Under the pieces are notes generated by a model. That model saw only the letters and a list, made by a program, of their open reading frames with translations, was not told where the DNA came from and made no database searches. The position numbers and the translations under genes were made by a program. Shown here in pieces: positions 1-64,000 of a stretch of DNA of 64,000 nt. Source of the DNA: Sphagnum compactum (lineage: Eukaryota). Where the stretch lies: assembly GCA_965153455.1 (NCBI GenBank), contig OZ234493.1:14498213-14562212 (forward strand), given 5' to 3'. Numbering within the stretch: position 1 is the first letter of the stretch; every line of letters starts with the position of its first letter.

Positions 1-155
1 ATTTTGTTGTCCTTACGCTTGACAATCTCTTGACAAACAAATTGAACACATTTGTTCTATTGACAGACATTACCCTAGTAGGCTGACATTACAGACTACA
101 GTTATTCTGGACTTATCTACAATGTGTAGAATATGGTTGGGTCTGTAATTCATAC

Positions 156-383
156 CTCAGTTAAAAGGATTGTGATAAATTGATGAAGCCAGGGGGCTGA
201 TTCCTCAATGACCTTTTCATCATGTTTGTAGCCCCACAATGTCCCATTGGAAGGCCAACTGTATACAATTACAAGGCCTTTGAACTTCAGAGAATGTTTG
301 AGTTGTGCTGCTTGCTTGATGGCATCTTTATGGTTTACATTGTACCCATGAATGTACAACAATACTTCTCGAGCAGATTCCTC
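156..383 (-). CDS. DUF900-like hydrolase paralogue A, exon 2 (gene continues off the left edge)
   Basis: Acceptor TGAATGCAG|GAG and donor GAG|GTATGA, both phase 0. Encodes EESAREVLLYIHGYNV...AAQL...VIVYSWPSNG...Y..D and is collinear with exon 2 of paralogue B. Confidence 0.9.
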
Positions 384-900
384 CTGCATTCAAAGATCAA
401 CCTGTACATTAATTAATTAAAAAAAGAAAGTGTTGAACTCTTCCTTCCCCAATAAATATGGTTGACTTCAGTTTAAAACTATTTAAACACAAGTTCAAGC
501 TTGAGCATGACATGTCTACATAGTCTTATGGTTTTCTTCAAGTTTCTATAGAGAATAATTTATCAAATAGTGACAGTGATTTGTGAAACTGTCAACCATT
601 CAAGTGAAACTTAGTAGTAACTAGTGTGGCCTGTGTAATTGGCCCAAGTGTTAACTAGTTACCCAACTAAAATTGAATTTGAATTTTGAATTTTTATTAA
701 ATTTCCAATGACAAAGGTTACTAAAAAATCAACATCTCTTGCACCTCAGGTTTTGAAAATTATGAAATCAACATCAATACAAAATCCCACTCATTGAGGG
801 CTTTCCAATAGTAGCAAAAGCACTCCCCAAGTTCCCTAACATGCTTAGTTTTAATCTTATTGAATTTTCAATGAGAAACCCTTGCACCTTAGGTCTAAAC

Positions 901-1902
901 CAATCTTGGCCAGTTACCCGGGTGGACTTGGTTATCCAAGCTCGGTTTTGGTTTGATTTTAGAATCAAAATTGAGTTTTTTTTTAGAACCAGATGGAATT
1001 GAAACCTGATAAGGAGGGACTAGTTATGGAACTAGATTGGAATCGTACCTTGGTATTGGAATTGGACTCTGGGTTTCGGTCCAAACTCATTTGAGAATCA
1101 GAATCAGATCAAATTTTTTAAAAAAGTTCAATTTCAATTGTAGGGTTTAAAGAGTTTTTTGCTTTTTTTTTTGGGAGGAAGCTTACTTTTCTGTGACTGT
1201 CTTTTGTAATTTTTTTATTTTCGAAAATTATCATGTTAAAAGAAAGGTTGTGAGCTCCCAAATTGAGGTGCTTCAAATTTTGTTCAAAAATTTCACACTC
1301 AAGAAACAAGACAGCATTGGAGCTTGACTTCAAACTTTTTGGGGTTTGAAATAAGAGTTTTTTGGGGGCTGATCTAAGGTTTTTGGAGGGATTTGAAATA
1401 GAGTTTTTTTGAGATTTAAAATAAGGGAGAATTAAGGGTCCTCAAGGGTGGCAAGAGGTCAACCAAGATGGGTAGTTACAATTTTGAAAACCCTAAACAT
1501 GGAACCATATCTTTTGAAGACATTTACTGTAAATTAGGGTTTTGAAATATGTTATTTGTATTAATTGATTAAAAAAAATTGTATTCTAATTATTTTCCCT
1601 TAGAATAAAAGTTCAAGTTGTTTATTTTTCATATGTTGTTCATTTTCATATTTTGAATGTTGGAACCAAAATTGAAGGTTACCCAAAATTGAGGTTATTT
1701 GGTTAACAATAAAAATCAGTCTAACTTGAAAAAACAAACCAACCAAAACCGAAATGGCTCCCCTAATTAGAAGACCAAAACCAAAACTGAGTTTCACATT
1801 TGAAATTAAAAAAAACCTGAAACCAAACTAGACAATCCCTTCAAAAATGTTAAGAACAAGAACCCAAGGGGTCCCTCAGGACAGAGGAACTGGCCAACAC
1901 TG
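901..1902. mobile_element. hAT-type non-autonomous element (MITE) in intron 1 of paralogue A
   Basis: Imperfect TIRs CAATCTTGGCCAGTTAC / GGAACTGGCCAACACTG and a perfect 8-bp TSD GTCTAAAC at 893-900 and 1903-1910. An 8-bp TSD is characteristic of hAT elements. Confidence 0.85.
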
Positions 1903-2057
1903 GTCTAAACATCACAAAACCACCTCAGTGCATACCTTTTCTAAGGGCTTTACCAGGAGCACTGTGGGGGCACAGTGATTTGGGAGCTCTCAACATGACA
2001 AACAAACAAAGCATTTGAACAAACAAACGACCCTTTTTAATGGATAGATGCACATGC

Positions 2058-3398
2058 CTGAGCAAGAAGTTCGTGGTTGATCTTTTCCACAAACCCTCCG
2101 TTGTCATGTTGCAACCTGGTGTCAATTGACAAGATCTCCACATGCTGGAGTGGGGACTTTTCTCTGCGAATTGGTGCTCCCTCGTCAGGTATGCCCACTG
2201 TCGTGATACCGTAATGCAACTCTTTGCCCTTTCTCCAGCCGCTCATCGCACTATGTTGCCCGATGTACTCTCCATCTTCTGTGACATGCCTATCTGTTGC
2301 GTAGAAGACGTCCACCTCCGTATGACCTTCCGGAACCGTGAATATTTCCGTCTTGAAGTCACGAATGTTCCGAACCACTTTCGCTAAATACTTAGAGTCG
2401 AAATCTTCTATCAAGCTCTTGCACGCCTTCAAGAGTTGCAGACTATCCTCTGGTAAAGGATCACAATTTAACGCAAAGAGAACCTTCTCCTTATCATTAT
2501 CAAGAAAATATTTCCATGATTGATGCCTTTTGGGCAGGTAGTCTCTCAACGACTTAGCGAGTTGGGATTGCGACAGCAAGTAGGGAACTAAAAATCTATC
2601 AACCACCTCCGACACAAACATCACCTCCCATGCCGACGCCGCATCGAGTATTAACGCAAAAAATCCTGAAATCTCGCGAGACATTCTATACTGCTCAGAA
2701 GTCTCGTAGGTGGATGTCAATATCGGCAGTTTGTCGCACAACGCTTGGAGAAGGTAGAAACGGGGAAGTAAGTGGCGAGCTAAACCATCGTCCTTGCATT
2801 TGCCGAGAGACCAGGCATCTGCAACAGCACACTTCACATAGCGCTGCCCTGTATCATGAGCCGCCATTGCAAGATCTTGGACCTCCGGGACCATTATCAA
2901 GGCGCCCCGCAAGTAGTTCAAATCCGCACAAAACTCCCGTTTCACGTGCTCGCGCACAAAAAACGTTACTAAGCGCGAAAGATCGTTTTCGTTGGCCCGC
3001 AGGTTGGTTTCAAGAAAACGTTTCCATGATCGTAGTGGTATCGACAGACACTTCTGTAATGGAGGTGGTAGGTCGTCAAAATTCTCTTGCAAGTAAGGGA
3101 CCAAATCATATTGAAACCTCATCACAAAGTCCAACCCGGCGCCCAACTGTACATCCTGAGCAGACACGAAGGGAAGGTGCTGGAGCCGGGTCACACATTG
3201 ACGACGAACCGTCGAATTTGGCAACATATCGTGTATCAGTTGCAAAAGGAGCAATGAACCAAACAGGCCATATAATCCTTCATCTCTCCGTCGTTGGTTG
3301 CCTCCTCCGTCACTCTCGTCGTTGGTTGCCTCCTCCGTCTTGCCTTCATCTTCAGTACTCGTGCCACCGTACCTTGCCTTAGTGTGTATGGCACCCAT
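2058..3398 (-). CDS. DUF900-like alpha/beta hydrolase paralogue A, exon 1 (MGAIHT start, two tandem helical modules, start of hydrolase domain)
   Basis: First true ATG at 3398 (the ORF-track start at 3425 is TTG). Open for 447 codons. Contains VDVFYATDR and LHYGITTVGIP, typical of the DUF900/COG4782 N-terminal part. Ends at CAG|GCATGT, a phase-0 GC-type donor at the same position as the GT donor in paralogue B. Confidence 0.85.
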
Positions 3399-5249
3399 GT
3401 CGATCGTGTCAGGGAAGAACGCCAAGCTTGAAATTGCAAGGTTCCAGCGTATGTAAGCGCAGCTACTTTCAACGTGAGTCTTTCACTTGGTTTCCCCCAT
3501 CACAAAGTAGAATTGCGGATAGCGTCCTGTGCCTAGATTGCGACTGAAGTGAACAGAATTTTGCAGTTAGTGTTTACCGGCGATCTGCTTGATCTTCGGA
3601 TTTCGGCCAGATGAAGCGCCTTTTCTATCTTTGCCTTCTGGTATCCGACGTGACCGCCTCAGAAGTTCCACAGTCCAATCGTCAGTGGCCAGGGTAAACT
3701 AGTACCATTTCACTAGAAAACATTTACCAGTAAAGTTTTAGTAAAATTTGGGGTTTTCACCAGTGTTGGCCGGATATACATGTGAGTGCCCCTTTTCAAC
3801 ATGCATAGTGCCCTGGTTATGAACAATGCATATCCGGATTTTCCCCAGATCTCCCATATTTTGAGGTATAAGGGGCACATGTAGGTCTAGATGATATCCT
3901 TAAATTTATATTTACTTGCACATATATGTTTGTTCATTATGCATATCCAGTTTATCATTATTTTATGAGATCTGGATATGTATAATTATGTTATATATAT
4001 TTTTTATATCTTGTGTTTAAGGGTTTGTATATGCATATGCTTGTTTAAGGTTTGTTTAGGGTTTCCAAGGTTTCTTCTTTCTTTTTTCTTTTATTATCTT
4101 ATTCCTTTTTTTTATCATATCAATGCTTTGTTGTTTAGAGGATTTTGACACGCTCAAGCACTCAAACATTGAAAGTTTTTGTCACATCACAGTCGTGGCA
4201 CTGAAGAGGATTTCATGAATGCATTCAAGCACTCAAATGCTGAAGCACTCAAATGCACAAAAGGTTTTTCATGTAAAAGGTATGCTTGCATGATTTTATT
4301 CAACCTAATGAGCTTGATGCTCTAACTTCTAACCTACAACAAACTTTTCATCAGGACAATATGTTCGAGCTCGATTGAGCTTTATACAACTCATTAGAGT
4401 GAGCTTTCCACAACTCATCCAAGTTAGCTTTTCCATAGCTTGTTGGAATGAGCTTTTTCACAACTTTCAGAATGAGTTTTTTACAACTTGTAGCTTGCAA
4501 TTTGGTTATAACTTGTGCGTTGGTTGTGATTGTAGTAGCTTGGTTGTAATAATTTGGTCACAACTTCGACTTACTTATTAGGGGTGATTGCACATTACGG
4601 TGGCCCAATAATTCTATCACATTGGCAATTTTCCCTACATTTCCTACACACTTTGAATTTTTGAAATATATTTTTCTTTGAAATATCAAAAAAGGGTCTC
4701 ACTTATGTAAAACTAACACAATTAGCTTTCCAATAATTCAAAAAACCCATCAAGATCATGGACATTCAATAAGCAATGGACTTTTGAATTTTGACGACAA
4801 TTTTTGTCACACCTACAAAACACATGTGTATGAACTTTTACCTTATAATGTATTGGTCCCATGTATTTAAAACTTTGGGATCTAGATTAATTTTTGTTTA
4901 AGAAACTAAAGATGTATTGAATATGGAATATGATTTAAATTTATTATGTTATGGACTTTTCAAAATCCCAAAAACTACAATTATTTAAAAAGTCCTTTTA
5001 ATCATACATCGTAAATTATCTTTAAGGAATTTTTTTAAAAATCCTTATAACATCCTTAAATGAAATTGGAATTGGAAAAAGATGTTAATTTCAAAACATC
5101 TAGATATTCACATTTTCAGCCAATTTCCAAATACATTGCAATATGGACTTTGAAGGTAATGCCCTATTGCCGTAATTGAGACACCCTAGTGTGCTTTCAC
5201 CTTTAGGGTTTAAAGATTTTGTGTAGGTCTGAGCTCTCTTGCAAGATGA

Positions 5250-5570
5250 AGCTTGGTTGTAACTCCGTTGTAATAGTTTGGTTGTAGCTTGCAGCTTGGT
5301 TTTAGTAGTTTGGTTGTAACTTGCAACTTGGTTGCAACTTTTAGTTTAGTTGTAGGTTGCATTAATTAAGGTTTATACATTATGTTGTAGATTAGAACTT
5401 TATAGTGAGTTGAAGCTTGGTTACAAATTGTAGCTTGGTTGGAGTTTGGTTGCAATAGTTTGGTTGTAGCTTATAGTTTACTTGTAACATTTGGTTGTAG
5501 TTTACACCTTGGAATAGTTTGGTTGTAACTTGTAGCTTGCAGTAGTTTGGTTGTAGCTTGTAGCTTATAA
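5250..5570. repeat. Degenerate short tandem repeat (AGTTTGGTTGTAGCTTG-like units)
   Basis: The GTTTGGTTGTA(G/A)CTTG motif recurs many times; a similar patch lies at ~4490-4560. Confidence 0.7.
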
Positions 5571-6183
5571 CATCGCCCATTGTTATTTATACTACATAGA
5601 TGTTCCAAATCCTACTTTTTGTGATTTGAAAATGTTGGCTTTCTTGAATAATAAAGCCATGGAGAGTGTTCAAAAGGAACACATGACTGCATTCCATAAG
5701 AGGCTACATGTTTATGACCCCACACTTGGCACTTGATTCTTTCAACAAGTATAGGTTCATTATAACATGAATCTTGATCTTGAAATGATGACAAAAAAAC
5801 TAAGCTCCTTGTGTTTTCACAAGTGAATAATGAACAAAAGGTATTTTGGCTAAAGCATTGGAACTAGTCCCCAATTCTAAGGGAAGTTCAAAAGTTCCCT
5901 AAGGTTGGTAAATGCCATTTTTGAAAAATGGTTCCACAAGGCAACTTTTTGGTTTCAAATGCCATGTTGATTCTTTTTCAATGGTACAATGAAAATTTTT
6001 CTATGTTATTTTCAATGGCCCTTCATGTTCATGGCTTTTCTTTTGTGTTTTCATGGTAGTTGGAAGTGGAGGCCAAGAAGTTTTATAATAACATTGTGAC
6101 GGACCTTGGTGTTTTTATCCTTGAAAATGTCAAGGTTCAAAGTCTTGAGGATTTCATAAGTCACTGGAAGCTTGAATTGTAGG

Positions 6184-7101
6184 TGACGCACCCCCAAACT
6201 CCTAGATAGACTCAATTGCAAATCCAAAGGTGAAAACAATGTAAGGAAAAGGAGTTGGGGTACGCTCCTTAGCTCGCGACACTTCGAGGGTAGAGGAGCG
6301 TGCTGGAGCTCCAAGAGGGGGACTAGGACGAATGACAAGCGGGTCAATTATTCACACAAACCAAACAAACTAAACAAACCAAACAACAAGTTGGTTAGTG
6401 CATAATTGGAGCACTTTTGATGCACGGACGAGCCACAAGCATACATAGACCCACAAAACTCACCACAGCTCGGATCTGGGGGAAGCCATTACCTTCCCTC
6501 TTATAGTATTCTCTGTGCTTGACCATGGGGCTTGCACCCAAATGTCATTTTGTCCCGGGACTCCCAAGTTGGGAGTCCTAAAATTGGGATTCTTGCAACT
6601 TTGGAGGCCCATAATTCTTTTTACAGACCTCTGATTGAGGTGAAGTCCAAAGCAAAGTTGTAGCCCTCGTCAAGAACTTTCTAACGGTATGTGGCATGCA
6701 ACCTGCACAAAAGTAAATCAGGGCGATTCCCGACTTTTAGTGGTCAGGAATCAAATTGACAACTTGAATCCGGACCTTTTTTTTGGCCATAGCTTATGTT
6801 TCAAGTACCCAAATGGGTCATGCGAGCCCATTTGTAGACATCTACGTCTCAAGAGATTTCCAAGGTATAAATAACTTTTCAATCCAATGAGTTTGGCCCT
6901 TGAAATCACTCTCTGAAAATTTGAGAGTCCATCGGGACTTCAACTCCCAAAAGGGGAGCCCAAGTTGGGAGTGTGTGGGTTCATTCCTTCACACTCTCCT
7001 ACATTTCTGGTAGCATGAAATGTGACTCCTGGGCTTCATTATCAACCCTCACCTTTACAAGCCTTTGCCTTGGTCGTGAGCCTAAGGCTAGGGTTGCAAT
7101 A
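6184..7101 (-). mobile_element. Solo-LTR-like dispersed repeat, copy 1
   Basis: About 0.9 kb, starts TGACGCACCCCC and ends GCTAGGGTTGCAATA. Homologous to 7941-8711, 33037-33910 and 51717-52633. TG...CA-type termini in the family consensus; no long ORF. Confidence 0.7.
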
Positions 7102-7940
7102 GTGAGAAACTCCATTTTTTCGTGAATTCGAGCCCAAAGGTGGAATCCTCAAAAACGAAACTTGGCAACAATAGACTAATGGTGAAAAAACTTTGAAGTG
7201 GATAATCTACAGGTAACAAACAAATCTTTTTTGTGACCACCACATTTGCTTTTGTCTTCCTAATTAATTCCATACTTGGTTGCAACATCAACATTCCCCA
7301 CATTAAATTCAACTTCCTTGTAACAAGTATTTCTCCCATGTTCTTTTGGCAAAGGAAGCCATTTGCAACCTCCCTGCCTTTCTCAAGATGTGGTGCAATC
7401 CTAAAGTTGAAAGCACCATGTATAGGAAGGATCTCTAAAAAAAATGGTCAACTACCCATTTTACATTTTGCGGGTGGTACTTAGATTGCCTAGTTGATAG
7501 TACTTGAGAGTCAAAATGTGGGTTAAAGGAGAAGTTTGAGGATGACCACCTCAATAAGCCCATTTTAACTAATTCTAGTTTCAAGGGTGGCAAAAGAAAC
7601 CATGATGCCAAAAAGTCCATGAAAACTAAAAACCAATCGGCCAGATTTTCAGGTGAGAAATCGAGGAGGATCTTGAGCAAGAGGAGTTTGTTTTAAACCA
7701 AGAAACACCATAATCTCAAACTGTACATCGGAGGTGGCGACTTTTCAATATAGACACAAATCCTAGTTTGGATCTTCTTCCAAATCCCATCCTAGATCCC
7801 ATCAAATTTCCAACAAATTCCCTTATTTAGTTAAAAGTTTTAGCTTTTAATATTTTTTGGCCAACCATGGTGATTGCCAATGTGGCATCTAGTTCATGGT
7901 CCTCTCAATATGAAGAATTGAATGAAATGTTCACAATGGT

Positions 7941-8711
7941 TGTCACAACCTTAGCCTTGGGCTTGTGAAGGCGTGCCAAGAATCAAGCTTGAAAGTCACA
8001 TTTCATGTTCCCAGGAGTGTGGGAAAGTGTGAGGGAATGAACCTCCACACTCTTAAGTGAGCTCCCACTTTGGAAGTTGGAGTCCCAATGGACTTTCAAA
8101 TTCTTAGAGAGCAATTGCAAGGGTCAAAACCCATTGAAGGGTTACTACCAAAAGAAGGGTCGGGAGTCAAATCACCAATTTGACTCCCGACCATTAAAAG
8201 TCGTGAATCACCTCGATTTCCTTATGTGCAAGTGGCATGTCACATACCGTTGGAAAGCTTTTGACAAGGGTTAAAACTTTGCCTTAAACTTCATCTCAAT
8301 TGGAGGTTTGCACACAAAGTTATGGGCCCCAAAGTCACGGGACCCCCGGAACAAAATGACATTTGGGTGCTGGCCTCGTGGCCAGGCACAAAAAATACGA
8401 TAAGGGGGAAGGTAGTGGTAATCCCCAAGTCTGGGCCGTGATGAGTCTTGTGAGTCTGTGTTTGCCCGTGGCTTGTCCGTGCACCAAAAATGTTCCAACT
8501 ACGCACTAACCAACTTGTTGTTTGGTTTCTGTAGGTCCGTGTGAGTAATTGACTTGCTTGTCAATCTTCCTAATCCCCGTCTCGGAGCTCTAGCACGCCA
8601 CTCTACCCCGGAAGTGCTATGAGCCAAGGAGCGCGCCCAACTCCTTCTCCTTCCGTTGTTGTCACCTTTGGATTCACAGTTGAGTCCATCAAGGAGCTTG
8701 GGGGTGCGTCA
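7941..8711 (+). mobile_element. Solo-LTR-like dispersed repeat, copy 2 (opposite orientation)
   Basis: Starts TGTCACAACC and ends GGGGTGCGTCA. Flanks ATGGT / AAGGT match at 4 of 5 positions, as expected for a decayed 5-bp TSD. Confidence 0.75.
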
Positions 8712-10326
8712 AAGGTATTCATTTAGGCAATTCATTATGTTCATTTCACAAAATTGGTATTATTCTACATGATATTAATCAATTTCCTTCCACTTTGTAA
8801 GATTTTGGATGTGGAAAGTCTATTATCCTCATTGTTGAAATTCCATCAAACTTGCTAGTTCTTTTTATCTCCAAACCTCCCACTATTGTCATGTTCTGGA
8901 ATCGTCACACAGATAACTACATGTATGGAGTTTTTTAAACAAATACATCGTTGACAATGGTGCAATTTTAATTTTCCATGATGATTTTGCATCTTGAAGG
9001 AAATCAAGTCTTTCTTGGAGACCACTGGATATGAGATCCATTCAAAATGGGTAGTTATCAATACTCTACCACAAATGAATAATGAATTCAAAGGGAAATT
9101 GGTAATTCCCATCTTTATTATCTCTACATTACATTTCATTTTAAACAATCATCTTTTATTAAATTTTTTCATTCCTCACCTTGCAGACTTGAATAAATTG
9201 GGTGACTATTCTTGTTCATTTGATGAATGGTTTCTAGTTTCGAAAAAATCACCCAAAGATGGTAAAACTTGGTGTTTCCTTGGGTGAAGATGATATCCAT
9301 ATTGACATTGAAACAATGGAGAAGTTCAACATAAATATCCCATTCAAAGGATGTTAAGAGATGCATGTGTCCACATTAAGGTTAGCTTGTGCAACCCTCA
9401 TGGTTCACTTATTGTCAACATGAATTCATCCACTAGTATGTCTTCATGAGTTATGTTTGCAAGTTGAAATCACAATTTTTGCTCCTTCAAGATTCAAATC
9501 TTGGTTTCCTTAATTATTTTCCAAAGAATTGCATTTGAACTTGTTAGTCTATTGGCCATGATTTTTTTATGTTGGAACCAAATGATGATGTTTATGAAAA
9601 GGTTGTCAAACCTCCTTAGGTTGAGACTAGCTTGACTGCTTGGGTGCCCCCAAATTCACTAGCCAAGAAGAGAGTGCAAATCAATCTCAATTATGAATAA
9701 GTTAGCATTCATCATCTTTGAATGCATCTTCTTTAATTGTTCTTCTTCCAATTAAAGGCTAATGTTCTATGTGTCTATAGAAATATCCAGCCTGATCGTT
9801 CTCAGTTGACACGTGGAATGCCACATCATCATGTTGTGAAACTAGAAGTTGTTATTTTAATCACAAAAGTCATGGTATGTTTGATTAACTAATTTTCATT
9901 TATTAAAAGCATATTATTATAATTTCAAGGATAATAATATTATCTACCCAAAAAAATGTAGTAGTTGTCATAGTAATTATAGTCGTAAAACCATGACATC
10001 ACATGAAATCTCAATGGCCTTTGCAACTACATAGTGATTTTTGTGACTAAGTAGTTACAATTGTAGTAAAAAAGGACAGTAGTCATTTTTTTTACCAATA
10101 AAAAAACCCATAATGTGTTGTTGTGATTCTTGATCGGATGAAAGCATGGTAAAGTAGTCAATTTTTTATCCTTGTCACCAAAAACAAAAGTAGCCATAAA
10201 CAAGTTTTAATGTATTGAAAGTAGAATGTTTTTTTATTTAATGATTAACATGAGGATACTCTTTAATTTTATCACAACAATATTAATTAATCACATATCT
10301 AATATACATTGAAGTACATTGAAGGC

Positions 10327-10785
10327 CTGGCCCACCTAAGAAAAAAGCCTGAAAAATGTCAGAATAGGTACATCCACACTAGTTATGGTGAACCTTCTTC
10401 ACTTATCCTGACTGACTAGATCCTTACAATTATGTGCCAAGCCCTGGGGTAGGGTCCATGTCCAAACGCCTCATATGGCGTAAAGATGGCCAGAGCGAAC
10501 TAGCATCGACCAGTAGGATGGATGGATGGTACCTGGATAGGAAACACTTTTCTGTTGGGGTCAAATTCCCTAGCTGTTGCTGCAGCAACTCCCCTAGGAT
10601 CTATCATTGTTGGAGTGGGTACCACAGTAGATGAAAAAGGTAAAGAGGCAGATGAAAAACACAGCCCATACTATGGACAGAACGGCCAACTGGTGCAGTC
10701 ATGGGGGATGCTTCACTCTGGCCTTGGCCATTAACAAGTTGAAACTGACAACACGGAAAGTGGAACCATCAGATGGCCGCCTGGC
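10327..10785 (+). repeat. ~457-bp unit, left copy (contains a mini-TIR cassette)
   Basis: Nearly identical to the two tandem copies at 27326-28143. Confidence 0.85.
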
Positions 10786-11059
10786 TGGCCAGAGTGAACC
10801 AGCCCCCATGATTGCACCAATTGGCCGTTCTGTCCATGGGATGGGCTGGATGAATCGCCTCTTTTTCATTCACCTCTTTACCTTACGTTAACCAACATTC
10901 TACCACAGTCAATCTTTTTTGGCTGCTAACCTTTGACCATTGTTTTTTCATTGCTAATTTTTTTCAACCCTGACCTCCATACTACCCACCCACCTAGCTA
11001 CTATAGTGACTTAAATCTTAACCTTGCCTACTAACTAACAATTAATCCTTTACTTACCT

Positions 11060-11520
11060 TGGCAAAACTCTTATCTCCTCTTGGCTAAACTTATATTTCT
11101 TCTTGGCTAAACTTATAGTTTTTCTTGGCTAAACTTCTATTTCTTGGCAAAACCTATATATTTTATTGACTAAATTTCTATCTCTTGACTAAACCTATAT
11201 ATTTTATTGGCTAACTTTTATTTATTCGCTAAACTTATATATATATTTTGACTTAACTTCTATCTCTTGGCTAAATCTATATATCTTACTAGTTAACTTC
11301 TATTTTTTGCCTAAACCTATATTTCTTATTGGATAAATTTCTATCTCTTGGTTAAACTTATATTTCTTCTTGGTTAAACTTATTTTTTTGGCTAAACTTC
11401 TATCTCTTGGCTAAACTTATATTTCTTGGTTAAACTACTTTTTCTTGGCTAAACTTATATATCTTATTGGTTAAACTTCTCTCTTTTGGCTAAACCTAGA
11501 TTCTTTTTGGTTAAATTTCT
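11060..11520 (+). repeat. Subterminal tandem array (TTGGCTAAACTT core)
   Basis: Many degenerate ~20-25-bp units; inverted counterpart at 25890-26360. Confidence 0.85.
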
Positions 11521-12579
11521 ACCTAATTCCTACTCCATAAATTAACCAAAAAAGTAGATACATTTTTTAGTAATGCCATTTTAATTTTTGCAAAACATCT
11601 ACTTATTGGCAAAACCTATCTACCCACACGTCATTATACCTACCTATGCACTTGCAAATTATGGACTTCAATTACAAAAATTATAATGTAAAATGTGGGT
11701 ATTGCAATTGTGAATTTTTTTTTGACGACAGTCCTCTACCTCCATTTGGACCATTTAATGCAAGATGTACTTAGTTTAATTAAAGAATAGGTTTGATAAA
11801 TATGAATTAAAAAGACATCAAACATTTAAGATTATTTGCACAATTTTTAATACTAATCAAAATCAATCCTAGGTTGGATTTTGGGGGGAAATTTGGCCAA
11901 ATTTTCACATACAAATACTTGCAACAAGATGCATTTTATCTCTTTAGAAGGTGAATGAAGAAAGTCTCAAGTTGAAGTGACCACACTAAAAGTAAGAAAA
12001 TAAACTCTTATTTCATTCATTTAATTTTTTTCTTCTTCATTGTGTTTCAATTTTATTTCATCACTCATTCCTAAAAGATTATTTTGTATGGCATTTGTAT
12101 ATGTTTATATAGTTATTAATTTTTATGACATTTAATATTAAATTTTTTTAGGTTTATATATAAATTTTTGGGGTAGTTTTAAACTCTAGGGCTAATGCTC
12201 TCATTCATTATAATTTTTAATTGATTAACTTTAAAATTCAGAACATAGTTGTTATAAATGTTTTTTGTATTCCATTTGTAGTTTTGTTTGTATAATCATT
12301 AGGTTGAGTTCATTTATCATTAGGATAATTTAGGGTTTTAAGTTTAAGGCTTAATGAAATGTGTGTTGATTTATTTAGGTTGTGTTTTCAAATCAAGATA
12401 CAACTTCTTTGAATGTGATATCATCCTTTAACATCAACGATATGTTATTTTTTCTTAATCATTTTCTTATGGTTTTTTATTGTTTTGTTCCTAATTTAAG
12501 GAAATTAATTTCCCTGGATGGTTTTAATATGGTCATCAAATTCCACTAAGAATGTTCCATGTTTGATATATGGATTTAA

Positions 12580-13020
12580 CATTTTGGCCTCCCATAGATA
12601 ATGTGGATTTAGGGTCATAATGCCAATATTACATTTTGCCACCCATATATAGTGTGCATCTTTAAATTGTTATGCAGGTATTGCATTTCCCTCTCCCATA
12701 TATAATGTGGATTATGGTCATAATGTGGATATTGCACTTTGCCCCCACATACAGTGTGCATCTTTAAATTATCATGTAGGTATTGCATTTAAGGCTCCCA
12801 CATATAGTGTGGATTAAAGTCATAATGTGGGAATTGCAATTTTCCCCCATATATAGTGTGCATATTTAAAAAGTCATATAGGTATTGCAGTTTTCCCCCA
12901 TATACAGTGTGCATCTTTAAATTGTCATGGAGGTATTGCATTTATTTTTTCCATAAATAGTGTAGTTTGTTAACTATCATGTAGGTATTACATTTATATT
13001 ATCCATAGATAATATGGATT
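12580..13020 (+). repeat. Degenerate tandem repeat (GGTATTGCA...CCCATATATAGTGTG) upstream of the MULE transposase
   Basis: About 8 imperfect ~50-bp units are visible. Confidence 0.7.
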
Positions 13021-13269
13021 TAAAATTTACAATTATGGCCATAAACGATATCATATGTTCTCCATACTTAACATTTAGGGTATTATGTACATGATTATAT
13101 ATGGTTTAGATGAGGGATACAAATTAAGTACTTAAAACATGTACATTTGCATTAGTATTGAATATGACAATTAACATGTAATTCAACATATTGCAAATAT
13201 AAAATTTTGGACATCAATATCAATTTATTATTTTTTCTTGTAAAATCAGCTCAAGGCATAGTTTCAAAC

Positions 13270-14673
13270 ATGGGTCGTGCTTCAAAATCTCAATATATTG
13301 AGATTCAAAACCCAAAGAAGTCACCCTTTAACAACATGGACTTGGTGTGGAAAAAAGATGTTTGACACGGAGGGGCACATATAATCGAGGTTGAATGTGC
13401 ATACATCCCACATGCACGAGTCTCAGAATTTATAAATGGTGAACGAAGCCATGAAGACTCTCCAATGGAGTTGAACATTTATAAGTGGGTACCTTCACAA
13501 GAAAATGTAAAAATGCCAAGAATCCAAAACCACCTTGGCCATATTTGGTATGATGTTCTATTATTCATTTTTGTTATATGGAACTTGTTTTTTAACCTCA
13601 TATTGTACCAAATTTTAAGTCCTAAATTGATTTCACATTTGTAGGTATGCATGTGGGTATGGGCCAGAAGATAATCGTGGAGACCTAAATCACCATCGAT
13701 CCGTTAAACGAGGTTGTTTAGCTCAATTTTTGATTAGGCGATTGTACACACGACCTGAGGTGGCAGAGCTAATCTTCTACCATAGACCTCATACACGGAT
13801 CAATGGTGAGCCTGCATGTGGCAAACATGACCTTGATTCCATTGCACGACCATCTTTTTTTGCCCCAAGAATGTCACAAGCCCTCAAAGACCACATTTAG
13901 ACCCAATTGGGTTTAGGTTACACCGTCAAGTAAATATATGATAAGCATAAAGCAATATGGTGGGCTAGAATCAATGCAGGAGAAGTGATGACAAGGGATG
14001 ATTTCATTAGACAACAAGACATTGCTTACTTGGATCGCAAACACAAAAAAGGGAGTTGGCATTTACACCAAAATCCAACCATTTCCCTTCGCACATGGGC
14101 ATTTAGTCATCTAGATGATGTGTTTTATTTTCAAGATGCAAGTGAGGATAATGAGATTCATGTCCCATTCACAATAGGCATACAAACCCCATCTCAATTG
14201 CAAGCCATGGTTTCATTAGGTGATAATGGGGCAATTTCAATAGATGCCACCTTCGGCACTAATGATGTGAAATTTCATTTGTTCACATTGATGGTGTTTG
14301 ATGCACATCGCACTGGAGTGCCGGTTGCATGGATCATTACAAGTTGCCAAACATGTGATGATTTGGTGGAATGGTTAACTCCTTTGAAAACAAAGTTTTT
14401 AAGGAAGAACCCTAAATGGAAACCTTCATGTTTCATTGTTGATGATGCTTCATAAAAATTACAAGCATTGCGGTGAGTTTTATTTTCATTCTACCTTTTT
14501 TTGAGCTTTTATGTACATGTAGCCATTTCAAAATTTCATCCCACATTCTCCATTTTAAATAATGTTATTAGTTGAAATGATAATAAATTGGTATTTTATG
14601 CATGGTTAGGATTGTGTGGGGCGACGATCAAGTGCCCATTTACCTTTGCACGTGGCACGTCTTAAAGGCTTGA
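13270..14673 (+). pseudogene. MULE (SWIM-associated) transposase pseudogene, 3 exons, truncated
   Basis: MGRASK...AYIPHARVSEFINGE; YACGYGPED...KRGCLAQFLIRRL; ISIDATFGTNDVKFHLFTLMVFD; FIVDDA; LCTWHVLKA (D-D-CxxH of MULE). GT-AG introns at ~13548-13645 and ~14473-14609; several in-frame stops. Confidence 0.85.
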
Positions 14674-17167
14674 AAAAGAATTACAATGATTTCATCCACA
14701 CTCACGTACAAAAAATTTACAACAACAACAACATTTTAAATGGAGTCCAATAATAATTCATTCATGGATTCTATTATACCCCAACTTACAAAGTCATTCC
14801 AATTTTTAAGAATGTGCTTGGTCCTTTTAGCATATTGAAAAGTTCTTTTGGGCCTTCAAAATCAATCATTGTTTGACGCTTAAATGATAAATGACAGACA
14901 TAAACAAACTATACAAATTTTCTTTTCTTTTCTTGTAGAATTTTAGCAACAACAAAATCCAAAATTAAAGGATGCTTAAAAGTTATGTATATTCATTCAT
15001 TACATGCATTTTGGCATTTAAGGTTGAAGTAGAAAGAACCTATTTCAACACCAACATTAGCAACCTACCTATGTGTTTCAACATATTATTAAGCTTTGGA
15101 ACCAAAAGCTTTTCTTTGCTTCCTACTTCAAAGCAGATTGCACATTGAGGTACCTAGTGCACATCACCTTTGGAATTTACTATAAATTCAGCCCAAGGCA
15201 AATGTGTAGCCCATAATTTGTCTTGGAAATGCTTTAATCTTTCATGAACACATGTCCTCTTTCATTGCTATGGTTGAACTTACAAAATCTTTTATTGTAT
15301 CAACAACAACAATTTGGGAATTGTCCCATTTAGAATTACTTTAACATTAGCAACGACATCAACAATAAGGAAGATCTACCTAAACCTAAAGGTTTTAAAA
15401 AGTGACAAAACAGACATCATATTATGAACCCTAAGCCCTATGTAATGCATCTGAGCTTTTTCCCAACTTAAACACAACCCAAATAGAAAAAACCCAATGA
15501 CAACTTGCAAAAACTTACACACACATGATGCACAATGCAAATACACAAGGAAAGGTAACAACAAAAAGAATGTCGTGTGCGCACCTATCAGGCCTTTGAG
15601 TGAAAGAAAAACAAACTTTTAACCTTTCAATTTTGACATCAATCTGATTATCTTGATTTGCGCATTGTTAGCTCCGAAATTCCAAGTCCCAAACTCCCTA
15701 ACCACTAATGACCACCTCTAGTATAAGTTCTTGGATTCAATGTAGCCCCCAAATTTTTTAATAAATACTAAAAATATGTTCACCAAACTAATGACCTCCA
15801 TTGGATCAACTTGAGTCTTCAAGGTTCAAGCACAACTTCAATTTCTAAATTGCAGAATGCAAGCAACATACACCTCAAGAAATTTGATTGCACATCTACA
15901 AATACATATTAGTGTCCATAATGGCATGGCTACAAAGCCCCTAAACCCCTTACATAGAACAATTACAAAGTGAAATGAAGTTGTTGATTTGGTGTGAATA
16001 AAAGTAGAGGAGGTGAAGAGCTCTTAACTGAAGAGAGTTGGAATGGTGACATGAGGGGTGACAATGCTAAGTCATCATTGTTTGAAACCCTAGGTTTTAC
16101 AAAGAAATTAGAAAAAAAAATTTATTTAACCTTCCAGGTAGCATAAATGTTTTTTTTTCATATTTTTATTTCAATTGAACTAGCTACATGGTATCCTTTT
16201 TATGAGCTACAATTACCACATGGATTATTTTGTGTCAAACTATCTAGCTACATTGGCAGGGAAATGTGTAATTTTTTAACGATTAAGAAAATCATTTTGT
16301 CAATCTTAATTTGAGAAAAAAGAATTTTCTATGTAAGTTTTGGACCTACAAGCTTTAAATTCTTATCAGATCATATGTGAATTTTAATCTCCAATTTGTG
16401 ACGACAAAGCTATATGGGGGAATTGAACCTTGACCCATAAAAGCCTTAACCATTACAGCATAAAGCCTAACCTACACACAAAAAATGTTAGTTCATCATG
16501 AAAAACAAATACTAATTCCAAAAGGCCCACAAGGGGGTTGGTTGAAGGTTTTGGAATCTCCATATCCCAAAAAACTTGAATCATGGAAATAAAGGGCAAC
16601 AGGTGCAAACGAAATAACATGAGTTGCATTCGTTTGCTTTTGGGATTGCTTTTGGGGGAATATTGTTTAGAATTTTTTTTATTTTTAAAAAATGAAAAAA
16701 TGATAATTTTATTATTATTATTATGTCAACGTTTATGTAAAAGATTTCAAAATATATGTAATTTTCAAAAGTTTTGAAATATATTTATAAGTCCTTTTAG
16801 TGTTAAAAAACACACATTATAATGCTTAATGAGTGCTTTTGAAAACTTATTATTCATTGAGTATTTTTCAAATTAATTCACATGTTCCAATGATATATTA
16901 TGAACCTTACTATATAAAAAAATCTTCTATTTTTAACACTAAATTAAATTATTGTGACTTTTAAACATGAAAAATTAAGCATTGGTTACACTTGTTGTTG
17001 GCTCCTATTAGTGTTATTGCACCCAACTCATTTGTTTTCACCATCAATACTCAAATTACAATTGCCATTAGATTTCAACATACAATTCAAATTACAATAT
17101 CCATAAAAAATAGCTAGCTCAAAGTTAATAGTCATATGCCCATTGCTTATTAACTACGGCCTACAAC

Positions 17168-17830
17168 CATTGTATCATATGGGTGTCAATTTTTCAAGTT
17201 GACTACAAAATATCATCCCTAGTAGTCTTTTGCATTTTTGAGGAGGAATATGTAGATTTCAAAATGATAATAACATGATATTGAATGAAAAATAATTTTA
17301 AACATAAAAAATCCGTCATAATTTCAAAAGGTGAAATCTTTGCATTCAGTGGAACATGATATTTATATGGTATTATGTGGGTATTACATTTTGTCTCACA
17401 TAGCACATCATCTTGTCCACACATGAAAATACCATGTTACATGCATGCACCATTTGGTATAACAAATTATGGCATTAATACTAATATTATATGGATGGCT
17501 AAATATATGTGTGTATTGGCCTTACTAGACAACCCATTAAGATGTTTGCATTTGGACCTATTTTAAAATTGTTCACATTCCAAAAAATACCATTTTTTGG
17601 GGGGTTTTGGGTTTGACTTAATTATGGATGTATTCGTAATGGTTTATATTAGGGCCCTATAAAGTTTTTGGGTAAAACATATATGTATATTATTATTATT
17701 TATTTTTTCAATGTCTATTGTTATGTATGGACATAACAATCCAAAATGGTATATTAAGAATACAAAAACCATTGCAATACGTCATCATTTTTTGGACACC
17801 CTAAAAAACCAACACCCATATGATACAACG
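17168..17830. mobile_element. MITE-like element
   Basis: Terminal inverted repeat CATTGTATCATATGGGTGT / ACACCCATATGATACAACG; AT-rich non-coding interior; TSD not resolved. Confidence 0.55.
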
Positions 17831-18199
17831 ATATCATAAATTCATACAAGTGAGCCACTAAGTCACTGAGTAACAATAATGTCATAAATTTTTTTGATAA
17901 AATTTTGTAACAAGGTTAAGGAACCCACCAAGTCAAAACTTTGGTAGGCCATAGAAAAATGAAACTATAAACGAAACATCAAACATCCAACTTTCCAAGG
18001 ATTCCAATATCCAACCAAATTGCAAAAATGAATTTAAGAACAAGGTTCAAGCCTAAGTAATCAAGATACAAAAGGAAAAAAATGGTAAAACTTGGGCAAC
18101 CTTTAAACTCCATACCGAGTTATGTTATCTTTCCAACTCCAAATTGCTTTTCCAAAAAGAAAGTTGACAAGCTGAATTATTTTTGGTTAAACATCCAAA

Positions 18200-20200
18200 T
18201 AACTTGTTCCAAATGCATAATCAATTTGTTTTCTAGATTATTTTCTATGAAGGTGAACATAGAAAAACATTGTTCATTTTCCATTGAACCAATCATTTAC
18301 ACAACAACAAGTTTAACCAATTTATTGTACTAAAAATAATAATTCCATAAGAATTTGTGATGAAGAAAAACTTTTCCATAACTTGGTAGATGGGTTCACA
18401 TCAAAAGATTTTTGAATTGCCAACTTAGAATTTTTCTTCATGGTATTGAAAAATAAAGATCCTTGTAGGTCAAAAATAATAGTTGAAAACAATCTTGGAG
18501 CCCATAACTCAACAAGCCTTAACTTTTAAGGTTATTAAAACTACCAAATTGAGCAAAAAACCTTGCTTCAAGTTTTGGTTGTAGCCATATTGTGGGTACA
18601 TAATACTAAATTCATCCATCAAGTTATGGGTTGAGATTTGGCCTTGTAATTTTGTAATAAGTTGACTAGCAAATTTTTCACATTGTTTTTTCAAATGCCA
18701 CCAATTTTGCACAACCAAGTTCTATAACAAAACTAGATGCCCCCATTTGTAAGGATGTGGCCCAAATATGTTGGTCAACAAACCCAAATGCCAAATGATC
18801 TATTCTTTTATTTGAATTAGTAATCCATCAAAGATTTATGCTTTCATTCATGAGCATAATCAAGGCTTAAAAATTCATAAACATATCACCTTGAATAGTG
18901 GAATGGATGTCATAATACATTCGATATACACCCCCTTCACAAATTTTGACTATTGTAATAAAATCACACACAAACACTGTGCAATTGTGCAAATTTGATC
19001 AAAAAATGCACCATGTCTAATAATGTCTCAACATTAGTCAACAAACACAAGTTACATCTGATAAAAATTATTGTGGGTGCATTTAATGTCATCTTCATAA
19101 AAAGAATGTGATATTCAAACCACAAATGTTTGACAAAATTAAACATGGATATCCACCTAATTTTGACATTTCACAATATTTTGTTGCCTTTTGTTTCCAT
19201 GATTTTTGCCAATTTGGCAAATTTGAGGTGTTTCTTGGGGCTATGGTTGAAATAAGCATAGATACACTTACAAAGACTTTCAATGCGAAAAATCAAATGT
19301 AGGTTTGAGATGGTTTATATTATCAAGTTTGTTCAATGAACCATACAATGTATGACAAAAAACATATTGACTTCAGATCTAAGGCCTTGGAAGGTGCTAA
19401 CGCCATTGGCACCAAAATAAAGTAACCTTCAAGCAAACTCCTCTTCCTTCAAACCCCCTTGTGTCATAAAAAAATTCATGATCAACAAAGTTAAACTATT
19501 AGCCCCAAATTTAAAAAGCACTTGTTGAACATTCAGCAAGGTATCCAACACTACTCTTAGAGAACATAACCATACACATTTGCCCAACTTCCATTATTCA
19601 TGGATGTGACCTCAGCACAAGTAAAACATACAAACTTGGCATTTTGGATAACAAGGTTAATCATTTTTCTCACCTCATGGTCTACATATTCTACTATTTC
19701 CCAACTAACTTCATTGGACCAATAATTTTTGGGGACAAATCAAAGTTTTTAAAACTTGATCAAAGGCTAAAAATCCTAATAATTTTTCATTGGCTTACTT
19801 TTACTTAAGAGGATGAAAATAGTGGCAAATTGACCAATTTTTTCCTTGTCTTCCATTGCTTAACCAAAATTAAACTATTGGAAAATAATTGTTGTTGACA
19901 GTTGAGCATAAACAATTTCATAGTTTAGATGCTTGCATTTTGGATCCATAAACCACTTACCATCAAGAGCTTTTTCCTTACTTGCATGTTTATCAATGGA
20001 ATCCCATTTGGCCATCAAAACCTTCTCTTTCTTCTCAATTTGATAACAAATATGACACTTGACAAAAGTAACCAGCCTAGCTTTATTGAAAATGGGTTCT
20101 ACCCATGGCATTTTAAAAGCCTAGACATCTTGAAACTTATAAGTTTAATTAGTATCAAAATCCTTTTTTCATCTGTTATGATTAAAAACATGCACACATT
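18200..20200 (-). pseudogene. hAT transposase remnant
   Basis: PWVEPIF...VKCHICYQIEKKEK (zinc-finger-like N-terminus) and IGSMENEQCFSMFTFIENNLENKL (hAT C-terminal dimerisation motif S..ER.FS). Many stops and frameshifts. Confidence 0.7.
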
Positions 20201-20929
20201 CAACAATATAGAGTTAAGGTTTTCAAAATATTTAAACATTTCAAAAGAGTTTTGAGGTGGAACAATTGTCAATTTAGAGTTCTATTGTTGGTTTTTTTGT
20301 TCACCCATGTGACTAAGAAGAAACAAATTGATCAAGTGCAAGGGCTTCTTCTAGGATTCAACCACCAAAAAAACATTTAAACTTGAAATTATTGGGAACT
20401 TGTAATCATGGAGGCATGACTAAAACCAGAAATGCAAATTGATTCAAATTTCAAATAGCAAAATCAATTCAAAAGTGAAAATTCAAGAGGTTTACAAAAA
20501 AAAATTCACATTGTTGTCTATAAGAAGAAATTCAAGTGCATTTCAAACAAAAACAACTTCTATTGCGTGCCCATTGTTTGTAGCCTCACATAAGAAATTC
20601 AAACTAAAAAATTGAGAAGTTAAACCCTCAAAATTTAAATTCAATAAACTACTCACTACTAAACAGATATTACACATGTTTATAGACTTTGTGTCTTTAG
20701 AGTTTGTAGCTTTAATTTTCAATGTGGAATGTGCATACAAGAAATCCAAGCTTTTCAGTCCTACGTACTACTTAGAGTACCTCGCCATTGCCTACTAAGA
20801 GCTTGAAAGGCTTATAGGTTTTGATTTTTAACTAATAGGTTAGGAGTCATGATGAATTTGACAATCCACAAAATACACACAAAACAATTATGAGATTCCT
20901 AAGCACATAGTGCATAGTGCACACAATCC

Positions 20930-20962
20930 ATATATATATATATATATATATATATCTATATA
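20930..20962. repeat. (AT)n microsatellite
   Basis: Visible directly. Confidence 0.9.
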
Positions 20963-22319
20963 TCAATGAAAAAACTTACCATTCATTGGTTCAATAAAAG
21001 ATCGTAAATGAGCATTAAATTTGAATTAGTAGTTCTACATGCACAAAGGATGAAACATGGACATGGACTCTCAATTGATGCCTACAAAGGTTGAATTTAG
21101 GTTTCGATAACTCTACATGTGAATTGTGATTTCCCCTGAACTGCAGGGATGCGAAAACCCTATCTCCATTTTTTACATGAGAATTTTAATTCTCTAGCTT
21201 TGAAGCTTTTCTTATTAGAATTTTGTGATTTTTTCTATAAAAAATTTTAAAAAACCCTTTCTGATTCACCAGCCAAATGTTTATGTCAAAAAAAGAATTT
21301 TCGCTTGAAAAAACACCGGGTAGCAGAGTCAAATTTTAGGTAGCCATTTGGTGATTTTTATCCACCAAAGAAAATGCTGCTTCCTTCCCTCCCTGCCCTT
21401 CTGGGCTTTAATATTAATCAGAACCAAACCTCCTGTAAATGGTCTGAATAAATATCCGCCTATGAAACGGTTTTTTCCAACGCAAAATATTAGAAGGGAA
21501 TCTCACTAGTTTCAGAGTGCCGCACATCAAAGAGAAATGGCCATTGAGTAGTGGACAATTGCTCCAATCAAGGGCCCTGAAATCCCAAGAAAAAGAAAAG
21601 CCTGGTTGGCATCTCATTGTTTTTCATAGGAATTCATTTATGTAGCGTAAGTGGTGATCATCCATATAAGGCTTAGAAAAAACGGCAATCATTGCTAGAA
21701 TATTTAGCCAAATGTGGCTATAAACCAGTCATGAACTACAAATCTTTAATTAACCTCGTGTATTCAATATACAAATCTAGTATTTGAGGGCACCCATTGT
21801 TGATTCTATTACTGAGTGACCGGGTGCACTCAAATTTTGCTATGAAGGAGCCACTTTGATGGCCACATCATCAATATTTTTGAAATTTTGGGCAGACCCC
21901 ATTAGAAGCGCCTCTGCTACCCCCACTCCTCCAAATAGCAGCATAGTGGCTTACATGTAGCACAAATTTTTACTTTATATATATGTACAGATATATACAT
22001 ATAATATATATATATGACATCAACCTTGATATGGGATAAAATCAGAGGAGAAAACCACCAGAAGACAAGAGAAGACATTGCTATTCTACTACAACTACAT
22101 AAATGTAAAGCATCTAAATTCACTTTTGTGGTCACAGAACATGACAATAGTGGGAGGTTTGGAGATAAAAAGAACTAGCAAGTTTGATGGAATTTCAACA
22201 ATGAGGATAATAGACTTTCCACATCCAAAATCTTACAAAGTGGAAGGCAATTGATTAATATCATGCAGAATAATACCAATTTTGTGAAATGAACATAATG
22301 AATTGCCTAAATGATTTCT

Positions 22320-24680
22320 AGTTAAACCGGACACCTTTATTTTTCTACTACAACAACCATATAATAGCCAAAACAATTGTGTACGGCAATAATCATGTCT
22401 GTAAGAAAAAGGATGAACGTTTAGTGGAAGACTATGTTACACAGCCCATTTTTCTTGTCCACATGCAACTATGCTTTTTACAAGTGTAACGACAACTCAC
22501 TTGCATTCATTTTGTGAGGAGGAGTTTCCTGACAGAATCATTTATGTGAAGTTGCATGCGTAAATGAACCGCCCTGGTACAGAACTGGAGAACCCACCTG
22601 GTTTTTTTGGTACCAGTACGTAATTGTAGTGCGCCTGCAATCACGTTTGTGGTCAGGTTCTGTGCATCAAATACCTGTGCAGCGGTACACGTGAAGCCAT
22701 TTCCAAGTTCCTTTCATTCTCTAAATTTTAATTTAATTGAATTTCTTACTACAATTGATTTATGTCAAACTTGAATAATGTTGAGCGCCATAGTACTGGA
22801 CTGGACGACGGAAGTTTTTTTCCCTCATCGACATAATTGTACTGCACTGAAAGTCATGTCTGACGGAGAAGAGAGGGAGGATTAGCTGAGTCACTTGCCT
22901 CACTACTCAGGCACCACTACTGGGCGTCACTTTGGCTACAAACAAAAATTCCTGAAAAAAAATACTGCTCAGACAATCTTCAGCACTGGTTTTTTTTCAG
23001 GAATTTTTGTTTGTAGCCGAAGTGGTTATCATGGGTAGGTAGATGTAGAAAAAGTGGTGATCATCCCTTTGACGATGTAGCCAAATGTGGCTATAAGACA
23101 GAAATAAAATAACAATCTTTAATCAACCTTCTATATTTTTGGCTAAACAATGAAAATTAAATGTACGAATTAGGCGAATAATATTCTTTTCCTCACGTCT
23201 GGTGACTGAAAACCTTCAAAATCACTCATTCTTATTTTTAAATTTCGTTAAAAAAAAAGCTACTTCTGAGGAGCTGCTGGTGGAACTTAGTGCAACTGAA
23301 TACCAAGTCTGAGAAAGCGTACGCCCACCCTGGTCCAGAAATTGTACAACCCATTAATTTTTCCTACAACCACACAAGAGTTGTGCAGTAATAATCATGC
23401 TCGTCAGAGCATGAACGACACGCGTCAACTTGGTGGTAAAGTCCAGCTGAGCTCTTGTGTTCTGTGCAAGCTCCTGTTTTGCGCCACAAACGCTCAGGGC
23501 TGCTCCAGTGCACGGGAACCCACTTGCATCCATTCTGGAGGAGCCTGCTGGCAACATTTATGGAAAGCTTATAAGTACTAGTTCATTTGATTTATGTCAA
23601 ACTTGAATGATGTTGAGCGCCTCAGTACTGAACTGGAGGACCCAAGTTTTTTTCCCTCAACGATATAATTGTGATGCACTGAAAGTCATGTCTGTCGGAG
23701 AAGAGAGAGAAGATTAGCTCAAGATGTCATCGACAGAAGTTTCACTCTTTGTTTGCAGGACACGCCTGAGGAGTGATGCAAGAGAAGCGACTTGCATTCA
23801 TCTTCTGAGCCGTGTTTCTTTTCAGGAGTTTTGTTGGTCGCCAAACTGGCTACCATTGGTAGGAAGATGTAGAAAAAGTGACCATCATCCCTCAGAAGAT
23901 TTAGCCAAATGTGGCTTTAAGCCAGAAATAAAGTATTAATCTTTAATCATCCTTTTACTTTTTTGGCTACATAATGAAAAACTAAATGTTCGAATTTGGA
24001 GATTACTATTATTATTTTCCACACATCTGCAGACTGAAAACCTTCAAAATCGCTTGTTCTTAGCTTTAAATTTCGCCAGTCAGAAAAACGCTGCTTCTGA
24101 GGTGCTGCTGGTGGAACTTAATACCAAGTCGGAGAAAGGATACGCGCGCCCTGGTAAAGAGATTTTACAACCCACTATTCTTCCCTACAACCAAACACTT
24201 GTAGTGCAGCATTAATCATGCTTGTCAGATCATAAACGAAGTGGGCAATTTCATGGTAATCTCGTGCACACAGCTGAGCTCTAATGCTCTGTGCGAGCTC
24301 CTGTTGTGTGTCCCTTTAATCATCCTTCTGTATTTTTGGGTTCACAAAGAAACTAAATATACAAATTTGGGGATTATTATTATTATTATTTTCCTCATTT
24401 CTGCCCACTGAAAACCTTCAAAATCACATATTCTTAACTTTGTGTGTCGTCGGTAAGAAAAAACGCTACTTTTAAGGTGCTGCTGGCGGACCTTAGTGGA
24501 ACTTAATACCAAGTCTGAGAAAGGATACGCGCACCCTCTGACAGAAATTGTACAACCCGATATTTTTCCTTACGACCACAAATTGTAGTGCAGTAATAAT
24601 CATGCTTGTCAGATCATAAAGGATCTGGTCCAATTAAGCGGTAAACTTCTGGAGACAGCTGAGCTCTCGTGTTCTGTGCA
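22320..24680. repeat. Degenerate tandem array of several-hundred-bp modules
   Basis: Recurrent blocks: ATAATCATGCTTGTCAG, CAGCTGAGCTCT, GCTGCTGGTGGAACTTA, ACTGAAAACCTTCAAAATC and GATTTATGTCAAACTTGAAT..TGTTGAGCGCC (22757 and 23590). Confidence 0.75.
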
Positions 24681-25889
24681 CAAAGCCTTGGGTTTACATA
24701 AGATTTGGAAAATAATTAGCACAAACATGTTCACTCACACCCCATTTAGGTGTGAGTTATAGTGATATTGTCATGGCTAAAATCACTTGTGTAACTATGT
24801 AGTGGTTTTATTGTAATCCCATTCCATCCAAATTGGATTTCAACGGAAGTGTATAGGGGTAGAGGACACAATTTCCATATATGCACATGCTTAATTTTCC
24901 AAATCATTTTTCAATAGTCACCACTTAAGCATTTTTTCGTGCATGAGCCATAATCCACTACATTAGTATAATACCAAATAGACCCAAAATAACTAATGAA
25001 GGATGTTGGCAATGGTCAAATTCTAAAAGGTGAAAATTTGAACATTCTAATATTGTCAAGAACACCAAAAACAAGATCAAATCTATTACTTGGGTTTGCA
25101 CTTACCTAGATTTTCAAACCATCAAAAATTAGTATATAGTGATAGAAGTGGCACGTGAAAAGTTTCATTTAAGTACTTGTCCAAGCTAGCTTACACATCT
25201 AATAACGGTTTAGTTCCCTTTCATAAGGTTGGTCCATATCTACTTTATATCACCTTGGACCTATGAATGCAATGCATCAAAAACATATATACTTGTAAGT
25301 AGGTTAGGTGATTACCAAAGGATCTCTTGAATTTTTCAGTAGGAACAAAGAAACTTGCTTTTAGTCCATGGTGTTTGCAAAGGTGATTTTATGATGAACC
25401 AAACACCATAATGGAAACAATCCATGTAGGGTGGTTGTCGGCTGATTCCCCATAGCTCTTTGTTTAATACAACTATTTTAGCAAATTTTGCACATCTTGG
25501 AGGCCAATAGAAAACATCCTCTTCCCAACTATGTTTTCTTGAGCTTGAATGTGTTGTTACAAACATATTAGGTTTACAACCTTGGTCATACAACCATTGC
25601 AAGAGCACCTTTGCTACTTGGTCACCATATTTGTATTCTAACATGGTGCTATCAACTCCTACATCCACCAAATCCATGAGTTTGACATGTTGTAATGAGT
25701 GTTAGGCTTTACACCTAATTATATGCACTAATTATCATGCATCTTGACATTGCAATTTTCTTGATCAAATTGACACACCACCTATGGAATAACATGAATT
25801 ACGTTAATTAGGCACAATATTCAAGATACTTATTCATCTACAATACATGAGCCCATAAGTTTTTGCATTTTGAATTGTGTCCAAATAAC

Positions 25890-26360
25890 TAAGAAAAGAT
25901 AAAAGTTTAGCCATAAAAAAATATAGGTTTTGCTAAGAGATACAAGTTTAGTTGAGAAGAGATAAAAGTTTAGCCAATAAAGGATAAAAGTTTTGCTAAA
26001 AGATAGAAGTTTTGCCAATAAAAGATATAGATTTTGCCAAGAGATAAAATTTTAGCCAAAAAGAGATAAGAGTTTTGCCATAAGATAGAAATTTAGCCAA
26101 GAAGATATAAGAGTTTTGCCAAGAGATAGAAATTTAGCCAAGAAATAAGAGATTTGCCATGAGATACAAATTTAGCCACGAAATAAGAGTTTTGCCAAAA
26201 GATAAAATTTTAACCAAGAAAAGATAGGAGTTTTACCAAAAGATAAAAATTTAGCCCAAAATAAATATATTCTTTGCCAAAAGATGAAAGTTTAACCAAG
26301 AAGAGATAGGATTTTTGCCAAGAGATAAAAGTTTAGCCAAGAGGAAATAAGATTTTAGCT
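25890..26360 (-). repeat. Subterminal tandem array (AAGTTTAGCCAAGAG), mirror of 11060-11520
   Basis: Reverse-complement units of the left array. Confidence 0.85.
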
Positions 26361-27325
26361 TGAAACATATATATGTTTTATCAAAATATAAAAGGTAAGT
26401 AAGGGATCATAATAAACCCTCTTTATAATCACGCCCATTTTAGTCACATTCTTGTTTGTGTCACACATTTTTTGGTAACCATGCATTTTATAAGAAACAT
26501 CATTCTTTATAGTCACTATCACACTCATTAGTAGCACAAAATATTTATAAAAGCTTTGTTTGTAAAATGTGACCATAATGAGGAAATTTAGGACAATGTA
26601 AATTGTAGTTCCCTTTGACATTGTTAGTGTTGTTTTGTGTTCAAGTTATGCAAACTAACAACAATGAATCTAGTTGAAGAGAAAAGAAAAAAACAACTTT
26701 CCAATGCAAACAAGCAAAAGATGTGCAAACTTGCCCAAAAAAAAAGCAGAAAATCTTAATTAAAAAATCTAGTTGACAAGATACACAAGCTAATAGTTAA
26801 GGAGCTCAAACTCAATGTAAATCGTAACATTAAAATTGATGAAAATCACAACCTTCTTCTAGCATGGTAAAGTTTAAAGTAACCCATGTAAAAAATTTAA
26901 ACAATTGGCACCTTTATTTTAGCATAAAAGAGCTATTTTTTGTAAGGTTTTTTTTTTGCTTATACTCACAATCTTGTAAGGGTTTATATGGAATGTGATT
27001 ATACATGTTTAAATCACAATTCATTAGTGTCACAAAACAAGTGATCACGAAGGCGGTGCTTATAAAGGGGTTTTACTATAGTTGTTACCTTGTAGGCAAG
27101 GCTAAGATGTAGGTCAGTAGGGTAGCTAGGTGGGAGGGTACTATGGAGGTCAGGGTTGAGAAAAAATTAGCAACACAAAAAAATGCACAAATGTCAACAG
27201 CCAAAAAAGATTGACTGTAGTAGAATGCTGGTTAACATAAGGTACAGAGGCAGATGAAAAACACAGCCCATACAATGGACAGAACGGCCAACTGGTGCAG
27301 TCATGGGGGATGCTTCACTCTCGCC

Positions 27326-28143
27326 CTAGCCATTAACAAGTTGAAATTGACAGCACCGAAACTGGAAGCACCAGATGGCCACCTGTCCCGCCTAAGAAAA
27401 AGCCTGAAAAAGTGTCAGAATAGGTACACCCACAACAGTTATGGTGAACTCTCTTCATTTATCCTGACTGACTAGATCCTTGCAATTATGTGCAGGCCCT
27501 AGGGTAGGGTCCATGTGCAACCGCCTCAAATGGCGTAAAGATGGCCAGAACGAACCAGCACCGATCAGATGGATGGATGGATGGATGGTACCTGGATAGG
27601 AAACACTTTTCGGTTGGGGTCAAGTTCCCTAGTTGTTGCTGCAGCAACTCCCCTAGGATCTATCATTGTTGGAGTGGGTACCACAGTAGATGAAAAGGGT
27701 AAAGAGGCAGATGAAAAACACAGCCCATACTATGGACAGAGCGGCCAACTGGTGCAGTAATGGGGGATGGTTCACTCTGGCCCTGGCCATTAACAAGTTG
27801 AAACTGACAGCACCGGAAGTGGAACCACCAGATGGCCGCCTGCCCCATCTAAGAAAAAGCCTGAAAAAATGTCAGAATAGGTACATCCACACCAGTTATG
27901 GTGAACCCTCTTCATTTATCCTGACTGACTAGATCCTTACAATTATGTGCCAGGCCCTGGGGTAGGGTCCATGTCCAAGCGCCTCATATGGCGTAAAGAT
28001 GGCCAGAGCGAACCAGCACCGACCAGTAGGATGGATGGATGGTACCTGGATAGGAAACACTTTTCTGTTGGGGTCAAGTTCCCTAGCTGTTGCTGCAGCA
28101 ACTTCCCTAGGATCTATCATTTGCTGGAGTGGGTACCACAGTA
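27326..28143 (+). repeat. ~1.8 tandem copies of the ~457-bp unit
   Basis: The spurious ORFs MKNTAHTMDR... recur at 27254, 27690 and 10631; period about 457 bp. Confidence 0.9.
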
Positions 28144-28148
28144 GTAAC

Positions 28149-29005
28149 CAGTCCTGGCTGGTTACCCAGGTGCACCAGGATCGGCTCCGGTCCAGTTTCA
28201 GGTCTCATTTCTACAACCAAATGGAACTAGAACTAGATCAAGTAGGGCCGGTTATGGAACCATATTGGAACCACCCCCGAGTTATGGCATTGCAGGTAAT
28301 TGGAATCCGATCTGGAGCTCATGTGAGAACCAGAATTGGATCAAGATTTCCAAAGTCATTTCAGAACTGGAATTGAATTGAGATTTTTTTTTAATCCGGT
28401 TCTAAATTTAAGGTTTAAGGAGGTTTTTGCTTTCTGAAGAAGTTGAAGCTTCTTTGTGGCTAAGCTCTTTGGCATTTATTCTTTCTTCAAGTTTTCATGT
28501 CTAAAAAGGGCCATGAATTCCTAGATTGAGGTGCTTCAAGTTTTGTTCGAAAATTTCATGTGCAAGAAATAAGACATCATTGAAACTTGACTTCAAAATT
28601 GAAGTTTTTTTTTCAAGGTGCCCTTTTCAAGCTCCTAACATTAATTTCACACTTGACATAATTTTATTTTTCTTTGGAATAAAAGTTCAACTTTTAAATT
28701 TTCTTTGCATTGTCCATTTTGATATTTTGGATGTTGGCATTGGAATCGAAGGTTATCTAGAACTTGGGGGTACTTAATTGCGAGCCATAACCAGTCTAAC
28801 TTGAATTTTTTAAAAAAAATTCAAAACTATTCACCTAATTAAAAAAGTAGAACCAAAAGCAAGTCCCATATTTGAAATAAAAAAGAATTGAAATTAAATT
28901 GCTACTAGTCCCTTCCAAAAGTTAAAAATTAGATCTAGTCCTTTCAAAAATGTTACAAACCAAAATTGGGGGTTCCCACTAGAACTAGGGAACTAACCAA
29001 CATTG
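28149..29005. mobile_element. hAT MITE related to 901-1902
   Basis: Ends CAGTCCTGGCTGGTTACC / GGAACTAACCAACATTG. Interior matches the first copy (ATTGAGGTGCTTCAA.TTTTGTTC.AAAATTTCA...CTTGACTTCAAA; GAATAAAAGTTCAA). Flanks do not form a clean TSD. Confidence 0.7.
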
Positions 29006-32000
29006 GTGATACTTAGTGTTAGGAAGTTTTCATAATTGGGGTGAAAATTGGGGAACTTTTCAAGTCAAGTCTCATCTTGAGAATTGAAGGATATCATAGT
29101 TAGTGACATCATTTTTGAATCTCAGTTCTCACTTGTTTGTTGTTTTTGTTTTACTTAAGGCTCACTTGTTTGTTTGAAGAAGATTTATTCATTTATTGTT
29201 ATTCCTTTGGTGGTTAGATCTTTTAATTGTTTATTTCTTGTCAATTTTTTTTGGTTTTGTTGTTGCTCAAAGTTTTCATCACTTTGATATGGAATTGTTC
29301 ATTTTTTTCTCTTCTCCTTGGCACTTATTGTGGTTGGTCCCCCAACATTGGTGTTTGTAGGTCCTTGGCATCGTTGGGTACAATCCAGATAAAAGAAACA
29401 CCTATGGAATGTAATTTCTATTTAATTTCTATTACAGCAAGTGGTTGGTCGGTTAGCATAATGTTGAAATTTTTTTGATGAACTTGTAAAATAATATTTT
29501 TCAATGTATTATGATAACATTTGTCAAAATTTGAATGAATTTAATGAGTATGAAATATTCAAAATCACTTTTAAAACAACATAAAGAATGTTTTTTTTGT
29601 TACTTAAAAGATTTTAAAAAAGACTTGAAATGATTTGAAAATGACATGTTGATTGGAATTTTTTTATGTGCACCTTTACATTATATTATAATGCAACATC
29701 TTTATTATTCATAAGAATTTTCAAATTTTAAAAGTTAATTTGTAAACCACGATTTTAAACATATTTTGCTAAATATTCCATTATTAAGGATTTTACAGAT
29801 TCAATACTTGTTTTAGATTGACTTATTTTATCTTGATTGTACCTTGTTGTTCTTTGTGTTTGAGGCATTTGTAGGGCATCCTTGACACATTACTACTGAT
29901 GTCCTTGATGTGTTGTTTTCCCTAGTGCCTTGTTCCATGTTCTCCTTAATGCCCAATGCATTTTTTGCTCTCTTTGACAATATTCTTGTTATTTCATTTA
30001 TGAAACACTATAACGTTGTCCTTGATGCAACTTTCATTCTTTCATCCCTAATGCCATTACTCCACATTCATATGTGTGGGCTCAACATTATTGCGAAGTC
30101 ACCTTTGACGTTGGTCCATTGTTGTGTGTTTGTCCCCAATATTGCTCCTCCTAGACATCTTAGGTATGTGGAGTACTTAGTTTATCTCCTCCAAGTTTGT
30201 TGCTCACTTTTCCCCCAACACTACTATCCCCCTCCCCCTTTTTTTACCTTGTGCAAGTTTGGAGTATAAAATGGAACTACACCTTTGATCTTGGGAGTTT
30301 TATAAGCTACAACTTCAAAGCTTCATATGAAATGTAAAATTTATTTGCATATTTTAGTTTATTTTATTTCTAGTTTTCTTTTGTTGTTGCTTTGATTTGA
30401 TTTTTTGGTTTGTTTCATTTATTTGTCTATTGTGTCTTTCATTTTCATTTTAGACTATTTTTTGTATTCTGAAAAAGAGGGAAAGGGGTAGGAATAAGTT
30501 TTGATTATTCTTTTTAATCTGCAAGTAAATGTGGTGTTTTTTATCTTTTAGAATTGTTTAGATTTATTTGTTAGATTTATTTATTTTTGTGACTTGTACA
30601 TCTTCTTCAATTTCTTCACCCTTGGTTTAATTAACCATTTTTTGGGAAAAATGGAAAAGTCCAATCAAAATGAAAACAAACAAAAAAATGAAATATTTGA
30701 TACATTCATTAATGAAGCAACGATTGAAAAAAATAAAGAACAAAAGTTTGAAGAAAATCCCATTTGATTTCTCCCTTTACTCAATTTAGGTTTACATTAC
30801 ATGACAATTCTCTTTTACCTAGGATTGATTAAATAGTAACTAGTTTGATATCCCTTCCGTATTCCATCATCGAGGTGGATAATACCCCAATGGACTTACA
30901 CCTTGGATTTGTAAATATTCTGCCAAATCTCATGTAACTTGGACTATACACATATTGTTGGCCTTCCATTTAAGAAGCTCCAAATGCCTAGCCTATTAAA
31001 ATGTTGGACTATGTCATAGAATATTTGATTTCCAAGTTCTCTTTGACAAGTTAATTCTTCCATTGAAAGTTGGTTTATACCTTAAAGTTTTGTATTTAAC
31101 CATACAACATGGGGCTCCCCATATGATAGTTACCATCTTTGAGGTTAATTCATACGATTGTCACCGTCATTGAAACCTTGAACTTAGAATCATCATAAGG
31201 AGATGCAAATATGAATAACCAAATCACCATAAAGGACACATGAATATAATCGAGTATGATATTGGGGGCAATAGAACAAGCAATCCAATATATCATGGTG
31301 GAGATCTAGTAAACACATAAAAATAACCAAAAGGAATATTTATGGTGAATTGATGGTCATTGATTAATGTTCAACACTGGTCATCACATAACAAACCAAA
31401 TCCATGGGATAAGGTAGTGCAAATATGAATCTTAAGAGGTGAGAGTTGAAGGTAGCTTTTATGACACCACCACCTTATTACTCGCATCATTTGTTAACCA
31501 TTACTTGTAATATTATGTGACAATGTTAAAGATATTAAATTTATTAAATATGGCAAAAGATGAGACAAATGTACACCAAATTGTTTCAATTGTTTTTTGG
31601 TGGGTATTAATGAATCTATTTACATATGTCTTGTAGATTATTCTATAAGATTTAAGTTGGGGGCAAACTATAAAAATTTGAACATGGACATTGGACATTG
31701 AATTTATTGTTTTATAACTCTAAATTAGGGAAAGTTTTGCATGAAATGAAATGGATCTCAACTTTCAAGCAAACACGTATGAACTTTGAAAATTAGAAAC
31801 TTCAAATCAATTGAAATGTACTTTGATGCCTATTGTTCAAGGCTAAGGTAAATCATTCTACTATCTAAGGTACTTATTCAACCTTCCATTAATTAGCACA
31901 GGGTGCACCCATAGTTAGATTTTTTCCAATTTTTTACTGGGCCCTGCCCCCACAGGGAATTGTCGGATTGGATCCAGGTTTTGCAACTTCTACCTTATGA

Positions 32001-33036
32001 AAATCCGTTTCACATAAAGTGAACTGGTTTATTTGATGAAAATGTTTAGATTGTTTAGATTGAAACAAGTTTTTTTGTGTTGAAAGTGTGGACATGGTAG
32101 GTGGATGCAATGGGAAAATTCAATGAATATTGCATGTTCACCACATGGAAATTATATGTGGGAGATCTGCATGGAAATTAAAGTTTATTGATGCAAACTG
32201 TGCAACATCCTTGTGCACAAAAGTCTATGGATTTCAAATTAGCATAAATGTTTTGTAATGGAACATGATGTTTTGTTGCAAGTGTTTTATTCTTTTAAGG
32301 AAAATTGGTTATGAAACTATAAATTATGCTCTTTGCCATGTGATCTTTTGGCAGGCATTGTTGTTTCCCCTGGCACAATGTTATTGTTGTGTAGTATGGG
32401 GAATCATCTTTGACAAAACTAGTCACAAAGTATGCACCTACACATGCATTATGTAATCGATAGAAATATGCCTGCATTGAAGGAGATTCAACATTTGCTC
32501 CAAGGAGAAAAGGAAATCTCTTGGTTCAAGGTTTTGTGTGCAATTGCTAGTTTTCACAAAATTGGAAGATAGGATCTAATGAGTGTGGACCCTGAGGGAA
32601 CTTGGGTGTGGGGGCAATGGGACACACATGCAACCATCCATGGCATTTGGGTTGGCAACGAATGTCATAAGTGTTATATTGCTCGAATTTTGTTCCATTT
32701 ACACAAGTGCATGCCTTATGCGATTCTTGGTTGGTTTGTTCAATGGTAGCCTAACCCTTACTAAGTTTATTGATTCTAACATTTTTTTCTTTTAAATTTG
32801 ATTTCATAAACTATGTACCTCCATGATTTTGTGAAGTGTTTTTTGTGGTAGATCTTTATTTAATTTTGTCTACATTTTGTTTTAACGTACGACAATTTCA
32901 AGGACAAGAAAGGTGCCATCTTCAAATGTCAATGATGAACAAGTGGTCAAAGCTATGAAGAAAAGACTAAAAGTGGAGAGCCGACCCACTTATGGAAACA
33001 ACAACCCTCCACAACAACTTCCTTAAACCGTCCCAA

Positions 33037-33910
33037 TGTCGCAACCCTAACCTTGGGCTCGCAACCAAGGCAAGGGTTTGCAAAGGTGCGGGCCAAGAAT
33101 GAGCTCGGGAATCACATTTCATGCTCCCGAGAGTGCAAGAGAGTGCGAGGGATTGAACCCTCACACTCCCAAGTGACTTCCCATTTTGGGAGTTGGAGTT
33201 CCAATGGACTCTCAAATTTTCAGAGGGCAATTGTAGGGGTCAAAACTCATTGGATTGAAAAGTTCCTTATATCATTGAAAATCTCTTGGAACTTAGATGT
33301 CTAAAATGGGCTCACTGACCCATTTGGGTACCTAAAACACAAGTTATGGCCAAAAGAAGGGTCGGGAGTCAAATCGCCAATTTGACTCCCGACCACTAAA
33401 AGTCAGGAATCTCCCTGATTCTCTTGCATGTAGATGGTGTGCCACATACTGTTGAAAAGTTCTCGACGAAGGGCTACAACTTTGCTTCAGACCTCTTCTC
33501 AATTGGAGGTTTGCACACAAAGTTATGGGACTCCAAAGTCGCAAAAATCCCAATTTTGGGAATTTTGGGACTCCCACTTGGGAGTTCCAAGACAAAATAA
33601 CATTTGGGTGCTGGTCCAGTGGCTAGGCACATAATATACTATAAAGGGGAAGGTGATGGCTTACCCTAAATCTGGGCCATGGTAAGTCTTGTGAGTCTAT
33701 GTTTGCCCGTGGTTTGTCCTTGCACCAAAGGTCCTTCAACTCTACATTAACCAACTTGTGTGTGGTTTGTGCACGTCCGTGTTAATAATTGAATTGCTTG
33801 TCATTCTTCTTAGTCCCATCTCGGAGCTCCAGCACGCCCTTGTACCCTCGAAATGCTGCGAGCCAAGGAGCACCGCAACTCCTTCTCCTTCTGCTGTCTT
33901 CACCTTTGGA
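33037..33910 (+). mobile_element. Solo-LTR-like dispersed repeat, copy 3 (3' end truncated)
   Basis: Starts TGTCGCAACCCTAACCTTGGGCTCG and is collinear with 7941-8711 until CACCTTTGGA. Confidence 0.75.
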
Positions 33911-34289
33911 AATGATGCTTACCATCAAGAGTGTTATAAAGAGCTTTTGAATCCCAAGTGTGAAGTCGGTCAACATGAGAACAATATATGTTGATTGTCA
34001 CTCTGATTGATTCCATCTAAATTACAAGCATCAGTTGAACAAATGGTAGCTATTTCAACAATCATTCATTCACACAAAACATGTAGGGCGTCATATAAAA
34101 ATTTGTTTTGTTGGGTCTAGATGCGACATCAGCATTTGAAAACAACATGGAAGGGATAGATAACATACCAGAGAAGAAAGCAAGTCAAAAGTATAGAGAT
34201 GTAATGGGTGAGACAAACAGCTAGCAAGTGAATGTGAAGTTAGAACTAGAAAATGGCAATGTTTAAGGGGAAGGAAGGGAGAAAGATGA

Positions 34290-34312
34290 ATATATATATA
34301 TATATATATATA
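34290..34312. repeat. (AT)n microsatellite
   Basis: Visible directly. Confidence 0.9.
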
Positions 34313-36789
34313 GGTTCAATAGTAGTGCTGGTGGTGGAAAGACAACCATCAACTTTGCCAGAATCATGAAAGAGAAGGAAGAAGACGTATGTTCCCAAGG
34401 TATTCATCTTGATTCTCCTTGAAGAAATAAGGGTTTGTAGTTTTATGGCGTTTAGAAGGATGGCCTTCTACAAGATATCTATGTGATTAGGAGAGCAAAG
34501 GTGAAAAGGATAGTTATAAATGGTTTCTTACCATATTCCAATTGTATGCCAATCTAACAATAGATGAAAATGTTAGAGTTGTGATGAAACCACGTAAAAC
34601 ACACAAGGACTAAAACACTTTCCTCAAAACTAGGACCAAAGCCCATTAAGAAACAGTTAGAAACAATTGTTAAAGATGGAGATCTTACCAACCAAGGGAA
34701 GGAGCCCATTGTAGAAGATGAGGAAGATCAAGCTATGGAGATTAACAAAAGTTCACTACCCCTAAAACTCTGGAGTAAGAAAAAGGGAGTTCCAAAAAAG
34801 TTTGTAGTAGAAAAGGTTTTAACAATTGTTTTTGGTAGAGCTAGCCCACATGATGAATTATTGCAAAAGCCACCTCCCACATTATCCTCATACAACTCCA
34901 AATCTTGGGCCAGCAAATGTTATGGTTAATAATCCATGTTTGTATATTGCATCTACATGTTAGATTGGAAGTAGCACCAGATGGTTGAGTAATTGGAGGA
35001 ACAACTAGATAATGCTTGGGAAATGACTTTCTCATGAGAACATGTTCTTTTTGAAATGACAAATGCTCTTTAGGAACTTGAAGGAAAATTTGTTTTAAGT
35101 CCCATAGCAGAGGTGAAGGTTATTTTGGCTTGAAAAAAAATAAAAGAGGGAAAAATGTAAAACTAATAACAAAGCAGGAAAAAAATTCCAAAGGAAAAAA
35201 TACAAAAGCAGAAGAAGTTTGTAGTTCAAATTCATATGTACAATTGATAGTTTAGTTAGAGGATCACATTTTGAAACATCAATTGTAGAGTCTAATGAAT
35301 TTGTTCTTTTTGTGAACAAGAATTTAAATTGGACACATAGTATACTGATTTTTGAAAACTTACAACTTGAACTTGCAATTGAAACTTGAATATGTATTTA
35401 CTATAACTTATTTTGAAGTTGGAACTTTGTCTGAATTTGTCATGTTTTGGTCATTGAATCGGAGCTTGGATTACACAACTTATTTTGAAAACTTGCAACT
35501 TGATTTGAATTTGATTTGAACTTTCTCTTGCATTTGCATAATGGGCATGCTTCTTGGCCAGGACTCATTGGCATCTATTGGGATTTGTTTATGTGACTTA
35601 AATCAAATACAAATCAAACCTTGTCATTGAGAGAAAAAATTCAAAGGATTCATATTTAAATATTAATATTTTAAAATATTGGAAATTTAGAACTTATTTC
35701 GAAGTTGGAAACTTGTTTGAATTTGTAACTTTTTGTGGGAACTTTGATTGAATTTGTAATTTGTTGATTCAAAAACTTGTTTTGAAAAACTTATAATTTT
35801 GATTTGAAAGTCAAACCTTGTCATTGACAATGAAAATTCAAAGTATTAATATCTTTAAATAACAAAATATCATAAATTTTTTAAAAAGTTGAAAAACAAA
35901 TAATTTACAGAATTAAACTTCTAAAGATAATATTTGAAGTGTTTAGGTAACATTAAAAATAATAATTGAAATGAAATTGGAGAAATATTTTTCATATACA
36001 ATAAATTAATTAATTATTTAAGTATAATAAACGAAAATAAAATAAAATATATTTTGAAATAAAAGTTTAAGATTGATTTGACAAAAATAAAATGAAAATA
36101 AAATTATCTTAAAATTCAAGTAAAGATTTTTAAATTTTCAAATAGATTTTTGAATTTGAGATTCATAAATTTCAAACTGATAACCAATATTTTTAATATT
36201 ATTGCATTCAATTATTGGTTAGAATATGTGCAATGTTATGAATTACAAGAAGTGATGTGACAAGATGATATAAATTTTATTAACGTATTAAATAGGTTTT
36301 GAAATGCATCACAAACAATTAAAAACATACATTGTATGAATAATAATTGTTTGGAAACCCCACCAATGGACGACATTTTACCATATTATTTCACACTATG
36401 TTAAAACAACTATGCATAACAAAAATGTATTCCCAAACACATAAGTCAAACATTCACATTTTTAACATGTGATGTTCATGCTGAAACATGGCCATCTAAT
36501 TTTAAATCAGCAAATTTAACATCTCAAACATCTAGCTTACATTAAGAAATTTTAGTTTGAAAAACATTATTGGTGGAATTTTGTGCAAGGAATTACAGAA
36601 CATCAGATGGTCTTGTGAATGATGATGATGGAATTTTTGAAATATTTGCATAAAATATTTCAAAATCTTTAATCTGGATATATTTTCATAATCTTCAAAT
36701 TGGACATAATACATGAATTAAAAAATTACAAATCTATGAAAAATTCCCAAGGCTTGATAAACAATGGACATCAATCAAATGTAAAATTG

Positions 36790-38720
36790 TCGAAATACAA
36801 ATAAGGAGTAATCCTTCTCACACTATCACGAGAATGCAATTCAATTAGCTTCGGCATGCACTATACATCGTTCACAAGGGTTGATTTTTGATCATTTAAC
36901 ATTTGATTTGATTGCTGTGACAAAACATGGTTTAACATATATTGCATTATCAAGGGTTCATCCCAAAAAAAATTGTATTTACTTTTTCCATTATTAAATA
37001 ATTTTTTTGAAGTGGATCATTTTGTTCAAAAAGAAATGTTTCAATTATAAACAAATGCACAATATAAACTTGCTATTGTTTCTTTGAAGTCCTACCGTTC
37101 AAATTTTTTTATTATAGAATCTTTTAATACTCGTTCTTTAACATTACAATTTGAAGGTATTCTTGAGGATCCAAATCTATTAGCATCACATATTCTCTGT
37201 TTAAATGAAACAAGAATAAAAAATGTTCCTTTAAATTCAAAAATTTACAATGCTTGATCACAAAAATTCCATGTATTATCATGTTGTGATGAACATGACA
37301 CTATGGTACTTTATGATGACAATGTGTCATTGATAGAAAGCACAACAATCACAAATTATGGTCCTAAATTTATCATTGTGCATTTTAATGACAACACATG
37401 ATAAGCATTATACATAATTGCAATACATAAACCACCTAAAATGCAACTATCAATTTTAATTTGATCCTAGAAAACATTATACAAAAAATGCCTTCACATT
37501 GTCTGATTATAATAATTGGAGATTTCAATATAAAGTTTTTAACAAAAAAAAATCAATCATCAACATTACAAGCATTTATGAATAAATATAATTTTAAACT
37601 CACTTTTATTAAAAAACACCATTATTAATGATACACAAATAAATTACATGTGGACAAATGCACCAATACAACAATGTCATTTTGGAACAACAGAAGCATA
37701 TTGGATAGATCATAAACCCATTTATTTTGCTTTCAAATTACCCGATTATGTTCCCCAATTTGTGTTACCACACAATACCACAAAAGGAATGACTATTGTT
37801 ATATTTATGAAAAATATATATCATGAAAGCAACACTATATATAACAATTAAATAAAAGCTTCAGGCTTTTGTAAAATCGTTGTCAGTCCATTAATTTCAA
37901 AAAAAAAATTCATGATTGCAAATGCATATTGTTGCACACAACAATGACAACAAAATGTGTGTAACTATTTTTCCACTTATTGTAATTTTTTCACAATGTA
38001 TTTGTATACATACATAAATGCACATGTATAATATCTTATATATTGGCATGGCCAGTGTGTTTGTGACATCTTGGAATGTTATGTATGTTTGATGACATAC
38101 AAACAAATGTTTTTAGCATACATGCAAGACCTATGTGGGAAGCAAATACAGATGCATAGTATGTTCTAGATCCATATTTTGTTGTAGCTTCTTGCACTTT
38201 TTATTTAACAAAAGTAAACAAATCAATTACACAAGAAATGCAATCCATGTTAAGCAAATGTAGGCATGAACAATATGAAACATTCGAACGAATCAAAAAA
38301 TTAAAAAATACATTTTTAAATGCACAACAAATGTCTATTCAACAAGCAATGCACATATCATTATCAAATGAAAATCGTATATTTTAATTCAATTTTGAAA
38401 ATCATATTAAAAGACATGCTTAAAGATTATTTAACTATTTAATTGGAGATTTCAATATAGACATGTTAAAACAAACACCTCAATCAAAAACATTTCAAAA
38501 CCTTATGTACAAATACAAATTGAAACACATTTTTATTAAAAACACAACCATTACTAATACACAAATAAACCATATTTGGACTAATGCACCAACACAACAA
38601 TTTCATTTGGGAGTAGCACAAACATATTGCACAGACCATAAACCTATATATTTCACATTTAAATTACCATATTATGTTCCCCAATTTATTTTACCATACA
38701 TATATTACATATCAAACATA
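36790..38720 (+). mobile_element. Helitron/Helentron remnant: PIF1 helicase C-terminus + AP-endonuclease (EEP) domain + displaced Rep-region fragment
   Basis: QLASACTIHRSQGL..D...HGLTYIALSRV (PIF1 C-terminal motifs); SFNTRSL, ILCLNETRI, AIHKPP, IIGDFNI, WIDHKPIYF (EEP); WEANTDA.YVLDPY...YLTK...NTFLNAQQMSIQQA (Helentron Rep-adjacent). The EEP C-terminus is repeated at ~38440-38700. Heavily decayed. Confidence 0.8.
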
Positions 38721-40622
38721 TAACATGTATGTTTGTCAAACAAAATCCATCAATTGTCATTTAAATTGAAATTAAATTGTTACAAATTTATAGTTTCAAA
38801 ATAATAATTGAGTATTAAAATGTGAACCAAAAGAATTGTCAGTACGATATAATGGAACAAAAATAATAACAACAACAAATTCACTTTGAAATTACATACC
38901 TAGTTAATTATTCACATACTTATTTCAAAAAAAAAAAAGAATAAAATAAACAAACAACACAAATATACATACGTGCATATTTACCTATCTACATGTAAAT
39001 CTATTTATACAATTATACTATTAAATAGGCAGGGTCTGCATGTCACCAGGCCTTGTTTTCAGAAGGAGCCACATCGATTGGCCCATAGCCTATTTTTCAG
39101 AACATTGGGCACTCCCAATATAGAAGTCCTAGATTTGCGTCCCTCCCCAAAACTGCTTCCCATTGCACCCACAACCCCACCCCACCTTTACAATTTATAT
39201 ACATGGAAGTTGAACCATGGCCAAACCATATGGGATAAACTTGAGGTGCTGTTGGGAATGCCATAAGCGACACATTGGAACTTGGGGAACATATTGGGAA
39301 TCTTATGGGAACTCCTTGGGAACATACCCAAAGAAGTCCCCGGCCCCCTCCCCAAAAGAGAAAAAGTTAAACCCCCCAAGCCTTTTCATTAGCTGCATGA
39401 AAAATCTCTATTTCCTGAAGGGTTTGTCACCATTTTCAACCTGGGCTACTAGCCCCCATTATAGACTGGGGGCACTTATTTATTGGAGGTTTTGTCACAC
39501 CTCTTAGAGTACTCATGAGTCACAATCCACATATGAGAAAGTCAAATTGGGGTTGAACAATTGTTAGCAGAATCTTACCTTTCTTTTAACATCAGGTGGG
39601 CCAAGGTCTTTGTCAAATGGACTACTTGTTGCACACAACATTTCAACTGACCAAATTTTCAAGGTGTATTTAAGACCCACCTCTAATATCAATCTGTTTG
39701 GCTAAGCATGTTATCCAGTTATCAATTCAATTGTTTAGGATTAACTAAAACTCATCATGTTATGCATAAGAGTGGGGGGTTTACAAGACCCACTCTAACC
39801 ACCTAGCCTGTTGACAAGGTAGGTTTTGAAATCAACAAATACTTAAATTCAAGAGAGATGGATTTAAGGCATACAATCATAGCCACATATCCCATTTACA
39901 AGATTGGAATACAAGCCCAAAATGGAGAAGCACTGTCATCTGCAAACTTAGGGTTGAAGAGAGAATTAACTTATTGGGATGAATTATAAAGGAAAGGGAG
40001 GACACAAACAGGGTTTACATCCTTAACAAGGGGTGTGTCACACCGTGGCCTTGCCATTTACATCAAAAAGTATCTTAGGCAAAAGAAGAATTATGAAAAC
40101 TCAAATATTTCACCATGCAAAAATATAATCTTCAACAAATCCTCTGAAAGAAACCAAAATCCTTCAAGCTATTATAACTCTATAACTAATCTCAAGTTTC
40201 AACATAAGCCAAAATATTATCTTTCAAAAATCCTCATATAAAAATAGACCTATTATTACCTAGGGGCCAAAATCCCTTAAGCTACTATACTCTATAATGA
40301 ATCTAGGTAGGCGATGGCAACAAAGTCATATCAAGCCTAGTAGGGTTCTAGTTGGGTAGAAAATGCTACTAGATTGTAAGGGTCTCTGTCCTGTTCTGCA
40401 TTCATCTTAGATCCTTTTTGTATAGGGGAAGGCACTGCTGTACCTTCCCCTTTGTAACAAATGAGGAGATCTGACAGTTCACATCACCTTACACCCTAGC
40501 CCTAGGTTGCTTGCGCGCAAGATCCCCACTCCAGGAGGGAAAAAGAAATTGCACCTTGTAAAGCACCCTCAATTTCCACTAGGATACCTCTCCAAGGTAG
40601 TTAAGTTACTCATAACTATCCG

Positions 40623-41204
40623 TCACCCTGGTTGGATTCTTTGAATATCTCGGTTGAACTTACTCTCTTTCCACCATTCTGGGTCACATGCATGAAAAGT
40701 CTGTCCATGCCTATGAAGAAATGGTTGTATAACTGGACGGTCTTGTGCACGGTGGTAGTTTGTCAACAAATTCTGAATGTCGTCTAGCACTTCACGGGCT
40801 TCAGCATGATATGAGTGCTTCAGACGACTGTTGCATCCAACTCCAGATGCATCTATCACATCAACCCTAGGGCCCGGTTCGTAAAGTGAGTTGAAAAGGC
40901 TGACCGTGTTTCCCAATCGTAAGTCCCAATTGATGTATCCTGATACAAAGAGGGGCCAATCACAAGCTGATGAATAAACCGAGATTATAGGGCTATGGAC
41001 TGAGATATTTTCAGGAAACACGTCTTGAAGCATTCTTTGAAATTTGTGGGGTGCTTCATCAGCTGCTGCCAACATAACATTTTTCAACACTCCCTTTCGA
41101 TGAACAAGTTCGTCGTAGTCCTCCCACCCAGGCCTTCTCAATGCTTTAATTAGGGCACGATTCCCCATGCTATGTGCCAAGATATGAACTTCGGAAAAGA
41201 GATC
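40623..41204 (-). CDS. DUF900-like hydrolase paralogue B, exon 3 (catalytic core)
   Basis: Acceptor CTACAG|GAT, phase 0. DLFSEVHILAHSMGNRAL (nucleophile elbow), NVMLAAAD, VYSSACDWPL, RLG, VDVIDASGV, HSYHAE..VLDDI. TGA stop at 40623. Confidence 0.92.
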   Translation of the reverse strand, partial: DLFSEVHILAHSMGNRALIKALRRPGWEDYDELVHRKGVLKNVMLAAADEAPHKFQRMLQDVFPENISVHSPIISVYSSACDWPLFVSGYINWDLRLGNTVSLFNSLYEPGPRVDVIDASGVGCNSRLKHSYHAEAREVLDDIQNLLTNYHRAQDRPVIQPFLHRHGQTFHACDPEWWKESKFNRDIQRIQPG

Positions 41205-41403
41205 CTGTAGTAGTTTAACAACAAAGAGTCAAGAGAATTTATACACGGCTTGGATGAGGTTTACATGGACTGTCAGTCCCATGTTGATAGAGGTAAGTGA
41301 CTTTAGGATAAATGTCCTAAACCTGTTAAAAGCTAGATCGAACATTGGATTCTTATTCTGAAATAAATAAAGTAACTGAACGAGGCCAGGCCGAAGCTCA
41401 TAC

Positions 41404-41616
41404 CTCCCTTAAAATGGTTGTGATGAATTTACGAAGCAACGGGGCAGTCCTCTTAATCACCGTTCCATCTCGTTTATAGAACAAAGGTTTCCCCCTCGTA
41501 GGCCAACTGTACAGAATTACAAGGCCTTCGAATTCCAGATCATTTTTTAGTTGTGCTGCACGCTTGAGAGCACTCTTATAGGATACAGTGTACCCATGAA
41601 TGTACAACAACACTTT
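41404..41616 (-). CDS. DUF900-like hydrolase paralogue B, exon 2
   Basis: Acceptor GGATGCAG|AAA and donor GAG|GTATGA, 213 nt, phase 0/0. KVLLYIHGYTV...RAAQLKNDLEFEGLVILYSWPTRG..Y.RD. Confidence 0.92.
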
Positions 41617-42099
41617 CTGCATCCAAAGCTCAAGTTGTATATCAGTTTTTTTCAAAAAGGTCTTGAGTTGAAAAACTACTCTTGCTTCCCTCAAAAACAT
41701 GTTTAACTTGAAGAAAACTATCTAAAAACAAGTTCAATCTTGAACAAAACAGATAGAAACCTACTTAACCTTGTGGTTTTCTCCAAGTTAATATACAGTA
41801 TTGATCAAATATTGACTGTGCTTTGTCAACCATACATCATGGCTATTCATCAATAGATCTTGCTGGTCCTCATGCATTCAAAGGCAATGATGAAAAAATA
41901 AATTCAAAGTACACGTTCTCAGTTTGAAATGGAGCTGCAGCCGGCTACCCTTCCCTTACCCTAGCTGACCCCTGTTTGTTTGAGGAAAATTGTCGAGCAA
42001 GTTCGGGCTTCGAGCACTTATGAACAATGTACAAAGAAGGATTAAAGCTATTTCATTTTGAAGTTTTGGATGGAGAAATTATTGCTTGTGAACTCTTAC

Positions 42100-42987
42100 T
42101 TTCTGAGGCCCACCGGTAGAAGACGCAACATCGTTTGCCGAATTACATTCCGCTCTGATTTGCTCCAAAAATTCGTCCCATTCCGACCATAGGCCACTTT
42201 TTCCCTCTAGCATGAAATGCTCGGAGGGGTTACCTTGCTGGGACTTGTCGGGAGACTCCACTTTCCCTCTCTCATGCACGCCAGGTATGCTCACTTCCTG
42301 GTAACCGTAGTGCAAAATACGTCCCAGCACCGATTTGAAACTGCAGTCATATACATGTCTATTAGTTGCATAAAAGACCTTTATCTTCTTTGCCCTCGGC
42401 ACGGACTGTGATTCTCCTCTTTCATTCACATCCTCATCCACCCCTCCAATTGCTCTCATGAGCATTGTAGTCAGCGTTTTGAACGTCTTCAAAACCTCTA
42501 GTCCCGCACTGGGCTGCACATTTGAGACAATGTCTTCCTCCTCACCCTCCTCATGGTTAGTTTTCTTTTCCTGCAAAAACTGTTCCCAGTCTTGGTTTTT
42601 TTCTGGCAGGCATTGTCTCAGCTTTTCCATTAGATGATCTTCAGCCCGCAGGTAGCTAAGCAAATGAGTATCAAATGCATCTGAAACTATTTGAATTCTC
42701 TCAAAAATCGAGCGGTCTCCACGATCCAGATGGACTTCCAATTGGTGCTCCAATACCTGCAGTGTCATATAGCTCATCTCATCATCATATCTACGAATCA
42801 TGTCAGAAATCTGTGTCCACTGCGTATTGTCGGCATCAGCCGCGGATCCGATTTTCACTTTGTTCAAGGTATCAATGGCACGGACACGATAACAAAATGT
42901 TACGTATGTGAAGTGCTTCCAATCAACCCAATCATCCCCACCCCCCTCAGCGCCAGTTCTGCGGAAACTGGAGAGCGTTGCACCCAT
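42100..42987 (-). CDS. DUF900-like hydrolase paralogue B, exon 1 (MGATLS start, one helical module, start of hydrolase)
   Basis: ATG at 42987, 888 nt, donor AAA|GTAAGA. Contains IKVFYATNR and LHYGYQEVSIPGVHERGKVESP. The three exons splice in frame to about 560 aa. Confidence 0.9.
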
Positions 42988-43636
42988 CTTGGTCCCCTAG
43001 GCTTAGGTTTGTGCAACTTCTTCTGCACAAGAGAGCCTTCCTTTGCGGCTAGAACCACCAACAACACCCACCCCCGCAAAGACAAACAAGCTTCCTCCCC
43101 GTGGAAAATGAGCTCTCTCTCTAAATATGTGTGTGAAGCTCCAGGGTGAGGTCATTCCCAAAAGAAGGGGCCTGGCTGGGACAAGGAGGTCATCACAGTC
43201 TGCCTGCATTTTGCAAGTGCCCCGCAGCTGAGAAAAACATGGACTCAAAACAAAACATATCTCGGCATGGCAAGGCAAAAAAATCAAGGGACAGAGGGCA
43301 GACGAGGGTAATAAATCGCAGCAGTACTTTTGGTACTGGCTGCATTTAACACCCTTGGTCGACTAAACATTTTCCGGATGGAACCCCCCCCCAAACCCCC
43401 CTCACAAGAAGTCCAAGGCAAATAGTAACATTAGAACACATGACACCAAAGAACATAACAGTCAGGACACCACTAATACATAATAAATAGAAGACCATAA
43501 ACTAAAAAGCCACCTCTGGCAGATTAATAAATAGAAGAGGGGAGACCCAGGTGAGGGCTTTACCCCATGGTAAAGTACAACGAGAAAAGGCTATCGTCAA
43601 CAAGGCAGAAAATTTGTAGTGTATCCAGAGGGTGCC

Positions 43637-45053
43637 AGTGTTGAATTAGTATCAGGGTACATCCATAGTATGTACATTGCTATGGATAAGGGTATGTCAG
43701 AACCTATTTGTTGGGTATGTCTTAAAATATATACTTAGATTGATTCTAGAACTTAGGATTTTTTTTGTTTGCACATACCTAGGTTGAAACATATCAATCA
43801 AAGTTTTGAAATGTTTGGTATTGTGTTGAGACCAATATTTAGGGTGAGAGATTGAGGTTGGGAGGCGTAGGTGTAATAGCAATTAGGGCATTTTTTTTAG
43901 CTTAAAAAAATCTTGGGGAAAGCAATTGATGGAGGTGGAACAAATTTGCAAGGTCAACATCAAAATGCAATGGGCTCCTTTAGGGTAAGCTTCAATTTTT
44001 TGTGGTTGGTTACAAGGCTAGTTGTAAGTTTGCAGCACCCTTTTTTTCTTTTTTTTTTTGTTTTTATGTAAATATGATCTCAAGATATGTCTATAGATGC
44101 TAAGGTAGAGGCAAATGGGCTCCATACAAGCCCACTTTGTCTTTTTTTCTCTTGAAGAATGAAAGTTGTGGGTGTTCAGTGTGGGTTCACTTTCTATTTT
44201 CTTCGCTTGAAGTGTGTTAAATCTTCTTTTGAGTTATGCAAAGGTGCTTGCTTACCAAATCTATCAAGGAAGACATCACATTCTTTGACTTTGAGAGAAA
44301 TATTTATGAAGAAGGGAGGATACAGGTGCCGCCATATTAAAATATTCTGAAGTCATTGCATATCACATATTAAAGCAACATGGAGCAACAACATCCCACA
44401 CATCCCAAAAACAAGGACTAATGGAAGCCCATGAAGATGTGCAAATTATAGAAAACAAGCAACATGGAGAGTGTTATGCCCTTATAGACAATGCAAAGTC
44501 TTGGGTGGTATATTATCATAGGAATAATTCGCTTTGGGCATTTTTTCGTTTAACTCATGTTAATGAAACAGTTGATGTACAAACAATACAAATGATGAGG
44601 TGCACTTTGTGTCACCCTACCCCTCTTTTCAATGTGTCCTCCTCGTGTTTTAGTAATAACACCCATAAGTGCAAAGGGTTATTATAGTATAACCCTATCC
44701 ACAGTAACACATCTATGAAAAAATATTTGCAAAATGACCACATCAAAAAATTCAACAAATACAAGGCAGAGGTGAAGGCCAAGGATGGAGGGGTTATAAA
44801 ATGTCAAAAATCCAAAAAACGAAAGGGTGTACCACCCTCGTCAATCACTGATTTTTTCAGTTGTGGCACAAGTTATTCCAAGAAAGATCATGTTCAATTC
44901 AAATTCATTAAACATCTAGTGCTCCATGTTTGTAAAGGGTATCAAAGCATATCAATTGTTGAGTCTTATTGGTTGAAGAGGTTGGTAATGCAAAAAGATC
45001 CAAAGGTTAAATTCCCTACCCGTAATCAATTTGTCAACGACATTGGCAAGTGA
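43637..45053 (+). mobile_element. hAT element 5' part with BED-finger transposase fragment
   Basis: Begins CAGTGTT (hAT-like end). MMRCTLCHP...SMKKYLQNDH (BED-like) and HLVLHVCKGYQSISIVESYWLKRLV...VKFPTRNQF (Ac/hAT N-terminal). In-frame stop; truncated. Confidence 0.7.
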
Positions 45054-45299
45054 GTAGGCGAGCGAGCAAGCATAAGTAAACAAACTTGCTCAAGTGAACA
45101 CAAAGGAATCTTAAAACATATTCCATGCCATGTCATGGAATATTTTTATTATATTTGTCTGCCACGTGGATATTATTAAATGACATGGCAAAATATTTAA
45201 CTAAATAATTGTTAAGCTCGTGGACACATGCATTAGAATCAACCCCAAATGAAAGCCACCAACAACAAATTACGACATAATGATTATTAGCATCCCCAA

Positions 45300-46650
45300 G
45301 GGATGTGGCATTCTTGTACTAATGGCAAAAAGCCTTGTGTTCATCTTGCAATTCAGGTATGATCAGTTGTTCAGTGTGCTTATCGAGTGATTGAATCCAA
45401 TCGAATAAATAGGTGTTCTCCTTGTCAACCAACTTGATAGAGGGGTCCCTCGAACCATAAACAATTTTGATCACGTTCCAATTGGCTTATGCGCTACTAG
45501 CCATGAATCCCTTAAAATTGGGTTTTGGAAACTCATGTTTCAGCATTGTTTCATTAAACTTTGTCCACATAAGTCATTGAGCTTTGCTGTCCTTAGATTA
45601 CATATCACAAACCATTATGGTCAACACTTTACAATAGAGAGGATCATACACATGACAAACCATAGTTGTCTGGCCAACAACACGTTTCACATGATCAAAC
45701 ATGATCCAAACGTTTTGCAAATCCCCTGCAAGTTGCATTCGTGTGACGAGGCTTACTCTAGTCCTAACACCATTTATCGACATCTTGAAAATAAACACCT
45801 TTTGTCCATGAACTTGTCCTGGGAAGCAACATTCTTGGATGTAATCATACTGACTTTTGGACTTCAATTCAAGGATGTTATCAATATAGCCACCTCTTGA
45901 ATGACGCTTGAAAACAACAACAAGGTTACGAATGTTGGAAAAGCTAGGTTCACAAAACTTATCTTGGATGTGCTCCAGTTACTCACCTTTGAGGAGCTCC
46001 ATTGTGCCATCGCTAGAATCATCAAACAAGTAACTCGCCAAGAAGGTCTTGCTAGCACTTAAGGAAATCAAAGAGATCTTTGCATCAAGCATGTGATCCA
46101 CCTCTTCTGTGATCAACCTTCTAGTTTCCTTGACAAACTCTCAACACTTTCCATCTGCAACATGATGGTTGTGAACACCAAAATGAATTGCCGCTTTTGA
46201 CATAGATTAGAATCTATGCACAACATAATAGATTTGCCAACTGTAATCCGTGACACAGAAAGGAAGAGCATGACAAAATTTGCATCTAAATGAGGAAGTG
46301 GACAAAATCATTGTCATTTGACCTAAGATTGGAATATGAGCACATTCACCGCACCAAGATGTTTCATTACGAGAAGTAGAGCACACAAAGTTCTCACAAT
46401 CATCCTACACACACCATAAGTGACCCAAGCAACAAGCCTTCCTGAAGCTAAGCCTCAACGAATTTTTTATATTAGTTGTGACCAACTTACACCAAGCAAG
46501 GCCATTGTATTTTTTGTCCATGCCTTGCATTTGGGAAAGGTTGTGAGCGATCGAAAGGATCGACAACAATTCAAACAAGACATGCCCATCAAAGCAATTG
46601 ACAAAAATTGGACTTTTCACAAAGGGATCTTGTCATAATCCAAAGTTTGC
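45300..46650 (-). pseudogene. MULE-type DDE transposase remnant (different family from 13270-14673)
   Basis: KACCLGHLWC (GCM-like N-terminus); WIMFDHVKRV...CHVYDPLYCKVLTIMVCDM; then degenerate KPNFKGFMA.SA.ANWNV..IVYGS.DP...DKENT.LF.W. Stops and frameshifts present. Confidence 0.65.
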
Positions 46651-49600
46651 AATTCGTTCAAGGTTTGTCCTAGCAGCACCATCACATGTAAGCACTTGAA
46701 ACAACATATTGAATACTCCCCACATGGGTGGATGGCTCTGATGACAAAAAGGCAACATACTAAAAAGTGTTTTTCGACAATTCCATTGACGAAGGAAGGG
46801 GTGTCAAGTCTTCACTCGAGGAGGAATCAAACAATTTAATGAAAACAAAAGATGCAAGAACATCAAAACTGTAAGGGAGAGTGTCATCAACTTTGAGTTT
46901 TTGCTTCATAGTGTTGACTACAGAACTTGTGGTTCTTGGCATAAAGATGGTTTCTTGATATTTATGAGCTAAGCTATCACCAACAATGCGATAATGGCCA
47001 CAGCCAACCACCCATTGTCTCCCTTGCAAAGAGGTCATAGGAATCTAGCATAAAGAACTTGAAGCAAAGTTATTCGAGTCATACGAGAGGTCCTTAGATA
47101 TATGTAAAGAACCTGGTTGAAATGTAAACATAATGCACAGACAATGTTTAAAGACAGTTGTTGTCCCTGAATCGTCTACTATGATGGTGAGGTCTGAACA
47201 TCCAGGAACATGAAATGTCACCATGTTACAAAGGACACACAAATAGTAATGAAGGAACTCAAAGGGATTTGAATTAGCAAGAGCAAAATCAAAACACCAG
47301 GGAAAATTTGTAGTGTTTGGAGGAAGAGGCGGAGGAATTGAAGAAATATAATGTAAGTAAAGAGTAGGACAAATATGAAATTAGACAAAACACAATAGCA
47401 ATGAAAACCACAAACAAAAAAGTCAAACAATGTAGTAACAAACGTTAGACTAAAATTGTAAAACTCATGTGCTTATAGCCAAAAATAATGTTTATTGATG
47501 GAATATGGTGCAGAGAATAAAATTTGGGACAGGGTTATCACTTTGAAAGCAATTTAAATGGAGACCCAACTTAAAAATTTTGCAAACTATAATCCATTAT
47601 GTCAATTACATAAATGTGGTGCAGGCTTGGAAATAAATGAAAAAGTGAGGGAAAATATAGACAGGCGTCAAAAAAAATTATGTTTCATTCAAGAAAAATT
47701 AGCTTTTGGAAAGACAAATGAACGAAAAAAGGGAATAAGCAAACACCAAATTTTTTTGACATATCAATGGTGGCAAGACATTAAAAGAACATGAATATTA
47801 AATTGGAATTGGCAATCATGTTAACATAAACAAGATTGTTGTCTATACAATGTGCATAAATCCAAAAAAAAATGTTGCAAAAAGAAAGGGTGGAAGAAGG
47901 CATAGAATGAAAGTGTAATAGCCTCATGCAAATAGGTGGAGGACAACAATTACATCCAAGGTCAGGAGAAGCACATTGGAACATGGCAATAAATGTCAGA
48001 TCAATGATAAAATATGCAGTCCATACTTTGTATTAGTCAAACCATGTGAAATACTTTTGTGACAAAATCTTAATAGGAAAAGCAAAAGCTAGAAGCAATA
48101 ATTATTAAACACAGTTGGAACATGTTGCAAAAAGGATTTAATTAGTGTTTGTAATATTAGATTCCATCAAGCATTAGGAATTATGAGAAGTATTTTCCAG
48201 AAAGCAAACTCCTCTATCTAAAGGAAGTGACATTCCCAAAAACTTTCATATCTCAACAAAAATCAACAGAATAATAAACATAAAAATTCATCATTATTCG
48301 TGTGAATGTTAGAATTAACTAAAATTTACATAAATTTCATGAAAAGGGAAAAAACATTGAAATTTGTAATGTCATTTCCAAGTTGGTGGAAAGGAAAAAG
48401 AATTTAAAAGAGGTTGGAGATATATATTATGGAATGGAACTTGTTACAGGGAAAGAATTGAAATATGTGCTTTTGAAAATGTATACTTTTTTTCACATAT
48501 ATTTATGCACCTTGAAGAAGTCCCTTGAATTTTGATATGCATGATTGGTGGCAGATTTTATTTGTAGTGAATAGGTTAAATTAGGTTAATAGCCATACAA
48601 AAAGTCTTTTGATTCAACCATAAATAACTAATAAACTCTAAACATGATGGCAATGTTGTGTCTCAAATATTGAAAATTTGATATAATCTATATTAGGAGG
48701 GAAATTAGAAACCTTTGGCCAATGTGTCCATGTGTATTAATATCCTAACGTGAGTTTTGTGGAAATCATATATTCACCCTCCAAGTGTACAAGATTCAAA
48801 ACAAAAGTGTTTCTTCATTAGCATCATTTTCTATTACACATAAAACAAAATTAAGTACAATAATGTAATGTCAGTGGCATTCATTATCATGATGGACAAT
48901 TATAGTTATAGTTCGTTTCAAAGTTATGATTCATAGAGATGGCGACAGGCAAGGTTGGTGAAATCCACTGTGCTAAAAAGAGAGATGTTGAAAAATGAAT
49001 TATGCCATAGAACTTTTGAAATTCATTAACTAAACATTGAAAATTATAAGAACACAAAATTAACATGATTAAAGAACCCTTCAAAAGTGGCTTTTATATG
49101 GTGATTCAACATATACAAATATCTGGAATAAAAATATATATGAAAATAATAGTTGTAATAGAGAGATGCAAATTCAATATATTTCAAAAAATGTTATTAA
49201 AAGAATAATATTTAATTTTGAATATTTGGTTCTATTTACCATTTATAACTATTAATAAAACCTTAGTTACATTTTTTAATTTTCCAATTAATATATATTT
49301 TTATTTGTATATTTATAAAGATGTGTGTTTGAGACTAAAAAAAAGATACTAAACATAATCTTGCAACAAATGTTAAGGTTTGTAAAAAGCAAATAATTAT
49401 TTTCTTTAGTTGATTGTTACGGTTCAAAATAGAAAAGCTATAATTTTAGATGCAAGAAGAGGGTGTTGCTCAAGAAAATTTGAGAACTCTAAAAAGAAGA
49501 AGATGAAATTAGAGTTTCCAAGGGACAAATCTTAAGTAGCAAATATAGAATATCAAGATGTCAGCCAAAAAAAAGCTACAACTAATGGAGGACATGTAGC

Positions 49601-50159
49601 ACAACCTCTTCTTCGCGAATGGCGATTAGGTTGAAGAGGCAAGAACAAATTTTTTGAAGTGTAGTGAATATGACCTAGTTTATGAAACGCAATTTGCTTG
49701 CTTTTAGTAGAAAAACCCATTGATCATTTGTCTTAGAGGTAAAGGAAAAGTGCAATTTGTTATCTGATTCACATTAGAACTTCCTAGAACAAGTGGAGTG
49801 GATCTGAGTTATGTCCACTTGGCCTTGCAGCAAAATGAATGAAAATATGTTTCTTGAGTTAAGAAAAGACGGAACTATGCTTGAAATCGCACTCCCAAGC
49901 TTGGTTTCTTGAAAAGGTGTGTTGGAAACCCTAATTTCTTGCTTGAAATTTTCACATATATATATTCAAAAAGTGTCTTTGTTCTTGTAGGAGGTGGGGG
50001 ACACACAAACAACACAACAGCTTGAGGTAAGCTTCCAAGCTCCTCCAATTTCATGTTTTCATTTTTCGCTTTCAAGCTTTTTGTTTTATGTTTTTTGCTT
50101 TGAGTTTTTAATTTTAAATTTTTTAGTTTTTTAGTTTGCATAGGAGCTTGGCCAAGGCA

Positions 50160-51125
50160 AGAAAATTTGCTTGAACCTTTCTTGAAGCTTTCAAATTCCA
50201 AGCATGGGAGTTTCAAGAAAGGTCGAGGTGAATTTGTTTACACACAACCTCCGACTTTCGACATCAAAAGTTGGAGGCCGAGCACAAAACGTTTTGTTTC
50301 AGCCCTTCTACGAACTTCCAAACTTGGAGCTTGGAGCTTGGAAGCTCCAAAACATGCTGACCTTAATCTTTTTACATTCGACCTCCAAGCTTGGAAGCTT
50401 GTAGAGGGGCCGAACATAAAAGAATTTGCGCTTGGCATGTTTAGGATGTCTTGAAGAGCGGAGAAGCGCAAAAACTTGCGCTTGGCCGCCAACTTTCAAC
50501 GTTGAAAATAGGAGGCCAAACACATTTTTTTTATGCTCAACCTTTCATGGATCCCTCGAACATCATGCTTGGGAGCTCCATGAAAGGCCATGCCAAATTT
50601 TGTTGTTCGACCTTTCATGGAACTCTTAAGCTTTATGTTCAAAGGCTCCATGAGAGGCCAAACACAAGATTTCTTTGCTTGGCCTCCAACTTTCGACGCC
50701 CAAAATTAGAGGTTGAGCAAAAAAATTTAAGCTTGACCTTGCATGGAGCTCCCGAGCTTCATGCTCGAAGGCTCCATAAAAGGTTGAGCAAAAAAATTTA
50801 AGTTCGACCTTACATGGAGCTCTTGAGCTTCATGCTCGAAGGCTCCATAAAAGGTTGAGCAAAAAAATTTAAGTTCGACCTTACATGGAGCTCTTGAGCT
50901 TCATGCTCGAAGGCTCCATAAAAGGCTGAACTTAAAATGTTTTATTCAACCTCCAACTTTTGGCGTCAGAAGTTGGAGGCTGAGCAAAAAAAATTTAACT
51001 CAACCTCTAGAGATCTCATGGAGCTCCTAAACTTCATGCTTGAGGGCTCCATAAGAGGCTGAATACAAAAGTTTTTTTCCAATTTTTGACACTAAAAGTT
51101 GGAGGCTGAGCAAAAAAACTTGCCT
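50160..51125. repeat. Tandem/inverted array with ~71-bp unit (ATGGAGCTC..GAGCTTCATGCTCGAAGGCTCCAT)
   Basis: Near-perfect 71-bp copies at 50781-50851 and 50852-50922, with degenerate copies around them in both orientations. Confidence 0.8.
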
Positions 51126-51716
51126 CAAGCTCTCCTAAAAACAAGAGTTCCCAACCTTGCAACTTTCAAATGCATAAAAATTTCCTCAAATTAGTTTCAT
51201 CAATGTAATTTTTATTTTTACTTAACCTTCTGTCCCTCATTTCTTTATTTTACAAAGCTTTATCGAGACCAAGAATCCATCTACAAAGGTATTTTTGACT
51301 CTTTCTTTTTCACATTCTATTTTCAAATTATGAATCTTACTTTTTCTCTCATTCAAATTCCTCCTACAAGTTCTTCCATCTTTGGAAAGTGTTGAGTTGA
51401 TTGAACAAATGTTCTTGGAAAAGAATTATAAGGAGATATTCTCACTCTTCACAATTCTTCATGATATTCATGTTTTATAATTTTTTTGTATTCTTCAAGT
51501 TAATTTTCTCCCCATGTGTTTGTAGATGCAGAGCTTTGACTCACAACAACGTGTAAGAGTGGATGTCCATGAATTTCAATTTGTGCTAGAAACCACCTCT
51601 ACACAAATACTTGCTATCCAATTTTTCTTTTGAAAGAATATTTACATCTTGTTCCTCTTTTATTTATTTATGAAGTCTTGAGGACTTCATAAGTCACTGG
51701 AAGCTTGAATTATGGG

Positions 51717-52633
51717 TGACGCACCTCCAAACTCCTAGATATATTCAATTGTAAATCGAAAGGTGAAAACAATGAAAGGAAAAGGAATTGGGGTACGCTC
51801 CCTAGCTTGCAACACTTCGAGGGCAGAGGAGCATGCTGGAGCTCCGAGAGGGGGATTAGGACGAGTGACAAACGGGTCAATTATTCACACAAACTAAACA
51901 AACCAAACAACAAGTTGGTTAATGCATAATTGGAGCACTTTTGATGCATAGACGAGTCACAGGCATACACAGACCCATAAAACTCACCACAGCCCGGACT
52001 TAGGGGAAGCCATCACCTTCCTTCTTATAGTATTCTCTGTGCCTGGCCATGAGGCTTGCACCCAAATGTCATTTTGTCCCGGACTCCCAAGTTGGGAGTC
52101 CCAAAATTCCCAAAATTGGGACTCTTGCAACTTTGGAGGCCCATAACTCTTTTTGCAGACCTCCGATTGAGATAAGGTCTAAAGCAAAGTTATAGCCCTC
52201 GTCAAGAACTTTCTAACGGTATGTGGCATGCAACCTGCACAGAAGTAAATCAGGGTGATTCCCGACTTTTAGTGGTCGGGAATCAAATTAACAACTTGAA
52301 TCCGGACCTTTTTTTTGGCCATAGCTTATGTTTCAAGTACCCAAATGGGTCATGCAAGCTCATTGTAGACATCTATGTCTCAAGAGATTTCCAAGGTATA
52401 AATAACTTTTCAATCCAATGAGTTTTGACCCTTGAAATCACTTTCTGAAAATTTGAGAGTCCATCGAGACTTCAATTCCCAAAAGGGGAGCCCAAGTTGG
52501 GAGTGTGTGGGTTCATTCCCTCACACTCTCCTACATTCCCGGTAACATGAAATGTGACTCATGGGCTTCACTTTCAACCCTCACCTTTACAAGCCTTTGC
52601 CTTGGTCGCGAGCCTAAGGCTAGGGTTGTGATA
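51717..52633 (-). mobile_element. Solo-LTR-like repeat, copy 4 (part of segmental duplicate of 6140-7541)
   Basis: Collinear with 6184-7101, including both flanks. Confidence 0.75.
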
Positions 52634-54298
52634 GTGAGAAACTCCATTTTTTTGTGAATTCGAACCCAAAGGTGGAATCCTCAAAAACGAAACTTGGCAA
52701 CAATAGACTAATGGTGAAAAGGCTTTGAAGTGGATAATCTACAGGTAACAAACAGATCTTTTTTGTAACCACCACATTTGTTTTTGTCTTCCTAACTAAT
52801 TCCGTACTTGGTTTCAATATCAACATTCCCCACATTAAATTCAACTTCCTTGTAAGAAGTATTTCTCCCATGTTCTCTTGACGAAGGAAGCCATTTGCAA
52901 CCTCCCTCCTTTTCTCAGGATGTGGTGCAATCCTAAAGCTGAAAGCACCATGTATAGAAAGGATCTCTAAAAGGAATGGTCAACTACCCATTTTACATTT
53001 TGCGGGTGGTACTTATATTGCCCAGTTGATAGTACCTTAGAGTCAAAATGTGGGTTAAAGGAGAAGTTTGAGGTGTATGTGTGTGGATGAAGCTATTTTC
53101 AACCCAAACTAAACATATGCTTCAATCTTGGAGGAGTAGCGGTTCATAACAATCACAAAGATTCATAAATTTTCTAGTTTAATGCGTTGACAATGAACCT
53201 ATATGTATGGATTATCACAACCAAAATCTAGAATATGTATAGTGTATGCAGCAACAAATCTTCATTTTGAACTATTGTACTAGTGTCTTTTGAATACAAA
53301 AGAAGTCATCTGCAATGTGCTTGATATGGAGAGGTATGCATGAAGCCAAAAAGGAGCATGCTTGGATCTTTGGAAATTAACTCCAACTATTAAAACCATT
53401 CAAAATTATTCAACATGCCTTGCCTGCTCCAATTTCAAAAGTGGAAGCCTACATCTACATAGTATATAAGAGTATTAGACGGTTATTAGTAACAAGAACA
53501 TGCCCGTGGCGGTTATCAGGGGCAGTTCTTACTACTTAAAAGCATAGTTTTCAAAGAACAAAGAGCCAATTTGATATGTAAGCATGGTTCACAAAACATT
53601 TGAAAAAATCAAATAACTGGCCCAAAAGCCCCTTGTTCTTTCCCAGTCTTTCATGGTACGAAAGCTCCCAAGTTTCCATTTCTTCATGGCCTGTTCAACA
53701 AAGGTTTTCTTTCACCCTGAACAGAGCACCCTTCTTGACAGAAATTTCTCTTCCCAGGGGCCGCTATTTTCCATTCCTACTAGAAAATTTGGAATGTTAG
53801 TCCTTTTAAACCACCTTTTAACACCCTAAGAGGAGAATTATGACACCATCCCAAATTCGAATATGTGTTCTGTATCTGCAATTGTGTTTAAAGTGAAAGA
53901 ATGTATTTTCTTAATTAGGAAAATACAAATAAAATTGCAAATAAAATTACAATGTAAGCTGGAAACTTGTTTGATAATGTTGAAAATTGCAAGTTACGAA
54001 ACGAAAAAATTGGTAGAAGTTGAACCCCTCACATTCATTTCCATTCTCACAATATGATTTAACACATTCACAAAAATTATTGAGAACAGAATTACAGCCC
54101 TTTAAGTTAAATTCACATTCAGGTTCCACTTTATTGCATTCACAACAAATCGGTAGGAATGAATGAACCTTTGAATGTTGCCTGGCTAGTACTTGTCAGC
54201 TTTCCATAATTGCTGGCAGCAGGCTCCTCCAGAATGGATGCAAGTTAGTTCCCGTGCACTAGAGCAGCCCTGACCGTTTCGGGCACACAACAAGAGTT

Positions 54299-55385
54299 TG
54301 CACAGAACACGAGAGCTCAGCTGTCTCCAGAAGTTTACCGCTTAATTGGACCAGATCCTTTATGATCTGACAAGCATGATTATTACTGCACTACAATTCT
54401 GTGGTCGTAAGGAAAAATATCGGGTTGTACAATTTCTGTCAGAGGGTGCGCGTACCCTTTCTCAGACTTGGTATTAAGTTCCACTAAGTTCGGCCAGCAG
54501 CACCTTAAAAGTAGCGTTTTTTCTTACCGACGACACACAAAATTAAGAATATGTGATTTTGAAGGTTTTCAGTGGGCAGAAATGAGGAAAATAATAATAA
54601 TAATAATCGCCAAATTTGTATATTTAGTTTCTTTGTGAACCCAAAAATACAGAAGGATGATTAAAGGGACACACAACAGGAGCTCGCACAGAGCATTAGA
54701 GCTCAGCTGTGTGCACGAGATTACCGTGAAATTGCCCACTTCGTTTATGATCTGACAAGCATGATTAATGCTGCACTACAAGTGTTTAGTTGTAGGGAAG
54801 AATAGTGGGTTGTAAAATCTCTTTACCAGTGCGCGCGTATCCTTTCTCCGACTTGGTATTAAGTTCCACCAGCAGCACCTCAGAAGCAGCGTTTTTCTGA
54901 CTGGCGAAATTTAAAGCTAAGAACAAGCGATTTTGAAGGTTTTCAGTCTGCAGATGTGTGGAAAATAATAATAGTAATCTCCAAATTCGAACATTTAGTT
55001 TTCATTATGTAGCCAAAAAAGTAAAAGGATGATTAAAGATTAATACTTTATTTCTGGCTTAAAGCCACATTTGGCTAAATCTTCTGAGGGATGATGGTCA
55101 CTTTTTCTACATCTTTCTACCAATGGTAGCCAGTTTGGCGACCAACAAAACTCCTGAAAAGAAACACGGCTCAGAAGATGAATGCAAGTCGCTTCTCTTG
55201 CATCACTCCTGAGGCGTGTCCTGTAAACAAAGAGTGAAACTTCTGTCGATGACATCTTGAGCCAATCTTCTCTCTCTTCTCCGACAGACATGACGTTCAG
55301 TGCATCACAATTATATCGTTGAGGGAAAAAAACTTGGGTCCTCCAGTTCAGTACTGAGGCGCTCAACATCATTCAAGTTTGACAT
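54299..55385 (-). repeat. Near-identical inverted duplicate of 23594-24680
   Basis: The same spurious ORF MSSTEVSLFV...GFKPEIKY appears on + at 23724 and on - at 55040; the sequence is collinear with only scattered substitutions. Confidence 0.95.
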
Positions 55386-55547
55386 TATCTATAGTAAAGG
55401 AACAATGAAGCTTCCCCTGAAGCCGTGCGAATGAAGCTTCCCCTAAATCCGTCCGGCCCCAAGATTTACTGTACAGAGGACGGGGTCTTTTTCTTTTCAT
55501 TTTCTTTTTCGTTCTCTATTTTCGGTGTTTCTTTTTGTTTATAATAA

Positions 55548-56060
55548 TCTCTTTGCAGCAGCAACAAGAGACGCTGTCTTTGCTTCGGCAAGAAGTTTCC
55601 GAGATTTCTTTTCAGCAACAAGATAATTCTTTGCAGCACCCAGAGAATTCTTTGCAGCAGGTAGATGCATTCTTTGCAGCTGCAAAAGAATTTGTTTGCA
55701 ACAGCAAGAGACTTTGTTTACAGTAGCAAGAAATTTTGTTTGTAGCAACAAGAGACTTCCTTTGCAGCAGCAAGAGATTTCTGAGATTTCTTTGTAGCAG
55801 CAAGAGGCTTTGTTTGCAACAGCAAGAGAGTTTGTTTGCAGTAGCAAGAAATTTTGTTTGCAGTAACAAGAGAATTCTTTGTAGTAACAAGAAGCTTTCT
55901 TTGCAACAGCAAGAGATTTCTAAGATTTCTTTGCAGCAGCAAGAGACTTGCTTTGCTGTAACAAGAGAATTCTTTGCAGCACCCAGAGAATTCTTTGCAG
56001 CAACAAGAGACCTTTGCAACAGCAAGAGAACACTTTGCAGTAGCAAGAGACTTTCTGAGA
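55548..56060. repeat. Low-complexity tandem array (TTTGCAGCAGCAAGAGA core)
   Basis: Many ~20-bp degenerate units, which explain the overlapping low-complexity ORFs. Confidence 0.85.
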
Positions 56061-56177
56061 TTTCTGGGATTTGTTTTTTTTCTTTTTTCGCAGTAGTTAG
56101 AGGATGATTTTTTCCTTCCTTATGGTTTTCTTTTTATGATTTCTGTGTATCTGTGTGTTTTCTTCTTTTGGTTGCAG

Positions 56178-56300
56178 CATTTTGCAGCTTCAGGCTTCCC
56201 ATGTCCAAAGCTCAAGAATCCTGCAGACCATTTTCTTCGAACAGTGAACTTAGACTTCGATCGAGTCAAGATGGGTGTACAAGGGTTCTTCAAGATCAGA
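56178..56300 (+). pseudogene. Isolated exon of an ABCG (WBC11/ABCG11-like) half transporter
   Basis: TTGGTTGCAG|HFAASGFPCPKLKNPADHFLRTVNLDFDRVKMGVQGFFKIR|GTAAGA. GFPCP..NPADHFL is the ABCG post-NBD motif. No other ABCG exons were seen nearby. Confidence 0.8.
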
Positions 56301-56870
56301 GTAAGAAGAAATGATTTTAAATTTCACACCCGCATCATCGAAGCAGATTGTTTGAAGATTGTTTTCCTTCTTACTCTACCGACCTCTAAAATACAGCAAA
56401 ATCAGTTTAAAATCCGTCTGTCCATTTGTCCGGTCGCAATTATGATGGGTAAATTATAGAAATTATGTGCTCAGCTGCTCTTCATCTGTAGCTTGGAACC
56501 CTTTGTGGATTTAATCATTGCAACCCATGTTTCTAAATTGAAATCAGCATATGATTAGCAGTTGCATGCTAGCTAGCCGCAAAGAGCAACACATCACCAG
56601 CTTTTCACGACGTGGCGCTGACTGGCGCTGGAGGAGCTCCCAGCTACCCGCAGATTAGACTTCGCTTAACTTGCTCAATCATTCCTAACTGCATGCATGG
56701 GCCATTGCGCCATAGCCAGTTTATCCCCCATTATAATGGTCACTGGCAACAGAGAGAGAGAGTCAGAGAGTCAGTGCTCATGTCCTGTCTGAGTTTTTGC
56801 ATGGACTCTTCTTTTGGGGTTGACAAGTTCTTTTTTGGTTTTTTTGTTTGCGATTTCTTGGTGTGTGGAT

Positions 56871-56954
56871 GTGGTGTATGAAGGTGCCATGGTCGATACG
56901 TTGAGGCGGGTGAAGGTGTTGTCCTTAACAACTTGCTGTCTTTCAGTATTAGGT
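56871..56954 (+). pseudogene. Fragment resembling a plant TMEM70/TMEM186-family mitochondrial protein
   Basis: Translates VVYEGAMVDTLRRVKVLSLTTCCLSVLG, similar from memory to the VY.G....K.VKLLSLSTCCLSV motif of this family. Homology stops abruptly. Confidence 0.6.
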
Positions 56955-59900
56955 GCAGAAGCGTCTACCATCCTGGATCGATGATTAGGCTTTTCTTCTT
57001 AGGGTTAGGTTTGGAAGACTTCTACTCTTTGATGTTATGCAGTGGTGTATGCACCCAGGCAGGGCTTTCTGATGACTTTCTGATCCACCACCAAATCTTC
57101 TCAATGAGAGTTTCACTGCATTTGCACTTTCATTTGATTTTGATTTCCACATTGGCATCTACCTATCACATCTAAGCTTTGCAATTCACACAGACATCCT
57201 GGAAATCAACAATAAGCTTCAACATTCCACCCTAACTGCCAACAAGTTGTCCCCTCAGCAAGGTACACAATCTCACCATGCAAGAGCATGGACCTTCCAA
57301 AGAGTGAAGTCTGCAGAAAGCTTATGGGTATCCACATGTTCACCTGCCTGATTTTCATCCAGCTTTTGGCCTGAGAGGCAACCATATCCAGGAAAGTTGT
57401 CCACAACATAGTACACATCTCCATTCTTAATTATTTGCCATCAACAAGAAGATGCAATGATTGTCTCAGCAGATTTGACCTCACTAGCAAAAAACTGGAA
57501 AACTATTGCAACCAGCTGGGGGTGGAAGCTTCACACCTGCAAAATCGTTACCGTCAAATACACACACACCTGTGCATTACGAATGAAGCTTCCCCTTAAT
57601 CCGTCTGTCCCGTCATCCGTCCCGTCATCCACTCGGACGAACATTTCATCCATCCCGTCCGTTATGTCTTTCGTCACTACATCCAATATATTCATCCATA
57701 TCTTCATCCACTCTTAGGGCTCTCTTGCTTTGTTTTTCGTTGGGCTTACAGTGAATAGGTATATATAACGAAGAATATGTGTGTGCGTGCGGGCAAGGAT
57801 GCACACACTGTTGATGATGAGAGAGAGAGAGAAAGAGAGTTGGGCCCACCTCTGTGGTGGAACTTTTTTTCAAGAGCTGAATTTAGGCTATTTCATCTGT
57901 CTATTTAAGCCGGACAGACATTTCATCCATCCCGTCATCCGGCTTAAATGGGGTGAAAGGAGGACAACATTTGACAAAGCATGCATGGAAAACGTGACTA
58001 TCTACTGTCCAAGTGGAAATTGAACAGTGGACAGTCCACTCTCCGCACCAAACACAACTTGCCCAAAAAATCTTCTAAATATATATTTTTAAAAGGGAAA
58101 AAACTAGAAAAAAAATAAAAATAGAAAAACACTTTAACAATTAGAAACTTTTTGTAAACACTCAAACATGAAACAAAAAAGGGAAATACAGTAAAATAAT
58201 CTTAAAAGAAAATTTTTAAATAGATGACAAAAATAAGAAACCAAATAGAGAGCAAAAGAAAGAGGATTGCCCCAAGCTAATGGATGTGCATGTGTAGATT
58301 TTGGGTGCACCCGTCCAATTGATGGGTTGTTTTGAAATCTACCCATCTATTTGTTGGGTTTCTTTTCAAAATATGAATGTTGGGTAATTGATTTAATCAT
58401 GCATATATATCATTTATTTATTTTTGGGTTTTCACTTGCCTTTTTGTATTACGAGGTTTCATATCACTATGAAATGTAAAAAAAAATCATATGACTAATT
58501 TTTTAAATGATTTTTTTCTATAAACATATAAATAATTAGCTTCAATTCCTTTAAATCTTATTAAAATGAGATTCTTACAATATTGATTTGAAGATTATGC
58601 AAGAATTGATTAAAAATAAAACACATCAATTTTAAAATAAATTTAAAATGAATACACATTTTGATTTCAAAAAATAAAATTTTAAAATTAATTTGATGTT
58701 ATTTTAAAACTTTAATAAGGCTTTGATGAAGATTTAATAACAAAAATATAATGAAATTAATTTTCAATTTATTAATTTTTTTGTATTGTTGTTGCCTTTA
58801 TGTTATAAAAAATATATTATTACCCTAATATAGTAAACATGGATTATGATTTTAAGTTTACCAAGCATGTATGGGGCAAACACAATTAGTTTAGACATTT
58901 GTTATGCAATCTTATGTCGACACCTACAACTATTGTTGTCAACACACATAAAACGAAACAACATAATACCATCCTAACATAAGGCCTACCATCTAAACCA
59001 AAATAAACTCACTTGCAACTGTGAAGGAATCCAAGCCCAAAACACAAGATGGAAATCAAAACACAAAACCATGTGCAAATGAAAACTACAATAATATCTC
59101 AAACACTAAATATTTGAAACCTTATTCACATCGAAACTAGTTCCAAAGGAACTTACCTTAATTTACCTATGGTAACTAATATTTAAACACATAATTAAAG
59201 TAAAACTCCTTACACATTATATTGTTCAAACATTGATATATTACAACACTAGTACAATGACATTTTAATGTTGATGACCAAAATTGAACTTTTCAACCTA
59301 CATGGAAACCTTACAAAATTTTGGAAAGATTTCACAAAATGCAAAATTTGAAAGAAAAATTGTCCATAGATTTAGTATCAAATGTTATAGATAATGAATG
59401 GTTGATCTACAAGTTGGTACTAAATGATCAAATGTCTTTTAGATGTATCGCAACTATACATTTTTTATATTATTGCCATGTTCTCATATGATCCAAACTC
59501 ATAAAATTTCATGAAAACATGATTTGGTCTATGAATGTCTATTCATGTGTTAAAATTATTTTTGTTTTCTTCTTTTCGTGAGTCGTTTTGTTTCATTTGA
59601 TTTCATTACAATTTTATATTTTAAGGTACAACATTATTAACTTCACCATTTTTAAATATCATTTTTTGAATTTTGAAATTGAATAAAAAGGTTTTAAAGC
59701 TAAAGAAAATATGTACAAGCAACTACACATTAAACTTAATATAACAAAATGTTAAAAGCACATTTAATAAGCTTTGAAAATGTACCACAAGGTTTTTAAG
59801 CAAAGAAGATTCAAAATAAGTCCACACAATGGAAGTAATCAAAATATATGTCACAAAATTGAACATAAGAAACTTTTCCACATCAATACAATGAATTGTT

Positions 59901-61299
59901 GTGTATCAATTTTCTAATACATAGATCTTGTTACATTCATACAATAAAATCGTGAAACAAAAAAATCATTAATAATATAAAATATAAAATTTCCAAAATT
60001 GTCAATGCATGTGTGAACATGTAGCAAATAGTCAAATTCACAACGTATAAATAATATGTAAGTGGGGAACAATACAATAAATTTTGCTATCACAAATTTT
60101 CCTTTGACTTGATTGTTGTAAAAAATCACACAACTTGTTCCTACTTTCTACTTGGTTATTAGTTCTAGTAGCATGGATTGAGTCAAGTTATGGAAAATGT
60201 AAAATTGATTGAGGACGTTCAAATTTCATGTCACTGGACATATGCAAATGCACCTAAAACAAACATGACAAAACAAGGTTTTACTTATGATACATTGTAT
60301 CATAACCAATTTTTATATGTCTCATCATGGCTGTGAATTTGGATTCAAGTTGGTTGCCATGTGCACAATATGAACTTGAATTCAAGTTGGCTACCATGTG
60401 CACAATGTGAACTTGAACTTGGGTTGGTTGCCATGTGTACAAACCATAAATTTCCCAAATGCTTATTTAGGTGGAACTTGAAGCTCATGAAAATTTCACA
60501 ATGATAGACAAATGTTTTTTAGTTTGTTGTTCAACTCACTAACTTCAACAAGGTAGAAATGCAATATTTTACACTCAAGTTGCATTTCTTTTAAAGCTTA
60601 ATTTTAAGCTCTTTACTAATACCTTTGAAATGATTGATAATCTTACATATGAATAGTGAAATTGTTTTAAGAAAACCAACAATGAATGTGACAATATCCT
60701 ACTAGCAACATCACTCACTTTCACATGCTTATCATTACTTGACTTTCAAAAGTAATTTCAATGTGGGAGATACTCCTCCTTGAAATTGTTGTTGAAAAAA
60801 AAAAGGCGTAAGGAGAGAGGGAGTGAGAGGGAAAGAGAGAGGATGTTCAAGAGTCATTTTCTTGATCCTTCTCTCCTCTTTACAAAACACCAACTCCTTT
60901 TTTCTTCTTTGTTCCTGAACTTTCCAGCATGTAAGAAACTACATAAACATCCACCCAATAGAGAATGCAATAGGCATCACAAAAAACACTTAATTTGAAA
61001 CAAAATCCCTCACCCTAAGATCCTAATTTCATCCCATCTGTTGAAGTGTTAAAATTCATTCATGCAGTTCGTGGTTCAGGTGTTTATCTTCAAAAGGATT
61101 GAACATTCCCATGCAAACTTGTGTTTGACCCAGGTCTTGCAATGATATACTTTCCATGGTTCTGAATGCATTTTGGTGTGAAGTTAATGTATACTCATAT
61201 ACATTCATGCTAATGTGCATAATTTGCATAACGTCCATTGTACTGGTATGCACACAGTGTAACATCAATGGTAATTGTGCAAGATATACATGATGTACA

Positions 61300-64000
61300 T
61301 AGTCAACGAATTATGTACTCTACAGCCAGTGCTTGTGAAGTATCTTTGTTTTGCAACCTTAAAACCAAAGTTTTATCATCTAGTCAAGATGAAGTTGATT
61401 ATAAAAATGCATGTTCCATGTTTGCTCCAAAGGAGGTTTTAGTCAGTGTTGGCCAGTCCCTGGTCAGGTTCTTGAGGAACTGGACAAGATGTTTGTATTT
61501 TGGGTATTTGCAAGTTCGGGTTGACAGTCAAAAGATTCTCAATGGTCTTGGACAAGTGATTGTGTGGACTTCAACAGGTTATTGTGTGAACTAAGAGTGT
61601 GTAGTCAGATAGCAGTACTCCAATCTGTTAACTCCCAACCTTAAAGGTCCCAAGATCCTGCTTATTGTTGTGAAATAAAAGTACTCATCCATAGAGTTCA
61701 AGGTTTCAGAATATTTTAGGGTTTAGTAGACTTTAGGAATGCAACATTTGAAAAAAGCATACACTGAATCCTACTCCTGTGTTTCAACTTTCAATTGGCA
61801 CCCATCACCCCAATTAATGCCAAACATCAGTTGCAGGTATGGTAGGCTTAGATTGATCCAAGTGAAGAGATGGACACAATTTGTTGTAACTCTTGTGCTA
61901 GAGTTGTGACTTCAGAAAAGTAAACCTTTTGAATATTTAGTTAAAATGTGACAATGAAGGAGTTACAAGGAGCATACCTTCCAGTTACAGTCATGGAAAA
62001 GCTTCAACAGCCTGAGAAGGTCTCTAATATACTTCCTGGAATTGCAGGAGTCATTTGTATGCTCTCCTTAGCAGTGTCCACAAGTTCCCTCATAGTAACA
62101 TGCACTATATCTGCAACACCAGTGCATGAAGTTCAACTCGCTAGAATTCCAGAAACAATTGGGTCTTCAAGAAACAAATCAATCATGGTCACGGAGGGAT
62201 CTATCTGCCTGCAATATGCTCAATTCAGTCTCTCCCTTACCAAAAGAAGGCAAAGACATGTGAAACTTAGGTCCATGATCATGACAGATAAAGCACTTCT
62301 GCAAGTCTTATGCTTGGGAATACTTCTTATTCTGAAGTGTCCAAACCCTTTGCATGCTTGAGCTCTTAACATAAGAAAAGAAAATTCAGCAATGATTCCT
62401 TCCATCAAGTTGAAGATACAGTGACAATGCTCTAACCTTCGCTTTCTCAATGGCCTGAGAAGCTGCACCTATCTGCATTTCAAGTTCAGGAACCCCAATG
62501 CCTCTGCCTGAGCATGATGTTACCAGAGTTTGCACAGCAGTTCAACTCTCCTCAGTGCTCGTGCACTGCTGCTTCTAGTGGTGCATCCGTTCCTCAATAA
62601 CAAAAGTTTCAGTTGCAACATCAACATATACACTAGGTGCAATCACAGCTGCTCAACCCATTGACAACAGTGACAGATCTTGAAGAAGCAAAATGTCTGA
62701 GCTCTGGGTCAAATACTGCACTTTGGCTGCAAGAGCAAATGTGTCCTCTCCTGTAGTCCCTGATCCATTACCATCCTCTCACATTTGTCTTGCTAACACC
62801 TTGTAAAATGCACGGGCAAGGTTCTCTTTGCATGCACTTAGAAATACAGCAGATTTTCACCTGTTCCCTCAAGAACATGGAACACAGAAAAATGTCACAG
62901 TTGCAAACTCGTGGTATACCTTCACCAATCTAGATCATTTAGAGTCATTGCAGTTTGTTTCTAGGTTTACATCCTGTGATTTCCCCAGTTGATTGAGCTC
63001 TAACATGCAGCCACAAGGATGTGATCCCACAACAACTTGCCACACCATCATGTGCCTTGACAGATGCACAAATAGCTTGCACTTTCTCCATGTGATTGCC
63101 TTGAGCTTGCTAAGATCAAGGCTCGTGGGCAAGAAGCAATCCTTGATGATGAAGCAGCAGCAGCTGATAAACTAGCCCTAGATCCTATGTATGGTACTCA
63201 CCCAGACCCAAAACCTTCACAGAACTCAGAGGCTCACCACGACAAGATGTTCTTCAATTATGAGATCGCCCACTCGACCACCTGGTTTGCAAACAAAACG
63301 GCTTCCCCATGAGTTCCAGTACTGAAACCAAATCATTGAAGCAGCATCACATTTTTTTCTGTTGCAGCTCAGCTTGTGAAATCATCATGTCAAGATCTGC
63401 TATGATCAATCATAATCACTGTGAGCAGCTTGTCATTGCATATCTCCCAAGCAGCTCCCCTTACTGTTTGAAGTTGTTGAAGATACCTACCTAGGCAGAT
63501 CTTCAACTCTTACCTGTTTTCTCGCTTGTCTTGGCCTCTTCCGACTACTTACTTAGTCATCATCACCATCAACAGCATGCTCCTTCTGAATACTCGTGGG
63601 ATCCTTGTACCGATTGCAGCTTACAAGCACCTTCTTCTTCTTTTCCGATCAATGCAGCTCCGTGTCATCACCTGCTGGCAGACCCCACACCCAGGGAAAA
63701 AAAATATCTATATCCGCACCTTGAAAGATGGTATCTATGACACTACATCACCCATTGATGATGACAGAAGAGATTGAGCTTCCCAAAAGTGCAAAGTTGC
63801 ACCACCACACATGGTAAGCTCTCATTGCCATCCGTGTTGATGCAACAAACAACTTTCCTCAACTGCAGCCGAGAAATCTACAAGTGCCATGTAAACAGGA
63901 AAAAACTGTTGTAGACTCTGCTGCTGCCACTTGTTGCATCTCCAAAGCTTTTTAATTCACAAAGATCTTCAGCCCGGGTATCTTATCCAGTGCTGCTGTT
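61300..64000 (-). pseudogene. Decayed multi-exon coding gene of unrecognised family
   Basis: One frame reads protein-like from ~63130 to a donor GGAAG|GTATGC at ~61977 (...TGEDTFALAAKVQYLTQSSD...AIEKAKVRALSLYLQLDG...YIRDLLRLLKLFHDCNWK) with scattered TGA/TAG/TAA stops. There is a further acceptor AAGCAG|GAT at ~61657 and a donor CAG|GTAAGA at ~63513. Confidence 0.45.

Follow-up and report, generated by a model that had tools for sequence, protein, structure and literature searches.

The two genes found in the window, a 64,000 nt stretch of Sphagnum compactum DNA, are best explained as linked members of a land-plant family of membrane-tethered hydrolases, the Sphagnum members of which appear to be engaged in a biotic arms race. 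We give this reading as a whole a probability of about 0.55. The family is known so far from mosses, a liverwort and a lycophyte, and in each protein a membrane anchor would be followed by an all-helical module specific to plants and, at the C-terminus, by a DUF900 alpha/beta hydrolase. Two findings from the compared sequences are new here: the exons of these genes evolve faster than non-coding DNA, and the A-type relatives carry Asp or Asn in place of the nucleophile Ser.

Gene models

Both paralogues, gene A and gene B, contain introns and lie on the minus strand at the coordinates originally predicted. Gene B (42987..40623) is complete in the window, with three exons encoding 560 aa, and a database comparison matched this model at 100% identity to P0030, an “unnamed protein product [Sphagnum compactum].” Exon 1 (42100..42987, 296 codons) opens at the ATG at 42987, the predicted end coordinate, with MGATLSS and encodes the helical module (approximately residues 19-181) and the first DUF900 strands (KIKVFYATNR). 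Exon 2 (41404..41616, 71 codons) contains LLYIHGYT and SWPT. Exon 3 with the stop (40623..41204; 193 codons at 41204..40626, stop at 40625..40623) contains AHSMG, LAAADE, SACD and HSYH, in which the codons for Ser379 (41171..41169, in AHSMG), Asp449 (40961..40959, in SACD) and His497 (40817..40815, in HSYH) are found. Intron 1 (41617..42099, 483 nt) and intron 2 (41205..41403, 199 nt) are both GT..AG introns.

Gene A continues past the left edge of the window, which holds its exons 1 and 2 (3398..2058 and 383..156). Exon 1 (2058..3398, 447 codons) starts with MGAIHTK and encodes two helical sub-modules (approximately residues 33-178 and 211-346), after which DUF900 begins (VDVFYATDR), and exon 2 (156..383, 76 codons) contains LLYIHGYN and SWPS. 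Intron 1 (384..2057, 1674 nt) is a GC-AG intron with the donor CAG|GCATGT. The GC donor is kept in all three related genomic loci, and the junction is crossed by a spliced contig of a relative. The final base of exon 2, at 156, is the predicted start coordinate, and a GT donor follows directly at 155; thus, the nucleophile exon of gene A lies outside the window. The three-exon structure is common to the A, B, C and E types of the Sphagnum family.

A tblastn search of the window with six family proteins identified no copies beyond A and B. Among the 54 other ORFs of at least 90 aa a single one matched a Pfam family, as a fragment of a MULE transposase (13934-14452), which gives weak support to the original description of the region as TE-rich.

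Domain content and predicted fold

Matches to Pfam DUF900 (PF05990) were well above the curated cut-off of 20.5 bits for exon 2 of gene A (65.1 bits, E 8.6e-18) and for exon 2 (50.5 bits, E 2.5e-13) and exon 3 (47.5 bits, E 2e-12) of gene B, and P0030 has a precomputed PF05990 assignment. The DUF900 assignment made originally is confirmed by these matches and, together with the gene models, so is the architecture of an MG start, helical module(s) and a DUF900 hydrolase in two intron-bearing paralogues. The N-terminal helical modules of A and B matched no Pfam family above cut-off and no fold.

In the AF2 model of gene B (mean pLDDT 83), strands and helices alternate from residue 296 on, and the C-terminal part is modeled as an alpha/beta hydrolase fold. 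The model also has additional strands and, at residues 200-234, a long beta hairpin toward the N-terminus. The top PDB matches are lipases and esterases. The first of these is Bacillus subtilis lipase A, a minimal lipase of family I.4 that has an identical Ala-His-Ser-Met-Gly elbow. Its structures (PDB 1i6w and mutants) matched with Foldseek E values of 8.7e-5 to 2.3e-4 and TM scores to target of 0.65-0.67, and the best match had E 8.7e-5 and TM 0.65. A sequence-profile comparison also matched gene B and lipase A over the elbow (E 6.4e-5). However, lipase A is 180 aa with no extra domains, its identity to gene B is 16-18% and the sequence match covers about 40 residues around the elbow.

As predicted, gene B has a complete Ser/Asp/His set, with S379, D449 and H497 all at conserved catalytic positions. 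These columns are at least 90% conserved in the 70-row alignment, with the exception of the Ser column owing to the A-type rows. D449 is the probable catalytic acid given its position after strand 7. With the elbow, acid and His kept, gene B most likely encodes an active serine esterase, lipase or phospholipase, which would act at the membrane surface.

Predicted N-terminal anchor

The N-myristoylation pattern, G-{EDRKHPFYW}-x2-[STAGCN]-{P}, calls for Gly as the second residue and for a small or hydroxyl residue as the sixth. The starts of gene A and gene B are both MGxxx[ST] and fit it, as do 23 of the 24 true MG N-termini of the family, so myristoylation of both proteins is predicted from the pattern. 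Seven A-type relatives have MD rather than MG. In other plants the members have a hydrophobic N-terminal stretch (KD19 1.48-2.04). The anchor would be an N-terminal hydrophobic helix in most lineages and a myristoylation-type start in the Sphagnum A and B subfamilies, and the MG start looks like a replacement of that helix in the Sphagnum lineage.

The nucleophile position in A-type proteins

All seven A-type proteins have Asp or Asn at the nucleophile position, whereas all 19 other plant rows that cover the site have Ser. The genomic loci agree, with AHDMG or AHNMG in four of four A-type loci and AHSMG in the ten others. For the gene A in the window the loss of Ser is extrapolated from these relatives, the closest of which is 75% identical. 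Because Ser is replaced in the A subfamily, gene A most likely encodes a non-catalytic derivative, which may act as a regulator, decoy or binding protein. However, in some alpha/beta hydrolases Asp can take the catalytic role of the nucleophile, and A-type proteins therefore need not be dead.

Sequence divergence and selection

Maximum likelihood estimates of omega, obtained with one-ratio models on gap-free columns of 3 to 6 sequences per set from metagenome-derived loci, were 2.65 for the helical module (p 5e-7) and 2.63 for the hydrolase (p 1e-10) of gene B, and 3.79 (p 4e-11) and 1.66 (p 0.019), respectively, for those of gene A (likelihood ratio tests against 1). Codon positions 1 and 2 are more divergent than position 3. 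The exons of gene B are 78.0-89.7% identical to those of related loci, whereas intron 1 is 92.8-94.2% identical to five related loci and intron 2 is 94.4-96.5% identical; correspondingly, intron K was 0.036-0.078 and dN was 0.21-0.34. With omega above 1 and exons faster than neutral DNA, the coding sequence appears to be under strong diversifying selection while the catalytic core is fixed, a pattern typical of proteins in molecular arms races. The selection acts on the hydrolase domain too and not on the helical module alone. The expectations of a clustered and divergent family and of an uncharacterised, fast-evolving helical module are both upheld. The original prediction missed the A lineage without a Ser nucleophile and the diversifying selection on the hydrolase domain itself.

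High dN/dS could also reflect relaxed constraint, with both genes decaying or drifting neutrally, but we consider this improbable. Several observations fit decay: the nucleophile is gone from the A-type copies, MD replaces MG in some of them, omega for the A-type hydrolase is near 1 in pairwise counts (0.62-1.29), and a check of polyA RNA-seq, which had been suggested originally and covered about 12% of the reads of one run of the same species label, found no read on gene B (40307..43400). However, omega is significantly above 1, not just equal to it, in all four partitions, and neutral drift would give equal rates in exons, introns and flanks. In addition, none of the ten coding sets contains a stop codon despite dN up to 0.34, and the catalytic motifs are invariant in six B copies in which 270 of 500 columns vary. 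Intron-free contigs of relatives were also found: L021, a spliced A-type contig, and contigs of 2.3-2.8 kb, presumably transcripts, that carry full-length ORFs of 557-735 aa.

That variability is likewise unlike a housekeeping enzyme when seen among six near-orthologues. An ordinary membrane lipase or esterase of lipid turnover is in our judgment slightly less probable still; its fast evolution would be only apparent, produced by the comparison of paralogues or by gene conversion limited to exons. In favor of it are the strict conservation of the catalytic core, the age of the family in land plants and the origin of the compared loci from metagenome assemblies without a species label. The introns and flanks of these loci are 93-96% identical, which indicates that they are orthologous or allelic and not old paralogues. 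Conversion could contribute to the divergence, and dS (0.06-0.17) somewhat above intron K (0.04-0.08) could hint at imported tracts. However, omega would fall below 1 if the converting paralogues had diverged under purifying selection. Moreover, each of the eight sampled paralogues and outgroups has just 0-5 of the 28 residues that are unique to the window. Diversifying selection in a biotic conflict is thus the reading that we prefer.

Taxonomic distribution and origin

The fusion of the helical module to DUF900 was also identified in the lycophyte Selaginella (P0040), the moss Ceratodon (P0048, P0187 and P0188) and the liverwort Calypogeia (P0047 and P0189), and these proteins share the motifs of the helical module, in which D, P, Q and W are invariant in alignment A1. 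In the tree, for which no root was inferred, the 20 plant rows group together as a single clade, apart from the 69 other rows (SH-aLRT 99), and so do the 15 Sphagnum rows (94). The shared fusion and the single plant clade indicate that the fusion is older than Sphagnum. Within Sphagnum, the sequences show that the family has undergone its own expansion into several subfamilies.

The original prediction was of a bacterial DUF900 esterase acquired in a bryophyte, with the introns, the anchor and the new domain gained later. Such a recent transfer, into Sphagnum or bryophytes, is unlikely. The named DUF900 hits are overwhelmingly prokaryotic (Acidobacteriota, Alphaproteobacteria, Planctomycetes, Streptomyces and Pseudomonas), the search of representative sequences yielded 7332 clusters at E<=1e-3, no seed-plant member was among the hits whose names were looked up, and the available text of a review treats the family as bacterial (PMC11878206). 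However, the plant rows sit on a long branch and are nested in no bacterial group, and DUF900 also occurs in other eukaryotes, for example in brown-alga and diatom ROCO proteins as described in the accessible part of one report (PMC11378527). Given this non-nested clade and the shared fusion, any transfer would be an ancient one that took place no later than the divergence of bryophytes and vascular plants. The acquisition in a bryophyte is not supported. The same architecture across green plants, which had been named as evidence against it, was found in part of that range, in a lycophyte, a moss and a liverwort. A transfer from bacteria to an early ancestor of the land plants is compatible with these data but not demonstrated by them.

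Proposed function and significance

In Sphagnum, subfamilies that share the three-exon structure would be diversifying in coding sequence, for example for defense against microbes. The lipid substrate, the defense role and the role of the helical module are all proposed from the sequence patterns above. A more specific and rather speculative extension is an immune or conflict module of non-seed plants, in which B-type and related proteins would be membrane-tethered, phospholipase-like executors, the linked Ser-less A-type proteins would be decoys or sensors, and pathogen pressure would drive their surfaces faster than neutral DNA. If so, the module would have converged in the bryophyte era on the role of lipase-like immune regulators, and its combination of an unchanging catalytic core and hypervariable surfaces would recall venom phospholipases. 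PADLOC does not include DUF900, and we found no direct link of the domain to immunity.

The hydrolase family DUF900 is large, yet hardly any function has been assigned to it, and a search of the main texts of articles found no paper on its land-plant members (PF05990, COG4782 or IPR010297). A plant family with its own helical module, common to mosses, a liverwort and a lycophyte, is a candidate lineage-typical trait of non-seed plants. It is rare for a gene as a whole to reach an omega of about 2.6 and for its exons to be less conserved than its introns, and such signals usually mark interfaces of host-microbe or other conflict. Very little is known of bryophyte immunity. Sphagnum is a keystone plant for the storage of carbon in peatlands and is closely associated with microbes. 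Concrete, testable candidates for how it manages microbial partners or pathogens are offered by this fast-evolving family of membrane lipases and its Ser-less paralogues.

Comparison with known proteins

EDS1, PAD4 and SAG101, which are lipase-like immune regulators of seed plants, combine a class-3 lipase-like domain with an EP domain at the C-terminus, and some members of the EDS1 family lack catalytic competence. The likeness drawn originally holds as an analogy, that is, an alpha/beta-hydrolase-like domain with a helical domain, some non-catalytic members and a possible pairing of enzyme and pseudoenzyme. However, the hydrolase family is another one and the helical module is N-terminal in the moss proteins. 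At E<=0.1, Pfam scans of all five exon translations identified DUF900 alone and neither Lipase_3 nor an EP-domain family, which speaks against membership of the EDS1 family.

The prokaryotic DUF900/COG4782 proteins share VFYATxR, HGY, SWPS, AHSMGNRAL, the acid Asp after strand 7 and HSY with the plant proteins at about 25-37% identity over the domain. However, the plant proteins have introns, a eukaryotic-type anchor, a helical module without a match outside plants and a clade of their own. According to the available text of the review cited above (PMC11878206), no function is known for the prokaryotic family either. The sole biochemical activity that we found tied to DUF900 is that of Cinquedea, a secreted bactericidal phospholipase A with an alpha/beta hydrolase fold from the archaeon Haloferax larsenii, which acts on membranes in conflict between organisms and of whose archaeal homologues 69% are reported to have DUF900 (bioRxiv 10.64898/2026.06.10.730825, accessible portion). 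However, Cinquedea is secreted, archaeal and without the helical module, and its relation to the proteins of the window is second-hand, by description. Also compared by description from the accessible part of the report are the group-4 ROCO proteins of brown algae and diatoms, which are eukaryotic, have a C-terminal DUF900 behind a putative sensor or regulatory region and are discussed as candidate immune receptors (PMC11378527). However, their N-terminal region is LRR-ROC-COR and not the plant helical module. Snake-venom toxin gene families, in the excerpts available (PMC2474615, PMC4280545), contain duplicated genes whose coding regions change faster than non-coding ones; the likeness is limited to this evolutionary pattern, since the proteins and organisms are unrelated.

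No PADLOC model matched P0030 or P0040, and in the bacterial relatives scanned the matches were limited to the kinase domain of P0094 and the HEAT region of P0073, never the DUF900 part. Elsewhere DUF900 is often C-terminal, behind a variable N-terminal module such as TPR, HEAT, Ser/Thr kinase or ImpA_N.

Gene models and hydrolase fold

The window is eukaryotic DNA of low G+C content (0.25-0.46), and only two copies of the family, gene A and gene B, lie within its 64 kb, both on the minus strand. Gene B is split into three exons, exon 1 at 42987..42100, exon 2 at 41616..41404 and exon 3 at 41204..40626 with its stop codon at 40625..40623, and both of its introns are GT-AG. The 560-residue product is identical in sequence to the database protein P0030, recorded as "unnamed protein product [Sphagnum compactum]", so this gene model has been annotated independently. 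Gene A begins with exon 1 at 3398..2058 (447 codons, opening MGAIHTK), followed by intron 1 at 384-2057 (1674 nt) and exon 2 at 383..156 (76 codons). A GT donor follows exon 2, and thus gene A runs past the left edge of the window. Intron 1 has a non-canonical GC donor (CAG/GCATGT). This donor is real, because it is kept in all three related genomic loci (L076-L078) and because the A-type contig L021 crosses the exon 1/exon 2 junction uninterrupted (INDELLAQ/KASAGEVLLYIHGYN), which is expected of a spliced transcript.

The original prediction of two intron-bearing paralogues with DUF900 (Pfam PF05990) was upheld by these exon models and by the Pfam matches, with E-values of 8.6e-18 in gene A exon 2, 2.5e-13 in gene B exon 2 and 2e-12 in gene B exon 3, and every motif quoted in it was found in the two genes. 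The Pfam scan of the N-terminal parts of both genes found no family. At the acceptor of gene B intron 1 (41604-41625), exon 2 begins three residues later than in relatives. The junction reads GGPQK/KVLLY in gene B versus GGPQKNAREVLLY in the proteins P0031 and P0032, and the relatives' ..GCACGAG.. is ..GCAGAA.. in the window, where a small indel seems to have shifted the acceptor. The longer form of this junction is present in metatranscriptome contigs.

The AlphaFold model of gene B, made from a 70-row alignment (mean pLDDT 83, pTM 0.70), has disordered residues 1-18, a helical module at about 19-181 and a long beta hairpin that starts at residue 200 and is followed by an alpha/beta hydrolase. 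In the model the nucleophile position is Ser379, in an Ala-His-Ser-Met-Gly elbow following a strand; Asp449 comes after the next-but-one strand and His497 is in a late loop. This order is canonical, by which Asp449 would be the catalytic acid. The closest solved structures were those of Bacillus subtilis lipase A and mutants of it, at 16-18% identity (Foldseek E 8.7e-5, TM to target about 0.65); the lipase A elbow was also recovered by a sequence profile (E 6.4e-5).

Distribution and phylogeny

Searching with gene A exon 1 identified 29 proteins, of which the named ones are all from Sphagnum and the closest is 75% identical. Among longer proteins, gene B exon 3 identified 11, including P0040 of Selaginella moellendorffii (618 residues). 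Run exhaustively over 1.84 billion representatives, HMMER found 7332 matches at E<=1e-3, of which 43 reached E<=1e-30. Among the best 150 of the 7332, the helical module occurs only in Sphagnum-type sequences, P0040, P0047 of the liverwort Calypogeia fissa and P0048 of the moss Ceratodon purpureus (two loci); other top matches align to the hydrolase alone, and the named ones are bacterial. The profile search with the plant alignment gave at least 8000 candidates dominated by bacterial DUF900, with some query members missing from the return; a second Calypogeia copy, P0189, is among the profile-search matches listed.

The hydrolase domain was used for a maximum-likelihood tree (quick search, root not inferred) of 89 rows, 20 from plants and 69 others. 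All 20 plant rows are united in one clade (SH-aLRT 99), within which the 15 Sphagnum rows form their own clade (94) that spans the subfamilies A, A2, B, C, D and E and leaves Selaginella and Calypogeia plus Ceratodon outside. In this unrooted tree the plant clade is separate from the 69 other rows and nested in none of them. The three-exon structure is identical across the A, B, C and E types, so the introns are older than the Sphagnum expansion. From matching lengths of chromosome-scale contigs, A- and B-type genes appear to lie together in S. jensenii, S. troendelagicum and S. balticum, on one contig each, and the A and A2 genes of S. magellanicum appear to be linked, two locus tags apart.

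The sequences thus indicate that land plants have long had the helical module fused to DUF900. A transfer from bacteria into a bryophyte had been proposed, with a phylogeny as the check; a recent event of this kind finds no support in the presence of the same fusion in Selaginella, Calypogeia and Ceratodon, in the single clade of 20 plant rows, or in a tree in which plants are nested in no bacterial group. An ancient bacterial transfer is a possibility.

Selection on exons and introns

Gene B was compared with five genomic loci of the same gene structure from a metagenome scan (L001-L005). Identity was 78.0-89.7% in exons versus 92.8-96.5% in introns, with 76.4-96.6% in the upstream and 83.2-94.7% in the downstream flank. 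Intron divergence (K) was 0.036-0.078, versus dN of 0.25-0.34 (module) and 0.21-0.24 (hydrolase), and dS was somewhat greater than intron K. The coding sequence changes faster than the introns.

On motif-trimmed exons, pairwise Nei-Gojobori omega exceeded 1 in 13 of 15 pairs for the B module, in all 15 for the B hydrolase, in all six for the A module and in four of six for the A hydrolase. Maximum-likelihood omega was estimated with one-ratio models (GY+F3X4, gap-free columns only, 3-6 sequences per set, p against omega=1). It was 2.65 in the B module (171 codons, 6 sequences, p 5e-7), 2.63 in the B hydrolase (329 codons, 6 sequences, p 1e-10), 3.79 in the A module (281 codons, 4 sequences, p 4e-11) and 1.66 in the A hydrolase (322 codons, 3 sequences, p 0.019). 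Codon positions 1 and 2 were more divergent than position 3 in all four sets, and none of the ten coding sets contained stop codons. The procedure does not always give values above 1, since a C-type pair had an omega of 0.60 in the module (3.0 in exon 3; intron K 0.03-0.04).

Across the six B copies 270 of 500 aligned columns are variable, and the invariant segments include VFYAT, LLYIHGY, VHILAHSMGNRALI, LAAADE, SVYSSACDWPLFVSGYINW, VDVIDASGV and HSYHAEA. Gene conversion from sampled copies was rejected as the source of the 28 window-unique residues, because each sampled paralogue or outgroup has only 0-5 of them in common.

Nucleophile loss in A-type proteins

The nucleophile exon of gene A itself is outside the window, and the counts here are for its A-type relatives. 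At the nucleophile site, Asp (in four) or Asn (in three) is found in every one of the seven full-length proteins of types A and A2, whereas Ser is present in all 19 other plant rows covering the site (P0046 is gapped there). The genomic loci read AHDMG or AHNMG in four of four A-type cases and AHSMG in ten of ten B-, C- and E-type cases. The His and two conserved Asp are mostly retained in A-type proteins. Asp and Asn alternate between close relatives, which suggests that catalysis is not the property being preserved.

N-terminal anchor and helical module

The Sphagnum C type and the proteins of Selaginella, Calypogeia and Ceratodon have a hydrophobic start, where the Kyte-Doolittle maximum over 19 residues, at residues 3-10, is 1.48-2.04. 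No such stretch occurs in the A and B types (0.33-1.37), which have an MGxxx[ST] start instead. The myristoylation pattern fits 23 of 24 true MG N-termini, including both window genes, and proteins with this start are predicted to be myristoylated. That homologues have one or the other of two anchors argues for a membrane as the family's site of action. MD replaces MG in seven A-type relatives (P0003, P0004, P0006, P0009, P0012, P0014 and P0016), which would have lost the myristoylation glycine with the rest of the N-terminus kept.

The model of the gene A N-terminal module (residues 1-349, pLDDT 80, pTM 0.80) is made up of helices only, in two sub-modules with a disordered linker between them at 174-201. 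The second sub-module matches the gene B module (E 2e-9), and the first matches it weakly in the window copy (E 0.013, LVPYLQ..SWK.FL motif); the internal repeat is better supported in relatives (second HSPs of E 2e-7 to 3e-8). Thus A-type proteins hold the module twice. Its signature is VSxxxDxxLLxYLQ...LPxxxQxWxxF, of which the D, P, Q and W residues are the same in all nine aligned plant sequences, and many module-bearing members have an upstream LLPRFxLL motif. With the gene A module, the ESM Atlas search gave no usable neighbour, Foldseek gave nothing at E<=0.001, and the fold search gave only generic three-helix bundles (best Z 6.8, under the stated helical-protein background).

Proposed function

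Gene B, like the other members that keep the Ser, probably encodes an active serine hydrolase that is held at a membrane surface and acts on an ester or lipid substrate. The hydrolase family is already known, as a domain of unknown function. The only biochemical lead found for it is an archaeal bactericidal phospholipase A whose homologues are reported in a preprint to have DUF900 in most cases (bioRxiv 10.64898/2026.06.10.730825). In brown algae and a diatom, DUF900 follows LRR-ROC-COR, and the proteins concerned have been discussed as candidate immune receptors (PMC11378527).

Prokaryotic DUF900 is often C-terminal, after TPR, HEAT, kinase or ImpA_N regions. The prokaryotic and algal arrangements suggest a general design in which DUF900 is the output and the N-terminal module varies, and the plant helical module would agree with it. 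The non-plant proteins P0067, P0073, P0086, P0091, P0094 and P0136 have varied N-terminal modules (type VI secretion ImpA_N, long HEAT arrays, TPR, Ser/Thr kinase), a hint that DUF900 serves prokaryotic conflict or signalling proteins as a reusable output domain. PADLOC models of PD-T4-6 match the Ser/Thr kinase module in the non-plant set, and PADLOC and NCBIfam searches with the plant proteins gave no matches.

Proteins in conflict with other organisms, rather than a housekeeping enzyme, would be expected to combine a fixed catalytic core and hypervariable surfaces with expansion in one lineage, tandem linkage and a sister lineage that has no Ser. We propose a role in defence for the family, with the substrate named above, and the A-type proteins may serve as decoy, regulator or adaptor. 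The composite explanation, a membrane-tethered lipid hydrolase family in a biotic arms race, is somewhat favoured (probability about 0.55), and what it says of structure and evolution stands on much firmer ground than what it says of function. The literature search found no paper on the plant architecture, its distribution, the nucleophile loss or the inverted exon/intron conservation, and supplements of transfer or selection screens may list such genes. The plant DUF900 architecture with its distribution, the nucleophile loss in one lineage and the inverted conservation thus appear to be new.

Expression

RNA-seq had been named as a check in the original prediction, and in about 12% of one polyA run with the same species label no reads were within the gene B region 40307-43400. 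All 202 reads placed were at a repeat-like stretch, 40200-40306, and 201 of them fit only partly, with loose ends on both sides. This stretch, just downstream of gene B, also draws many metatranscriptome contigs with partial fits, and it resembles a fragment of an expressed, dispersed repeat more than the gene B 3' UTR. In metatranscriptome contigs (runs X15, X17 and X18), exon 1 is joined to exon 2 at 42100/41615, with 10 letters added. The joint was not accepted as gene B expression, because its shorter side is only 20 letters, and it is probably from a relative. Relatives do occur without introns, in the spliced A-type contig L021 and, on contigs of 2.3-2.8 kb, as full-length ORFs of 557-735 residues (P0010, P0038, P0039, P0305 and P0309); since the genomic genes have introns, the latter contigs are presumably transcripts.

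Other sequences in the window

The surroundings had been described as rich in transposable elements. Only one of the 54 ORFs of at least 90 residues outside genes A and B has a Pfam match, a MULE transposase fragment on the plus strand at 13934-14452 (E 2.4e-8; also a ZSWIM1-3 RNaseH-like domain), and this single fragment is the support for that description. The tRNA and Rfam scans of the window gave no matches. At 55000-57800, overlapping ORFs of 90-173 residues on both strands (in a region of raised G+C, 0.40-0.43, without a Pfam match) form a cluster that could be an unannotated short-exon gene or a degraded element.
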